This document shows positions 1 through 64,000 of a DNA stretch of 64,000 bases, piece by piece. Origin of the DNA: Amoebophrya sp. A120. Its lineage: Eukaryota > Protista > Dinoflagellata. The stretch spans positions 8,596,019-8,660,018 of the forward strand of contig CAJINV010000005.1 in NCBI GenBank assembly GCA_905178155.1, given 5' to 3'. The first letter of the stretch is position 1. Each line of letters begins with the position of its first letter. The translations under genes were made by a program, and so were the position numbers. The notes beneath the pieces are model-generated. The model had not been told where the DNA came from, searched no databases, and saw only the letters and a program-made list of their open reading frames with translations.

Positions 1-87
1 CGCATTTATGCATTACAAATTTCTTCTTCAAACTAAAACAGCATGACAAATTTCTTTTGTCATGCTGACCTAATTTGTATTGCAATA

Positions 88-2372
88 CTACGAATGCGAT
101 GGTGCATTTGCGGCGCATACGTTGTTCTGTGCAACAAGGTCGACCTGCTCCTACGTCAGCAAGATCTTCATGTGGGAGATGTTGAACAAGCTTCTTGTAC
201 AAAGCCCAACAAGAACTTCTACTCTGAGGCAGCTACAACTTCTCACACCTCATCTTCGCAGCAGCTGGAGCTCATTCCCGAGGAGCTTCGACGCTACAAT
301 CCAGACGCGGAGTTTCACCGGACCGTGAAGTGCGAGATTGGGCTCGACAAGATTCTGAACCAAAACTCGTTCCGCCAAATAACGGACCGGGAAAAAATGG
401 TAACTAGGCTGCAAAATGCGGAAGAACGGATGCTGGAGTGCGAGGAAGTCGTGGAAGCACAACTGCAAGATGTTGAACGCGTGTGTTTAACGTCGGCCCC
501 GAAGGGGGGACCCTCGCCTGGTCGTGGGGACCACGATGAACAGGGCAAAACAACAGCAATAACAGCAATATCAAGCGAGAAGAGGACCAAGGGAAACCAG
601 AAAGTGTTCGACGCGGGGGTGGTATCAACTGCAAACGTGTCTGGTCTGGAAGAATGCATGTTTGTCATGCTTGTCTGGCATGACTCTTAAATCTGTCATG
701 CGCGTTTCCCAAGAGCCGCATTTTTCTGCCATGCAGAAACGCGGTTTGTCATGCAGAATGGGCAACACCTAGAAGGTCAGAAACTTGTCATGCTGAGCCA
801 GCACTTGTTGCCTCCTCATGATACGCCACCAAGCATCACAAGTTTATTCCCGACCCAGACACATTTGCATTTCATAGGTGGACCTGCGGCCGCACCTTGC
901 CAACCAGATCAAGCCGATGCTGATCAGCATTCCTATGAATTGCAAAAGTATCGTACTAGTAGAAATCGCATTACAAATTTCCTTAGCATGAGAAATAAAA
1001 TTTGTAATGCGGATTTTTTACCTTAAAAAACAGACTTGTAATGCATGACTGCAATTAGTACGAGTGCGATACTTTTGCGATTCATAATTCCGCAGGGCCG
1101 CCAAATCTCCTCGGCGGAGGCCTTCGAACGGCTAGTAGGAAAGTATGGAACTGCTCTCAGACGTTACAATTTCAACTGTCACACGAATTTGTCATGCGAA
1201 ATAATACTATCAACACTGCCACGATCAAGCTACTTTGCATGACAAATTCTCGACGCGGACGCGCTAAATAGAGCTAGAATGATCCGCATCAAATCTGTAA
1301 TGCAAGACGCGCAAGGTCGTGTTCCCTAGCATCATCTGTGCTACCCTTGTGCATCACAAATTCACGTATTAACAGTTGCGAATGCAACATTCGAGAATTT
1401 GATAAAAAGTGGCTCTGGGAGGACGGCCTGCAGCTGCTGCGGGGAAAGGGAATTTTCCAAACAAGGGCCACAACTAGTGCGGATTATGCAAGAAAAAAAC
1501 TGTGTAAGTGTAAATCTGTGATGCAGAAAATGCAAAACAGTCACACTTGTCATGCCAGACAGCCATGAAGTCCGATTTTCATGCGTGTTTTCCCTTACAG
1601 ACCATGCATGACAGGTTTTCTCTGTCATGTAGAGCAAATTTGTGATGCTGTCAGCCAAAGAAAGTTACACTTACACACTTTTTTTCCTGGATACGGATGG
1701 AATGATGAATAATATTAATATTGCGACCACGTACGCCTTTCAACTGGTTGGCGAGCTTTACGAGGTCGTGGAGGTCGGGCACCTGTCAAATAATCGAGCA
1801 ACTGCTGGTGCTGCCGACGTCGTCGGAGAAGGAAATAGAAAAAGTACAGATGCAGCGGGTGTTAAAGCGGCAAGCTTCTCGAAAAAACAGAGAGTCGAGA
1901 GGACTCAGGTTGGGCAGGAGGAGGACCTGGTGGTGGAATTTCAAGAAAAGACAGCGCGTCCTGCGCTCGTATCAAGTGCAAAAATGTCTGGGTCTGGATT
2001 TGTAATGCAGTTCTTCAAGGACAACAAGATCTGTAATGCATGGATACCATTGGCCAGTTTTTTTGTCGTGCTGGGTGGCAGTTTGTAATGCTAAACACGA
2101 ATGAATCGGCAAGGAGCCGAGGGAAATTCCTCATGCTGTCATGCCGTACAAGCAGCAAGTTTGCAATGCAAGTATCAGCAACACAAGTTTCCAGACCCAG
2201 ACACTTTTGCATTTGATAGCTCGCGGCGGGGAACAACAACGACAAAATTGTTGAGTCCAAGTTTCTGTTTCTGGCTTTTCGCTCGGCGGAAAAAAATCCC
2301 GATTTTTTGGAAAACAAACTGAAAACGGAACTACTGGCAATCACTACTAGTTGTATCACGACCACGCATTGA
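88..2372 (+). CDS. 3' part of a multi-exon gene of unknown function (5' end outside window), split by 5 non-canonical introns
   Basis: Removing elements 623-876, 934-1086, 1144-1443, 1485-1693 and 1970-2218, each with one 5-bp repeat, gives one open frame (...FDAGVDLRPHLANQIKPMLISIPQGRQISSAEAFERLVGKGIFQTRATTSADGMMNN...PALAAGNNNDKIVESKFLF...TTH*). The VVLCNKVD segment resembles a GTPase G4 motif, but no other GTPase motif is visible. Confidence 0.7.
623..876. mobile_element. introner family A (TAT...TGTCTGGGTCTGG TIR)
   Basis: TATCAACTGCAAAC...TTTGCATTTCATA; direct repeat GGTGG/GGTGG. Confidence 0.85.
934..1086. mobile_element. introner family B (TAT...GCAAAAGTATCG TIR)
   Basis: TATGAATTGCAAAAGTATCG...CGATACTTTTGCGATTCATA; repeat ATTCC/ATTCC. 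Confidence 0.9.
1144..1443. mobile_element. introner family H with decayed right end
   Basis: Starts TATGGAACTGCTCTCAGACGTTACAAT; repeat GAAAG/GAAAG; removal restores frame. Confidence 0.6.
1485..1693. mobile_element. introner family F
   Basis: TATGCAAGAAAAAAACTGTGTAAGTGTAA...TTACACTTACACACTTTTTTTCCTGGATA; repeat CGGAT/CGGAT. Confidence 0.9.
1970..2218. mobile_element. introner family A
   Basis: TATCAAGTGCAAAAATGTCTGGGTCTGG...CCAGACCCAGACACTTTTGCATTTGATA; repeat GCTCG/GCTCG. Confidence 0.9.
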
Positions 2373-3180
2373 AAGAGATAGTACCTCCATTACTAGCTGC
2401 ACTTGCGCAAAATAAATCATGAGAACGATGTTTATTTTTCCAAGCGACGTCGCACACGTCATCATCTGCAAAGAATTTCAGGCCGGAATAAACTGTTGCT
2501 GCCTCGACCAAAGCAGGAAACTTTTTCTGTTACCATGACGTGTTGGAAAGATCATGATCAAAATCACAGAAAGTCGAGGAAAAAGCTCGGTGTCGTGGAG
2601 TCGAAGGCGTTAATCGAAAAGATAAAGATGCAGTACCACGTAGCAGCATTTTATGTTTGATGGGAGATGGACATCGATGACAACAACAGCGATCTTGAAG
2701 ATCACGGTATTATCATGGACAACTACCCATCATCCTCCATCACAAGCCTCTCAAGAGCTACGTATACTACCGGCAACTCCATGCTTCGTCTGTATTGTTT
2801 TTCTATGAATAGAAGATGACAACACCTCCAGCGATCAAGATCATGGTGCTCTCGTGGACAAGCCATTTGAGAGCTACGCTGTTTGTTAGCCTGTCGTTGT
2901 AAGTCCAGCATCAGTCGATGTTTTGTGAAGATGACTTTGATCATTGATAGAAGTTCTTGTCCCACCAGTTTGTTGTAGCACCTTTTGCGGCACCTAAGTA
3001 CGATGTTGAATGAGTTGGAAAACAAAGATTGTTGCTGCTTTACTTCGGGAGTATCAGGTCGGAATAAATAAAGAACGGTTACTCTATCTTGTGAACCGTA
3101 TTGCGTGCTGACTCTCTATTTTTTCAACAGCACAAATCCTGCAAGGGGGCGACACCGACAGAGAATATTCAATTGTGATC

Positions 3181-6100
3181 ATGGGCGTGTTATCTTCACC
3201 TAATGCTAGTACATCTCCCGCCAGGGAAGGTGGACCTGGACGATGGCAGTACTATAATTTGGACGATAAAGATGAAGATCTGGACGACAAGAACTTTGAT
3301 ACCACCTTTGTGGTTCCTCCAGTAGGTGACTCTACTACTTCTTGCGGTTGTTCGCCAAGAACAGAAGCAGCCCTGACCTGGCGGTCGCTTTCTGACGCCC
3401 GGATATGGGTGGACTCTCAAACGTTACGTTCTCAACTATTACATGAATTTGTCGTGCAAAACTCCCTTAAGCCGCCAGATCATCAATGACTGCTTCGCAT
3501 GACAAACTTCCGCAGGGCCGCTAAAAAACAGCGTTGAAATTATCTGTGCGGCCACGTCTGTGATGCGACAGCAGCAAGCTTGGCTCTTTGACTGTTGTCG
3601 TTCCTGCATTGCAAATTCATGTGACAGTTGAGAGTGTACCTTTTGAGAAGGCCATCCCGGATTCTGCAAACGTGGGTGACGCCGGAGGACTATGCCGATC
3701 TGGTCTGGTACGGGAGTGTCAGGATCGAAATCGACAAATAAATCGCAAAACTTGTAATGCATAAAATGTAGGGCCCATAAGGCCTGTGTTGGAAAGGAGG
3801 CAAATGAGACCGATTGCAAGCCTGTTTAGCCCTAAACATGTACTGCCAGAGTAGCATGACAGGCGCAGTCTTCTTTGCCTAAACAGCATGACACGCTGGG
3901 TTTTGGTGCTCCCAAAATTTGTCATGCGTCACTTGGAAACTGAGGCTCCGACTGGTATCGATTCTCATTTTATGCATTACATACAAATTATTTCGATTTT
4001 GTTGATTTCGATCCTGACGCTTCCATATCTGGCTCGAAGACAAGGTGGAACAGGTTGCGAAAACGATCGAGATTTTTCGAGAAAGTAGTCCACCTCGTGC
4101 GTATGACAATGGCAATTCTAAAAATTCTTCTGCGAAGATTGTCCTTGAACAAGACGTGCTGGCTGAGCACAAAGCAGGTGAGGTTGGCGCAGTAGAACAG
4201 AAGAAAAACAAAAGGGTCCGAGGACAGCACTGCCTTGAAAGAATTTCCAAGCAGCTCTGGAACAACCGCGAGGTCGTGGACGAGGCAAGTGCAACTCCAA
4301 CTCCAACTCCTGTAGTTCTTACGCAAGACGACCTACTGGGCGAAGATGAGAGGACGGGGACCGCGACCACGCGGCCGGTGAGGGGGATAGCATCAAGGCC
4401 AGACCAGCACGACCTCCAGGACATCAACTCATGGGCCCGCAGCGGGCCAGCTGTGCAGCAGGAGCTACGGGATGTTGATCCTGAAGCTGTAGTCCGGGAC
4501 GAGGACCACGGGGGAGAGCTGGTGGACCGCGACGATGTTGAGCTGCCGTGGGCTGCAAGAACAGCAGCACGGCAGGGATTTTATTCCAGATATCCATATG
4601 CTAGCAGTAAAAATGCAGCAGCTGAAGGTCATGTAAGAAATGTCCAACCTTGTAGCTCTAGCTGCTGTCCCGGTGAGACGAGCTCTTGCGAGAGAACGGA
4701 CAAGAGAACCACATCATCTCCGCCGAGATCAAGTTGTCTTCAAAACTCCTTTATAAGTGGCACAACCTCAAAAAATAATTATTTGCCGTCCCAAGCCGTT
4801 GCCGATGCGATAAATGTCGTCGACCACCTGGAAGATCATGCTAGTGGAGGACTACGAGAGGACCACAAACAAGTCGTCGGGGATGGAAGTCGTAGTCGGA
4901 AGGATCTTCATGTTGACCTTCTCCGCCTGCCACTCCTCGCCCCCGCCGATTCCCATCCCAACGCCGCTTTCTGCGTTTTTTCCGATCCTTGCCTCCTGCA
5001 CCTTCCGACCTGGGAATTCCGGAATTTGGCGGCCGTCTTCGGTGGAGGATCCCGTACTGCAGCTTCAGAACATGCAGGTCTTCCTCGTACCTTGTCGGAA
5101 GGACTTATAGATGTTGCTCCTTGTCCTGCATCACAGCAGCATCGGAGGAGAAAGCTAGCCCGCAAGCATTTGCGGTCGCTGATCCAAAACTTGGTCCAGT
5201 ATGTCGTCAGCGGCACTTCTGCCGCGTCGATCAGCTGCAATGGAGAAATTCCAGCGGGAGAAATTGGCGAAGATACAGCCAGACCTTGCAGGAGCATAAT
5301 CCAGAGGAGCCACGAAGTCGAAGACGCCACGGCTGCTGCAGGCCATTATCATCAAAACGTGTTCCGAAACGGGTTTTTGATCAAGCCCAGGAACGGGCTA
5401 TCCTGTGCAAAAGTATCGTACTCGTATAATTATTGCAGTCATGCATTACAAATTTTTTTCTTGAGGTAAATCCGCATGGCAAATTGAATTTCTCATACTG
5501 GGGAACTTTGTAATGCATTAATACGAGCAGTACGATACTTTTGCAATGCATACGGGCACGACTCCTTTGGCGTGACGGCGTTTCCGATGGCAGACCTCGT
5601 CGCGGAGCTACAACTCCCGAGGGAAAAAACTACAACAGCAAAGGATCATGCGCGACGCAGGGAGGACGGACAGGGACAGCGGGAGTCGTGCCGCAGTTCT
5701 TCGAATTTTCCCACCAAAAAATGTACTTCTAGAGCCGCCAACATGATGAACATGCCGCGTCCACCTCCGAAAGACACTACAGATGGGTTAACATGTCGTT
5801 CGGTAGTTGCACCACGCCGGCCTGAGCAGCAGGATGCAGCCCACCAGCAGCACGAGGACCAGGCTGGCGGTCAGCACTTCTTGTTCCGGCCGCGTACAAT
5901 AAAAGTTCCTGCCTCGCTAACGGACCGGGTGTTCACGGCAATCCAGACCGCTTTCTGCATTCGAGGCGGGACGACGGGGACCACGAACAAAAACAGCAGA
6001 ATCCGTGACAGCTGGTGTCGGGAGAACTGGCAGCTGAGTCAGGTGCCGGATGGAGTGGTCCTACAGCCCTTGTTTGTCACCAGACTATTGTCTAGTACTG

Positions 6101-7758
6101 ATAATGGTAATGGTGAAGAAGATCAAGTTCAAGAAGGAGATTATGCAGGAAGCGGGACCACGCCTCACGGGCTTCACGCTGCGTCCACCTCAGCACAGCT
6201 GAGCTGCTCCACCGCTGCACCACGGGGTATGGATTGCACAGGTACCGTGCTACAACTTCTAGGGGATGAAAAGATCGCATTTAGTGCTACTTCTACTTCC
6301 CCAATCGAGATAAAAGTGCACGTGGTGGGGTATCAAAAGGAAAAAGTCTCCCTCCCCATATCGAAACGAAAATTTTTGATGCTGATTTGTGACCACAAAT
6401 CAGCCTGCGTACAAGGCAAACGGGACCCACATGGCGCATTGTACAGCGAGTGTGTCACCATGCGTTTTCGCCTATGTCAGACCTGTTTCTCATGCTCAGC
6501 TGCTACCCAGATGCGTACCCAAATGGGCTTAGATAGAATATGCCGAAAAGCTCTTGCTGCAATACAGTGTACACAAATCCAGCAACACGAAAGGCAAAAA
6601 AAAAAAATCCAGCAACACAAATTGTCTTTTGAATACGGGGTGGCGGCTTTTTTCACTTTGATATGGGGAAGGAAGTGGTTGGCGCGACCGTGAAGCAGTA
6701 CCCGCCGGACATACTTTGGATCGACGGCACGGGGAAGTATGGGAGTGTCAGGATCGAAATCGACAAAATCGAAAAACTTGCAATGCATGAAATGTACGGC
6801 GCGCAAGGTCTGTGTTGGGAAGAAGGCAAATGAGACCGATTGCAAGCCTGTTTAGGGCGGGAAGAAGACGCGTTGCCAGAGCAGCATGACAGGAGCAGTC
6901 TTCTTTGCCCAAACAGCATGACAGACTGGATTTTGCAGCTCCCGAAATTTGTCATGCGCCACTCGAAAACTGAGGCTCCAACTGGTATCGATTTTATGCA
7001 TCACAAATTTTTCGATTTTGTTGATTTCGATCCTGACGCATCCATAGGAAAGTGTGGGTCTTTAACCGATGGAAGCTGGACGACTCTAAGGCACGCGACC
7101 GGATTATGGGAGTGTCAGGATCGAAATCGTCAAAGTTACAATAGTTTGCCATGCATAAAATGCAGGGCACGTAACGCCTGTATTGGGGAACATGCAAATG
7201 AGACCCATTGCAAGTCTGTTTAGGGGAAGCCGATGCGCTGCCAGAGCAGCATGACAGGAGCAGTCTTCTTCGCCCAAACACCATGACAGACTGGATCTGG
7301 GTGCTCCCGAAATTTGGCATGCGTCACTTGGAGACTGAGGCTCCAACTGACATCGATTTTGTGCATTGCAAGTTATTTCAACTTTGTCGATTTCGATCCT
7401 GACACTCCCATACGGATTTTTCTCCAGTTCCTTGCAGACCAGCTACGGCGGTACTGGAGTGGAACCTTCGTGTATCGCAAAAAAAAATTTTACAGTTACA
7501 CATTGTCTTGCAGGCCAAGCAAGACAGACAAGTTCTGTCATGCCGGATATGCATAGGAGCCTCGTTTCGTATGTGTTTTCCCGTAGGATTTCTGCATTGC
7601 AAGTTTTCACTCTCATGCAGAGAAATTTGTGTTGCCGAAATCACTACAAGTGTGTAACTGTGACACTTTTTTCGTGGGATATCGCGGCAAAAAGTTTGGC
7701 TTTGGTGGAGGGGATAAACAAGATTCGGAGGAGCAGCTCTCAGTATGATCCAGAGTAA
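3181..7758 (+). CDS. multi-exon gene, large low-complexity protein of unknown function; 5' junction unresolved
   Basis: Exons from about 3687 onward join in frame after removing 3709-4027, 5399-5552, 6331-6663, 6738-7046, 7105-7412 and 7473-7681 (ending ...NKIRRSSSQYDPE*). The join across 3404-3681 to ORF 3175-3489 is one base out of frame, so the start is uncertain. Confidence 0.6.
3404..3681. mobile_element. introner family H, degenerate
   Basis: Starts TATGGGTGGACTCTCAAACGTTAC; CCGGA repeat; internal GCATGACAAA motif; right TIR decayed. Confidence 0.5.
3709..4027. mobile_element. introner family C (TATGGGAGTGTCAGGAT TIR)
   Basis: TACGGGAGTGTCAGGATCGAAATC...GATTTCGATCCTGACGCTTCCATA; repeat TCTGG/TCTGG. 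Confidence 0.9.
5399..5552. mobile_element. introner family B
   Basis: TATCCTGTGCAAAAGTATCG...CGATACTTTTGCAATGCATA; repeat CGGGC/CGGGC. Confidence 0.9.
6331..6663. mobile_element. introner family D
   Basis: TATCAAAAGGAAAAAG...TTTTTTCACTTTGATA; repeat TGGGG/TGGGG. Confidence 0.85.
6738..7046. mobile_element. introner family C
   Basis: TATGGGAGTGTCAGGATCG...CGATCCTGACGCATCCATA; repeat GGAAG/GGAAA. Confidence 0.9.
7105..7412. mobile_element. introner family C
   Basis: TATGGGAGTGTCAGGATCGAAATCG with a perfect inverted copy at the far end; repeat CGGAT/CGGAT. Confidence 0.92.
7473..7681. mobile_element. introner, family F-like
   Basis: TATCGCAAAAAAAAATTTTACAGTTACAC...GTGTAACTGTGACACTTTTTTCGTGGGATA; repeat TCGTG/TCGCG. 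Confidence 0.8.
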
Positions 7759-9239
7759 ATTCATCATTTCCGCCGTACTGCACGAACTACACGAGGCCAT
7801 TATAATACAAGCACGGTTTCTGCACGGCAAAACTTGCCTTCAGTCCTGAAGATATTCTATCAGCATGACAACTGGGACTGTCGGGTAAGTTGCAGCTGGT
7901 GACACTTGTCATTCATTTTGTCCGTGTCGTGCGGGAAGAAATTTGTATTGCATAGTAGTACTTCTAGAGAAGAAGGAAAGAGAAGTCGGGCCAGCGAAGA
8001 GAACAGTAGTCCACCGGGGCAACAAGAAATTCTTGTCCGTGATAAAAATCATCGTTTCGCTCTTCATAGGCAAAATGCAAAAGTATCGCACTCGTAGTAA
8101 AAGCAATAGTACGTAGGCATGCATTACGTTTCCGACGACCAATCAGCATTACAAATTACATTTCTAAAAACGGTCTGAGCCAATTTGTAATGGAATCCAT
8201 ACTCGTGCGATACTTCTGCAATGCATACCTCCTGAATGCCGCCTGGATTGGCTGGTTTCTAGCGATTGCCGCCCAAGATTGGGGGAGATCACGTACCAGG
8301 GCGCCGCTTTCGCGACGAATCAGAAACTATATCACGGTACACATCAACTCCACCTCCCCCGGCTACTTTTGCAGTTCATAATGAGACAATACGACCGTCC
8401 GCGCCTGGACATGTCACAACTCATGCACAAGAACAAGCTACATTCGCTAGTACTCTGACCCCTGTCTCTACTACTATCAATCTAAGAAACCCTGTTGCTG
8501 CTTATGCCATAGTACAAATGAGGAGGAGGGAGAGCAGTTTGTTGTGCCCTCTCATAAACTATCCAAAAGCATGGCCGCCAAACTGTGGGAATTCTTGTGA
8601 CAAGCTGCAACTTTGTTTATAATACAACAGTTCGCAGATTTGATGATTCTTGCCGAGAGCGACGTGCGCGCCGTGTGAAGACCGGGGCAGGCGCCTACAG
8701 AAAAATCGAGTGTTGGTGCGTCTACAGCTAGATTTACTGCAGTAGCAGGAGCAGCAGCTGCTTTCGATGATGGAGTTCTATTTCCAGCACAACTTCTAGT
8801 TGTAGTGTGAAAATCATACAAAAAATTCGAACAAAATCTCAGGTCGAGCTCGAGCCTCACGGCTCTCTTGCCGAAATTGTACACAACGTACGGGATCATG
8901 TTGTTCATCTTGTTTCTACAATCGGTCGGTAACGATGAAAAAGTGATCCGAAACGAAAATTTTTGCAGCTTGAAAGTGATCATGATCAAAATCGAAATCG
9001 TTCGTGTAGGGAGTTGCATCGATTTGCCACGCAAAACTACCCTAAGCCGCCAGACGCACGATGGCGATCAAGCTGTCTCGCATGACAAATCTCCGAAGCT
9101 GCGCTAAACAGCATCTAAAGCTTTTCCAAATATGGGACGCGAAAGCAGCAAGCTTGCTCCTTTGAGTGTTGCTGTTCTTGCATGTTACATGCAAGTTCAT
9201 GTAACAGCTGATAGTGTAACTGATTTGAGAACGCCATAC

Positions 9240-9439
9240 GCGGATGGTCCTCGCGAGTGGGAGGTTTGCATTACGAAATCGAAGGGGAACATATAGGCGC
9301 CGACGGGGGTTCCGCGGGGCCACTCAACACAGTTGAAGGAAGTGAACACGTTGACGCGCCGTCGTCCAACTACTATGCGGACTTCGCTGCAGGTCTGGCG
9401 GACGTGTTCTAAATTCCTGCGGGCTGTGTCGTGTGCTAA
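9240..9439 (+). pseudogene. degenerate 3' fragment paralogous to the 20685-21614 gene
   Basis: Aligns by eye to about 21410-21614, including CCGTCGTCCAACTACTATGCGGACTTCGC and the GGCTGTGTCGTGTGCTAA (GCVVC*) end. Downstream similarity continues on both sides of the LTR element. Confidence 0.7.
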
Positions 9440-9681
9440 ATTCAATTGGCACACACGGCCAGGCGCCGGACCTGGATAAAACCAAGGGTAGAACAAAAAA
9501 GCAGGAGCCAATCGTAAGCGTAAGCCGGGTCACGATTTATATATTATAAATATCGTTGCCGTCGTTCCTGCTGGGGTATTCGACTCTTTTACGAGTTTGA
9601 CTGCTATCTCTCTGTACTACACGACCTGGAAATAAATGTCCTACTTCCGGATCATGGATCGAGGAATTATATCATAATTAG

Positions 9682-10247
9682 TGTTGGACTTTGAACACAC
9701 CTGCCACACTGAGTGGCCAAAGCTTCTACCTTCGAGAGGTCTCTAACACGTTCAAACACTTCAATCTCTCAGCAGACAGGGCGAAAGCCTCTGGCTGCGT
9801 TGCATCCTGTGAAGATTCATCATGCAAGGTTCACCATAGTCATCACTCCATCACCACAGGCTCTGAGGCTCCAGATCTCTAGTCATTCTGGGACCTACTT
9901 CCCACTCTGTATGGGTGCGATTTTATCAGGGACGGAGGTCCCTGGTAAAGTTTTTATCTAGGTCGGAGCTCCTTGATAAAGTCTTGATCCAGGATTTGGC
10001 TAGATTCTGGACCATTCTGAGATCAGCCAAATCGGTGCCGTAGGAGCCTGCGTAGGGATTTGATCTAGGACCCGGGTCCCTGGTAAAGATTTTACCAGGG
10101 TCGCCGGTCCTTGATAAAATCGATCCGAACCAAGAGAGCCTGATCTACTCAAATTCTTCATCATTTGTATTTGGAGAGCAGGCATTTCGGGATCTCTGAG
10201 AAGCTTCAGTCTTGCGTGGAGGTAGGGTTTAGATCACATGACCAACA
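9682..10247 (-). repeat. 3' LTR of copia element
   Basis: Direct repeat of 17778-18343; by eye about 13 substitutions and two 4-bp indels. Confidence 0.96.
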
Positions 10248-10462
10248 CCCCTCCGCAATCGATGCAGTCTGTAGCCCCTAAGAGTCCTACTCTACCTTGT
10301 TCCTAAATAGATATAAAGTTGCATAAATTCCCCTCCTCGGGTCAGAATCCAAAGTCTACAGCGTACAACACTAAAGCTACTCCACTATCATCGTAGAAAC
10401 TAGTATAGAAAGAAGCATCAAAATCATCCCCATCATCCGACTGGGCGCCAGGATGAGAAGAG

Positions 10463-13400
10463 TCACAGGAGATGACTGGATTGTCTACGTGATGCAAAAG
10501 CAGCTTGCGCTGTGGCGCTGAGCATTCCAGCTTCGTAAGTCCATCCGCCTTCATCAAATGCGTCGGCCGGGCAGAAGACTATACGACTGGCAGCATCTCG
10601 CGCACGCAAATAGCGAGAAGCGTAATGCCGTGACTTCGGTTTTGTGTCTGTGCTTTTGGCTGTAGCGATTGCGGATTGGTTGTCCACCCACAAGATGGCA
10701 TCATCCAGGGACGGAGATAAGCCGTGCTGCGTTTCTACCATTCTGGTAAGGAGAGGAGCGAAGAAGTCAGCGAAGTCGTTCTGCTCACTGAGCACAATAG
10801 TGTCAGAAGCTGCGACGTACTCGCTTTCCGCCGTCGAATACGCACGCACAGTCTGCCGATTGCTGCGCCAGCAGATCGGGAAACCGCGGTAGTATATAAT
10901 CGAGCCGGTGGTAGAACGCATCGTCTTCAAGCAATTCGCGAAACCAGCATCAGAGAACAGGTTCAGACGTGGCACGTCCCTGCCCTCCGGTACCAACTTC
11001 CGATAAATCTCATTGAGCGCCTCTTCTTCCTCTGGACTGTACGATAGTCCCACTTCCTTCGTTGTCAGGAGGAACTTTATCACTTTCCTACAGGCGTAGG
11101 CGATCCTTTTCGTGGCTGGTTTGCTCACGTAGCGAGCTAGAGTGGAAACCGGCACACAAATGTCAGGACGCGCAGTGGTCGCGATCCATTGCAACGCACC
11201 AACTACGGATCTGAGAGGATAATCCTTTAGCTCTTCAAGATCTTCTTCCGTCAGAGCTGACTCGGCAAAATTCGGAGAACGTACCGGCTTGCCAAGCGTG
11301 ACAGCGAGCAAACTTCTTAGCAATTTTCTCAATATACTCCTCCATGGTCACACGCACTGACTTGCGCTCCCTAGAGTAGTACGCAATCGCCCCAAGGAAG
11401 TCGAACTTTTGCCACTCGATACCATTGGAATCGGTAAAGAGCTCGACAGCTATCTCACGCCCGGGGACGCGCGACAGAGTCTTTTGCAATTCGGCACGAA
11501 GTTCAGCAAGATCAGGTCCTGCGATCAAGTTGTCGTCGACATAGACAGCAAGCTTGAGAAACTTTCCTGGGTGCGATAAACTTGGCTTTCTCCACAAACC
11601 AGGCGCAGAAGGACAGGGCTCCCAACCTAACTCGGTCAAGATGCTCTCATACTTCTTGAACCAGGCCCGCGGTGCGTCCTTTAGCCCATAAAGCGCTTTG
11701 TGTAGCTTCACGACTGCCGTCTTGTGCTTTGCTGCCTCAGGCAGCCGGCCCGAGGCAATTTCCGCTAGTGAAATTTCGTTAAAATGGCGCTAATTCTGGG
11801 AATCGTGGGCCGGTTGGTTGGGTGTGGCACCCTTTGGGTGCGCGCCATATTCGGGGCGGAGGGCGCGGCATAGTGTGGCGCTCCCGCTTTCCGTTTTCCC
11901 GGGTGTCGTAAGCTTCCGGGCCGCCTCCCCTGGTTGTGTGTTCTCCCCCGTCCTCTTGGGGGTGGGGGCCGCTTATCGCTGGGCCCTTTCGCGCGCGCGG
12001 CGCCTTGGCTTTTGGTGGTGGCCTGCCCTCGGGTGCTCTTTTCCCCTACCTCGGGGAATGTCTCGGGTCGGGCCCTTGCCCGGGTCTTCGGTTTTTCTTT
12101 GTCCGGCATCTTTCCGAGGGGCGGGGGTCTTTTGGTGTGGTTTGGCTCATAGGGGTTGCTCCTTTGGCCATGGTTCAAATCCGCCGGGGCCCGGCGCCTT
12201 TGCATTTATGGGGGGCGGCGCGCAGCGGGCCCGGCTCTGGAAATCAGGCAGGCGCGAGGCCGGGGCGTTTTGGTCTTTCAAACACCACCCCGGTCCCGGG
12301 CGGTTAATGAAGAGGGTAATCCCGGGGGTAATTTCGGGGGTTAATCTGACCGCAACGAAATCGGGAAGGTTTCGTTGGTTTTGAAATTAGACCAAAAATT
12401 AAACTACAGATTAGACTATAAATTAGCCCACAAATTACCCCAAAAACCCAAGGAGTTAACCTTCCCCCGAGAGGCAGTCACTCCGCCAGACCATTGGGCT
12501 CTCAGTCGGCGCCGTTTGTCCTTAGATGCCCTGCTTTTTCTCGGCAGGCCGGCCGCCCGCAGTTCCCGCCTCTCGTGGCCTTTGCGTCTTTGAATGGATT
12601 CCCCCCGGCCGGCGCCTTTTTCAATTTGCCCCGAAGATTGCAGGGGTGGCGCTCTGGAAACCCACAGACAACAGGTCCGCCGGGGTCGTGTTCCGGCCTC
12701 CGTTGTGATTTGGCGGAGGCCCTCCACGCGCAGGCTTCGCAGGCTCCTTGGCCTTTCTTCTCTGCCGGGGTACCCTTTGGCGCCTTTCCCGGCGCGCGCC
12801 TCCCCTTCCGGGGGGCGCAGGGGGGTGCCCGGAGGGCGGCGCCCACGATGACTATGCGCCCCCGGAAATATGGCGGCAACCCCGGCGCGCTTTCTAGTCG
12901 GGCCCCTTTGGCGTCTGCTCTCCTTCGCTTTGGGGATTAGCCAAAAATCAGCCCGGAATTAACGAAATAGCTTGCCACGGGCCGGCTGCCTGAGCTGCCC
13001 AGATGGGTGGCAAGCGGCAATAGACGTCGCGATCTAGCAAGGCATTAAGGAACGCGCTATCGAGATCATGCGGGATGACGTGATCACCATCTGCGGCTGC
13101 AGATACCAGTAGCAGGCGATTAGCTGCATGCGAGACAACTGGCGCGAAGGTGTCAATGTCACCCGATCGATCAAGATTGCCAAGTACACAGGCTCGAGCT
13201 TTATGCGTCCCGTCGCGCTTAACGGTCAGTATGATAGCGATTGGAGGCACTTGCTTCGCGGTAGCTAGCTCCTCGTCAGAGGCTGGCTCCCACGTCTCAT
13301 ATGCTAGCAGACGAGCTTCCTCCTTGTCAGTCACCTTCTGCCACTTAGGTGCAAGCTCAGGGCCAGGCAATTTGACAGCCTTCTCAGCGGAAAGATAAGC

Positions 13401-15457
13401 TTCCCAGGAGTCAGCATTCGTCAACATCGCTATGGCCTCGGCGATCTCCTCACCATCGTCAAGCATGCCAATAGCGCTCCAGTTCGCTGCGGCAAACGCC
13501 TCTGCGTTCTTCTTCAACTTTTCGAGCTGTGCTTTTGTGCGCCGAGAGCGTTTCTTCTTATCCTTGGCCCCTTTTGGACGTCCGCGGCCCGGTTTGGAGG
13601 TGCGGTTGCCAGCCACAACCCTCGCCGGTGCGTGACGCACCCTAACAGGACTAGAAGACGCTTCTCGAGCTTGTTCCCCTCCTCCATTGTTGCTCGCTGC
13701 GAGGTTCCCCTCCTCAGCTTGCGACAGTATAGGAGCTTCCGGGGACTCTACTGGACCTTCTTCCTCTCTGTCCAGTGTCTCCACTTGGAGTTCTAAGCCG
13801 GCGGTCGATTCCTCCGCGTGCCCCGCCCCATGAACCTCCAGGCGATGAGCCGAACGAGATTGCGAGTCTAGCCGTCCAAGCGCGGGTGGAACCGGTTGCG
13901 ATGCGCCGCCTTGGAGATCTTCCAGGTAGTCCATCTGGACGAAGACTCCCTTCGAACTGGGTAGGAGCCGAGCGATGTTCTTGGCGAGTATATCCTCCCG
14001 GGACTTGACATCGCGAGTAGAATACTCGGCCCACCGATGCCCGTCTCTTGTCCGATCGTCTTGAACGAAGGTGCCCACGAGCCAGCCCGAAGACTTAGGA
14101 CAAAGCCCGAGAAACACACCTCGACGAAAGGGCGGACTGAGCTTGGGACCTCCTTGTCCATCTCTGTCCGTCTTGATTTGTTCACGAAAGTAAACAAGAC
14201 AACCAAAACGCCTGAGCAGGCCAATGCCTTGCTTCGCACTGTTCCTTCCTGTCCTCTTCTCAAGGATCTCTATCGGAGTCTCTCCGTCATGCTCTGGCAT
14301 CTTTGCATATTTATGCGGCAGCCGGTCCCAACAATCACCGCTGTAGACTATGGCATAGGACCACAGACGGCGATCGACGTGAACCAACAGTGTGCGGCAG
14401 GAGCCGAACAGCGTCCGCATAAAACGTTCGCAAGTTCCGTTTTGCTCTGGATTGTGAGGAACAGTCGGAGCGTCACAGATCTGCAGCGATTGCATGACCT
14501 TGGTCATGTGCTCACACACTGCCCAGAACTGGCTCATTGTCCCGCCTCAGGAATCACGCGACCTTGTCACCCAAGGACAGTGACCAGTCTGCGCGAATGC
14601 CTTTGGTAATGTCTCCCAACTCCTCCACGCAGTCGCTCTCGTACAGAAGAGGCCTGGCAAAACACTTCTTGATGGCATCACAGATACCAACAAGGACACA
14701 GGTGTGCTTCATGATAGACATGGGCTTCACACCGACACCGAAGTCAAACGCTAATAATTTTAGTGGTTGAGGTTTATAATTCTCAACGTTTCTTACTTTC
14801 GCATGTGGATTCCTCTGTCCTTTAGTTCTATCGCATTCGGGACCACTGACGTTGAGCCCGTCCACATGGAAATGTCCAAGACGTCTGTGTAGCTCTAACT
14901 TAGTCAAGTAACAACTACTAGTAGATACCTCGGCGACAGACGTACAGACAAAGCCGTCCGCAGCATCTGCCTCCTGCAGGTCGAACAAGTTGCAACCAAG
15001 GATGGGAAGGCACATTCTGGGACGATTCTTTATGTCCAACACGCGGCCGGTACCAGTGTGAGCAATGGTTCCGCCGGTGCTGTGAAAGGTAAGCAAGCTC
15101 CCATCCTACTTGTGATGTGTTACCTTCACCGAGCCAAGGCGAAATCCTATCAGTGTCCTTTGGTAGATCTTTGAAATAAACACCATGTCGCAGGTTTAAT
15201 TGGTTGGGTTGCAGTTCTCCTATAAATCCATCCCGTGCGCCAGCTGTTCCGTTGATGGTACAGCGCCGGCCCGTGATGTTCTTAAAATCATCAGCGTGCT
15301 TTGATAAGTATCTATTTGCACAGCTGTCAACTAGGTTTGCCTGCTTTGCACCTAGGTAGCTGGCTGCACAACAATCAACAACAGACAACATAGCGACAGC
15401 AGAGTTAACCGAATCTACGAAACTCTTGTAATACACTTCATCCTCCTCAAAATTCAA
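10463..15457 (-). pseudogene. copia pol (protease, integrase, reverse transcriptase, RNase H) in several frames
   Basis: LVDSCANRY (protease), HRRLGH and PEQNGTCER (integrase), KARACVLG, DLDSAFLNA, KALYGLKDAPRAW, YVDD (RT), FSDAGFA, STAESEY, WVDNQSAI (RNase H); frame breaks near 15100, 14550 and 11330; insertion at 11736-12994. Confidence 0.93.
11736..12994. mobile_element. GC-rich non-autonomous TIR element nested in copia RT
   Basis: TIR CTCAGGCAGCCGGCCCGAGGCAA / TTGCCACGGGCCGGCTGCCTGAG; flanking CTGC duplication. Confidence 0.88.
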
Positions 15458-15496
15458 ACAACATCTTCCCCGTTCCGGATCTTGGTCATCGTCTCC

Positions 15497-17708
15497 TCAG
15501 CTCGTTCCGGGCTTGCCGGATCCCGATCCAGCGCTAGCGTCATGCCAGACCCAGGCACCACCCCAGTCCTGGTAGACCGTGGGTTCACCGAAACCGGTGC
15601 ACGCGTTGCCCCCTCCTTTGCCTTTGCCTTTGGGTTTCCCACCCGTAGACGCAGCAGCGGTAGGACACTCCCACGCGTAGTGACCACAGTCATAGCATTT
15701 GTAGCACTGGGTATTCTTCTTGTACTCCTTGAACTTCTTGTCCTTCTTGCCCTTCCCCTTCTTGCGGGTAGAAGGATCACCGCCCTGGCTTGCGTGGACT
15801 TCGGCGGTAATTTTCTTTTTCAGTTTAGTCTTGAAACGCTTGAGAGTTTTTCCAGACATGAAAGCTTTACCGTCCTCATCGTTACCACTAGCCTGGGGGC
15901 GTTTCTTGGAAGCGGCAGTCTTGTCTTCGTCGTACTCAACCGCCGGGAACGCCTTGCCGAAGCTGGAGTTCTCCACCTTGTGCTCACCGTCCAGGCGGAC
16001 GGCCCGGGGCGTGGATTCCGGCTATATTCCGGCTATGCATTGGCTAAATTTCTGCGCAGCCCGCGCGGCTTCCTTCTTCCTTGGGCCTGGGCCGCCCAAG
16101 CGCGCGGCGGCACCCTCCTCCCCATGTGTTGGGCAGCCGGGCGGCGGGTGCTTGTCGCGGCTGCATGTGCGGCCCGCGGCGCTAGTTTTTCGGCAGCCGC
16201 CCTAGCCGGGGCGCCGTCCTTGGCCGTTTTAAAATTTAAAAATTCGCAGCGTTTTCTTTCGGAATTTTCCGAAATTTTGCAGAGGCCGGCCCGCCTGCCC
16301 GAAGGAAATTTCTTCCAGAATTCATCCTGTCGCCGCCTGGGCGAGAGGAAAAATTTTAAAAGAAACCTTCGGCCGGATTCCGGCTAAAATCCGGCTAAAT
16401 TGAGGATAAATTCCAAAAGAAATTCAGCTAAGTACTCAGCTAAGTACTCAGCTAAGTGCCCGGCTAAATTCCGGCTAAGTATCCGGCTAAATGTTGGGAT
16501 AAATGCCGGAACAGGGAAAACGGGAAGGATTTGGGCCCGGGGGCCGTCCGGGCCCTCCGGCCCCCTCCCGAAGGACCCAATTTAGCAGAGCACTTAGAAG
16601 AGTATTTAGAAGAGTACTTAGCAGAGTTTTTTTTGGGGTCTCGACCCGAAATGCGGTCGCGAGTTAGCGAGTCCGGATGCAATTTAGCAGAGCACTTGCC
16701 CGCAGGCCCAGAAGGAATGTCCGGCGTTTTCCAGAAGGGCCTGCTTTGGTGGGTTGTCGGCGTGGCCGTCTTCGCAATACCGGGGTCGCGGAGTCGGGTC
16801 CGTCGCGCGCGGGCCGGGGGCGCTCCGAAGCCGCGCCGCGGCCGGAGTGCGGGCCCCGGGGAGCCCGGCCCGCCCGCTTCCGTCGTCTACGGAAGAACGG
16901 GCCGGAGCCCCAAATCGGAAGGGAGTGCGCCGCCTGGCCGCGCCACGTCCGGAAGTGCGGCCGCGGCCATTCGGCCTGCGCGCTTCCGGCTTTTCAATTT
17001 AGCCAGAAAATAGCGGCGGTTTAGCGCGTTGCCCCGCCCCGGGTCGTCCGCCTGACGACCGTCCTTGATCATGGCCTGCAGACGGGTCGCCAACTTGTCA
17101 CCCATCTGCTGCGTCGTCAGCTGGGCACCGTCCTCGACCATGCGCGCGATCGTGTCCTTGAAACCCCTGGAAAACATCTTGGGCAGGTAGTCTAAGACGT
17201 TCTGGACCTGTCGATCTTCAGGAGCACGAGCTAGGTCGGGCGAAAACACCGCAGGGGACTGGTCCATGACGCGCTTGACCTTGGCGAGGAAGGAAGGCGG
17301 GTCCTGAGGTTGGTCGCGGTCATCGAACTTCATCGATTCGAGACACGCAGCGCGGATTTTCTGCTGGGTCCTGTTCTGCTGGTTGTAATGACCTTCATCA
17401 CGCAGCTCCAAATACAACTCTCCGGCATTCAGAATGTTGCAACTCGGGCGAGCGTGCAGCCAGGTCTTACAAGAACCAGTCAAGGACTTCAGCATCGCGG
17501 CTTTCAGGTTGCGCCATTTCTGAGCAACCGCCTCAGCCTGTTGACCGACTCCTCCGGGGAGACCGGGCTGACCGAGATTGGCGACGACGTTGTCGAAGTA
17601 CACTCCTAGTCCGAGGCGCTCGACCTCCTCACGGACAGAGCGATCCCATTCGATCCAGCCAGTCGCATCCGGCAGCTTCGCGGCGATCTCTGCGGATACC
17701 GCAGTCAT
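15497..17708 (-). pseudogene. copia gag with zinc knuckle, split by an insertion
   Basis: ORF 16887-17708 joins ORF 15497-15976 in frame (MIKDG|EHKVENSSFG) after removing 1072 bp; CYDCGHYAWEC is a CX2CX4HX4C-type knuckle. Confidence 0.85.
15992..17057. mobile_element. GC-rich non-autonomous TIR element nested in copia gag
   Basis: TIR CAGGCGGACGGCCCGGGGCG / CGCCCCGGGTCGTCCGCCTG; direct repeat ACCGTCC at 15986 and 17058; internal 12-bp repeats. Confidence 0.85.
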
Positions 17709-17777
17709 CTTGTTTTCTTAATGAATCTACTGCCACTAGTGTAAGTAGCACAGATTGGCGTCTAAGTCGCAGCGCAG

Positions 17778-18343
17778 TGTTGGACTTTGAACACACCTGC
17801 CACACTGAGTGACCAAAGCTTCTACCTTCGAGAGGTCTCTAACACGTTCAAGCACTTCAATCTCTCAGCAGACAGGGCGAAAGCATCTGGCTGCGTTGCA
17901 TCCTGTGAAGATTCATCATGCAAGGTTCACCATAGTCATCATTCCATCATCACAGGCTCTGAGGCTCCAGATCTCTAGTCATTCTGGGACCTACTTCCCA
18001 CTCTGTATGGGTGCGATTTTATCAGGGCCGGAGGTCCCTGGTAGAGTTTTTATCTAGGCCGGAGCTCCTTGATAAAGTCTTGATCCAGGATTTGGCTAGA
18101 TTCTGGACCATTCTGAGATCAGCCAAATCGGTGCCGTAGGTAGGAGCCTGCGTAGGGATTTGATCTAGGGCCCGGGTCCCTGGTAAAGATTTTACCAGGG
18201 TCGCCGGTCCTTGATAAAATCCGAACCACGAGAGCCTGATCTACTCAAATTCTTCATCATTTGCATTTGGAGAGCAGGCATTTCGGGATCTCTGAGAAGC
18301 TTCAGTCTTGCGCGGAGGTAGGGTTTAGATCACATGGCCAACA
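17778..18343 (-). repeat. 5' LTR of copia element
   Basis: TG...CA termini; direct repeat of 9682-10247. Confidence 0.96.
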
Positions 18344-19971
18344 ATTAGAGCACTACTATTATCGAAGATCGAGGAACTATAGCTGCAAAGAAAGAAATGC
18401 AAATCCTTTTCATCTACAATGCCCGTTCGTGTAACCAGATAGTTTTTTCGAACAAGATTCGGACGCAACGGGAACGGTAGTGGAGAAGGAGATATCTACT
18501 AGAACAACAAGACTGAAACATGTGAGAGGCTGACACCGCCCAGGACGACCAGGTCATCCAGGACGGTAAGTAGGCTTTGATCGTGACTTTCGGTCTTGAT
18601 ACTCAAAACAATATTTTAAAATTTGCCTCCGCCTCGGTATACAAGAATGTAGAAATTGGGGCGGTATGGTGCTATATTACAGATCGCCCAACACAGTCGT
18701 ACAGCACAGCTACCGAATCGCTCACATCAAAAATCGCACTACCACCACTAGCACGTCAAAAAACGCGAAAGACCGATGCTACGGGCGCGACCATTCAGAT
18801 GCGTTTACAAATATTTTTCACAGAAGGGAGAAGCTGAAGGGATATTTTATTTCGAATCGTCGGGACGCGTGATTTGTCGGGCAACTAAAACTATATGTAC
18901 CCAATTCCGGAAAAAAAATGAGCGAGGAATTGTAACAAAGAAATGCAGCAAGCCCCTTCGTCTACAATGCCCGTGCCAGTTCGTGTATGATTCATTCTAT
19001 TATCCGCAAGGGCAAGCGTCGCAATAAAGGGCTAGAATTCATCTTGTGGCGGTTGCGAACAATATGCGATGACTTCAAAATTTTTCGGTACTACAGCAAT
19101 TCATCACTAGCTTGCATTACTCATGGGCATAACAAGTACAACTAGCCTTCTTACTCTGAAGATTTCTCCATCGTGGAGTTTTAAGTTGTTCAACAGCATA
19201 GCACCAGTGCGTCTACAACTTCTCGCAGGAGTACTAGACCGCTGGTTGAAATTGAAAACTGAAGGTGGAAAGTAAAGTATACAAAAGTAGCCATTGAAAG
19301 GAAACAAGCAATAAAGTAGTGCGGCCCGACTAAATCTTCTCGAAGATAGAAGTGGACCAGCATGATCGGATGATGCTTTAGTATTCAGGTAGAAGTAGAA
19401 ACAACTAAAACAACATCAACAGCAGCAACAACAACAACAACAACAGCAACCTCCTTTCCGGGTAGTATTACTTGTACTGTAATTACGCGGGATGTTGATG
19501 ATGATGAGCAAACGCAAAGAAACGGCTGATAGCGCCTTCTTGTCGTCTTCTGAGAACTTCTGCACTGGCAACAAGAAGTAGAGGTACTATCTTTATCCAT
19601 CATGTTCGAGTTGATGAAGAAGTCGTAAAGAAAAAAAGCCTATTCCTATTGGACGAGGACAACTGTCTCATGTGTTCTTGTTTTTGTGGTTCGTATTTGT
19701 CACAGCGTCGGCCTCGTCGCTGGTTTCTTTTCCAGCGCCGGCTCGAGCGGCTGGGTTTCTGCGAAGTAGATACTAGCTCTCGGTGCTGACGATGCTGAAA
19801 AAGAAACGATCCGAAACGAAAATAATTTTTTGATGTGTACTCTGTGATGTAAGTAGGAGTCGGTAAGAACGTAGTGGAAAATTAAAGTTCATCATGCGCA
19901 GATGATATTACAGCTTAGCTGCGGACGCAGGAACAAACAGGATCAAAATCGCAAATGCTGTGCTGAAGCGA

Positions 19972-20053
19972 TCATCACAGTAGACTTGGACTTACTATAT
20001 CTATACACGAGGTCATCACAGTAGACTTGGACTTACTATATCTATACACGAGG
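19972..20053. repeat. 41-bp tandem duplication
   Basis: TCATCACAGTAGACTTGGACTTACTATATCTATACACGAGG x2. Confidence 0.9.
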
Positions 20054-20684
20054 TCGGTTTGTTGAAAAATAAAGATTCCGCTTCATCAGGAGGAGTCGGA
20101 TTTCCGTTTTTCTCTAGTAGGTGGCAAGAATGAAAAAAATCGGTTACATGAACAACTTCAAGTTTATGTTTGTCGCCGCTGCTGCCTCATAGTCATCCTG
20201 CTGATCGTGATCAAAATTAGATAAATGGCGAAGACATGATCAACATCTGACCGGTGCTTTGCAACTTTTGATGTTGTGCGAAAGAACCCAAAGCCAATCA
20301 TGATCTTTTATCTTGTCGCGACTCGTTCACAGCTATCTATTATTACCAACTCGCGCCTCCTGCTCTCACGATTTTTCCTAAATTACAACTACTAGTATAA
20401 TTTTCTCGCACAACACCTACTTTCGGAAGAAACAAAGCACTTACTTACAACGCTGTCACGTAGAAGCAACTAAGTTCGCTGAGGACCTCATCTTGGACAT
20501 TCTTCTTCTTCTTTGTTCAGCACGCCTCACGCGCTTCTATTCGTATTCGTAAAACCTTGAGGTCTTCTGCCGCTGCTCTTACAAATAAACCCTATATCAT
20601 TTGTACTTTTCTACTAATTGCAAACGCTACACCTTTTAGCTCATCCCCCCTACTGCTTCTACTGAAGGCGAAGACTTGACCATC

Positions 20685-21614
20685 ATGATGCGTACGGCGT
20701 TTCTGCTCATCGGGTGTTTGTCCTGTAGTTTTCAGTTTCCTGAGGGAATGATTTCTGTCGCAGGATTCGTAATGCGCTCAGGCTTGTTGGGAGCGACGGC
20801 ACGGTTGCCACAAGGAGGACCAAAAGAACGTGCACAGAGCAAGGCCGAGCCGCTGGATCTAGAGATGGGTCTAGAAGTTCCGGTCGGCCTCGAGCAAGAA
20901 CCACGCAACTGCCGACGGCCGCGAGCAAGAACCCCGTCTCGCTCGCCTTCGCCTGCGCTTCAACATGCTGGCGCGCCGTCGTCCAACCCCTATGCGGGCT
21001 TCGCCGCAGATCTGGCGGACGCGAGTTCTCCTGGGGGCTGTGCTATGTGGACCCTGGGGGCTGTGGTCAAGTGCGGCGACATAGTTAATTCCACCATAGG
21101 CAAGTACGGACTGCCGCGAGCAGTCAGATCGAGAACCCCGCTTCGCTCGCCTTCGCTTGGAGGTTTGCGCCACACATCTGAAGACGCCAACGGGGATTCC
21201 GCGGGGCCACCCGACACAATTGTGACAATTGAAGGCAGTGAACACGTTGACGCGCCGCCCTCGTCCAACTACGATGCGGACGTCGCCGCAGATCTGGCGG
21301 AGGCGAGTACCCCTAGAGGCCGTGTCGCGGGTACCCTGACGAAGTGCGACGAGGACATGGGCACTGCCATACGCAACTGCCGACGGCAAGCAAGAGCCCC
21401 GGCGTCTCGCTCGCCTTCGCGTGAAGGTTTGCGCCACACATCTGGAGACGCCGGCGGGGATAGGGATTCCGCGAGGCCACTCGACACGATTGTGACAATA
21501 GAAGGAAGTGAGCAAGAAGATGTTGACACGCGGCCGTCGTCCAACGACTATGCGGACTTCGCCGCAGGTCTGGCGGAAGCCAGTTCCCCTGGGCGGGGCT
21601 GTGTCGTGTGCTAA
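20685..21614 (+). CDS. intronless protein with putative signal peptide, internal repeats and C-terminal CaaX-like motif
   Basis: MMRTAFLLIGCLSCSF N-terminus; three RTPxRSPS...PSSNxYAxFAADLAxAS repeats; ends GRGCVVC*. Confidence 0.75.
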   Translation: MMRTAFLLIGCLSCSFQFPEGMISVAGFVMRSGLLGATARLPQGGPKERAQSKAEPLDLEMGLEVPVGLEQEPRNCRRPRARTPSRSPSPALQHAGAPSSNPYAGFAADLADASSPGGCAMWTLGAVVKCGDIVNSTIGKYGLPRAVRSRTPLRSPSLGGLRHTSEDANGDSAGPPDTIVTIEGSEHVDAPPSSNYDADVAADLAEASTPRGRVAGTLTKCDEDMGTAIRNCRRQARAPASRSPSREGLRHTSGDAGGDRDSARPLDTIVTIEGSEQEDVDTRPSSNDYADFAAGLAEASSPGRGCVVC

Positions 21615-24220
21615 ATTGGTACGCACGGCCAGGCGCCGGACCTGGATAAAAGCAGAAGCCAGTCGTAAGCGAAGGCCCCCCCCCGGGTCACGATTTATTA
21701 TAAATATCGCTGCCGTCCTCGTTCCTGCTGGAGTGTTGGACTTTTTACGAGTTTGACACTGCTATCTCACTGTACTACACGACCCGGAAAAGGTACTGCT
21801 CACGAATGGATCGAGGAATTATATTCTTATTATCGAAAAGCGAGGGACTATAGCAAAAGCAAAGAAAACAAGTAACGCAATAAACCCTTTTGATCTCCAA
21901 TGCCCGTACCCGTTCGTGTAACAAGATAGTTTTTTCGAACAAGGTTCAGATGCAATGGGAACGGTAGTGGAGAAGGAGATATCTACCAGAACAAGACTGA
22001 AACATGTGAGAGGCTGACACCGCCCAGGACGACCAGGTCATCCAAAGCGGTAGGCTTTGATCGTGACTTTCGGCCTTGATACTCAAAACAATATTTTAGA
22101 ATTTGCTTCCTGTTCTAAAAATTTCTCCATCGTGGAGTTTTAAGTTGTTCAACAGGAGCATAGCATCAGTGCGTCTACAACTTCTCGCAGGAGTATTGAC
22201 CGCTGGTTCTGATTGAATGAAAACTGAAGGTGGAAAGTAAAGTATACAAACGTAGCCGTGGAGAGAAAAGCTAAAGCAAAGTATAAGTAGTGCGGTCCCA
22301 CTATTAAATCTTCCCGAAGATAGAGTTGGGCCATCGCCATTGGATGATGTATAAGTAGGAACAACCAAACAACTACACGGGAAGTTGATGTTGAGCAAAG
22401 AAACGGCTGGTGGCCCCTTGTTGTCTTCTGGGAACTCCTGCACTGGCAACAAGAAGGGGTACTATCTTTATCTATCGATCATTTGAAGAATTCGGAAAGA
22501 AAAAGGCCTACTGGACGAGGACAACTGCCTCGTGTGTTCTTGGGCGGGGTTTCCAAAGCGGTGGCTGGAGGACGGGAGAGCAAGGACATCATCAATGCGG
22601 TGCTGCTAATGGGATACCTGCATTTGAAGGATCAGCTGCCGTCGAAGATGGAGGAGTTGTGAGAAGCTAAAGCGGGGGAACTGGAGGGAAAGAGGAAAAG
22701 GGATTGTAGAGGACGAAAAGAAGGATATCTATTTAGGCACTACAAGGTTATAAGCTTATTTACTTATAGATCTGGCGTCTGACCTGCGGGCGGCTGGAGA
22801 ATGCAAGAAAGACTTTCTGGAAAAACTAAAGAACGAAGAGACCAAGCACATGCAAACCGAAAACAAAGAGGGATAGATATAAAAAGCACTACGTGTATGA
22901 TTTTTGATTTATTTAAAGGTAAAAGACTACAAGAAAACACTAAGGGATAGAGCGTAGAAACGACATCGAGGATTTTTTCGGATCACGTCGTACCTAGGGC
23001 GACTGTGTTTCAAAAAATGTAAATCTCGATCGGTCGGCACTCGCTGGAGGTAATGTTCACATCAAAAACGCAAATCTGTAATGCAAATTTCGAAGAACCC
23101 ACAGCACAAAATCGGAACATAACTTTTTTACAAATCGTAGATGAAAATGCAACTCAAAGAAGTCGGCTCGTAGCAAAGGGAAAACAGGATGTCGGTCTCT
23201 CGGGAAATCGATCGTGCAAAAAGTGATGTCGTGCAATGCTACAAATGTCGTTTTTATAGAGTTTAAAGCGCGTTTTCAAATATTAGCTCTTCAAAAATTG
23301 TCACACAACTGTCTCCCAGGGTCATGTCGTGCGCTTAAAGAATTCACGGTAGGCACGGTTAGACTTTACCACTCGAGTCCGTTTGTTAACAGCTCTCGAG
23401 TACATGACCCAAAAAACTGCATGACAGATTTGAAAAAAGACGGTGATGATGATTTAGAGATTTGGAAAAAGAAGAAAAACAAAAACAAAAACAACACCAC
23501 GCGATGGGTATTCGAGTTTGAAAATAGGTTTGCTTTGTTTTGATTTTTGTGTTCTACCCTTTGTACGTGACCAGTAGACAGAGCAAAGGTAAGACTCTCG
23601 AGAAATATTTGTTTTTGTGGTTTGTATTTGTTACAGTGTCCTCGACCCCGTCGCTGGTTTTCGTTCCAACGGCGGCTCGATTATAAAGAACTTCAGGAAG
23701 AAGTGCAGTCATGAATTCAACAAAAATGCTGAGATAATAGTTAAGAAAACAAACGACACGCATTGGATAAGGGCCAGGAACGTAAACAGCTGCTGACACG
23801 ATTTCAGTAGCATTACAAACAAGAAGAGAAGTAAGAGTGTGTGCTTTATCATAGGCTGGTTTGGACTTGATAAAAAAGTTTTCGGAGCGGTACGACGTGG
23901 TCTCACATCACGATAAAGGTTTCATCTGTAGCGAAGAACGAAGTAGCACTGGAGTGAGAGAACTTATTTACAGCAGATTTGTGGTGTATCTGATGAAGTA
24001 GAAAAAACAACTTCATCGGCGCAAGAACAAGAAGCTACTATTTTTACACGAGAAAGCCAAGAAACGGTTTTGGTGGAAGAAGAGTCGCACAGTGTTGCGG
24101 GTCCTCGTTGGCGTAAACTACAACTACAACGTAAATGCTATGCAAAAGTAGTGCAGTTGTAGCTCTAGCTGTAGGTGTACTTGAGATCATCTGACTTTGT
24201 AATTGCTCAAAGTCATTGGA

Positions 24221-24474
24221 TATGGATTGCAAAAATGTCTGGGTCTGGAAGGTTGGAACTTGTAATGCTAGCTTTCCATACGTACAGAATCTGTATTGCA
24301 TAAACAACAAAAGGCGCAGCCTCTTTTCTACAGGCAAAAACGCAACTTCTCATGCGGATTGCCTATGAGAAAGCGTTCTGGAAAGTTGTCATGCTTGGTT
24401 GCATTCGGAACTGTTTCCATCATCCACATTTTAGCATCACAAGTTTCCAGACCCAGACATTTTTACATCTGATA
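24221..24474. mobile_element. introner family A, probably in the SPEF1 5' UTR
   Basis: TATGGATTGCAAAAATGTCTGGGTCTGG...CCAGACCCAGACATTTTTACATCTGATA; repeat TTGGA/TTGAA. Confidence 0.85.
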
Positions 24475-24544
24475 TTGAATTGCGCCACCACCCCGTCCGG
24501 TAGTTCTTGGGAAATAACTTGGATTTGCACTTCTATCTTCAAAC

Positions 24545-27500
24545 ATGTCGATACGTGCCTCTTATCCTGTGCAAAAGTTTCGTACTCGTATAAATGCATT
24601 ACAAATTTCCTCAGCATGAGAAAGAAAATTTGTAATGCAGATTTGCCTTGGAAACAAGATTTGTAATGCTAAACTGGCATTTGTACGATACTTTTGCACA
24701 GGATACCTCTGGGCCGCCGTCCTCCGCGGTCGTAAAAGCCCGGGAAATATCAACTGCAGAAGTGTCTGGGTCTGGAAAGACGGAACTTGTTATGCGCATC
24801 TCGCAACACAAACAAAAATCTCTCATGCATAGACAGCAAGAGTTGCCCATTTTTTTCACCGGAATAATAGGCGATTCGTCATGCGGGTTAGGCAATGCCG
24901 CAGCTTCTCAAAACCTGTGATGCTAGACCTTGCTTGCCAGACCTTCCGGGTCATGGAAAAACAGCATGAGAAAAATCTGCATCCTTCCAGACCCAGACAC
25001 ATTTGCATTTGATAGGAAATCGAGTCTGAGGACGAGATATTATCCTGTGCAAAAGTAGCGCACTCGTACTAATTGGAGGCATGCATGACAAATTTCCTTT
25101 CCAAGGTAAAACAGCATGACAAAATCAATTTTTCGAAGACTACCACTTGTAATGCAATTTATACTAGTACGAATATGATGCTAATGCTTTTGCAATTCAT
25201 AGATACAACGAATCTACAACTGGATGGACGACATCGAGCTTTCGCGCCCGAGGAAAAACATCGCCCGAGACTTCGCCGACGGGCTTCTTGTTGCGGAAGT
25301 TGTTTCACAGTATTTCCCGCGACTAGTCGAGCTTCACAACTACAGCAGCGCCCATTCCCACGCCCTATCAAAGGTAAAAATGTCTGGGTCTGGAAGATTC
25401 CGGGATTTGTGATGCATATTTTGTATGATCCATGACGCATGCAATGCATGATCTAGCATCACAGATTTTTAGAGGGCTTCCTGATGCCTATTGCGCATAA
25501 GAAATGCCCTCTCCGTGCAACACAAACTGGATCCCTGTTGCTGGTCACGCAATGCAGATTTTTTTGGAATCCAAAGACAGCGTGACAAGTTGCAATTTTC
25601 CAGACCCAGACATTTTTGCAATCCATACGCCCAGAAGTCTTACAACTGGAATACCCTGAACAAGAAAGTTTTGCTATTACAATGAAAAATGCCCCCTCCC
25701 CATCAAAACGGAAATCTGTGATGCAATTTTGTGGTCACAAGTCAGCTTTGTGATGCTAGAAGGCAAAAGATCCGGACTGTAGTGCTGTCTAGCGTGGGAA
25801 AGCCTTGCAGCTCCAGGATGACAGGAGGCAACTGGAAGTGGGAAACAGCATGACAGATTGCCTGCAATTTAGGCCGCAACTTCGTCTCTTGGCCTTCTAG
25901 CAATACAAGCCCCCGATTTGTGTACTCAAATACAGCATCACAAATTCGCGCATCTTCCGTTTCCGATATGGGGTGGGGGGATTTTTCCTTTCGATATTTG
26001 CGAAAGCTCGGCTTTCAGTTACACCCCGGAGACATCGACGATGTGATCAAAGCCGTGCCCGGGGCGATAGAAAAGGTTTCTATATTTTTGTGTTTTTATT
26101 CTAAAATGAAGAATTTGATGTCCCTGGCAACATTTCGGACGATCGTGCCAGAAGATTTTCTTCTGCTGCCAGGATGATCGTGTAGCTCATGCTTGCTGTT
26201 GTACCGTTCAGAATGAGATCTTGATCCTATAATTCATGGTGCTGATCGACTACATGAACATGAGTGGAGGGGTACTAGAAAATGAAAACGTAAACATCAT
26301 CACAAAATAAAAATGCAGGTGCTCGTCCTCTTGCAACACTACATATCAAATGCAAAAATGTCTGGGTCTGGAAACTTGTGATGCAAGTCAGGGAAAAATG
26401 CGCATAAGTATAGTAATGCACTGCAAAGCATGACAAGTTTTTCCTTGGTTCAGAGTTGCGTACTCCGCATGAGAAACTGCGTTTCTGCATGACAGGCAAT
26501 AGAAGCCCTTTGCGGTCGCGCAATACAGAGCTCAGAGTCATGCCGGACTAGCATGACAAATCCCGGAATTTTCCAGACCCAGACATTTTTGCATTTGATA
26601 CTACATGGCACGGTACAAAAGAAGAGCTGAGGAGGGGAAGGACCAAAGTGTCATCGAGGCGGAAGAAAATCGTGCGCCGTCGAGCTCTATCCTACGCAGA
26701 AGTATCGTACTCGTAGTGATTGCAGCCATGCATGACAAATTTATTTCTCAAGTTAGACCCGCATATACAAATTTCATTTCTCATGCTTCGGAAACTTGTC
26801 ATGCAATAGAAATAGTTTCTACTAGTACAACGATACTTTTGCACAGGATAAGCTCAAGTAGCCGGCCAGTGTCCGCGAGAAGGAGCAGCAGCACGACGAC
26901 GCCAGCAGCTGCTATGGGAGTGTCAGGATTGAAATCGTCAAGGTTAAAATTATAGTTTGTCATGCATAAAATGCAGCCCACGAAGTGCCTGTCTTGCAAA
27001 AGTAGGCAAGGGGTGCAGATTGTAAGCCTGTTGAGGGGTAGAAACTGAGCTGCTACAAACATTAGCATGACAAAAGGCGTCTTCCTTACCCAAACAGCAT
27101 GACAAAATGGATTTCGGTTCTACCCAAATTTGTTATGCGCCACTTGGAAACTGGGTCAGTCACAACTTTCATCCATTTTATGCATCACAAGTTATTTCAA
27201 CTTTGTCGATTTCAATCCTGACACATCCATAGCAGCTGTAGGAGTGCCCAGCACGACCACGAGTGGAGGGGTCATGAAGTCCGATGTCGCAGCTCCAGGT
27301 GGATCCGCAGCTGCGATATGGCAGCGTCAGGATTGAAATCGTCAAAATTGAAATTAGTTTGTCATGCATAAAATGCAATGCAGAAAGTGCTTGCCTTGTA
27401 GAGTAGGCAAGGGAGGCAGATTGTAAGCCTGTTCCGAGGCGGTAGAAATAGAGCTGCTATTAAAGTAGCATGACTACATCAAAAGGCGCCTTCCTTATCC

Positions 27501-28050
27501 AAACAGCATGACTACAAACTGGATTTCAGCTCTACTCAAATTTCTCATGCGCCGCTTAGAAATTGGGCTTACAACTGGTATCGATTTTATGCATTACAAG
27601 TTATTTCAACTTTGTCGATTTCAACTCTGACACATCCATATGCGATGGGGCGAAATAAGGGGTCGATGAATAAGCTCCATCCGCAGGAGCAGCAGCAAAT
27701 GGTGAATCAGCAGAACGAAGAATCTATCCTGTGCAAAAGTATCGTACTCGTATAAATGCAAATCTTGCATTACAAATTTTTTTCTTAAGGTAAATCCGCA
27801 TGACAAATTTTATTTCTCATGCTGAGGAAATTTGTAATGCATTTATACGAGTGCGATACTTTTGCAGTTCATAGAATCCGCCCTGACAATACAGGAACTG
27901 CGGGAGACCATACTCCTCATGAGCGAGAAAATCAAAAAGCTGGAGCAACTGGCTCGGATAAAGGACGCCAAGATCGACAATTTGCAGCAGAAATTGTCGC
28001 AGACTGCGGGGGGAGGCGGGGTGGGTGGGTCGTCGCTTCTTGCCAGATGA
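24545..28050 (+). CDS. SPEF1: sperm flagellar protein 1 / CLAMP homologue (N-terminal calponin-homology domain, C-terminal coiled coil), 281 aa, 12 exons
   Basis: Spliced: MSIRASGPPSSAVVKAREIESEDEIQRIYNWMDDIELSRPRKNIARDFADGLLVAEVVSQYFPRLVELHNYSSAHSHAQKSYNWNTLNKKVLRKLGFQLHPGDIDDVIKAVPGAIEKVLVLLQHYM...IQELRETILLMSEKIKKLEQLARIKDAKIDNLQQKL...LLAR*. Ten introners plus GT-AG intron 26076-26318; exon total 846 nt. Confidence 0.93.
24563..24705. mobile_element. introner family B (SPEF1 intron 1)
   Basis: TATCCTGTGCAAAAGT TIR; repeat CCTCT/CCTCT. Confidence 0.92.
24748..25014. mobile_element. introner family A (SPEF1 intron 2)
   Basis: TAT...ATA TIR; repeat GGAAA/GGAAA. Confidence 0.92.
25041..25201. 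mobile_element. introner family B (SPEF1 intron 3)
   Basis: TAT...ATA TIR; repeat GATAT/GATAC. Confidence 0.9.
25366..25627. mobile_element. introner family A, inside the CH domain
   Basis: Repeat CGCCC/CGCCC; removal restores HSHAQKSYNW. Confidence 0.93.
25675..25996. mobile_element. introner family D, inside the CH domain
   Basis: Repeat TTTGC/TTTGC; removal restores KKVLRKLGF. Confidence 0.92.
26344..26600. mobile_element. introner family A
   Basis: Perfect TIR TATCAAATGCAAAAATGTCTGGGTCTGGAAA; repeat CTACA/CTACA. Confidence 0.94.
26688..26850. mobile_element. introner family B
   Basis: Repeat AGCTC/AGCTC. Confidence 0.9.
26913..27231. mobile_element. introner family C
   Basis: Repeat GCTGC/GCAGC. 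Confidence 0.9.
27317..27640. mobile_element. introner family C
   Basis: Repeat TGCGA/TGCGA; near reverse complement of 55138-55455. Confidence 0.9.
27725..27873. mobile_element. introner family B
   Basis: Repeat GAATC/GAATC. Confidence 0.92.
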
Positions 28051-29396
28051 GATCTTACAACTTTTACATCAAAAACGGTAAGAACAGGAGGGCCTGTAGA
28101 TGAAAAATTCGACTCTTCATATTTATCCCGACCTAGTAGAACTGCTAGTTGTACCGCGTCACTCTCATTTCCACATGATGTCTTTTTTTTTCAAGATAGA
28201 AGCAAAGGCAAAGCTCCTTCTGCACCTGCAGGATGACCTACAACTTCCATATTATTGACCACCTTTGTTATTGAACAGTAGCAGAGCAGAAACAAAGACG
28301 AAACCATTTCAGCAGAGCAGAAAGACTAAGGCCAGCACTCTGACTGTGCGAGGCAGAATTATTAATAGAGCCTCGTACAACCCCCTCTACGTGCCGCACG
28401 GTGGAGGTCGACGCCGCACAGAAATTATGATTTATTATACAAGCAGAAACAGAACAGACGCCGACGTGGACGTCGTCGTACAAATAGGTTTTTTTGAATA
28501 CAAGCGCTGTGGTAGTAATTAAAATTATCTGGTGGTAACCCAAAGAAGCCAAAACCTAATCCTAAAGTACACTTGACCTCCACAACTGGGATCATTGTTG
28601 GCGGGGCCACGCCGCCTCAATTGGTACTACTAAGTGAAAAAACACACTGTAGTACTTTTTACGCAAAGTACATCATGTCGATGTGCAGCTACGACGTCGC
28701 ACTAGGAGATCAAATTGGTAGTGGCTGGACCTGGAGCCGCACTTGAAATAAAAATGTGTACTCACTGCTGTAAGGAGTCGGTTGAAAATTAAAGGTCATG
28801 CGCAGGCGCAGTTCAGGCGCAGGAACAACCAGGATCAAAATTAATCACAAATGCTGTCAGTGTTGAAACGATCATCACACTATACACGACCCGCGTCGGT
28901 TTGAAAAATTGCGTTTGTGCTGTCACCCGCCGTCTTGTCGGGTTGATGAGTTTTTACGGTACAATCGAAGAGCGTGAAAATGAAAATAAATCCAACCCCG
29001 AGAGGTCCGATCCGTCCAATCAAAAAGATCAATGGAGGACTGTGCAAAGTCGGAAAGATCAATGGCACTGGAAAGATCATGGCACTGGAAAAGTGGAAAG
29101 ATCAATGGACCACGAGGACGCTCAGATAGATCAGTCAGAAGCTTTGTCGTGACACGACCCTTTCCAGCCAAGCACAGGTACTATTTTGAAAACATCTAGT
29201 AGTCATCTACTACAGACGAATTTACACATAACTTTACGCTCCTCTTCACTAGCACAAAACGTATCGCCATCGGCCTGCTCCTGTAGTAGTACAACTCACC
29301 GTAATAAAAGCTGTTTGTAGTACGACGTAAGTTTTCAGAAAATCATACTTGCACCTTTATTTTTGCTCGTTCCATTTGAAAGGAAAAAGCATCAAA

Positions 29397-30578
29397 TATC
29401 GTAAGAAAAAGTGTTGACGTTACGGTTTTCAGTTTTCTGGAAAAAGAAATTTTTGTGGGTACTGAGCACCACCATTTTAATTTTTTTTTTTCTCGCCGCC
29501 GCGCAGCCTCCCTATTTGCCCTTGCGGGGCTCTGAAGTGGTAAAACTCTGGGCGAAGAAGCTAGTGCACAAGATGCGAAAACTATGGGGCCCGGCCACAA
29601 GATTGCGCCCCTTCAAACTCTGAGATGGCTGCCCAATCCCTGTTCGGGCTCAAGGGCCATGATGGCTCTAGGCCGGCGGGCCAGGTCCGCGGCACTGCTG
29701 ACAAGACCCGCCCGCCAAAGCGTCGCAACGATCGGCGCCGGGGATGGGCCTGCTTGGATGGCGGAATATGGATCATACCGTGCTGTCTGGATATGATGTT
29801 GACGGTTTTTCCGAGTATGGGAAAAATCCGAGGAAAAAATCCACAATTTGACGCCATTTCGAGGCGAAAAATTGCAAATCCCGAAAGAACCGTCAACACC
29901 TTATCTAGACAGCATGGTATGATCCATTTCCCTTCACTCGAACAGGTGCAAGCACGGGAGCACACTTTTTGGGCAGACAAATCGAGCATAGCGTGCTGTC
30001 TAAAAGGGGTGTTGACGGTTTTTGGGGTCATTTTCATACAGAGCAGCAGGCTTTCGGCAGGGTGAATCGATCATACCGTCGTGCCTAGCGAAGGTGTTGA
30101 CGGTTTTTCGGGTGCCGGCAAATTTTGGGCATTTTGGTACCCAAAATTTGCCCATTTCCCTCATCCTCGAAAGTGCCACCTTTTCTTCAATCATGGAGAA
30201 AATTTGACAAGAGGTCCCAAAAGGTCCGTGATAGAAACTTGCAAAGCCGCACAGAGCTGAACTGGCGGAAACGCCATCCAGATGCCAGCTCGTAGGCCCA
30301 CATGTCCGAGGTTTAGCCACGGCTCGCGGTTTGGGCGTTCTGGCCCGGATCTGAGAGCCGGCGGCGAGGAGAAGGCACGGCAGGAGGTGGTCCCGGTCGG
30401 CGAAGTCCTACGCCGTTATACTTTGTGCACTAGCTAGGTCAAACCAAGTGAACGACTTCGCAGTCCCGCGAGGGCTAATAAGGGGAACGGGCCGCCTTAC
30501 AAATCAAAAACATGCCTCCGATACACGCCCAAAAAAAATTTTTTACAACAAACTGAAAACCGTAACGTCAACACTTTT
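29397..30578. mobile_element. 1.2-kb TIR element with introner-type TAT left end
   Basis: TATCGTAAGAAAAAGTGTTGACGTTACGGTTTTCAGTTT / AAACTGAAAACCGTAACGTCAACACTTTT; flanked by a 45-bp duplication (29352-29396 = 30579-30623); internal TGTTGACGGTTTTT repeats. Confidence 0.8.
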
Positions 30579-30905
30579 CACCTTTATTTTTGCTCGTTCC
30601 ATTTGAAAGGAAAAAGCATCAAAATGTTGCGCAGCTCCATGGTCCTCTTCTCCACCTCCCGCGGAGGTGCAGTGTTTATTTCTCTACTTTGCGCTGTTTT
30701 AATATTCGCCGGGCAACATTACAACAAATCCGTCCACGCTGTCACGTTGCGTCCGTCCTCTGCCCCCTCGTCGTCGGGTTCAGAAGATCCTGACCTTCCG
30801 CTCGAGTACGAGTTCGTCGAAGACGATGATCAGCTCCAGGCGCTCCGGCGCCAATTCCCCGGCTACGTGTTCGTGGAACAGGATGTGGACGAGGGCATCT
30901 ATATA

Positions 30906-32021
30906 TTGTCAGAAATGGCCATCTTTTGGTAATCACGCAACACAGATTTTTGCATGATCCAGACTAAGCATGACAAGTTGCATTCCTCCAGACCCAGACA
31001 CTTTTACATTTCATAGAGGTCCTACAACACCAAGCACAGCCGCGTCAGCTGTGTATCAAAAGGAAAAATCCCCCCACCCCATATCGAAATGGAAATCTGT
31101 GATGCGGGATTTGTGTACACAAATCGGCTTTGTATTGCAGGAAGGCATCGCGGCCAGATCCCCTGGCTATGTAGGGGCGTATCGGTCTAGTTGTTCGGCA
31201 TGGCAAACGGCTCCCCTTTAGGCCCAACAGCATGACAAATCGCCTCCATAATGGGGGCGAAGCTTTTGCCCTTGTCTTCTTGCAAGACAGATGTGATTTT
31301 TTGTGACCTCAAATCAGCAACACAAATTTGCGGAACATGCCTTTTCGATATGGGGAGGGGGGATTTTTCCTCACCATACTGCGTAGTAGTATTTTTGCGA
31401 ACTCCATTACCTTCTCTGTGGCTGTCATCGCACTGCTCTACGGAAGTGTCAGGATCTTCGAAATCGACAAAGTTCGAGTTGAAATTTTAATCTGTGACGC
31501 ATAAGATGCCACGCAGAGAAGTAAGTAGAAGTGCGACCCTATGTATTGCAGACAGTACATGTACGAGGGGGGCAACCGCTTCGAGTCCCGCTGAGGGGCA
31601 GGAGTTGGACAGCTGACTAGCATGACAGAATGGAGCTCCTTTGCCTTAAACAGCATGACAGATTTGCTTCCGGGGCGGGGAAAGTTTATATGTCTTGCGC
31701 CGACCACCACTATGTATAAAGTGAAAACGAGAAAAATTGGTGCTGTCGATTTTACGCATGACAAATCAACTTTGTCGATTTCGGTCCTGGCGCTTCTATA
31801 ATATGCTCCTGCTCTCAGATTGTTCCACGACGACTAATCCCACGGCTACCCTTGCGTGGGCCCTGACCCACAAAATAACTTCTAGTCCGCGGGCTGGATC
31901 ACCACTTGTCGCCGACGGGCCAAATGCTGGTCGCCGCGCCGCCCGGATACCGGGCACCTTATGCAATACAAATTTCCCGTACATGTACAACATGCATCAC
32001 AAATTTCAAAAATTTGGAGCG
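30906..32021 (+). repeat. near-identical copy of 52698-53810 (exons plus introners)
   Basis: Identical ORF translations at 30970/52762 and 31251/53043; only a few differences seen. Confidence 0.95.
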
Positions 32022-32043
32022 ATCACAAAGTTCAAAAATTTGG

Positions 32044-32930
32044 GTCGATACAACTTTTGCCTCTCCTCGTCATAGCCTACTCCTGACCACGATCGGGCTG
32101 GAAATGGGGCCAGCAAGCGAGCAGGCCCCCACAGAGACGACCTTTGCCGACCGCTGGACCGTGTATACAATCGCGCCGCGACCGGAGAAGAAGGAAGGAG
32201 TGTCTTCAACCACGAGGCCCGGAGTCGTGAATGCGCCCAGCAGAAACGATCTCGCACCGCCACTACAGTCCAGCGGACAGGAGGATCCCGCTATCGGTGT
32301 AGCAACCGCAGCGAGAGTGGCGCAAGCGGTGGGCCGCGACGATGCTGGACCGGCGGCATCGGCTGCGGAGGTTTTCGCGACCCCCTCCTCATCGTCACAA
32401 ATGCCAACGTTGCCTTCGCACCACGGACCGATGGGGTAGAGAGCGTCGTGATGGAACCGAGAAAGACGAAAATCATGACTTTTTTGAGAATAAGGGCTTG
32501 AAAATCAAAATATTACGTTTTGCGACTGAACCTTCCGGTATTGGTATCGGTTACGTTGAGCACATTTTTGAACCAGAACCATAATTGCTCATCTGGCAGT
32601 GCTACTGCTGCTTGTCTTCCTTCATGCTCAAAAGCAACTTTCATAATTCTGCGAAAATTGCAGCCCTGCGTCTTGTGCTACCAGTTTTGGTCACCACCTC
32701 TTTTGCGGTTTGCAAACAAATGCGAAATAGAGAATAAAGATCGACATCGAATGAATGGAAGTAGTTTTTGTTTGGAATAGTTTCAACCAAATATTTCGAT
32801 TACCAACTCCTGTTTGCCCACACGAGAAGAGAAATTCTATCCGACGAAAATGACATGAACGAAGGAGAATTCATGCCTGGTAAGAGAAAATCCAAAACGA
32901 ATAGTGCCAACTATCACGATTGCATCGAAG
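32044..32930 (+). repeat. diverged copy of 61948-62821 (last exon and 3' region)
   Basis: GLEMGPASEQAP...HHGPMG* and the downstream sequence are shared, with substitutions and indels. Confidence 0.92.
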
Positions 32931-32953
32931 AAAAGGACACAAAATGGAACGCG

Positions 32954-33157
32954 TATCCCCGTAAAGCCCCCAACTGATTTGGAAGCATGCTGCTTTTTTG
33001 TTTTTCGTTTTCTGTTGCGGGAAACGCATGACAAATTCGCAGATCGCTTTTTGTTGCGCATGACAAGTTCGAAGCTTGCCGTCTGTTGCGGGGGATGCAT
33101 AGCCACAGGCGCAAGTCTGAATCTCATACATAAACAAGAGGAATCTTTACGGGGATA
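32954..33157. mobile_element. introner (TATCCCCGTAAAG TIR)
   Basis: Perfect 13-bp TIR TATCCCCGTAAAG/CTTTACGGGGATA; internal GCATGACAAA motifs. Confidence 0.75.
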
Positions 33158-34415
33158 CGCCTGGAGGCAACGCATCTTCTGCAAGTCCGCAAATTCGGCA
33201 CTGAAGAGCATGATTTGGTTGCCACGGTCCATCCCGCGGATGCGCTCCATTTTCGAGTTCACCGGGAAGTGGCACGTGCGCCGGCACGTTTCGCTGTGTG
33301 TGTTTCAGTTTCTTGCTTTGGATCGTTGGGTCTCACATCAGTTGCACTCGCACAGAGCGACGACAGGAATTTAGTTCCCTGCGGCGCCAACCAGATAAAC
33401 GGGCGGAGCAAGAAGGGGCAAAATAAATATTAGGACTTGGGGGCTCAGTCAATGTGCAACCATGGGCCGAGTGTTCAGGTACATGTTGCAAAAACATTTA
33501 TCAATTTTGCAAGTCTGCTACTGTTGCTACTAGTCACGACATAAGACTGACAGTCTGCGAAGCTGTGCAACGACAACGCGTCGAGTGCGGAACTGCTGCT
33601 GCTGCTGTCTTCGACCCATGGTTGCGAGACGATACCTTTTTAGTTTCCTCGACCTTGTTGAGCTTCCGGCTGATCTGGTCGCAGTACTGGTTGATCGCGG
33701 AGGTGATTCTCTATCAAATGAAAAAAGAAAAACCACTGCAGCCATTAATCACTCACAACACAGCTTGGCTTCGGTTCCTATTGTTCTCAATTTACTATTG
33801 CCATAAAGTGGGAAACAAAACCTAAGAGGAACCGAAACAAAATTGAGCTGCGGATGATGACGGACAGGGGTTATTTCTCATTGGCATATGATTTTCAGAT
33901 GGCTCAATCCCAAGGCCTCGACTTCGGGGACTGCGTCGTCCGGTTTGCCGCCATTCAGGCGGACACGCTCCCCGATGTTGTGGACCTGCTTGTCGTTGTA
34001 GGCATCCGGCTTGAAATTCAACTTCTTCAGCAGCTGCACCTTGAAGGCGTCGACCGTCATGACGATCAGCTGTGGGTTTTGTGCACCGGAGCCGCCGTTG
34101 TCGAAGTAGACCATCAGATGAAAAATTCACATCGCCATCAGTTTCAATTTGAATTTGTCATGCGCGACAACTGCTGCAAAAGCTCCCGTCAACAATTCGC
34201 AATAGAAGCTGAGGACCCGGCTACGTGTTCGTGGAACAGGATGTGGACGAGGGCATCCTTATAGACAAAACCGAACCTACAAAGGAGTCTACCCTAGCGC
34301 AGGAGAAGCTGGAACAACTCCGTGACGACATTGCCAAAGCATCGCGACCGATTCCATTGACGCTAGAACAACTCCGTCAACGCATTCCCGAAGAATCGGA
34401 GACGCTGAGAAAACT

Positions 34416-34780
34416 TATCCTGAGGAAAAAAGTCCCCGACACGACCCCAGAGCTTATTTCGTGCGGATTTGCATCTACAGGAGTTACCAATGTGTAAATC
34501 TCCATTTCGCGTCTACTTCACGAGCAGAGGCGTGTCTACAGTTGTGGTCTTTCCGCAGTGGAAATCAGTTTCGATGCTGTAAAAGAAATTACAACTTATT
34601 TATTAGGAGATGGCTTTCTGATCCGCGGCTGCGGCTCTCCTTTAGGTCCTCGATAAAGAATTTGCACGACAACACTTTTCGAGAACGTTGCTCGACTCCG
34701 TCCAAACAACTTCTGGATTTGTGTTGCAGAGTTTCCGCTTGGACTATGGGCACTAGTTGGGGACGTTTTCCCGCAGGATA
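34416..34780. mobile_element. introner with family E ends
   Basis: TATCCTGAGGAAAAAAGTCCCC...GGGGACGTTTTCCCGCAGGATA; flanking repeat decayed. Confidence 0.65.
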
Positions 34781-37164
34781 GCTCTACGTGAGAAGTTATG
34801 AAAAGGACACCATGCGGATGTGGTCTGTTGGTGACGAGCAGCTATTATTTGTTTTTGTGCTCAAGAACAGTAGATATTATCGTCGAACCTAGAGGAGGTG
34901 GAGCGCCAGGTGCTGACTTGTCATGTCAGACTCAGAAGGGTTCTCTTCTTTTTGATAAATATGTATGACTCTCTTGCCGACTCCGACAAGAATTGTTTTA
35001 TATATTTTCCGCGTTAACTGCAATTGTGTCTGGATCTGGAAGGATCCAAGCTTATGCTTCTAAGTTTGAATCGTACAAAAAGAAAAACCTGGAATGCATG
35101 AAGTTGAAGCGCAGAAGTTGATACCCGCTTCGTTTTAATTTGTTGCGCGCATTTGAATTTATTGCGCGTGGACACTGCACAAGCTTAATCGAAACTGCTG
35201 AGAGGCCCAGGCCGATGCGCGCCGCAGTATTGAGTACTGGCGACGTCAGAAGTACTTTAAATGCTCTCAGAAAACTTTAAGGAGCAGTAGCCCGAACTTC
35301 TGGGGCTGCAAAATTATACCTTTGCAGCTGCAAAGGTATAATATAACTTTGCAGGGGCCACAAGAGTTACTGCGCAGGATCACGCTTAGAAGCCGCACAA
35401 ATCGCCACATCCTACTTGAGTGCTTCGCCTCCATAAAACTATGCTCACGCACTGGAGAGGGTTTTAGAGACTGAACGGAAACCGATTGGACAGGAAGAAT
35501 CGTGCGCCGTGCGCTCCTGCCGCCCACAAGGTACCTAATTTATTCTCAATCTATGTAACGAATTCCAGACATCACATTCTAGGCGTCACAAGTAGGACTA
35601 GGTCGCGCAGCATCAGCGCGGACCTCGTGAGGGCCGGAATGGGTTAACCACCTCTGTGGCCCCATTTTTGTACACAGAATTCCGACAACCGTCGGAATTT
35701 GCCCGTGACCGATGCCCAAGCGGACGGTCAGCGAGAGCAGGTGGGGAGGGGCCTAACCTCCCGCGACTGCCACGCGCGCGCGCGTTAAGGTCACGTACCG
35801 ATATGGCGAAGCTGATGACGCTGGTCGCTAATGCAGGTGCGTCCTGGGCGACTGGAGCGCGGGTCGTACGACCCGAATTTGGACGAAAGTCCACCGAGGT
35901 GGACCATCCCGTGTGCCGACCCATACCGGTAGGCACCGTCTGTGCCACTGGTTCAGCCGGAACCCCTGCTGGTTGATGCACCTCTGTGCGCACTCTGGCA
36001 GGCTAGTAAGGATCTAGGATGTGAGGCTGTGAACGGGGTGCGCTTTGCATGCTTTGATCTGCTTATGCCAAGGAGCAACTCCGTCCATTACACACTTAGA
36101 AGAACCGCGTGCATTTATGAGGATGATTAATTTGACACCACACCGGCCGAGCATAGTTGCAGCCACCTCTGTGGCGCGTTGACTAGCTAGGAACTGCGCG
36201 GCCTAGGTGCATACGACAGCGGGGTCCGATCTATGTCCTCGGTGGTGCGGCGCAATGCGACGAGACAGGACAGCCGGAGGGCCACCCTGTAGACGCGACA
36301 AAGCCGGCGGGATACGCGTGGCGGATGAGGAGCCACAGGGCGGCGATTTCGGATGGGGGTTTGGGCCACGCGATCTCGGACTTGTTGCAGCCTCTGTTGC
36401 ACCCGGCGCGGCGACCTCTCGTCGCAGCGCTGGAGCACGGTTCGACCCACGTCTGTGGGCGGACAAGTGCGACGCCCGCAGCCACCTCTGTGGCGCGGAC
36501 GTCGCGGCGCGGTCCCTGCTGCGCGCCTCGCTGCTGTATCTAGTAGTACACAAGACGCTGCGAAGCAGCGCAGACACGCCTTTACTGATACAGAGCCGGA
36601 GTTCAGCACTACTGTGAAGGGTGTGACCTTTTGACGAGAACATACAAAGTAAAGCTGGCAGCCGTCGAGGGGCGCCAGCGTTCTGGGGATTTGGGAAGAA
36701 GTTTGTGTTCGCGCCAAGATATAGCGAATTCTACCCAAATTACGTCATGGATCAGGTACCACCAGGGCGGACTTGGATAAACTTTGGAAGGAGATTCAAA
36801 ACCAGCAAAAATTCGTCGAAGAACTGCTCAAGGAGCAGAAGGTGGCGGAACAGCTGAGGCGGCAAAAAGAATACAATTCGAACGTGTTGAGGCAGCGGCA
36901 AGAAGATTTCGCAGTGCAAAAGCATCGTATATTAGATTCGAGATTCGTACTAGACCACTACAACATTGGTCACGCAGTATATTTTTTTAGACAAAAAATT
37001 GGAATTTGTCATGCTGAGGACGTTGTGCTATTTTTATTTCGCAAAAAAACAGCAGATGATCTTCATCAACATGATATGCTGTATCTGTCATGCTACACTT
37101 ACTGCGATTTTTGGTGCGACGACTCTTACTTGTGCGGTACTTTTGTACAGGATGAAAAGCGGGA

Positions 37165-38163
37165 TATCAACTGTAAAAATGTCTGGGTCTGGAAGAATCC
37201 AACTTGTCATGCTGATTTTGGATTCTAAAAAAAATCTGTATTGCATGAGCAGCAAAGAGAGTCCAAGTTTTGCTACACGGAAAGAGCATTTGCTACACGG
37301 GGGTGCGCAAGAAACCACAACAGAGAAAAAGATCAAGCTCGGGTCGCGCGCGATGCTCGTCCCATTCGTTTTTTCCGACGGTTCACTTCCTTCATCAGGG
37401 CCTTGCTCAACCCTGGACCAGAACGAGTAGGACTAAGGACCCAAGAGGTAGGCACTGTAGCGGAAAGCTGGAGCAAAACTATTTTCTTGGAAAAAGAACC
37501 CAATAGGAGCCGACCTGCGTGGATGGTTACAAAACAGGTAGCTTGGCCCCAAATGGCAATGATCATTGGGAGCAGCAGAGCGCAGCAGGACCCCGGGACT
37601 GCAACAGCTCACCCCTGTTTTAGCTTAGAAATACGCAGTGCGCCGAGTATGCCACTACCTCGACCCCTCAAGAAAAGAAGTAGCCCCCCCAACTACACAC
37701 TCGCCGTCCGCGATCAGGATGCGATGCGTACTAACCAACATTGTGCGAACCGAGATCCCGCGGGGCACAGGGTCTGGGCGGCTCGAAGCAGAACGCGCAG
37801 CACAAGCGGGAGACAATACATCCAAAGGTGGGGATGGTCTCAGGTCGTTCAGGTCCGCCAAGGGTTGCGTCTCGCTATCAGGGTTTCGCCAACTCCGTGG
37901 GGGCGTTGCGGGTATCTCCCTAAAACACCAAAACCGGCACAAATTGGGCCGGCAGTCCGGGTAATTGCTCACCGAACGGCTTGTATGGCGAATAAGGTGC
38001 TCGACGAAGGAAGAAGTAAGCATGTAAGGAGCACCTCCGGTTGGTAGAGCAATCGGCTACCGAGGCACGTCAGGGGGCGTCGCTACTTCAATTCAATTCA
38101 ATGCAAAATGTGCATGACAAACCTGGCAATCTGTTCCAGACCCAGACATATTTGCATTTGATA
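37165..38163. mobile_element. 999-bp family A introner carrying about 0.75 kb of extra sequence
   Basis: Family A TIRs at both ends; repeat CGGGA/CGGGA. Confidence 0.85.
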
Positions 38164-39997
38164 CGGGACGCGAAGGAACAACAACGGAAAAAAGACCTGG
38201 AAGTTCTGGAGAGCGAGTTCGCCAAATTGACGAAAGAGTTGGAGCAGCTGCAGCATTACGCACTGGCACCGCAAAAGCATCGTATAAGTCCGATACTCGT
38301 AGACCACTATAACACTGGTCGCGCAGTACAATTCTTTGGACAAAAAATGGAATTTGTCATGCTGACGCTGTGCTATTTTTATTTCGCAATAAAACCCGCA
38401 GATCATGATCTTCATCGTCATATGCTGTATCTACTGTCATGCTACAATTACTGCGATTGTTATGACGAGTCTTACTTGTGCGGTACTTTTGCACAGGATG
38501 AAAAGCGGGAAGCGAAGGAGGAATGGCAATTGCTTGACGAGGAACAGGATCCCGCCATGCGGCAACTTTTCCAGCAGTCCGCGTCTTCTTCTTCTTCTCG
38601 GACTCGCGGCAATTCATCAAAAGCACGGCGGAACATGAGAAGTACTAAATAGAACTCAGTCTGTAAGGACAACTACGATGCGTCTCTTTTGCCAACAACT
38701 TCTGGCACTTTCATCAAAAAGGAGATCATGTCTAGCAGTATTGGCACTGACCGTGTAGTGGAAAATTATCGAGGATGAACAAAATCTAAGTCACCCTTTC
38801 GCACGAAAGAACCGCAGTCGTGGTAGTGATTCCTGCAACAGTACTGCACTTTTTTTTTTACTGGGTAGAAATTACTTCTTTTCTACTTCTCGTGTTTTAT
38901 CTTCTTTTCTTTACCCGGTGAGAGCCTAGTAGTACGCAAGTGAAGATCATGGACATTATCATTATACATAAGTGATCGACAGTATTTTTGGAAATCGCAT
39001 CAAAATCAAAGAGCAGTACGAGGGCGCGCCAAGCACGCACGTACGAAAGAAGCGGCATTTCGATTTTCATTGAAGAAAAAGAAATAATCACTGTCAGTTG
39101 AAAAACGAGAACGGTTGTAATTCTAATTTTGGCGTAGCTTCTGCAGCGCCAACATTTCAAATTTATCGAATGATAAACTAAAACAGACACAGATTCCCAG
39201 TATGAATTGAAAACTCTACTTTCGGAATTTCAGGATGAGCATAGAGTAAAAGTAATGGCGGGAGCGTAAAGATTCACTGCGGTTAAAGAATTCAATATAC
39301 AAAAAAAGCACGTACGTGCCTTATCTATCAGTCGAAGTAGTTTTGAAGGAAGAACCAAGTAGTTTTGAAAGAAGAAGTAGTTTTGAAGGAAGGAAGTACT
39401 TTGACAGCAATTATCTCCAAGAACAGCTGCAGTTGCACTTTATTATTAAGATTCCTACAACTCAAAATGCGCGAGCGCGCTAAGAAAGATAGAATCCGTC
39501 GTTGTTCAAAAACAGAAAACGCAATACAAATTACTACTAGTTACAGAAAGTGCTTACCTCCGAAAGTGCTTACCCCTCTACTACGCCTCGGTGTAGCAGA
39601 AGCAAGTTGCGACTTCAGATTTTTGTATTTGAACGCAACAAAACCTAAGATCATCCCAAAAACTACGCTTTAGACCACACAAAGAAGCAAGCAAGTTAGA
39701 CGATCGGAACCCGAACACAAAAACTAAAAAATCTACTACTACGACGGTCGAGCTGATGAAGCGTTGTTTCGCGCCAAAAACGAAATGCGTAACTTTGTCT
39801 TGCTACAGGTGACAGGAGGAATAAGCAGCAGTCATTACAAGACTACAAGGATTGCATCTCTAACGAATGAAAGTGGCTCGCATGCATGTTCTCCGTCGTA
39901 TGAGTATCGTTATGTGCGTATCTTGTCTTCGTTTGTTTTTGTGAGTACAAAGTGTCTCCGGAATCCAATTCCACTACCAAGATGAACAATTAGCTTT

Positions 39998-40291
39998 TTT
40001 GAAAGTCGACAAAGTTGGAATGATTTCTCATGCAGAAATTCCAAGGCATGAAGTGCCTCTCTTTCAGGGATGGAAAGTGAGGCCGACTGTCGGCCCGTTT
40101 GGGATCTGCGATAGAGCTGCTAAAGTAGCATGACAAAAGACGCCTCCTTTCCCTAAACAGCGCGACAAACTGGATGTAGGCGATGCGGAAATTTGTCATG
40201 CACCGCTTGGAAATTGGGCTTCCAACTGGTATCGATTTTATGCATCGCAGATTATTTCAACTTTGACGATTTCGGTCCTGACACTTCCATA
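39998..40291. mobile_element. family C introner with truncated left end, intergenic
   Basis: Right end GATTTCGGTCCTGACACTTCCATA; body similar to 27317-27640. Confidence 0.7.
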
Positions 40292-42452
40292 TGAAAAACG
40301 AGAACGGTAGACATAGAAGATTTATGGAAAAGAACAGAAATGTGAGGGCGCACGGAGAAGGGCAACAAGTGCTAGTTTTTATTTCCATCAAAAAAATAAA
40401 ATTATCATGCTTTCGTTTGCAACGCCAACAGTATTATTTATTCAAATTTATTTTTTATAATTTGACTCATGCTTATTTTGATGAAGTTGAAAACGCGCAC
40501 TCAAATAGGACCTAAGAGTTAGAGTGAGGCTACTAAGGCGAGCATTATTACTATTCGCCCTCGAAAAAGAAGAAGAACCGTTGGCACTGTAGTATGTGTA
40601 TGGGAGTCGTGCGAGGAAGTTGTAGGTAGTAGTACAACTTCTATGCCTGCTACAGAATAGAAGTTGAAGGATTTATTTCCCTGATATAATCGGGGCGTCC
40701 ACGACCGAGATGAGCAGTTTAGTTTTTTGGCAGGAGCAACACCATATTAGTCATGGAATCAGTAGCACCATGGTCGTGGCAGTACTTGTTCTCAAGAGGC
40801 GGAAGTGTTCGCAGCAGGAGTATTCTTATTCATCTTCGACCGGTGTCATTTATTTGGTGCGTGCAACTACTGCCCTCCACGTACAAGAAGGCGCACTAGT
40901 TTCATTGTTGGGGGCTAATACCACGACGTCGGCGCCTAGGTCTACAGTGTGTTGCTACTGGAAATAAAGCAGAGTTTATTCCTCCTCCTCCTCCTACTGG
41001 AAATAAAGCACGCTGTAGTAGATCATGTCGTTGTCGATGTGCTACGAGTACGACGTCGCACTAGAAGATCAAATCGGTAGTGGCTGGAGCCGTCTTTGCA
41101 ATAAAAATGTGTACTGTGCTGTAAGGGATCCTGGGAATCGGTTGAAAATCAAAGGTTATGCGCAGGCGTAGTTCAGGCGCAGGATTTATACCAAGATCAA
41201 AATCACAAGTGTTGTGTTGAAAAGATCATGATCACAGTAGACCTCTTCTTTACACGACATCACCATCAGCAGTACGAGGGCGCACCAAGCACGCACGTAC
41301 AGCTGAAAAACGAGCATGGTAGAGGACATTGAAGATTTATGGAAAAGAACAGCAATGTGAAGGCGTTGTACGGGGAAGCAGAAGGGCAACAAGTGCTAGT
41401 TTTTTTCATCATGAAGAAGGCCGTCTTGTTGCATTTGTATTACAGCACTATCCCAGCTCTGTGGTGATAATTATCTGGTAAGAACCCAAAGAATTACAAT
41501 AAATTCGATGCTCTACTCCGTCGTAGCAGATGTTGTGTGGAAAAGGATCTTGCGCTGGCACAGGTCGTCGCATAAGCCGACCTTGAAGCTGATAATGGTG
41601 ATTATAGAAGACGTTGGGTCTTTATCAGCAACAGCATGGTGATGAAATAATTCGAGAGGAGGAGTGTGGTGGATATTCTTGTTCATCGCAAACAAATCCA
41701 GGTATGGTAATATTCACAAAAATAGACCATCACACTGTACTCACGCAAAGTATAGCTCATGTCGAGGTGCTACTAAACTAAAACGCGTTCTTGTATGTTT
41801 AGAACGCGAAGATCATGTGGCTGGGGTCGATGCGCCGTGACGCACGAGAATATAATCTTCAAATCGGTAGTCGCTCTCGCTGGTGGAGGTGCACTTCCTG
41901 CAATACAAATGTGTAGTACTCTGTGCTGTAAGGAAAAGGGCAACTCGGTTGAGAATCAAAGTTCATGCACAGGCACTGTGCAGGTTCAGAATGAAACAGG
42001 ATCAAAATCCGAAATGCTTCGTTGAAAAGATCATCTTCACAAACCTGCTCTATACACCCACGTCGGTTCTTTGAAAAATTCAGATTGTGGTGTCACCCGT
42101 CGCTCCTGTCTTGTCAGAAAAGATCAATGGACCACAACAAGGACGCTCAGATCATAGATCAATCTATCAGAAGCTCGTGACGCGACCTCCAATTACAGGC
42201 ACTTGTAAAACATCTAGTCTACTATAGACGAACTCACGCATACCTTTACGCTCCTCCAAAGTAGCACAAAACCTCTCGTCCCAACAACTAGCACAAAACT
42301 TATCAGTATCGGCCTGCTCCTGTAAGTAGTAGCACAATCAACTACTCACCGCATCAAAAGCTGTCTGCAAGACGTTGTAAGAAGTTTTCTGCATATATTT
42401 TACGCCTTTTTGGCTCGTCGTTGTCGTCCTCCCACCGATAGCAAAAAGCAAA

Positions 42453-45227
42453 ATGTTGCGCTCCATGGTCTTCCCCACCTCGCGCGGAGGTGCAGTGTTT
42501 ATTTCTCTTTGCGCTGTTCTTTTCGCCGGGCAGCATTACAACTCCGTCCAGGCTGTCACGTTGCGTGCGTCATCTGCCTCGCCATCTGCAGATCCTGACC
42601 TCGCCTACATGCCCCCTGAGATGATGGAACAATACAGGCAATACCAATACCAAGAAAACCAAAAGATATCAACGGCAAATGTGCGTGGTTCTGGAATAAG
42701 AAGAATGCAGAAGACATTTGTGACGCGCCAGTTTTTCCGTCGTGACACAGGCCTATTAGTATCACAGGTTTATAATAACATGAGTCGATGTGACTAGAGT
42801 CCAAATGTCTAATCCGCATGAAAAATTGCGCCCTCTTGCGGTGACATTAAGTAGGCGCGTTTAAATTTTGACGCTGGCCATGCATGACAGATTTTGACAT
42901 GATGGAAAATTCGTATACACAAAAATAGCATCTTCATTCCAGACCGAGGCTACATATTTGCGACGCATAACCGTGGCAGCCCGTAACACATTCTGACCTT
43001 GATAAGTATCATGCGTAAACAAAACGTCCCCACGTCGGCTGCACAGTGAAGATGGAAATTCCGATGCACAAAGCAACAAGCCTTGGCTCATGAGTACAGT
43101 TTTAAGCTGATGGGACGAGGACCATTTGCATCGTGTGTAGCTGCTAGTGATCAAGCCGCATCACAAAAGATGATCGATCACCCTGGTCTGATTCTAGCAT
43201 GACAAACTTGACGTATCAGACAGCATGGGAAAAAAAAATGCTCCTCATGGGGCAGGGGCTGCGCAGTGAGACATTTTAGGCATGCAGATTTGTCGAAGAC
43301 AACAAAGCTGCAGTGGGGACGTTTTTACGCAGGATAAGGAGACCTATTTGGTCCACCACCACCCCGATCCGGCGCTCCGGGCGCTCCGGCGCCAATTCCC
43401 CGGCAACAAGATCGTGAAAAAGGAAGTGGACGAGGGCACCCTTATAAGTGCAACCCCAATCGAACCTACAGAGGAGTCTGCCCTAGTGAAGAAGGAGCTG
43501 GAACAACTCCGTGACGACATCGCCAAAGCATCGCGATCATTGCCAAAGCCGGAAGAGCTACGTGATACAAGCAAAGTGGACAAGGAGCTAGAAGAACTCC
43601 GTCAACGCCTTCCCAAAGAATCGGCGGAGCTGGAAAAACTAAGTGCTGCGTATCAACTGCAAACATTTCGGGTCTGGGACGAGAATGCGAGATTTCGATT
43701 TGTCATGCTAGTCTGGCATGACTCTGAGCTCTGTGTTGCATTCCCGCGAAGAGCTCCTCCTCCCTGTCATGCAAAAACGCACTTTGTCATGCGGAATAAG
43801 AATATTACGCAACTCAGAACCATGAAAAAAACTTCAACTTGTCATGCTTGGCAGCGCATCATAGTGAAAGAATTCACTACTCCCTTTCTTGCATTACAAG
43901 TTAGTTTAATATTCCAGACCCAGACATATTTACAATGCATACTGAGGCGAAACAATCACAAAAGATTCACGCACGTACTGAAATGATGCCATATGAATCC
44001 GTTCGGGCGGATTGGAAGAAGGCACAAGAACAGCAAGAACTCGTGAAAAAACTCGAGACGCAGGAGGCCGAATTGGCGAAAAAATTGAGGCAGCTGCAAG
44101 ATTACAATTCGAACGTGTTGAGGCAGCGGCAAGATTACGCAGTGCAAAAGCATCGTATAAATTCGAGACAGAGACTCGTACTAGACCACTACAAGAACAT
44201 TGGTCACGCAGTATAGTTTTTTAGACAAAAAATGAAATTTGTTATGCTGTTGCTGTGCTATTTTTTCGCAATATTAAAAAAACAGCAGATGATGATCATG
44301 ATGATGATCTTCATGTACTGATGTGTCTGTCATGCTGCAAATACTGCGATTGTTGCGACGAGCCTTACTTGTATACGGTACTTTTGCACAGGATGAAAAG
44401 AGGGAAGCGGCGGAACAAGACCGGAAATATAACCTGAAAGAACTGGAGAGCCAGCAGGCCAAATTGACGATACAGTTGAAGCAGCTGCGACATTACGCAC
44501 TGGCACCGCAAAAGCATCGTATAAGTCCGATACTTCTCGTAGAAGACCACTACAACATAATTGGTCGCGCAGTACAATTTTTTGGACAAAAAATGGAATT
44601 TGTCATGCTGACGCTGTGCCATTTTTATATCGCAATAAAACTACAGCAGATGATCTTCATCGTCATATGCTGTATCTACTGTCATGCTACAAAAATTACT
44701 GTGATCATTGATTGTTGCGACGAGTGTTACTTGTGCGGTGCTTTTGCACAGGATGAAAAGAGGGAAGCGGCGGACGAAGGGGAATTGCCTGAGAAGGATC
44801 TCGCCCTGCGGCAGGAGGAGGAATGGCAATTGCTTGACGAGGAACAGTATGAATTGCAAATATGTCTGGGTCTCCTGGAAGATTGCAACTTGTCATGCTT
44901 TTAAATCTGAACCATGCAAGGTTCCGTGTTGCATGAGTGCCATCAAATGCTGTCCGCTTTCGAGTCTGGAGGGAGGGACTTTCTCATGCAGGATAGGCAT
45001 GTTGACAGTGACCTCACAGAGTCTGATGTCATGCTGTGTCCCGCATTTTTCCAGACCTCATGGGCGGTCATGGAAAACCTCCTGCATGACAAGTCTACAC
45101 TCCTCCAGACCCAGACATTTTTACATTTGATAAACAGGATTCCGCCATGCGGGAACTTTTCCAGCAGGCTCGCGGCAAGTCATCTTCAAAAGCACGGCGG
45201 GAGGGCAAGAAGAGAAGTACTAAATAG
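42453..45227 (+). CDS. secreted coiled-coil protein gene, paralogue B
   Basis: Signal peptide MLRSMVFPTSRGGAVFISLCAVLFAG; in frame after removing 42667-42969, 43007-43336, 43651-43941, 44136-44395, (44494-44755) and 44848-45132, each plus 5 nt; ends ...KARREGKKRSTK*. Confidence 0.72.
44848..45132. mobile_element. introner family A, absent from paralogue A
   Basis: Repeat AACAG/AACAG; single AACAG at the homologous site 38543-38547. Confidence 0.92.
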
Positions 45228-45929
45228 AAGAACTCAGTAGTCGGTGCTGCCAACTACGATGCGTCTCTTTCGCCAAAAACTTGTTCTGGCACTTTCATCA
45301 AAAAGGAGATCATGTCTAGCAGTATTTTTGGCACTGACCGCGTAGTGGAAAATTATCGAGGATGAACAAAATCTAAGTCACCCTTTCGCATAAAACCGCA
45401 GTCGTGGTAGTGATTCCTGCAACAGTACTGCACTTTTTTTTTTACTGGGTAGAAATTACTTCTTTTCTACTTCTCGCATTTTATGTTCTTTTCTTTACCC
45501 GGTGAGAGCCTAGTAGTACGCAAGTGAAGATCATGGACATTATCATTATANATTACTTCTTTTCTACTTCTCGCATTTTATGTTCTTTTCTTTACCCGGT
45601 GAGAGCCTAGTAGTACGCAAGTGAAGATCATGGACATTATCATTATATTTATAAGTTTTGATCGACAGTATTTATATTTTTGGAAATCGCATCAAAATCA
45701 GACAGCAGTACGAGGGCGCACTAAGCACGCACGTACGTTTTGCGAGAACTACGCCAACATTACAGCCGTGCGTTTTGAATTCAGTTTTTTTTTGGCATTA
45801 TTTTCAAAAGAGACCCTGACGCTGTGAGACCCAAACCAGCGAAACACGACGGCAGCGTGGTTTTTTTGTGTTTCGAATGACGGGAAAAAAATAAGCATAC
45901 CGTCGTGATTTCGATTTGTGTGTTTTTTT

Positions 45930-46680
45930 GGGGGATCCGCCCGTTCCCCGGGGATCCGCCCGCTGCCCGGGGATCCGCCTTCGCCCAGGGGATCCGCCCG
46001 CTCCCCGGGGGTCCGCCTTCGCCCAGGGGATCCGCCCGCTTCCCGGGGATCCGCCTTCCCCCAGGGGATCCGCCCGCTCCCCGGGGATCCGCCCGCTCCC
46101 CCCGGGGACCCGCCCGTTCCCCGGGGATCCGCCTTCGCCCAGGGGATCCGCCGGCCCGCTACTCGGGGATCCGCCTTCGCCCAGGAGCCCGCCCATTCCC
46201 CGGGGATCCGGGTTCGCGCAGGGGATCCGCCCGCTCCCCGGGGAGTCGCCTTCGCGCAGGGAATCCCTCCGCCCATTCCCCGGGGATCCGCCCGCTCCCC
46301 GGGGATCCGCCTTCCCCCAGGGGATCCGCCCGCTCCCCGAGGATCCGCCTTCGCCCAGGGGATCCGCCCGTTACTCGGGGATCCGCCCGGCTCCCCGGGG
46401 ATCCGCCCGTTCCCCGGGGATCCGCCCGCGCCCCGAGGATCCGCCCGCTTCCCGGGGATCCGCCTTCGCCCGGGGGATCCGCCTTCGCCAAGGGGATCCG
46501 CCCGTTACTCGGGGATCCGCCCGTTCCCCGGGGGTCCGCCCGCTTCCCGGGGATCCGCCCGCGCCCCGAGGATCCGCCCGCTTCCCGGGGATCCGCCTTC
46601 GCCCGGGGGATCCACCCTCGCCCCCGGGGGGTCCGCCCTCGCTTCGGGGGGTCCGCCCTTTCCCCGGGGAAATCCTCCCG
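45930..46680. repeat. GC-rich minisatellite, about 19-20 bp units with GGGGATCCGCC core
   Basis: Dozens of GGGGATCCGCC(CG/TT) units. Confidence 0.95.
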
Positions 46681-46714
46681 GCTGGGGTAGTGCGTACCAC
46701 GGGAGAACGGGCTC

Positions 46715-49590
46715 CGGAGGAATCCTCTCCGGAATCCCCTCCCGAAATCGACGCTGTGCCGCCGGGGAAAGACCGCGAAGGACGGCGCCAATCCGGTCAG
46801 AGGATTCCGGAGAGGATTTCGGAATCCTCTCCGGAATCCTCTGTGGAATCCTCCTCCGAAATCGAGGTCGTGCCGTCGGGGAAAGGGCGCCAAAGACGGC
46901 TCAACTTGGGCCAGAGGATTCCGGAGAGGATTTGGGAATCCTCTCCGGAATCCTCTGCGGAATCCTCCCCCGAAATCGAGGCCGTGCCGTCGGGGAAAGG
47001 GCGCCCAAGACGGCTCAACTTGGGCCAGAGGATTCCGGAGAGGAAAGGGCGCGAAACACGGCTCAACTTGGGCCAGAGGATTCCGGAGAGGATTTTGGAA
47101 TCCTCTCCGGAATCCTCTGTGGAATCCTCCCCCGAAATCGAGGCCGTGCCGTCGGGGAAAGGGCGCCAAAGACGGCTCAACTTGGGCCAGAGGATTCCGG
47201 AGAGGAAAGGGCGCGAAACACGGCTCAACTTGGGCCAGAGGATTCCGGAGAGGATTTTGGAATCCTCTCCGGAATCCTCTGTGGAATCCTCCCCCGAAAT
47301 CGAGGCCGTGCCGTCGGGAAAAGGGCGCGTCGCGAAAGACGGCTCAACTTGGGCCAGAGGATTCCGGAGAGGATTTTGGAATCCTCTCCGGAATCCTCTG
47401 TGGAATCCTCCCCCGAAATCGAGGCCGTGCCGTCGGGGAAAGGGCGCCAAAGACGGCTCAACTTGGGCCAGAGGATTCCGGAGAGGAAAGGGCGCGAAAC
47501 ACGGCTCAACTTGGGCCAGAGGATTCCGGAGAGGATTTTGGAATCCTCTCCGGAATCCTCTGTGGAATCCTCCCCCGAAATCGAGGCCGTGCCGTCGGGG
47601 AAAGGGCGCCAAAGACGGCTCAACTTGGGCCAGAGGATTCCGGAGAGGAAAGGGCGCGAAACACGGCTCAACTTGGGCCAGAGGATTCCGGAGAGGATTT
47701 TGGAATCCTCTCCGGAATCCTCTGTGGAATCCTCCCCCGAAATCGAGGTCGTGCCGTCGGGAAAAGGGCGCGTCGCAAAAGACGGCTCAACTTGGGCCAG
47801 AGGATTCCGGAGAGGATTTGGGAATCCTCTCCGGAATCCTCTGCGGAATCCTCCCCCGAAATCGAGGCCGTGCCGTCGGGGAAAGGGCGCCAAAGACGGC
47901 TCAACTTGGGCCAGAGGATTCCGGAGAGGAAAGGGCGCGAAACACGGCTCAACTTGGGCCAGAGGATTCCGGAGAGGATTTTGGAATCCTCTCCGGAATC
48001 CTCTGTGGAATCCTCCCCCGAAATCGAGGTCGTGCCGTCGGGAAAAGGGCGCGTCGCAAAAGACGGCTCAACTTGGGCCAGAGGATTCCGGAGAGGATTT
48101 GGGAATCCTCTCCGGAATCCTCTGCGGAATCCTCCCCCGAAATCGAGGCCGTGCCGTCGGGGAAAGGGCGCCAAAGACGGCTCAACTTGGGCCAGAGGAT
48201 TCCGGAGAGGAAAGGGCGCGAAACACGGCTCAACTTGGGCCAGAGGATTCCGGAGAGGATTTTGGAATCCTCTCCGGAATCCTCTGTGGAATCCTCCCCC
48301 GAAATCGAGGTCGTGCCGTCGGGAAAAGGGCGCGTCGCAAAAGACGGCTCAACTTGGGCCAGAGGATTCCGGAGAGGATTTGGGAATCCTCTCCGGAATC
48401 CTCTGCGGAATCCTCCCCCGAAATCGAGGCCGTGCCGTCGGGGAAAGGGCGCCAAAGACGGCTCAACTTGGGCCAGAGGATTCCGGAGAGGAAAGGGCGC
48501 GAAACACGGCTCAACTTGGGCCAGAGGATTCCGGAGAGGATTTTGGAATCCTCTCCGGAATCCTCTGTGGAATCCTCCCCCGAAATCGAGGTCGTGCCGT
48601 CGGGAAAAGGGCGCGTCGCAAAAGACGGCTCAACTTGGGCCAGAGGATTCCGGAGAGGATTTGGGAATCCTCTCCGGAATCCTCTGCGGAATCCTCCCCC
48701 GAAATCGAGGCCGTGCCGTCGGGGAAAGGGCGCCAAAGACGGCTCAACTTGGGCCAGAGGATTCCGGAGAGGAAAGGGCGCGAAACACGGCTCAACTTGG
48801 GCCAGAGGATTCCGGAGAGGATTTTGGAATCCTCTCCGGAATCCTCTGTGGAATCCTCCCCCGAAATCGAGGTCGTGCCGTCGGGAAAAGGGCGCGTCGC
48901 AAAAGACGGCTCAACTTGGGCCAGAGGATTCCGGAGAGGATTTGGGAATCCTCTCCGGAATCCTCTGCGGAATCCTCCCCCGAAATCGAGGCCGTGCCGT
49001 CGGGGAAAGGGCGCCAAAGACGGCTCAACTTGGGCCAGAGGATTCCGGAGAGGAAAGGGCGCGAAACACGGCTCAACTTGGGCCAGAGGATTCCGGAGAG
49101 GATTTTGGAATCCTCTCCGGAATCCTCTGTGGAATCCTCCCCCGAAATCGAGGTCGTGCCGTCGGGAAAAGGGCGCGTCGCAAAAGACGGCTCAACTTGG
49201 GCCAGAGGATTCCGGAGAGGATTTTGGAATCACTCTCCGGAATCCTCGGTGGAATCCTCCCCCGAAATCGAGGGAGTGCCGTCGGGGAAAGGGCGCCAAA
49301 GACGGGCCAACTTGGGCCAGGGGATTCCGGAGAGGATTTTGGAATCCTCTCCGGAATCCTCTGTGGAATCCTCCCCCGAAATCGAGGCAGTGCCGTCGGG
49401 GAAAGGGCGCGAAACACGGCTCAACTTGGGCCAGAGGATTCCGGAGAGGATTTTGGAATCCTCGCCGGCATCCTCTGTGGAATCCTCATCCGAAATCGAG
49501 GGCGTGCCGTCGGGAAAAGGGCGCGAAAGACGGCTCAACTTGGGCCAGAGGATTCCGGAGGGGCTTCCGGAATCCCCTCCGGAATCCTCC
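46715..49590. repeat. satellite with 281-bp higher-order period and palindromic subunits
   Basis: Minus-strand ORF ends recur at 47668, 47949, 48230, 48511, 48792 and 49073; GAGGATTCCGGAGAGGATT-N4-AATCCTCTCCGGAATCCTC in each subunit. Confidence 0.96.
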
Positions 49591-50824
49591 GTGGAAAATG
49601 TGCGCCGGTTTGCCGGGGCCGCCAGGTTGCTCGCAATCCGCAGCAGACTGTGGCGATTTAAGCACACGAGACGCCAACACAGACGCGGCGCGGTTGTGTA
49701 CACAAACAGCAGCGGAGTCCATGCGCGCGCCGCCTTTTCGGTTGCATTGCGACACATTTTAGCACGACCTAAGCCGAAGGTTTTCCGGGAAACCTTAAAC
49801 GACGTTTCCCGAGCGGAGTCCATTGATTTCTGGGTCTCGCAGCGTCATACTCTCTTTCAAAAATTGGGGACAGCCGGGGCATTTTGAATTCAATTTTTTT
49901 TTGGCATTATTTTTGAAAGCTGGGGCGTAGGCATTTTGAATTCACGGCCGGAGTTAACAGCTTTCTGGAGGGGTAACAGTTACGAATGTAACAGTTGAGG
50001 ACGCCATAACCTGCTACAATGATATCGCGACTTGGCCCACCGAAATGAAAAATTCGCTTATTTGTTTGTTTCTTGTTGGTGGTCAAGTTTTTTTGCTTTC
50101 TCCACCACAACTAGATCTATTTTATCTTCTTGTGAAAAAAATGTAATTTTAAATTAGTCCCCGATCTATTTATATCTTCTTTTCTTGGTCCGGTGACGAG
50201 AGCATAGTATGCAAGTGATGGACGTCATAAGTGATCGACATTATTATAACTTTTGGAAATTATCGCATCAAAATCAAACACGCAGTACGAGGGCGCACCA
50301 AGCACGCACGTACAGTCAGCTGAAAAAAGAGAACGGTAGACAACATTGAAGACTTTTTATGGAAAGCAGCAATCATGTGGGGGCGCATGGAGAAGGGCAA
50401 CAAATGCTGCTTTTTTCCATGATGAAGACCATCATCTTGTTGCATTCGTACATTAATTACAGCACTTCTATCTGAGCTTGTTGCATCTGTATAATTTATC
50501 ACAGCACCACCCAGCAGCACGACCGGGTGGCTGGACAATGATGAAGGAATCGAAGTCATCACTTCGTGTTGGTGTAGTTCTTGCAGCACCAACATCAAAA
50601 AAAAAAATATTTCAAACGTATTAACTCTTTCTGAAGACGCGCGCTCCGATAGAAGGACATTCTCATTCATAAGAGTAAGATAACGTAAGGATAAAAAGAA
50701 GTAGTGCTCGCACTACTTATTCCCCCTCGAAAAACAAGCTTCCTGAAGCAGGTGAACCGCTGACCTTGTAGGAGAGTTGTGCGAAGTTGTTGTAGTACTT
50801 CAACTTCTACTATGCCTGGCTGCT

Positions 50825-51076
50825 TATCAAAAGTAAAAATGTCTGGGTCTGGAAACTTGTGATGCTGGGCGGCGTCTCATGATGAGGCTACAAATGCTGG
50901 CTCAGCATGACAAGTTTCTGAGCTCCTAGGTGTTGCCTCTTCTGCATGACAAACTGTGCTTCTGCATCACAGAAAAACGGAGCTCTTGGGTAACGTGCAT
51001 GACAGATTTAAGAGTCATGCCAGACAAGCATGACAAACATGAATTCTTCCAGACCCAGACATTTTTACAGTTGATA
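50825..51076. mobile_element. introner family A in a non-coding repeat
   Basis: Repeat CTGCT/CTGCT; related sequence near 40640-40655 lacks the element. Confidence 0.88.
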
Positions 51077-51568
51077 CTGCTACAGGTACTAGATAATCGG
51101 TCGTGGACGCCCCGAGGCGTGTCCACTTCCACGACCGACATAAACAAGAACATTATCTGGAAGGGGGTAGTGGAAGAAAAGACGTCATGAGTGTGAAGTA
51201 GAAGACAAAAATGAAAATAAAAAAGCTCCGAAACAGCATGACAGAAATCAAGAACACGAGCGAGGCGACAGAATAAACGTGCGGACAAGAGGACAAGTCC
51301 CGCACTTCTACAGATTCGAGGTCTTTCATTTTTTTCACTTCTTAAACTCAAGGACAGGACAGAAAAAGGCAGCAGTCACACCAGCTGGAAAAAACTCCGC
51401 GAGTTTGTTTCCAACATCTTCTCGCATTACAAACTTGCTGTTCATCTCCGTCGTAGCAGTTGTTGTGTGGTGGAAAAGGATCTCACGTACTTCTGATGTA
51501 GTTTCTTAGAGCGTAAAAGCGAGATGAGCGTGCGTCTCCACCAGCAGTAACGATCTAGTATTAGTACA

Positions 51569-51826
51569 TATGACTTCCTCAAACGTTACAATCTCAAACG
51601 TTACAATAGAGTCTGGAATTTGTGTTGCATGATGGGCATGACAGATTCACACAGCGTTCCATCTTTTGCAATACAAATTTCCCCAGATTGTAGTGGGGTT
51701 TGGAGCTCCGGAACTTGTCATGCGCAACTACCCTATGAGAGTTGGCTAGATCATGCGCTCTTGCATCACAGATTTCCATATTCTATTGTAACGTTATTTG
51801 AGATTGTAACACCTGAGCGGGTTATA
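51569..51826. mobile_element. introner family H
   Basis: TATGACTTCCTCAAACGTTACAATCTCAAA...TTTGAGATTGTAACACCTGAGCGGGTTATA. Confidence 0.7.
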
Positions 51827-52495
51827 GGTCGGATTTTTACTTTTTTACCACCGACGCACGAGGAACGTTTTTGGTTTCTTTTGCGTTTGATTTCCACCGC
51901 GCAGGTGGCGCAGTTCGCGTCGCGCAGAAGTTCTTTACCCATGTTGATCCGTTTTGTATTTAGGCGATGAGCCGGATGAAGATCCCTATCCAAAAATATA
52001 AGACGCGCTTCCACTTCTCGAACAAGAAGAAGAGCAGAACGCTGTCTATTTAAGGGCGATGAACGAAGTGTCTTCAGCAACGTGGTCCTCCTCGCAGCAT
52101 GAAAATAAAGAAGAAAAGCTGCATAACCTTAAGCACATACCTGAACATAAAGAAGAAGAGCTGCATAATCTGAACGCGATACCTACTTTTTTTTTCCCTC
52201 GCTTTTCGATCTGACGTACGCCTTACTGAACGACCGTGAGAAGTCTTCCCCTATTATGTAGTTGGTTGTACTTGGAGTCGCACCGTGGTCGTACAAGAAC
52301 TTTTCCCTATCAACATCTAGTTTGCGACATATTTAATATCGTAGTGGACGGCAGGTTTCTCGCTCTAGTACACCAGAAGTCAGTGTAGGCGCCGGCGCCA
52401 GAACTCCTGGAAGCGTAGTTCTTGTTTCGCCTATAAGTAAATCATTCGAGCAAAGAACATCGGAAACGTAGAATCTGACCCAGGAGAAGGAAAAA

Positions 52496-55400
52496 ATGCA
52501 GGGTTCTTGTTCCAGGCAAAAGGGTCTACTTCTACGCGAGGTTATCAAATGTAAAAATGTCTGGGTCTGGAAGGTGGGTGCAAGACATCTCATGCAGGTT
52601 CAACATAACAGATCAGGTCTGGAACGCAGGTTCTAGCATGACAGATTCTGTGAGGTCTGTATCATGCCCATTCTGCATGAGAGACTCACTCCAAAGTTTG
52701 TCAGAAATGGCCATCTTTTGGTAATCACGCAACACAGATTTTTGCATGATCCAGACTAAGCATGACAAGTTGCATTCCTCCAGACCCAGACACTTTTACA
52801 TTTCATAGAGGTCCTACAACACCAAGCACAGCCGCGTCAGCTGTGTATCAAAAGGAAAAATCCCCCCACCCCATATCGAAATGGAAATCTGTGATGCGGG
52901 ATTTGTGTACACAAATCGGCTTTGTATTGCAGGAAGGCATCGCGGCCAGATCCCCTGGCTATGTAGGGGCGTATCGGTCTAGTTGTTCGGCATGGCAAAC
53001 GGCTCCCCTTTAGGCCCAACAGCATGACAAATCGCCTCCATAATGGGGGCGAAGCTTTTGCCCTTGTCTTCTTGCAAGACAGATGTGATTTTTTGTGACC
53101 TCAAATCAGCAACACAAATTTGCGGAACATGCCTTTTCGATATGGGGAGGGGGGATTTTTCCTCACCATACTGCGTAGTAGTATTTTTGCGAACTCCATT
53201 ACCTTCTCTGTGGCTGTCATCGCACTGCTCTACGGAAGTGTCAGGATCTTCGAAATCGACAAAGTTCGAGTTGAAATTTTAATCTGTGACGCATAAGATG
53301 CCACGCAGAGAAGTAAGTAGAAGTGCGACCCTATGTATTGCAGACAGTACATGTACGAGGGGGGCAACCGCTTCGAGTCCCGCTGAGGGGCAGGAGTTGG
53401 ACAGCTGACTACCATGACAGAATGGAGCTCCTTTGCCTTAAACAGCATGACAGATTTGCTTCCGGGGCGGGGAAAGTTTATATGTCTTGCGCCGACCACC
53501 ACTATGTATAAAGTGAAAACGAGAAAAATTGGTGCTGTCGATTTTACGCATGACAAATCAACTTTGTCGATTTCGGTCCTGGCGCTTCTATATGCTCCTG
53601 CTCTCAGATTGTTCCACGACGACTAATCCCACGGCTACCCTTGCGTGGGCCCTGACCCACAAAATAACTTCTAGTCCGCGGGCTGGATCACCACTTGTCG
53701 CCGACGGGCCAAATGCTGGTCGCCGCGCCGCCCGGATACCGGGCACCTTATGCAATACAAATTTCCCGTACATGTACAACATGCATCACAAATTTCAAAA
53801 ATTTGGAGCGTACTAAAACCTGTCATGCTAAACTAGGATCGAAGCCAAGTTTTGTCATGCAGAGACCGCATTTGTACGTCGTGTGCGGGAAATTTACTGT
53901 GGATACACGTTTGCTGCGTGGCATTCAGATCCAGAAGACCTACCTGGCGTACAGCGTGCCAGGTTCTCGCACGTACCGTGTGCAAAAGTATCGTACTCGT
54001 ATAAGTGCAAGTCTTGCATCACAAATCTTGTTCCCAAGCCAAAGCAGCATTACAAATTTTATTTCTCATGCTGAGGAAATCGAAATTTGTAATGCACTTA
54101 TACGAGTACGATACTTTTGCATTTTAAAGCACGGTAGTCACAATAACTTTCCCCCGCAGTACGCACCTGTGACGCGCGAGGACCTCCGCCAGGGCCCACC
54201 CCCCCCTGCTGGCGGTGGAGGAGGAGCATTCCTGGGCCAGTTTTCCTTTCTCGGGGGCCTCGCGGGCCGCGACAGCAACAGCGACCATGTAGTGCCGATT
54301 CCGTCTTTGCAAGAAGCCCAAACCGCCCCGCCGACCACTCAGTTGTACTACGATGCAAATGCGGGGGGCCCGCCCCCCGGGAGTCGTGTAGAAGCAGTAG
54401 AGCCGCGAATATCCACGAAAAAACACCCATCCCCATCCATTTTTCGCATGACAAATACGTGGAATTTATGCATGTTTTGCATGACAAATTGGATGGGGAT
54501 GGGTGTTTCTTCCTGGATAGCGAACCATATTCCCAGGGTTCGCGGCGGCGGGTGGAGAGTATGAACTGCAAAAGTATCGTACTCGTATAAATGCATGACA
54601 AATTCCCTCAGCATGAGAAATGAAATTTGTAATGGGAATTTACCTTGAGAAAAAAATTTGTAATGCATGACTGTAATACGAGTGCGATACTTTTGCACAG
54701 GATAGAGAGGAGCCACAGACCATCCTGCCACCGCATCTGCAGCATATCAAGTGCAAATATGTCTGGGCCGGGAAGATTGCCAGCAGGTTTGTGATGCAGA
54801 TTTTGCAGGACCCATGATGCCTGTGATACATGCCCTAGCATCACAGTTTTTTGGAGGGCTTCCCGATGCACATTCCGCATGAGAAATGCCCTCACCACGT
54901 AGCACAAACTGGACTCCTTTTGCACTTGCTGGTCATGCAATACAATTTTTTTCAGAATCCAAAGACAACATCACAAGTTGCAATCTTTCAGACCCAGACA
55001 TATTTGCAATGCATGCAGCACTTACGTGACCAACAGCAGCAAATGCAGATCGCTCAGGCACCAGCTGGTGGGCGTTATGATCCTTCTTCTCCAACCTACT
55101 CGTCGTCGTCCCCCAGCACTACCGCTGCGGGCGCAGCTATGGATGTGTCAAAGTTGAAATCGACAAAGTTGAACAAATAACTTGTAATGCATAAAGTCGA
55201 TACCAGTTGCAAGCCCAATCTCTAAGCGGCGCATGACAAATTTGAGTAGAGCCGAAATCCGGTCTGTAATGCTAATGCTGCTTGGGTAAGGGAGACGCCT
55301 TTTGTCGTGCTACTTTAGCAGCTCTATTTCTACCCCGAAACAGGCTTACAATCTGCCTCCCTCGCCTACTCTGCAATACAGGCACTTTCTGCGTTGCATT

Positions 55401-58400
55401 TTATGCATGACAAACTTTTTTCAACTTTGACGATTTCAATCCTGACAGCTCCATAGCAGCTCTGAGCCAGTTGTGGAAACGGTGCTGCGGAACGAACATG
55501 CAAGCGCTATCCTGTGTAAAAACTTCCCCACACCATAGTTGTCATGCAAATCCGCATGCTTAAAATGTTTCTCATTCGGAGCCCCATGAGAAGCATTTTC
55601 TAATGCTGTCTTGAAATTTGTCATGCTCCAATCAGCATGAGATACTAGATCTGTAATGCTGCTGAACTAGTTCAAACAGCACGAGACTACGCGTCCAAAT
55701 TTGTCATGCGAAACAGCCAAAGCTTGTGGATTTGTCTAGCCGATTCTCCATCTTGACTATGGGGTGGGGACGTTTTTACATAGGATAAGCGCAACACACC
55801 CAGGACTTCTCCGCCCGACCAGGGCCACCTGCAACGGAGTTTCACCAACTCCACGTGGACGACCCACGCCTCCGCGGTCCTCGTCCGGGCGGGTCGGTAA
55901 CCATAGCAGCGGCCCGGGCAGCTGCGGCCCGGGTGGCTGCGGCCCAGGCGGCGGGCAACATGCAGGTTTTCGATCCCTCGGTAGGACCTTTACAAGGAGC
56001 AGACCCAAGTAGTAATATGACCCGGGCTCTTATCCAGGAAAAAAAATGTGTAAGTGTAAGTTTGTAGGTTGAACAGCATCACAAATTCGTTTTTGCACTA
56101 CAGGGAACAAAACCTGTCATGCGCAGCTAGTAAGTGGAAACACGTACTATGATAGTAGTCTATGACGCACTTCCAGCATAACAAGTGTGACTGTTTTGCA
56201 TTTTCTGCATCACAGATTTACACTTAGACAGTTTTTTTCTTGCATAGCTCTGTCGCCGGAGGAGCATCAGTATTTGCTTCTCACGAACGACGCGTATGCG
56301 GACCGGCTATACAGTGCAAAAATATCGTGTTCGTTGTATTGCAATCATGCATTACAAATCTTTTTCTTGAGGTAGATCAGCACTACAAATTTCATTTCTC
56401 ACGCTGAGGAGATTTGTAATGCATTTTTTTATACGAGTGTGATAGTGATGCTTTTGCATTGCATAACAGCATTACAAAAGCAAGTACTCCGTGTTCTTCG
56501 GGGGCGGTATGCTGTGCGGCCTGGCCACGTATCATTTGTAAAAACGTCCCCACCCCAGAGTCAAGATGAGGATTTTGCAGCACAAACCTTCAAGTTTTGG
56601 GAGCCACACATGACAAGCTCCAGGCTGTAGTGTATGACAGTTTAATAGCAAGGAAGTCGCATAACAAATCCATCTCCTTATCCTGTTTACAGCATTACAA
56701 GTTCCAAAACACCATGGGAAATGCCTCTCATGGGGATGCGCATTACACATGCTCTTGGTCTTGTGCTTGCAGATCTGCATGACAACTCTGGGGTGGGGAT
56801 GTTTTTACACAGGATACCACGGTCGCGGGCATCATCTGGGCGGCGACCATGGAGCCGGACTTGCGGCCCTTCTGTATCCTAAGTCAAAACGGGACCCACA
56901 CCCCATAGTCAATCAGTTGGGAAATCTGCTAGACAAATCTACAGCCTTTGGTTGTTGCGCATGACAAATTTGGGCTCGACGCAATGTAGAAGTCCTGTGT
57001 AGCTGCTAGAGAAGCAGCATCACAGATCTACGAAATCATGCAGATTCGAGCATCGCAAATCTTAAAAAACCACGATAAAAAACTTCTCATGGGGCTCCGC
57101 ATGGAAAACATTTTAAGCATTCAGGCTTGCATGACAAGTATGGGGTGAGCACGCTATTACACAGCATATTCTGTCCAGTCTCGCTCAATCCGGAGTACAA
57201 GTCGCTCTTTCGCCATCCGCACCGGTGCCTGGTGTTGCCGGAAGCGGTTGCAGACTCGTGGTACACCAGCAGACTGCTGCAGTTATCAAGTGCAGAAGTA
57301 TCGTACTAGTAGTAATTGCAATACAAATTACTTCAGCATGACAGAGGAAATTTGGCATGCGGGTTTTTTACCATAAAAAAGCAATTTGTAATGCATGACT
57401 GCGATTACTACGAGGGAGTACGATACTTTTCCATGTGATAGCAGTCCATCGACACTTATTCCGACGCGTATAGCGACTCCTTTTGGAATATCCTGTGTAA
57501 AAACGTCCCCATACCAGAGTCAAGATGGGAAATCTGCTAGACAAATCAACCAGGTTTGGTTGCTTCGCATGACAAATTTGTCCTCGTAGTGCAATCCTGC
57601 TTAAGTAGCTTAGCAACATCACAGATCTAGCGCATCATGCTGATTCTAGCATCACAAGTTCCACGACACGACTAGAAAACGCCTGTCATGTTGGGGCTCC
57701 GCGTGAGAAACTTTTTCGGCATGCAGATTTGCATGACAACTCCGGTGTGGGGACATTTATCGTCAGGATATAGAAAAACACGCTGCCGGAGAAGGAGAAA
57801 ATCTACGAACTGATTCGGGACCTTCGCGACAACAACATCAACGAGAATCTGAATCTGGATGTGATCCAAAGCATCTTGGTGAAAGCCGAAGAGGATCAGC
57901 AGGCCGTGGGAGTGCAACTCGTAGCATCTCCTTCATCGTCTTCGCCAAGCAACCCCGTCATGGCCACCGCGCCGGCACTACGCTTGTTGTCATTGTCGCC
58001 CTCGTGGCCCAGTGCCGGCCTTCGCGTCGTGCCAACATCCTCCGCATCTTCAGGCTCAAGCAGCGCCAGCGCCGGTTCTACTGCAACTAGAGCTACCCTT
58101 TCGTCTTCCGTAAAGGGTGGGGTCGCATTGACCCCCCCGAAGCAGCCGATCTTGGCCCGTTCCCTGACCACGCAGGACCCGAATCCACCGATCGCGCTAC
58201 CGACATTAGCACAACAACAGGAAGTTGTAGAACAGCCTGGACAAGGAACCGTGATGGGCTCCTTGCCCAGCAGCACGGCCGACGGCGACGTCACAGGTGG
58301 ATCTGCAGTTGTAGCCGCCAGTCCGCTTAGAAGTGCCTTGGCTGCTGGTGCAGTTCATCCGGGCGGCAGGACAGCTGCTATCGGGGATGCCACGCCCCCC

Positions 58401-61400
58401 TTGCTGCAGACTGCGGGTATGCATTGCAAAAGCATCGTACTAGTATAAATCGCATGACAAATCTCCTCAGCATGAGAAATAGAATTTGTAATGCGGATTC
58501 AAGTTGAGGAAGAAATTTGTAATGCAGGACTGCAATTACTACGAGTACGATACTTTTGCACAGGATAGCGGGCAACCCGGCACAAAACACGCTCCCCGTG
58601 ATGAATTTGCCGCAAATGCTAATCTATCGAATGCAAATAGGGTCGTCTGGAAAGAATGAGATTTGTGATGCTAGCATTCGATCACGCAAAAATCTGTGTT
58701 GCAAGAGAGGCAACAGACACTGCTCAGACTGTTGCCACCCGGAGATGGCATTATTTCTCATGCAGTTTAGGCATAAGGAGAAGCAAACCTATGCGAAGGC
58801 TGTGATGCTAGAGCATGCGTCAGAGGCATCGGGAGCCATGTACAATTTGCATCACAAAAATGTTCCAGACCCAGACATGTTTGCACTGGATACGATGAAC
58901 GAACTCGTTCTGGACAAGATCACGCTCGATCTGTGGTATGCGACTCTGAGCTATGCATTGCAAACATGTCTGGGTCTGGATTTGTGATGTGGGACTCAAA
59001 GGGCGATAAGATCTGTAATGCACGACGAACGCGATTGGTCAGGTTTTTTGTAAAATGTTAAATGCGAATGAATCCACAAGAGCTTTAGAGAAACTTCTCA
59101 TGCTGTTATACCGCACAGACATGAAGCTGCAGCCAGTCTGTAACTAATGCAGGTATCAGCAACACAAGTTTCCAGATGACACAGATCGGTATTTGCAATG
59201 CACATGAGCGAGCGGCTGTCGGCTCCACCGGAGTACGAGAAGCTACATGACGGCGAGAAAACCCAAATTCCGGACGACCTTGCGCAAGAGGTAGGGACTG
59301 CAAAAGTATCGTACTAGTAGAGCTCGCGTGACACATTTCCTCTGCATGAGAAATGAAATCTGTAGTGCGGATGTAACTGAAGAAATAGATTTGTAATGCG
59401 GGAATGCGATTCTTAGTACGATTGCGATTCTCTTGCAATGCATAAGAGGTGCTGTATGGCGAGAACGCGGAGGCGGAATACTGGATGCAGGAGCTTCTCA
59501 CCAAAGCCCTCGTATGCATTGCAAATATCGATCTGGGTCTGGAGACAACTTGTCATGCTAATGTCCGAATGATAGTACGTCGCAAACTGCATTGCGGAGC
59601 CGCGCATGACAACTTTCTGGGTGGGGGCTACGTGTAGCGTTAAGCGTACCATCACAAATTGCCTTTTTGCATGACAAACAAGTGGCATTGTAGACTAGCG
59701 CAACAAGCATGACAGACTTTTCTGCATTGTCGGCCGAGCATGACAAACGTGCACTCCTCCAGTGATGACCCAGACAAATTTGCACTGGATACCTCGACGA
59801 GTCTTTTGACTCGCGGGCGTCCACCACCAGCAGTGCAGCCACAGTGAGCTCCGAGAAAGCTTTTGACATCCTGAAGAAGTCCATGCTGGCCGTATCCTGA
59901 GGGAAAATGTCCCCGCCCCAGAGTTGTCATGCAAATCTGCATGCTCAAAATTTTGTCATGCGGACTGGTTGGTACTTTTCTTGGGGCGACTTGCCGTGGT
60001 AGCGCTCGCCTTTTGTATGATGAGGTCGCCGAAAGTGCTTCCTCGCCCACCCCCCGGGGAGGGGATCCTTGACCTGTGCCGCTGGGAGCGGGTGTCCACT
60101 ACATTATGATGATGATGATGATGATGCGGAGCCCCATAAGAAGCATTTTCTAGTCGTGTTTCGGAATCTGTCATGCTCCAACCGCCATGATATGCTAGAG
60201 CTGCGATGCTGTTGAACTAGCTAAGTAAACAGGATTACACTACGAGACCAAACTTGTCATGCGCTACAACCAAAGCTGGTAGATTTGTGTAGCAGATTTC
60301 ACATCTTGACCCTGGGGTGAGGACGTTTCTACTTAGGATAGGCCACTAAACCAGGCAGTGATGTTGACCAACAACCACCCCCGCAGAAACTTCGTTTCCT
60401 TCTCTACTGGCTGTTTCACGGAGAGACATCCTGGCCGAGAGGAGGATCGTCTGGTGGATCCAGTAGCGAAGCGGGACAGCAAACTCCTGCTCCGTCGGCT
60501 GACGGAGCAGCCGGGGGAACTACAACGAGTGACGAGGAAAAATGCGACTGGTCCAAGTTGCTTGACAACCACTGGGTGAGTACGCAAGCGTGGTACCACG
60601 AGGAGCGCATGTTCAACCGGTGCTATGAAAATTTGCTGGACAAGTTGGGCAACCACTTCCGCCTCACGAACGAACTGGAATACGAAACCGAGAAAACCAT
60701 CCCAGCAAGAAGCGCAAGCACAAGCGGAGCAGGCCAGCTGGCGTCTTCAGAAGGGGCGAAGCACACCGTCCGTGTGCGCAACTCGCAGCACCACATATCA
60801 CAACAGAAAATCTCCCCTGCCCATATCGAAACGGAAATCTGTGGTGCGGGATTTGTGTACACAAATCGGCTTTGTCATGTAGTAGAGGACTGCAGGCAGA
60901 TACAAAGCCGGAGCAGGGGCGTTTTGGTGTAGGCACCTAGCAAGGCAGGCATATCCTCCGTAGGCCCTACAGCATTACAAATTGCCTGCAGGACGCGGCG
61001 AGGTTTTTGGGTTTGCCTGCTTGCAATACAGAGAAGATTTGTGGTCTCAAATCAGCATCACAATTTTCAGAAGTGCCCCGGTTTGGTATGGGGAGGGAGG
61101 ATTTTTCCCCACAATACCACATCTCGCCGACCATGATCGCCTGGGCATTGACGGGTGGTGACATCTCCGCGAAATTTCAGCAAATCGACGTGGAGGCCCG
61201 GTTGAAATCCGTTTTTCGTGTGTACCAGCAGGCGGAACAAGGCACAGAAAAAACGGGCCAAAAACTGTTCAACTCAGTCTTTCTAGCGTTTCCGAAAGCC
61301 GCAGGCGGCGATCCGATGTTTTTTGGCACCTACGACGATGGGAAATGGTACATCAGTTGATGACGCACCACTAAACACTTGTTTTTCCGTGCGTAGTTTC

Positions 61401-62352
61401 TTGCTCCGCATGACAAACTTGTGCCTCTAAGCGGATTTATGCATGACAGTTTCCATTTTCATATTACACCTAAATCAATACAGCTTCGTCTTCTACACGA
61501 AAGTGGAGTCGATTCATTTCGTGAAAGATGAAGAGAAGGACACCCCGCTATCCACAGAGACCCATCCCCATGCCCATTCATTTTTTGCATGACAAACAGT
61601 GGACTTTATGCATATTTTGCATGGCAAATTGGATGAGGATGGGCGTTTTTTCCTGGATACCCGGCGATGAAGCACTATGAGGAGTTCACCCACGGTAGCC
61701 ACGACTATGCCTTGCAAAAATTGACACTGTCGCTGTATCGTGCGCAGTACTATCATGGTGGTAGATCGAGAGATGATGGCACATCTACTTAACTTAGTAC
61801 AAGAAAAAGAAAAACGCGCAAATGTTGAAAGTCGATCATGCCGTTCGGAAAATACATGCTAGAACCTACCTATTCACACGCCACAGGCATCTTCTTCTAT
61901 GCTGATATAAGAACTTTCTCGATCTTCTTGTATACATAGACCAATGCGTCGATACAACTTTTGCCTCTCCTCGTCATAGCCTACTCCTGACCACGATCGG
62001 GCTGGAAATGGGGCCAGCATCAGCAAGCGAGCAGGCTCCCGCAGAGACGACCTTTGCCGACCGCTGGACCGTGTATACAATCGCGCCGCAACCGGAGAAG
62101 AAGCAAGGAGCCGCGCCTTCAAACACGATGCCCGCAGTCGTGGACGCGGCCGGCAGAAACGATCTCGCACCCCCACTACAGTCCAGCGGACAAGAAGAGG
62201 ATCCCGTGATAGGTGTAGCAACCGCAGCGAGAGTGGCGCAAGCGGTGGGCCGCGACGATGCTGGATCGGCGGCATCGGCTGCGCAGGTTTTCGCGACCCC
62301 TTCCTCATCGTCACAAATGCCAACGTTGCCGCACCACGGACCGATGGGGTAG
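52496..62352 (+). CDS. 1217-aa protein of unknown function (N-terminal hydrophobic segment, one further TM-like segment), 27 exons
   Basis: Introners at 52543-52807, 52846-53170, 53231-53592, 53749-53905, 53974-54128, 54410-54519, 54560-54704, 54745-55015, 55138-55455, 55508-55787, 56031-56246, 56308-56465, 56530-56816, 56875-57168, 57284-57440, 57489-57770, 58418-58567, 58625-58892, 58952-59204, 59292-59444, 59513-59791, 59893-60340, 60796-61116 and 61549-61659, plus GT-AG introns 61348-61483 and 61758-61939. The remaining 3654 nt read open from ATG to TAG. Confidence 0.82.
52543..61659. mobile_element. cluster of 24 introners (families A-G and others) within one gene
   Basis: Each has TAT(or variant)...ATA TIRs and a 5-bp direct repeat, e.g. 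GAGGT, TGCTC, GCACG, GCGAA, GAGAG, CAGCA, GCAGC, AGCGC, GCTCT, CCACG, TTCTG, GCAGT, GCGGG, TGAGC, AGAGG, CCTCG, CCACA. Confidence 0.92.
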
Positions 62353-64000
62353 AGAGCGTCGTGTTGGAACCGAGAAAGACGAAAATCATGACTTTTTTGA
62401 GAATAAGGGCTTGAAAATATTACGTTTTGCGACTGACCCTTCCGGTATTGGTATATTAGGCACATTTTTGAACCAGAACCATAATTGCTCATCTGGCAGT
62501 GCTACTGCTGCTTGTCTTTCTTCATTCTCAAAAGCAACTTTTATTCTGCGAAAATTGCAGCCCTGCTTCTTGTGCTACCAGTTTTGGTCAACACCTCTTT
62601 TGCGGTTTGCAAGCAAATGCGAAATAGAGAATAAAGATCGACATCGAATGAATGGAAGTTTTTGTTTGGAATAGTTTCAACCAAATATTTCGATTACCAC
62701 CACCTGTTTGCCCACACGAGAAGAGAAATTCTATCCGACGAAAATGACATGAACGAAGGAGAATTCATGCCTGGTGAGAGAAAATCCAATACGAAAAATC
62801 ACAATCACGATTGCATCGAAGGAAAATAAACACATTTTTGATGTGGTGTTTGATGAATTTGAATCCTGAGCAATCGAATAAAATATCAGTCAAACCTTGA
62901 CGAGAACATATCGCACACGATATTCCGATCCATCTCGATCAGAAAGAGTCGGCTTTTCACACCCATATTGGAATCAATCAACATATGAATCTTCAGAATC
63001 TGGATGGAATGGGAAAATTGAAAATTGATAGACTCTGTTCCGATTTCTCTAGTTGATTTCTCTATATCGATATTTCGAATGATAGGATTGATTTTTTTCG
63101 AATTTGTGTCATCCATACATCGAATGATTGATGGAGGATTTTTCTATATCGATATTTTCTTTCTTTCTTTCTTTCCATGTCCGGGCATGGCTTCAAATGT
63201 TCAAGGCCCTAAAGAATCCTCTTCATCCATTTTCAACCTGCTCTCTTGATCATCAATTTCCTGCTGCGAGAATATATAAGCACCTGAGAATAAACATAAA
63301 AATAAAAATAGATCCGAAAAAAAGATTTCGATTGATCTCTGGGTGTGTGTGAAAAGAATTACAATAGCTTTTTCGGGTCTGGTGAAGATCTAACTCTCCT
63401 ACAAAATTCGATTTCTTTTGTTAGTGTTCTCTTCTTCTGAATTTCAAATGCAAAAGTGTCTTCTGGATTTCAAATGTAAGAGTGTCTTCTGATATTTCGA
63501 ATGATAGGATTGATTTTTTTCGAATTTGTGTCATCCATATATCGAATGATTGATGGAGATTTCAGAAATGTAATCATCGAATCTGTCTGGGTGTGTCTAT
63601 CTCACATAGATTTGTCCATTTTCATCATCATTCACATCATCATATCATCCATTTTCAAAAGATTATGATGGTCTCATATCATCCATTTTCAAAAGATTAG
63701 GAAAAATATTGGATGGGATAATGCAGAATTTTTTGTAAAGGAGATTTCTTTTCATTTTCCAAAATTCTTTGAAAATTTTCCCGATATCGAAATTCCAATA
63801 TCATTTCATCCAGGATTATTCATCCAGATATGGAACGTGTGGACCTCATCACCAAAATTGGATCAGAAAAAACAAACCGCACGAACACGCAAGCACGAAT
63901 TCCGAAAGCAGAAAACTGCACGCTACGATGCTAAGACATCATCTTTTTCTTCCTTTTTCTCTTCATCTTTTTTCAAATTGCTGGCGAAGAGAGCTCCATA

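Follow-up and report, generated by a model that had tools for sequence, protein, structure and literature searches.

The inverted-repeat elements interrupting genes in a 64-kb window of Amoebophrya sp. A120 are introners of a previously described type

The elements that interrupt genes throughout the 64-kb window of Amoebophrya sp. A120 (the whole stretch of DNA analysed here) correspond to introners already published for A120 in 2021, and the core finding is in no part new. The description of A120 introners by Farhat et al. (2021, BMC Biol 19:1; PMC7789003) covers inverted repeats of the form TAT-N7-AAA, direct repeats of 5 nt and hairpins, together with non-canonical borders, thousands of copies in families, a hairpin model and coexisting GT-AG introns; the window elements show nothing different in kind. 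The initial annotation had named such introners as known in Amoebophrya and, because its reading matches the A120 grammar of that paper, it is right but not new. Taken as a whole, the best explanation, which very probably holds, is that these A120 introners are retained in DNA and removed from RNA with 5 additional nt, the cuts being measured from a stem, by the machinery and after spread by the mobiliser proposed below.

A census based on scan hits, extended by BLAST and then read by eye, yielded 57 full elements spanning 623 to 61659 and four truncated ones (Table 1). They total 15.0 kb (23% of the window), range from 110 to 999 nt and fall into seven multi-copy families and a few singletons, close to the "about 60" elements and "roughly 10" families first proposed. 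In an unbiased inverted-repeat scan, TAT...ATA termini were present in 15 of the 16 strong pairs having an exact flanking 5-nt direct repeat. A targeted scan for TAT...ATA pairs returned 84 in which the terminal inverted repeat is strong, 28 of them with a perfect 5-nt repeat and 10 with a 4/5 repeat; in 30 first-order Markov shuffles, pairs averaged 1.4 and a perfect repeat never appeared. The terminal grammar and flanking repeat reported in the initial annotation were both recovered: TAT starts 104/114 termini, exact TAT-N7-AAA occurs at 72/114, and the two flanking copies match at 5/5 positions in 39 elements, 4/5 in 13, 3/5 in three and 2/5 in two. Common to all families are an inner motif, TGTNATGC, and a ca. 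15-nt terminal consensus, TAT S N A N T G C A A A A R; family-specific inverted-repeat motifs were reported as undetected in A120 (PMC7789003).

Table 1. Introner elements and GT-AG introns of the window (features are full introners unless otherwise stated)
Position	Strand	Feature	Flanking repeat	Context and evidence
1..119		Family 2-like, cut by window edge		BLAST to element library and sequence reading
623..876		Family 1 (TAT..GTCTGGGTCTGG)	GGTGG/GGTGG	Inside open frame 37-2369
934..1086		Family 2 (TAT..TGCAAAAGTATCGTACTCGTA)	ATTCC/ATTCC	Open frame 37-2369
1144..1404		Family 8	GAAAG/AAAAG (4/5)	Open frame 37-2369
1485..1693		Family 6	CGGAT/CGGAT	
1970..2218		Family 1	GCTCG/GCTCG	
3404..3656		Family 8	CCGGA/CCGGA	3' end ATC; 258-nt intron in P0001
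3709..4027		Family 3 (TATGGGAGTGTCAGGATCGAAATCG)	TCTGG/TCTGG	Starts TAC; 324-nt intron in P0001
5399..5552		Family 2	CGGGC	159-nt intron in P0001
6331..6663		Family 5	TGGGG	338-nt intron in P0001
6738..7046		Family 3	GGAAG/GGAAA	314-nt intron in P0001
7105..7412		Family 3	CGGAT	313-nt intron in P0001; fold z -8.9
7473..7681		Family 6, register-informative	TCGTG/TCGCG	P0001 intron
7743..7958	+	Ordinary GT-AG intron, gene of P0001		P0001 mapping, unambiguous
8066..8227		Degenerate family 2	Flanks 3/5	P0001 intron 8064-8229; indel at 5' end
8330..8556		Singleton	AACTA/AACTA	232-nt intron in P0001
9014..9237		5'-truncated family 8 copy		Outside coding sequence; BLAST to element library
24221..24474		Family 1, register-informative	TTGGA/TTGAA	Absent from X3 contig record 9
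24563..24705		Family 2	CCTCT	Absent from X3 contig (coordinate arithmetic)
24748..25014		Family 1	GGAAA	Absent from X3 contig
25041..25201		Family 2, register-informative	GATAT/GATAC	Absent from X3 contig
25366..25627		Family 1	CGCCC	Absent from X3 contig
25675..25996		Family 5	TTTGC	Absent from X3 contig
26076..26318	+	Ordinary GT-AG intron, X3-contig transcript		X3 arithmetic closes exactly only with its removal
26344..26600		Family 1	CTACA	Inverted repeat 30/30; fold z -8.6
26688..26850		Family 2	AGCTC	Absent from X3 contig
26913..27231		Family 3	GCTGC/GCAGC	Absent from X3 contig
27317..27640		Family 3	TGCGA	Absent from X3 contig
27725..27873		Family 2	GAATC	Absent from X3 contig; fold z -9.7
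30906..31015		Family 1, right part		Cut at edge of 1.1-kb duplication
31054..31378		Family 5	CTGTG/CTGCG	Within 1.1-kb duplicated segment; identical to 52846-53170
31439..31803		Family 3	TGCTC	Within duplicated segment; copy of 53231-53592
34416..34780		Family 4-like, no flanking repeat	Flanks AAACT/GCTCT	Inverted-repeat score 17
37165..38163		Family 1 long variant, 999 nt	CGGGA	307-codon frame open across element
39999..40291		5'-truncated family 3 copy		BLAST to element library
43007..43336		Family 4	Flanks ATAAG/AGGAG (3/5)	Open frame 42971-44213
43651..43941		Family 1	CTGCG/CTGAG	Open frame 42971-44213
44848..45132		Family 1	AACAG	Open frame 44308-45224
50825..51076		Family 1	CTGCT	Coding context not clear
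52543..52807		Family 1	GAGGT	First of 23 in gene; 1039-codon frame
52846..53170		Family 5	CTGTG/CTGCG	1039-codon frame
53231..53592		Family 3	TGCTC	Starts TAC
53749..53905		Singleton	CACCT/CACGT	
53974..54128		Family 2	GCACG	Termini TAC..AAA
54410..54519		Family 7, 110 nt	GCGAA	
54560..54704		Family 2	GAGAG	
54745..55015		Family 1	CAGCA	3' end ATG
55138..55455		Family 3	GCAGC	
55508..55787		Family 4	AGCGC	
56031..56246		Family 6	GCTCT	
56308..56465		Family 2	Flanks CCGGC/ACAGC (3/5)	
56530..56816		Family 4	CCACG	
56875..57168		Family 4	TTCTG	
57284..57440		Family 2	GCAGT	
57489..57770		Family 4	TGGAA/TAGAA	
58418..58567		Family 2	GCGGG	
58625..58892		Family 1	Flanks TAATC/CGATG (2/5)	
58952..59204		Family 1	TGAGC	3' end ACA
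59292..59444		Family 2	AGAGG	Starts TAG
59513..59791		Family 1-like	CCTCG	
59893..60340		Family 4	GGCCG/GGCCA	
60796..61116		Family 5	CCACA	
61549..61659		Family 7, last element	CCCGC/CCCGG	

The elements persist in DNA and are absent from mature RNA, the RNA status of one of the two supporting records being presumed. This record, X3 contig record 9 (1130 nt, cDNA-like), maps to 23956-24219, 25201-25359 and 27873-28004. Its first gap removes 845 nt, which equals 825 + 4x5, and its second removes 2074 nt, which equals 1796 + 243 + 7x5; the contig lacks, exactly to the base, 11 elements with 5 nt each and the GT-AG intron at 26076-26318. The other record is a database protein of 961 aa (P0001), which is 100% identical to the exon query and defines eight element+5 introns and one GT-AG intron, at 7743-7958. 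Both GT-AG introns share transcripts with elements, as expected from the coexistence of the two types of removal put forward in the initial annotation, and the absence of elements from these two records together with their presence in DNA contigs supports its proposal of removal at the RNA level.

Contigs of X1 DNA cross seven exon/element borders at a depth of 43-52, equal to that of the unique flanks, and none of the listed precise-excision joints occurs in these contigs; X9 and X10, which derive from another strain, give no coverage of the window. The X1 data bear on the possibility that some cells lose the elements from their DNA and that the "spliced" contig represents rearranged DNA. Ciliate internal eliminated sequences are likewise short elements with defined termini that break coding sequences and are removed precisely, and terminal inverted repeats with a target-site duplication would in principle permit precise excision; X3, moreover, has no formal record as RNA. 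Removal in ciliates, however, takes place at the DNA level, whereas here the DNA keeps the elements at full depth, with no sign in X1 of the element-free DNA subpopulation that the initial annotation had considered. A GT-AG intron, too, is missing from the X3 contig, and intergenic stretches have no depth in X3, making DNA excision highly improbable.

Splicing at cryptic nearby GT-AG sites, with an incidental inverted-repeat and duplication geometry, appears still more improbable, to the point of being negligible. A register compatible with GT-AG, GC-AG or AT-AC exists in only 6/57 elements, while the remaining 51 have none in equivalent positions, and the removed length is exactly element+5 for 11 elements in X3 and eight in P0001. 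Cryptic GT-AG splicing was rejected at these 19 junctions, each backed by transcript or protein evidence. The flanking repeats themselves comprise 54 distinct sequences in 57 elements with no positional preference, which bears out their description as arbitrary and free of AG/GT bias.

Since exactly the element and 5 nt are removed, the reading frame is restored. A single 1039-codon frame (52472-61357) is open over 23 junctions once each element+5 nt is removed, the open frame at 37-2369 crosses five such junctions, and other frames open in the same way elsewhere in the window. Within the 1039-codon gene, the codons flanking 56308-56465 (393 + 646) and 58625-58892 (713 + 326) stay open only with +5 (or +8). 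Two exceptions to frame restoration had been noted at the outset. In the first case, 3404-3681, the boundary had been mis-set: the element is 3404-3656, with its ATA end mutated to ATC and CCGGA as repeat. The second, at 34416, stands, as the flanks of 34416-34780 match at 2/5 and removal of element+5 breaks the frame, a point against the best explanation.

Three imperfect repeats, flanking the 24221, 25041 and 7473 elements, are informative for the cut position. The P0001 intron can only be 7472-7685 or 7473-7686, and position 4 of the repeat at 7473-7681 therefore derives from the left copy; the same holds for 24221-24474, since the left piece of X3 ends at 24219. At 25041-25201 the X3 contig reads ...AGATAC, so that position 5 derives from the right copy. 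These three junctions (n=3) tentatively fit a single register, in which the junction separates position 4 of the repeat from position 5, which is where it would fall if the intron begins 1 nt before TAT and finishes 4 nt after ATA.

The free junction sequence, the equal use of both orientations, a stem z of about -9 and the seemingly fixed register led us to infer, as did the initial annotation, that removal is structure-guided. In plus-strand genes, family 1 interiors lie one way round in 8 copies and the other way in 6 (the 26344-26600 copy being opposite to that at 24221), both orientations are spliced, and insertion shows no orientation bias. Terminal stems beginning at TAT/ATA have fold z values of -8.6 to -9.7 in the three elements at 26344, 7105 and 27725. 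The inverted repeats of an element would pair with each other in the pre-mRNA, forming a long terminal stem that would set both junctions side by side, and cut positions would be measured from the stem base rather than read from exon or intron sequence. The machinery may be a relaxed, U1-independent spliceosome aided by the hairpin, a guess that we hold about as readily as that of a separate endonuclease/ligase system. We know of no precedent for a spliceosome accepting any first and last intron nucleotide.

The latter system would act on RNA independently of the spliceosome, a helix-measuring endonuclease cutting at the stem base before an RNA ligase joins the exons, and is a real possibility that nonetheless falls somewhat short of probable. 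It would suit a junction sequence as free as that of the 54 distinct repeats and signals that are symmetric and functional in either orientation, and no U1 snRNA has been detected in Amoebophrya. An endonuclease/RNA-ligase-type route is also suspected for the nonconventional introns of euglenids, which leave as circles, and the inferred spacers of 1 nt (5') and 4 nt (3') resemble the Euglena code (3 nt before CAG, 5-6 after CTG). However, no candidate enzyme is available, the spliceosomal protein set is nearly complete, and 15% of canonical A120 introns share the inverted-repeat and direct-repeat layout, which suggests a single machinery for both classes. In Fritillaria, non-canonical introns of MITE origin are, in addition, reportedly handled by the U2 spliceosome.

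Comparison with these other systems places the proposed stem-measured removal of A120 introners among several partial likenesses. Euglenid nonconventional introns (PMC12501133, PMC3935182; PMC11282704) similarly have non-GT-AG borders, paired ends, duplication-like junction repeats, a suspected MITE origin, conventional introns alongside and a cut at a fixed asymmetric distance outside a motif. In Euglena, an unrelated lineage in which circular excised products are known, the stem is a short CAG/CTG motif set 3 nt and 5-6 nt in from the intron ends, and downstream exons preferably begin with a purine, whereas the window elements have stems of 10-30+ nt from TAT/ATA. In Fritillaria borealis, as relayed in PMC11282704 from Henriet et al. 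(2019), transposon insertions also gave rise to non-canonical introns genome-wide, but these are described there as keeping an AG-AC or AG-AT preference attributed to an adapted U2 spliceosome, while the window elements have no dinucleotide preference. The canonical introners found in Micromonas, Aureococcus and Polarella (Huff 2016; Gozashti 2022, 2025; Roy 2023) are likewise elements with TIRs and TSDs whose insertion makes introns, but they carry or co-opt GT-AG sites, which the window elements do not.

As for their origin, these short, non-autonomous DNA elements entered exons and generated a 5-nt target-site duplication on insertion. The MITE-like nature initially assigned to them is sustained by their terminal inverted repeats, fixed duplication size and lack of coding capacity, by genome-wide family 1 copies and by nesting. 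Candidate places for family 1 number at least 3452 in the genome, and 40/40 scored copies are full length, with 85-94% identity, and end exactly at the termini. One element lies within another at L015:6280-6770 / 6433-6639, each with its own repeat. Both inverted repeats are kept in 23/23 copies of the 1039-codon gene, and truncated copies occur outside coding sequence, a pattern in favour of structure-guided removal. Mobilisation would involve one DDE-type enzyme making a 5-nt staggered cut and recognising the terminal consensus, possibly also the subterminal TGTNATGC. No transposase with these termini was found, and the integrase-domain (rve) hits that were inspected were rejected as mobiliser, being LTR elements of the Copia or Gypsy type or a single-copy gene. 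The long same-TIR copies encoding a transposase sought after the initial annotation were not recovered either: the interior of 37165-38163 recurs in family 1 copies of 1.3-1.4 kb that have no long ORF. Farhat et al. (2021) found no DNA transposase in A120 and argued against transposase-mediated mobilisation (PMC7789003); Gozashti (2025) lists A120 and reports integrase-like ORFs in an inverted-repeat-flanked family (PMC12130899).

To the published description of A120 introners, the window adds local detail only: a single cut register, put forward tentatively, TGTNATGC as an inner motif, the absence of orientation bias and a terminal consensus of ca. 15 nt that extends across families.

The window is of ordinary composition (GC 0.41-0.66) and reads as exons that short repeats break up at intervals of a few dozen bases. 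An inverted-repeat scan that made no assumption on the termini returned 16 strong pairs with an exact direct repeat of 5 nt on both sides, 15 of which have the form TAT...ATA. When TAT...ATA ends were specifically targeted, 84 pairs whose terminal inverted repeat is strong were detected, with 28 displaying a perfect 5-nt repeat and 10 a match at 4/5 positions; 30 Markov shuffles gave a mean of 1.4 pairs and 0 perfect repeats. A census, in which confirmed elements served as a BLAST library and the remaining candidates were judged by eye, resulted in 57 full elements (hereafter introners) and 4 partial copies, which together occupy 23% of the window (15.0 kb). Seven families are multi-copy and a few elements are singletons, certain of which are related to families, in good agreement with the initial annotation that had counted about 60 elements and some 10 families.

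TAT occurs at 104 of the 114 termini and the exact TAT-N7-AAA at 72 of the 114, and the first 15 nt follow a consensus found across all families (TAT-S-N-A-N-T-G-C-A-A-A-A-R), beyond which the families diverge. In most elements the terminal 30 nt have an inverted-repeat score of 12-30. A perfect flanking repeat of 5 nt occurs in 39 of the 57 elements, and the two copies of the repeat match at 4/5 positions in 13, 3/5 in 3 and 2/5 in 2; 54 of the 57 repeat sequences are distinct, and they are somewhat GC-rich with no preference at any position. Six equivalent cuts were considered for each element, and a canonical register was available in only six cases (4 GT/GC-AG and 2 AT-AC), the other 51 having none. 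The grammar proposed from the sequence, i.e. a TAT start, an ATA end, a terminal stem and a 5-bp repeat free of AG/GT bias, is thus borne out.

Removal of the elements at the RNA level, as had been proposed, is supported by a spliced contig and by a database protein. In X3, a run that is presumed to be RNA and that displays no depth over intergenic bins, a contig of 1130 nt (depth 51) aligns to three segments of the window (see Table) and lacks 11 elements in total. The first gap, in which 845 nt are missing, corresponds to four elements (254+143+267+161 = 825) plus 4x5 nt, and the second, in which 2074 nt are missing, to seven elements (1796 nt), one GT-AG intron (243 nt) and 7x5 nt. The smallest micro-exon of the Table is confirmed in this contig, with bases 25021-25034 standing separate and the rest comprised within the adjoining pieces. 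Exon 4018-5397 (460 aa), used as a query, had exactly one protein match among 1.84 billion representatives, the 961-aa database protein P0001, which is 100% identical. Mapped onto the window, P0001 defines ten introns, of which eight correspond to an element plus one copy of its 5-nt repeat (element+5), one is GT-AG and the remaining one corresponds to a degenerate element of family 2. The removal of one GT-AG intron from the X3 contig and of another from the P0001 gene further agrees with the proposed coexistence with ordinary splicing. A protein search with the 213-aa exon 57777-58415, from a gene carrying 23 elements, gave no match within the length range searched.

X3 contigs at low depth (4-14 vs 51 for the spliced contig) were also detected inside elements (see Table) and could represent precursor not yet spliced, the intron after excision, or further copies. 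Finally, the family 1 inverted repeat located at 25366-25399 is contained in RNA reads of another strain bearing the same species label (run X9), where flanks and interior differ, indicating that related elements are transcribed in that strain too; the overlap of X9 and X10, both RNA runs of that strain, with the window consists of this 34-nt inverted repeat only and thus carries no junction information.

When all 57 elements were removed by script together with 5 nt and open frames were counted, long frames were obtained across 23, 7 and 5 junctions (see Table), with exons between elements down to 33-35 nt in the 23-element gene. Joined exons served for these frame counts only, whereas the protein searches used exons taken singly. 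At the two elements with decayed repeats, 56308 and 58625, the frame is kept only with +5 or +8. This whole-gene test supersedes a per-junction comparison of ORF lengths in which +5 was favoured at only 18 of 39 junctions, a weak outcome due to long chance ORFs in GC-rich DNA and to the many neighbouring elements that were then unannotated. Restoration of the frame had initially been reported with two exceptions, and only one of these stands. The first, at 3404-3681, resulted from a boundary error: the element spans 3404-3656, has CCGGA as repeat and a mutated last base (ATC), and corresponds to a 258-nt intron in P0001. The second, 34416-34780, has a good inverted repeat and flanks that match at 2/5 positions, and element+5 removal closes the frame after four codons (the site being coding or non-coding); it is a true exception to the element+5 rule.

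Excision at the DNA level represents an alternative, for which elements missing from a DNA subpopulation had been put forward as the telling sign. In contigs of the genome-like run X1 (the longest being 95 kb), seven exon/element borders are crossed at a depth of 43-52, which equals that of the unique flanks. Together with the lack of intergenic depth in X3, this makes DNA-level excision very unlikely. Ciliate-type internal eliminated sequences are absent from somatic DNA, whereas the A120 elements are present in DNA.

These data place the window within the system described in A120 by Farhat et al. (2021, PMC7789003), namely introns with non-canonical borders that bear inverted repeats of 8-20 nt and direct repeats of 5 nt, form hairpins and occur in families as thousands of copies. 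Inverted repeats of at least 8-20 nt at both intron ends (seen here as stems in folds), 3-5 nt direct repeats spanning the borders, TAT followed by seven variable bases and at least three A, and non-canonical borders with transcript-supported removal (11 elements in X3 and 8 in P0001) are found in the window as in the published introns. The observation made from the sequence is therefore confirmed and its interpretation supported; the core finding is already known, having been published in 2021, and the window re-finds it with a few modest, testable additions.

Table. Coordinates of introners, supporting transcript features and other structures in the window
Feature	Position	Details
Full introners, overall span	623-61659	
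X3 contig, first segment	23956-24219	contig positions 1-264
X3 contig, second segment	25201-25359	contig positions 401-559
X3 contig, third segment	27873-28004	contig positions 999-1130
GT-AG intron, X3 contig	26076-26318	243 nt
GT-AG intron, P0001	7743-7958	
Degenerate family 2 element, intron in P0001	8064-8229	
Low-depth X3 contigs inside elements	25736-25936; 27404-27601	
Micro-exon between adjacent introners	25020-25040	21 nt
Micro-exon between adjacent introners	52813-52845	33 nt
Micro-exon between adjacent introners	54525-54559	35 nt
Micro-exon between adjacent introners	54710-54744	35 nt
Frame after removal	52472-61357	1039 codons open, 23 junctions
Frame after removal	3112-7755	908 codons open, 7 junctions
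Frame after removal	37-2369	394 codons open, 5 junctions
Element with imperfect repeat	24221	TTGGA (upstream) / TTGAA (downstream); X3 keeps upstream base, position 4
Element with imperfect repeat	7473	TCGTG (upstream) / TCGCG (downstream); P0001 keeps upstream base, position 4
Element with imperfect repeat	25041	GATAT (upstream) / GATAC (downstream); X3 keeps downstream base, position 5
Inner motif, examples	24258-24268; 26376-26385; 27766-27778	
Family 1 copy used as query	26344-26600	
Long family 1 variant	37165-38163	999 nt
Stretch resembling a decayed Copia-like retrotransposon	~9900-18250	minus strand
RVT_2 and SH3_retrovirus matches	12951-14546	minus strand
Direct repeats resembling LTRs	9905-10130; 18000-18230	~220 nt
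Segmental duplication	30906-32021; 52698-53810	1116 nt, 99.6% identity
Tandem array	46719-49450	281-nt period, ~10 copies
Repeat preceding the array	45931-46670	19/38 nt
Palindromic structures	16413-16636; 29407-30578	58-nt and 39-nt arms

Genome-wide, at least 3452 candidate places in 115.5 Mb were counted for the family 1 query, and the 40 copies that were scored, which are spread over many contigs, are all full length (1-257), share 85-94% identity and have their ends exactly at the termini. At one locus outside the window, a family 6-like element (L015:6433-6639, repeat ATTCT) lies within a family 4-like element (L015:6280-6770, repeat GTTAG), with both repeats perfect. No meaningful ORF occurs in the elements, including family 1 variants of 1.0-1.4 kb. 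The elements are small, lack an ORF, end in inverted repeats and have a target-site duplication of constant length; they occur as many dispersed copies with discrete ends, and a nested copy is evidence of insertion. All these are features of MITEs, and uphold the MITE-like nature initially proposed. The long family 1 variants (the 999-nt element of the window, L044:1064-2366 and L045:1447-2855) have a common non-coding interior of ca. 800 nt. The 999-nt element was considered as a remnant of an autonomous element; its interior recurs in family 1 copies of 1.3-1.4 kb, but the candidate was rejected, the longest ORF being of 164 aa with no Rfam match. A series of genomic copies ending at one common right-hand point suggests that they may be internal-deletion derivatives.

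The integrase core domain was chosen as a query for the mobiliser, as enzymes of this class are consistent with a 5-nt duplication, and a search of the genome with PF00665 gave 30 matches. Those inspected belong to Copia (rve-SH3-RVT_2) or Gypsy (RT-RNaseH-H2C2-rve) elements or to a single-copy rve gene of 713 aa, and within the stretch of DNA retrieved around them none lies inside a TAT...ATA element with a 5-nt repeat. The genome search suggested in the initial annotation, for transposase copies with the same terminal inverted repeats, thus yielded none among the integrase matches inspected. A family flanked by inverted repeats and carrying integrase-like ORFs has been reported in A120 (Gozashti et al. 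2025, PMC12130899), and mobilisation by a transposase is, in the published view, excluded for this strain (Farhat et al., PMC7789003). Among the Amoebophrya papers searched, none was found that resolves the excision machinery or the mobiliser.

Other mobile or repeated structures were observed. A Copia-type LTR retrotransposon of ca. 7 kb located outside the window (L029/L033/L038; G000:C2:4741512-4748565) has 368-nt LTRs and a frame of 1986 codons, occurs in at least 4 copies with 97-100% identity and looks recently active. Within the window, one stretch looks like a decayed Copia-like retrotransposon with domain matches and direct repeats that look like its LTRs (see Table), and contains no introners. 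A segmental duplication comprises two introners together with a portion of another; both copies carry the same imperfect repeat CTGTG/CTGCG, and the copy at 31 kb lies outside the long open frame. The tandem array is GC-rich with internal palindromes, and several of its frames are open over more than 1000 codons with no Pfam match. The two palindromic structures do not follow the grammar of TAT/ATA ends with a 5-nt repeat.

With regard to recognition, folds of three elements with their flanks have terminal stems that begin exactly at TAT/ATA (z -8.6 to -9.7). Family 1, whose interior is asymmetric, occurs in both orientations (8 vs 6 copies) with every host gene being plus-stranded, and copies in either orientation are missing from the same X3 contig. 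Since both are removed, the excision signal must be symmetric, and the inverted repeats are the only symmetric part of the element. In the removal step, the terminal inverted repeats rather than the junction sequence would then probably be what is recognised. All 23 copies of the long gene keep both inverted repeats and partial copies lie outside coding sequence, a pattern that selection for splice competence would leave.

Imperfect repeats show which copy survives in the mRNA, and a single register fits the three junctions listed in the Table, with the intron starting 1 nt before TAT and ending 4 nt after ATA; with n=3, this register is tentative. Its geometry is similar to that of the genetically defined Euglena code, in which the spacing is 3 nt upstream of CAG and 5-6 nt downstream of CTG (PMC12501133, PMC3935182). 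In contrast, the euglenid pairing of CAG (+4..+6) with CTG (-8..-6) and the purine at the start of the downstream exon do not apply to A120, where termini are TAT/ATA and repeats have no base preference. A further trait of the euglenid introns is their release as full-length circular RNA. U2-type GT-AG/GC-AG borders are likewise not those of the A120 elements, being possible in some register for only 4 of the 57. No U2 snRNA was detected in the assembly by Rfam RF00004 or a degenerate pattern; Farhat et al. found U2 only in RNA assemblies (PMC7789003). As to the machinery, a relaxed U1-less spliceosome and a separate endonuclease/ligase appear about equally probable.

All families also have an inner motif, T[GCT]TNATGC / GCATNA[GCA]A, which occurs in 55 of the 57 elements, frequently in arrays of 3-5, and amounts to 13 per kb inside elements vs 1.0 per kb outside. 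Its orientation is independent of the transcript strand, which speaks against a role as strand-specific RNA signal, for instance a branch site; GCAUNACAA in that role is weakened, as the motif is found in a single orientation in several of the spliced elements. The motif may instead have a DNA-level role, for instance as putative subterminal binding sites. It was not found in the text and supplement of Farhat et al. (PMC7789003), the figures of which are not searchable. The shared terminal consensus of ca. 15 nt, together with arrays of subterminal TGTNATGC in all families, would, in the joint reading given below, point to a single putative mobiliser making 5-nt staggered cuts.

A joint reading, in which one asymmetric register set at the helix base serves every family and orientation, excision is shared with Euglena or has converged with it, and a single mobiliser with a 5-nt stagger accounts for the insertions, is on the whole rather unlikely, and its single-mobiliser part contradicts the published view on A120. 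If it were true, two distant protist lineages would share, or would have converged on, a helix-measured excision of MITE-derived introns, unlike classical GT-AG splicing. For the question of how introns are recognised without a junction sequence, the window offers a clean and dense test bed, with one gene containing 23 elements and exons down to 33 nt, several imperfect duplications that can fix the cut register, and a transcript in which one family is present in both orientations. Should the fixed register and the common inner motif prove to apply genome-wide, they would place concrete, testable constraints on both the excision enzyme and the transposase.

What the first reader, a model, noticed from the sequence alone, without database searches (positions are those of the whole stretch)
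27317..55455. The same introner sits in both orientations inside + strand genes
55138-55455 is the near reverse complement of 27317-27640 (its start TATGGATGTGTCAAAGTTGAAATCGACAAAGTTGAA matches the inverted end of the SPEF1 copy). Family B shows the same pattern: 27725 versus 54560, and 5399 versus 58418. Both hosts are on the + strand and both need removal. A spliceosomal branch point or a ribozyme core would be strand-specific, so recognition probably relies on the symmetric termini and stem.
Basis: partly seen in the sequence, partly recalled or inferred. Interest (0 to 1): 0.8.

Follow-up and report, generated by a model that had tools for sequence, protein, structure and literature searches.

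The report
Introners spliced out in either orientation
Small hairpin-ended transposons matching the published non-GT-AG introns of the marine parasite Amoebophrya sit in genes facing either way and are missing from likely-RNA contigs in both directions; the cut likely falls one base before and four bases after the element and is likely made by a loosened spliceosome reading signals that both ends carry.

Summary
Observation confirmed: 55138-55455 is the reverse complement of 27317-27640 (88%); the two family-B pairs too (89%, 82%). The elements are TAT...ATA inverted-repeat inserts with 5-bp target duplications, matching the published Amoebophrya A120 introners. All 26 of 26 elements in two tested + strand genes, in both orientations, are absent from likely-RNA contigs of one sample (element plus 5 nt). 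In a related assembly orientation is about even (94:115).

The inference is only partly supported. Symmetric ends explain it, but they do not exclude a spliceosome: either-orientation spliceosomal introners are published, and each end here carries the same candidate signals. Processing looks directional: six informative junctions fit one cut (1 nt before, 4 nt after; chance 0.13), and end substitutions spare U+2, A+3 and A-7 (p=0.001 pooled, 0.058 in loci alone). No overall selection on RNA pairing was seen (G.U 182 vs A.C 190), so the stem's role is unproven.

This scan already reported the fixed cut and conserved bases on other pieces of this genome. Added here: the orientation test and a one-sided target motif (172 of 276 sites, 12% in controls). 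Known system; mechanism open and testable.

The parts
27317..27640 (+). Family A introner, reference orientation, TAT...ATA, flanked by a perfect 5-bp duplication (27312-27316, 27641-27645); inferred intron 27316-27644
   Evidence: absent from contig by arithmetic; fold z -6.8
55138..55455 (-). Family A introner, inverted, perfect 5-bp duplication (55133-55137, 55456-55460); inferred intron 55137-55459
   Evidence: joint 55132-55456 skips 323 = 318+5 in X1 and X4; fold z -5.5
26913..27231 (+). Family A introner in gene 1
   Evidence: arithmetic
27725..27873 (+). Family B introner in gene 1
   Evidence: arithmetic
24563..24705 (-). Family B introner, inverted, in the same gene 1 as three forward B copies
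   Evidence: 0.83 reverse vs 0.69 forward to 27725; arithmetic
25041..25201 (+). Family B introner; imperfect duplication places the cut at or before base 4
   Evidence: tables 5c and 8; frame test
26688..26850 (+). Family B introner; spanned whole by a contig of the likely-DNA run X5 at single-copy depth
   Evidence: record 12 (26576-26936, depth 51)
24221..24474 (-). Family C introner upstream of the first ATG; imperfect duplication places the cut at or after base 4 (orientation call weak, 0.71 vs 0.66)
53974..54128 (+). Family B introner with altered ends (TAC...AAA), still removed
   Evidence: skip 160 = 155+5
54560..54704 (-). Family B introner, inverted
   Evidence: skip 150 = 145+5
56308..56465 (+). 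Family B introner; cut after base 3-5 of the duplication
   Evidence: skip 163
57284..57440 (-). Family B introner, inverted
   Evidence: skip 162
58418..58567 (-). Family B introner, inverted
   Evidence: skip 155
5399..5552 (+). Family B introner; removal inferred from the reading frame only
   Evidence: longest + frame 478 aa with it, 711 aa without it
55508..55787 (+). Family E introner, forward
   Evidence: skip 285
56530..56816 (-). Family E introner, inverted
   Evidence: skip 292
56875..57168 (-). Family E introner, inverted
   Evidence: skip 299
57489..57770 (-). Family E introner, inverted; cut after base 2-5
   Evidence: skip 287
53749..53905 (+). Family H introner; cut at or after base 4
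   Evidence: skip 162
58625..58892 (-). Family C introner; duplication 2 of 5 identical, cut after base 2-4
   Evidence: skip 273
26076..26318 (+). Canonical GT-AG intron of gene 1; missing from the X1 contig and kept in X5; marks X1 as spliced RNA and the gene as +
   Evidence: 243 nt closes the arithmetic
24545..28050 (+). Host gene 1, SPEF1-like CH-domain protein, about 281 aa after splicing
   Evidence: start and stop read
52496..61360 (+). Host gene 2, about 1030 aa, function not tested; 23 elements in the model, 15 tested on contigs
   Evidence: start and stop read
3181..7800 (+). Host gene of 5399 (end not determined); 908-aa stop-free frame after removing 7 elements

Best explanation
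These are non-coding inverted-repeat transposons that lie in genes in both directions and are absent, with one copy of their 5-bp duplication, from likely-RNA contigs in both directions; they are likely removed by a U1-less, relaxed spliceosome that would read the same end signals in either orientation and likely cuts one base before and four bases after the element. Shown: TAT...ATA ends, 5-bp duplication, near-even orientation, removal of element plus 5 nt. Inferred: insertion by a DDE transposase with a 5-nt stagger, blind to gene direction and guided by a one-sided C-R-A motif 11-13 bp away. Because both ends are alike, any insertion gives an intron that starts N-U-A-U and ends U-tract, 7 nt, A-U-A-N4. 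U+2 and a purine at +3 would act as the remnant donor, and A-7 as a branch nucleophile at a fixed distance from the acceptor. The long stem would bring the ends together in place of U1 and AG recognition. The variable 'splice motifs' in the literature would then simply be target-site bases.
For: 26 of 26 elements in two genes absent from contigs, both orientations of A, B and E. Six informative junctions intersect at one register whatever the element's direction. End substitutions: 5' TAT 0/2/9, mirrored 3' 3/9/2, Fisher p=0.001; both A+3 changes are to G after a G, giving GT donors. AG just before the inferred cut 36 of 276 vs 8.6% same-phase control, p=0.02, not at other registers. Phase 0 excess under this register, 95/56/62. 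A120 retains U2, U4, U5, U6 and 83 of 89 spliceosomal proteins but no detected U1 (PMC7789003 section 10). Either-orientation spliceosomal introners exist.
Against: No lariat, branch point or spliceosome dependence was tested. Intron +1 is any base (G 93 of 279) and GT..AG occurs in only 8 of 279, whereas spliceosomes normally need both (established knowledge). The polarity rests on 25 substitutions: the first, uncurated count showed none (3/6/9 vs 4/8/3 of 196), loci alone give p=0.058, and each mirrored pair alone gives p=0.07-0.25. Six junctions share a register by chance in 13% of trials. No G.U excess supports the stem (182 vs 190; 592 vs 619). The AG test is one of four registers. RNA evidence is one sample, contigs only, RNA by guess. 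A stable stem would have to be unwound for branching.
Confidence: 0.55

Rival explanations
1. A separate, non-spliceosomal protein nuclease and ligase measure from the base of the RNA stem (1 nt on the 5' side, 4 nt on the 3' side), as proposed for Euglena nonconventional introns.
For: No constraint at intron +1 or -1/-2 beyond a slight AG excess. Strong stems in both orientations: mean pairing over 0.5 in 87% sense and 91% antisense of 278, z -6.8 and -5.5. U1 not detected. Euglena uses a similar staggered geometry and circular products (PMC12501133; PMC11282704). Family B position 21 favours U.G over C.A in the transcript, 28 vs 9.
Against: No overall selection on pairing. Terminal pairs are often broken by A.C oppositions while base identity at +2, +3 and -7 is kept. 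The Euglena CDG/CHG signature is absent. 15% of A120 canonical introns share the architecture, which suggests one machine.
Confidence: 0.3
2. Mixed or loose register: a spliceosome-like machine is guided by the stem but cuts anywhere near bases 3-5 of the duplication, so there is no single rule.
For: Mismatches at duplication bases 4-5 fall at third codon positions in 10 of 14 vs 4 of 16 at bases 1-3 (p=0.03), as expected if both copies can reach the mRNA. Farhat et al. describe variable positions.
Against: No alternative letters at the informative junctions in the contigs (table 3; contigs drop rare variants). All six junctions fit one register.
Confidence: 0.1
3. Removal happens in DNA (programmed excision or empty alleles), or by self-splicing.
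For: X1 and X4 are RNA only by guess; no DNA control was laid on gene 2; 422 joint rows were not shown.
Against: The same contig also lacks a GT-AG intron. X5 contigs cross exon-element borders at depth 43-52, like unique sequence. No Rfam family in the window. Eight families with different interiors, in both directions, leave no common ribozyme core.
Confidence: 0.05

Closest known systems
Introner elements / non-canonical introns of Amoebophrya sp. A120 (Farhat et al. 2021, PMC7789003; Gozashti et al. 2025, PMC12130899)
   Same: TAT + 7 nt + AAA inverted repeats, 5-bp direct repeats (Fig. S19 legend), many families, 110-360 nt, no GT-AG, RNA-supported removal. Very likely the same system.
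   Different: In the text I saw, these papers give no orientation analysis, no single cut register (position called variable or unknown), no polar base constraint and no one-sided target motif. Figures were not visible to me.
Either-orientation spliceosomal introners of Polarella glacialis and Aureococcus anophagefferens (bioRxiv 10.1101/2020.10.14.339549, passages)
   Same: TIR/TSD elements that create introns in either orientation.
   Different: Those need GT/GC/GA and AG from the element or the duplication and show orientation bias. Here the duplication is nearly unconstrained and orientation is about even.
Euglena nonconventional introns (PMC12501133, passages; PMC11282704, section 6)
   Same: MITE-like, non-GT-AG, terminal stem with a fixed stagger and a longer 3' side.
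   Different: Signature N3CDG...CH'GN5-6|R, against N|TAT...ATA-N4 here; unrelated lineage; circular products shown there, untested here.
Fritillaria borealis non-canonical introns (through PMC11282704 section 6 and bioRxiv 10.1101/2025.08.15.670264, passage)
   Same: MITE-derived non-GT-AG introns handled by an adapted U2 spliceosome.
   Different: Preferred AG-AC/AG-AT ends there; free terminal bases here.
Ginger2/TDD transposons (PMC2836005, passages)
   Same: TIRs; TDD-4/5 make 5-bp duplications; A120 family 38 has integrase-like homology (PMC12130899).
   Different: TGTNR termini against TAT here; no transposase found; Gozashti et al. state the A120 element lacks Ginger termini and duplications.

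Membership tests
Amoebophrya A120 introner elements | Inverted repeats starting TAT, seven variable bases, then at least three A | tested here: met
   families B-H by direct reading (motif); family A keeps TAT but lacks the A run at 11-13
Amoebophrya A120 introner elements | 3-5 nt direct repeats at the borders | tested here: met
   exact 5-mer in 267 of 365 loci elements; length 4: 4, length 6: 2; 24 of 44 in the window
Amoebophrya A120 introner elements | Removed from transcripts without GT-AG | tested here: met
   26 of 26 in likely-RNA contigs of one sample; GT..AG in 8 of 279
Amoebophrya A120 introner elements | Host organism is Amoebophrya A120 | not tested
   no genome held; assignment rests on the motif match to PMC7789003
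MITE (non-autonomous TIR transposon) | TIRs, fixed-length duplication, short, non-coding, many copies | tested here: met
MITE (non-autonomous TIR transposon) | Cognate autonomous transposase with the same ends | not testable with these tools
   no genome; records behind the loci not held
Ginger2/TDD | TGTNR termini | tested here: not met
   TAT at 381 and 398 of 418 ends; pattern
Ginger2/TDD | 4-5 bp duplication | tested here: met
   5 bp, as TDD-4/5
U2 spliceosomal intron | GT/GC...AG ends | tested here: not met
   8 of 279 under the inferred register
U2 spliceosomal intron | Invariant U+2 and purine +3 | tested here: met
   0 changes at +2 and 2 A-to-G at +3 among 282 loci and 51 window elements; small numbers; depends on the inferred register
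U2 spliceosomal intron | Branch-point adenosine and lariat | not testable with these tools
   A-7 changes 2 times vs 9 at its mirror position, a hint only
Euglena nonconventional intron | N3CDG...CH'GN5-6|R signature | tested here: not met
   intron +4 is T, not C; signature
Euglena nonconventional intron | Terminal stem required for removal | tested here: inconclusive
   stem predicted; no overall G.U excess
Euglena nonconventional intron | Excision as full-length circles | not testable with these tools
   no raw reads covered the genes
Self-splicing group I/II intron | Conserved strand-specific catalytic core | tested here: not met
   0 Rfam matches at gathering threshold; removal in both orientations

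The most novel reading that the evidence does not exclude
Amoebophrya A120-type cells run a second, non-spliceosomal splicing machine that measures 1 and 4 nt from a transposon's end structure, so every insertion of this superfamily, in either direction and at almost any site, is healed in the mRNA; it arose convergently with the Euglena system and is paired with a transposase that picks targets by a one-sided motif 11-13 bp from the cut.
Probability: 0.25. Interest if true: 0.85.

Novelty: already known. Interest (0 to 1): 0.45.

Why it matters
How A120 removes its many non-GT-AG introns without a detectable U1 has been open since 2021. Orientation-blind removal with one register turns the 'variable splice motifs' into one rule and names three bases and one geometry to mutate. 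It also explains how such a transposon can spread through exons: neither direction nor site sequence matters much. The one-sided target motif gives a handle on the unknown transposase. The elements themselves are published, either-orientation introners are published elsewhere, and this scan has reported the register on other pieces of the genome, which limits the score.

Tried and rejected
TA target-duplication (Tc1/mariner) reading: leaving TA breaks the frames and contigs skip element plus 5; rejected. Whole genome: not held, so no genome-wide orientation ratio. Runs X8 and X9 did not cover the gene; X2 and X3 covered only repeat parts of gene 2; no holder is on record as RNA. None of this is evidence on expression. 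Splicing efficiency by orientation could not be measured: contigs give one depth per record. Viral contigs: 0 matches to a family C end. More sequence from the records behind the loci: not held. Register by stop-codon logic in loci: 0 of 30 single mismatches gave a stop, and coding-likelihood differences were flat. General 5'-versus-3' arm conservation: no difference outside family B (p=0.68). General strand bias of substitution: none except T>C in family C, p=0.016. Coupling of intron +1 and -1 letters: none evident. The raw family B ratio 82:53 is biased by my search pattern (66:17 among exact matches, 16:36 among others); the neighbour-only ratio 29:38 was used. A first pairing of the target motif as T-13 with C+11 was wrong; the linked pairs are on one side. 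Huff et al. 2016 was not held and is cited only through.
Full report
1. Observation. The elements are partly palindromic (self-reverse identity 0.57-0.76), so orientation calls are clear for A, B, E, F and weak for many C and D copies. Inverted TAT...ATA pairs are far above chance (50 vs 0-3). Among 44 elements chosen without a repeat criterion, the flanking direct repeat is 5 bp (24 exact; lengths 4 and 6: 0). I catalogued 49 elements in 8 families by hand, plus 1144-1404 and 3404-3656.

2. Removal. Run X1 (RNA by guess) holds a 1130-nt contig over 23956-28004. The missing lengths are 845 = 4 elements + 4x5 and 2074 = 7 elements + 7x5 + 243, the last being a GT-AG intron on +; the in-silico product is exactly 1130 nt. 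So one transcript loses family B in both directions. For gene 2, one 3995-nt X1 contig, and two X4 contigs of the same sample, skip 15 of 15 elements in 53600-58950 by element plus 5 nt: 14 from joint rows, one from adjoining record coordinates; one further row in X2/X3 is a repeat chimera. Run X5 keeps the GT-AG intron and crosses element borders at depth 43-52, like unique sequence, so the DNA carries the elements (gene 1 only, 422 joint rows hidden). Limits: one sample, contigs, no strand or efficiency; 5399 rests on its frame alone.

3. Orientation at larger scale. 365 unique elements were found, 267 with an exact 5-bp repeat. Host strand was called with a coding model that recovered + for both window genes in cross-tests; 293 elements got a call and 279 lie in frames of 80 aa or more. 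Same:opposite is 65:77 for non-B families and 29:38 for B neighbours, 94:115 together, p=0.17. These loci have no RNA test; removal is inferred from open frames.

4. Register. Imperfect duplications bracket the cut: at or after base 4 (24221, 53749), at or before base 4 (25041, 58625), 3-5 (56308), 2-5 (57489). The only common value is after base 4, in forward and inverted copies alike. The intron is then one base + TAT...ATA + four bases. Six junctions agree by chance in 13% of trials, so this is inferred. Side support: AG precedes this cut in 36 of 276 sites vs 8.6% control (p=0.02) and phase 0 is in excess. Against a strict rule: mismatches at bases 4-5 are mostly third-position (10 of 14).

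5. Stem or signals. Both copies fold strongly and sense equals antisense in energy over 278 elements (p=0.30), which any inverted repeat gives. If RNA pairing were under selection, G.U should outnumber A.C on the transcribed strand; it does not (182 vs 190; 592 vs 619). One exception found after the fact is family B position 21 (28 vs 9; 5 vs 1 among 12 window copies, read). The three end bases behave directionally. My first count, with boundary errors, showed nothing. After seeing earlier notes of this scan I recounted: of 282 loci elements 20 deviated, 3 were dropped as shifted boundaries (L042, L077, L078), and 8 window deviations were added by hand. 5' TAT changed 0/2/9 times and the mirrored 3' positions 3/9/2 times (p=0.001; loci alone p=0.058). 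U+2, a purine at +3 and A-7 are what is kept. That resembles a donor remnant and a branch A at fixed distance; fixed branch-to-acceptor spacing in some reduced genomes is recalled, not from a call.

6. Mechanism. A DDE transposase with a 5-nt stagger inserts the elements regardless of gene direction (inferred; no transposase found). The shared ends give the same pre-mRNA signals either way. A U1-less spliceosome is the most likely remover (0.55), a separate nuclease-ligase next (0.30), a loose register (0.10), DNA excision or self-splicing least (0.05).

7. Target motif. Sites carry C-R-A at +11 to +13 from the duplication, or its complement on the other side, in 172 of 276 loci sites and 20 of 47 window sites against 11.9% of control positions; both sides together only 9 times against 29 expected; side is unrelated to element direction (109:103). 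Being strand-symmetric, it likely reflects target choice in DNA. The listed earlier notes of this scan did not mention it (short excerpts only).

8. Literature. PMC7789003: abstract, passages, sections 10, 11, 12, 16, supplement legends and part 1 of 5; figures not seen, and Figs 3 and S19-S25 may bear on register. PMC12130899: passages and 19 of 58 A120 rows of supplement 8; files 13-14 not searched; its automated duplication calls range 2-5 nt. PMC9860276: passages, section 7. PMC11282704: passages, section 6. PMC12501133, PMC8469720, PMC2836005, bioRxiv 10.1101/2020.10.14.339549 and 10.1101/2025.08.15.670264: passages; bioRxiv supplements closed. Huff 2016, Henriet 2019 and the journal version of Roy 2023 not seen. 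I found no statement on orientation of Amoebophrya introners in searches or word finds 9, 26, 27, 32, 51.

9. Verdict. Real, and a published system. Orientation-blind removal is shown here; the mechanistic inference drawn from it is not compelled. Interest 0.45.

Noticed in passing
flanks of window elements and of loci L001-L129: One-sided target motif C-R-A 11-13 bp from the duplication (172 of 276; 20 of 47; control 12%), rarely on both sides; likely transposase target preference.
   Followed up: partly
family B, inverted-repeat position 21 (e.g. window 27853, 54684): A-to-G on the transcript's 3' arm (U.G pair) 28 times vs 9 for the mirror change; exact-consensus left ends lie at the 5' side 66:17. 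Selection or strand-specific mutation, unexplained.
   Followed up: partly
all families, e.g. window 27767-27840: Shared internal 9-mer GCATNACAA in both directions (282 vs 286 on the transcribed strand in 279 elements; 109 of 137 window hits inside called elements); likely a transposase-binding repeat.
   Followed up: partly
window 9682-18343: LTR retrotransposon on the - strand: 568-bp LTRs 96% alike, TG...CA ends, 5-bp duplication, RVT_2 and retroviral SH3 hits, Copia-like order, frames broken.
   Followed up: partly
window 30906-32021 and 52698-53810: 1116-bp near-identical duplicate (99.6%) starting inside a family C element and carrying exons and two further elements of gene 2; 32041-32934 also repeats 61945-62826 (92%).
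   Followed up: no
window 59893-60340: Family E element lengthened by an internal insert of about 150 bp; removing it whole keeps the frame; outside the stretch laid on reads.
   Followed up: no
window 24221-24474: An element upstream of the first ATG of gene 1 is also removed, so removal does not seem limited to coding sequence.
   Followed up: partly
window 45895-49707: Two tandem arrays: a 19-bp GC-rich unit and a 114/162/119-bp higher-order unit.
   Followed up: no
window 25020-25035 and other exons: Exons between neighbouring elements can be as short as 21-37 nt.
   Followed up: no
window 36784-45737: Rearranged repeats (36784-37291, 38101-39045, 44012-45737) with truncated or nested family B and C pieces; 39999-40291 is a family A copy lacking its left end.
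   Followed up: no
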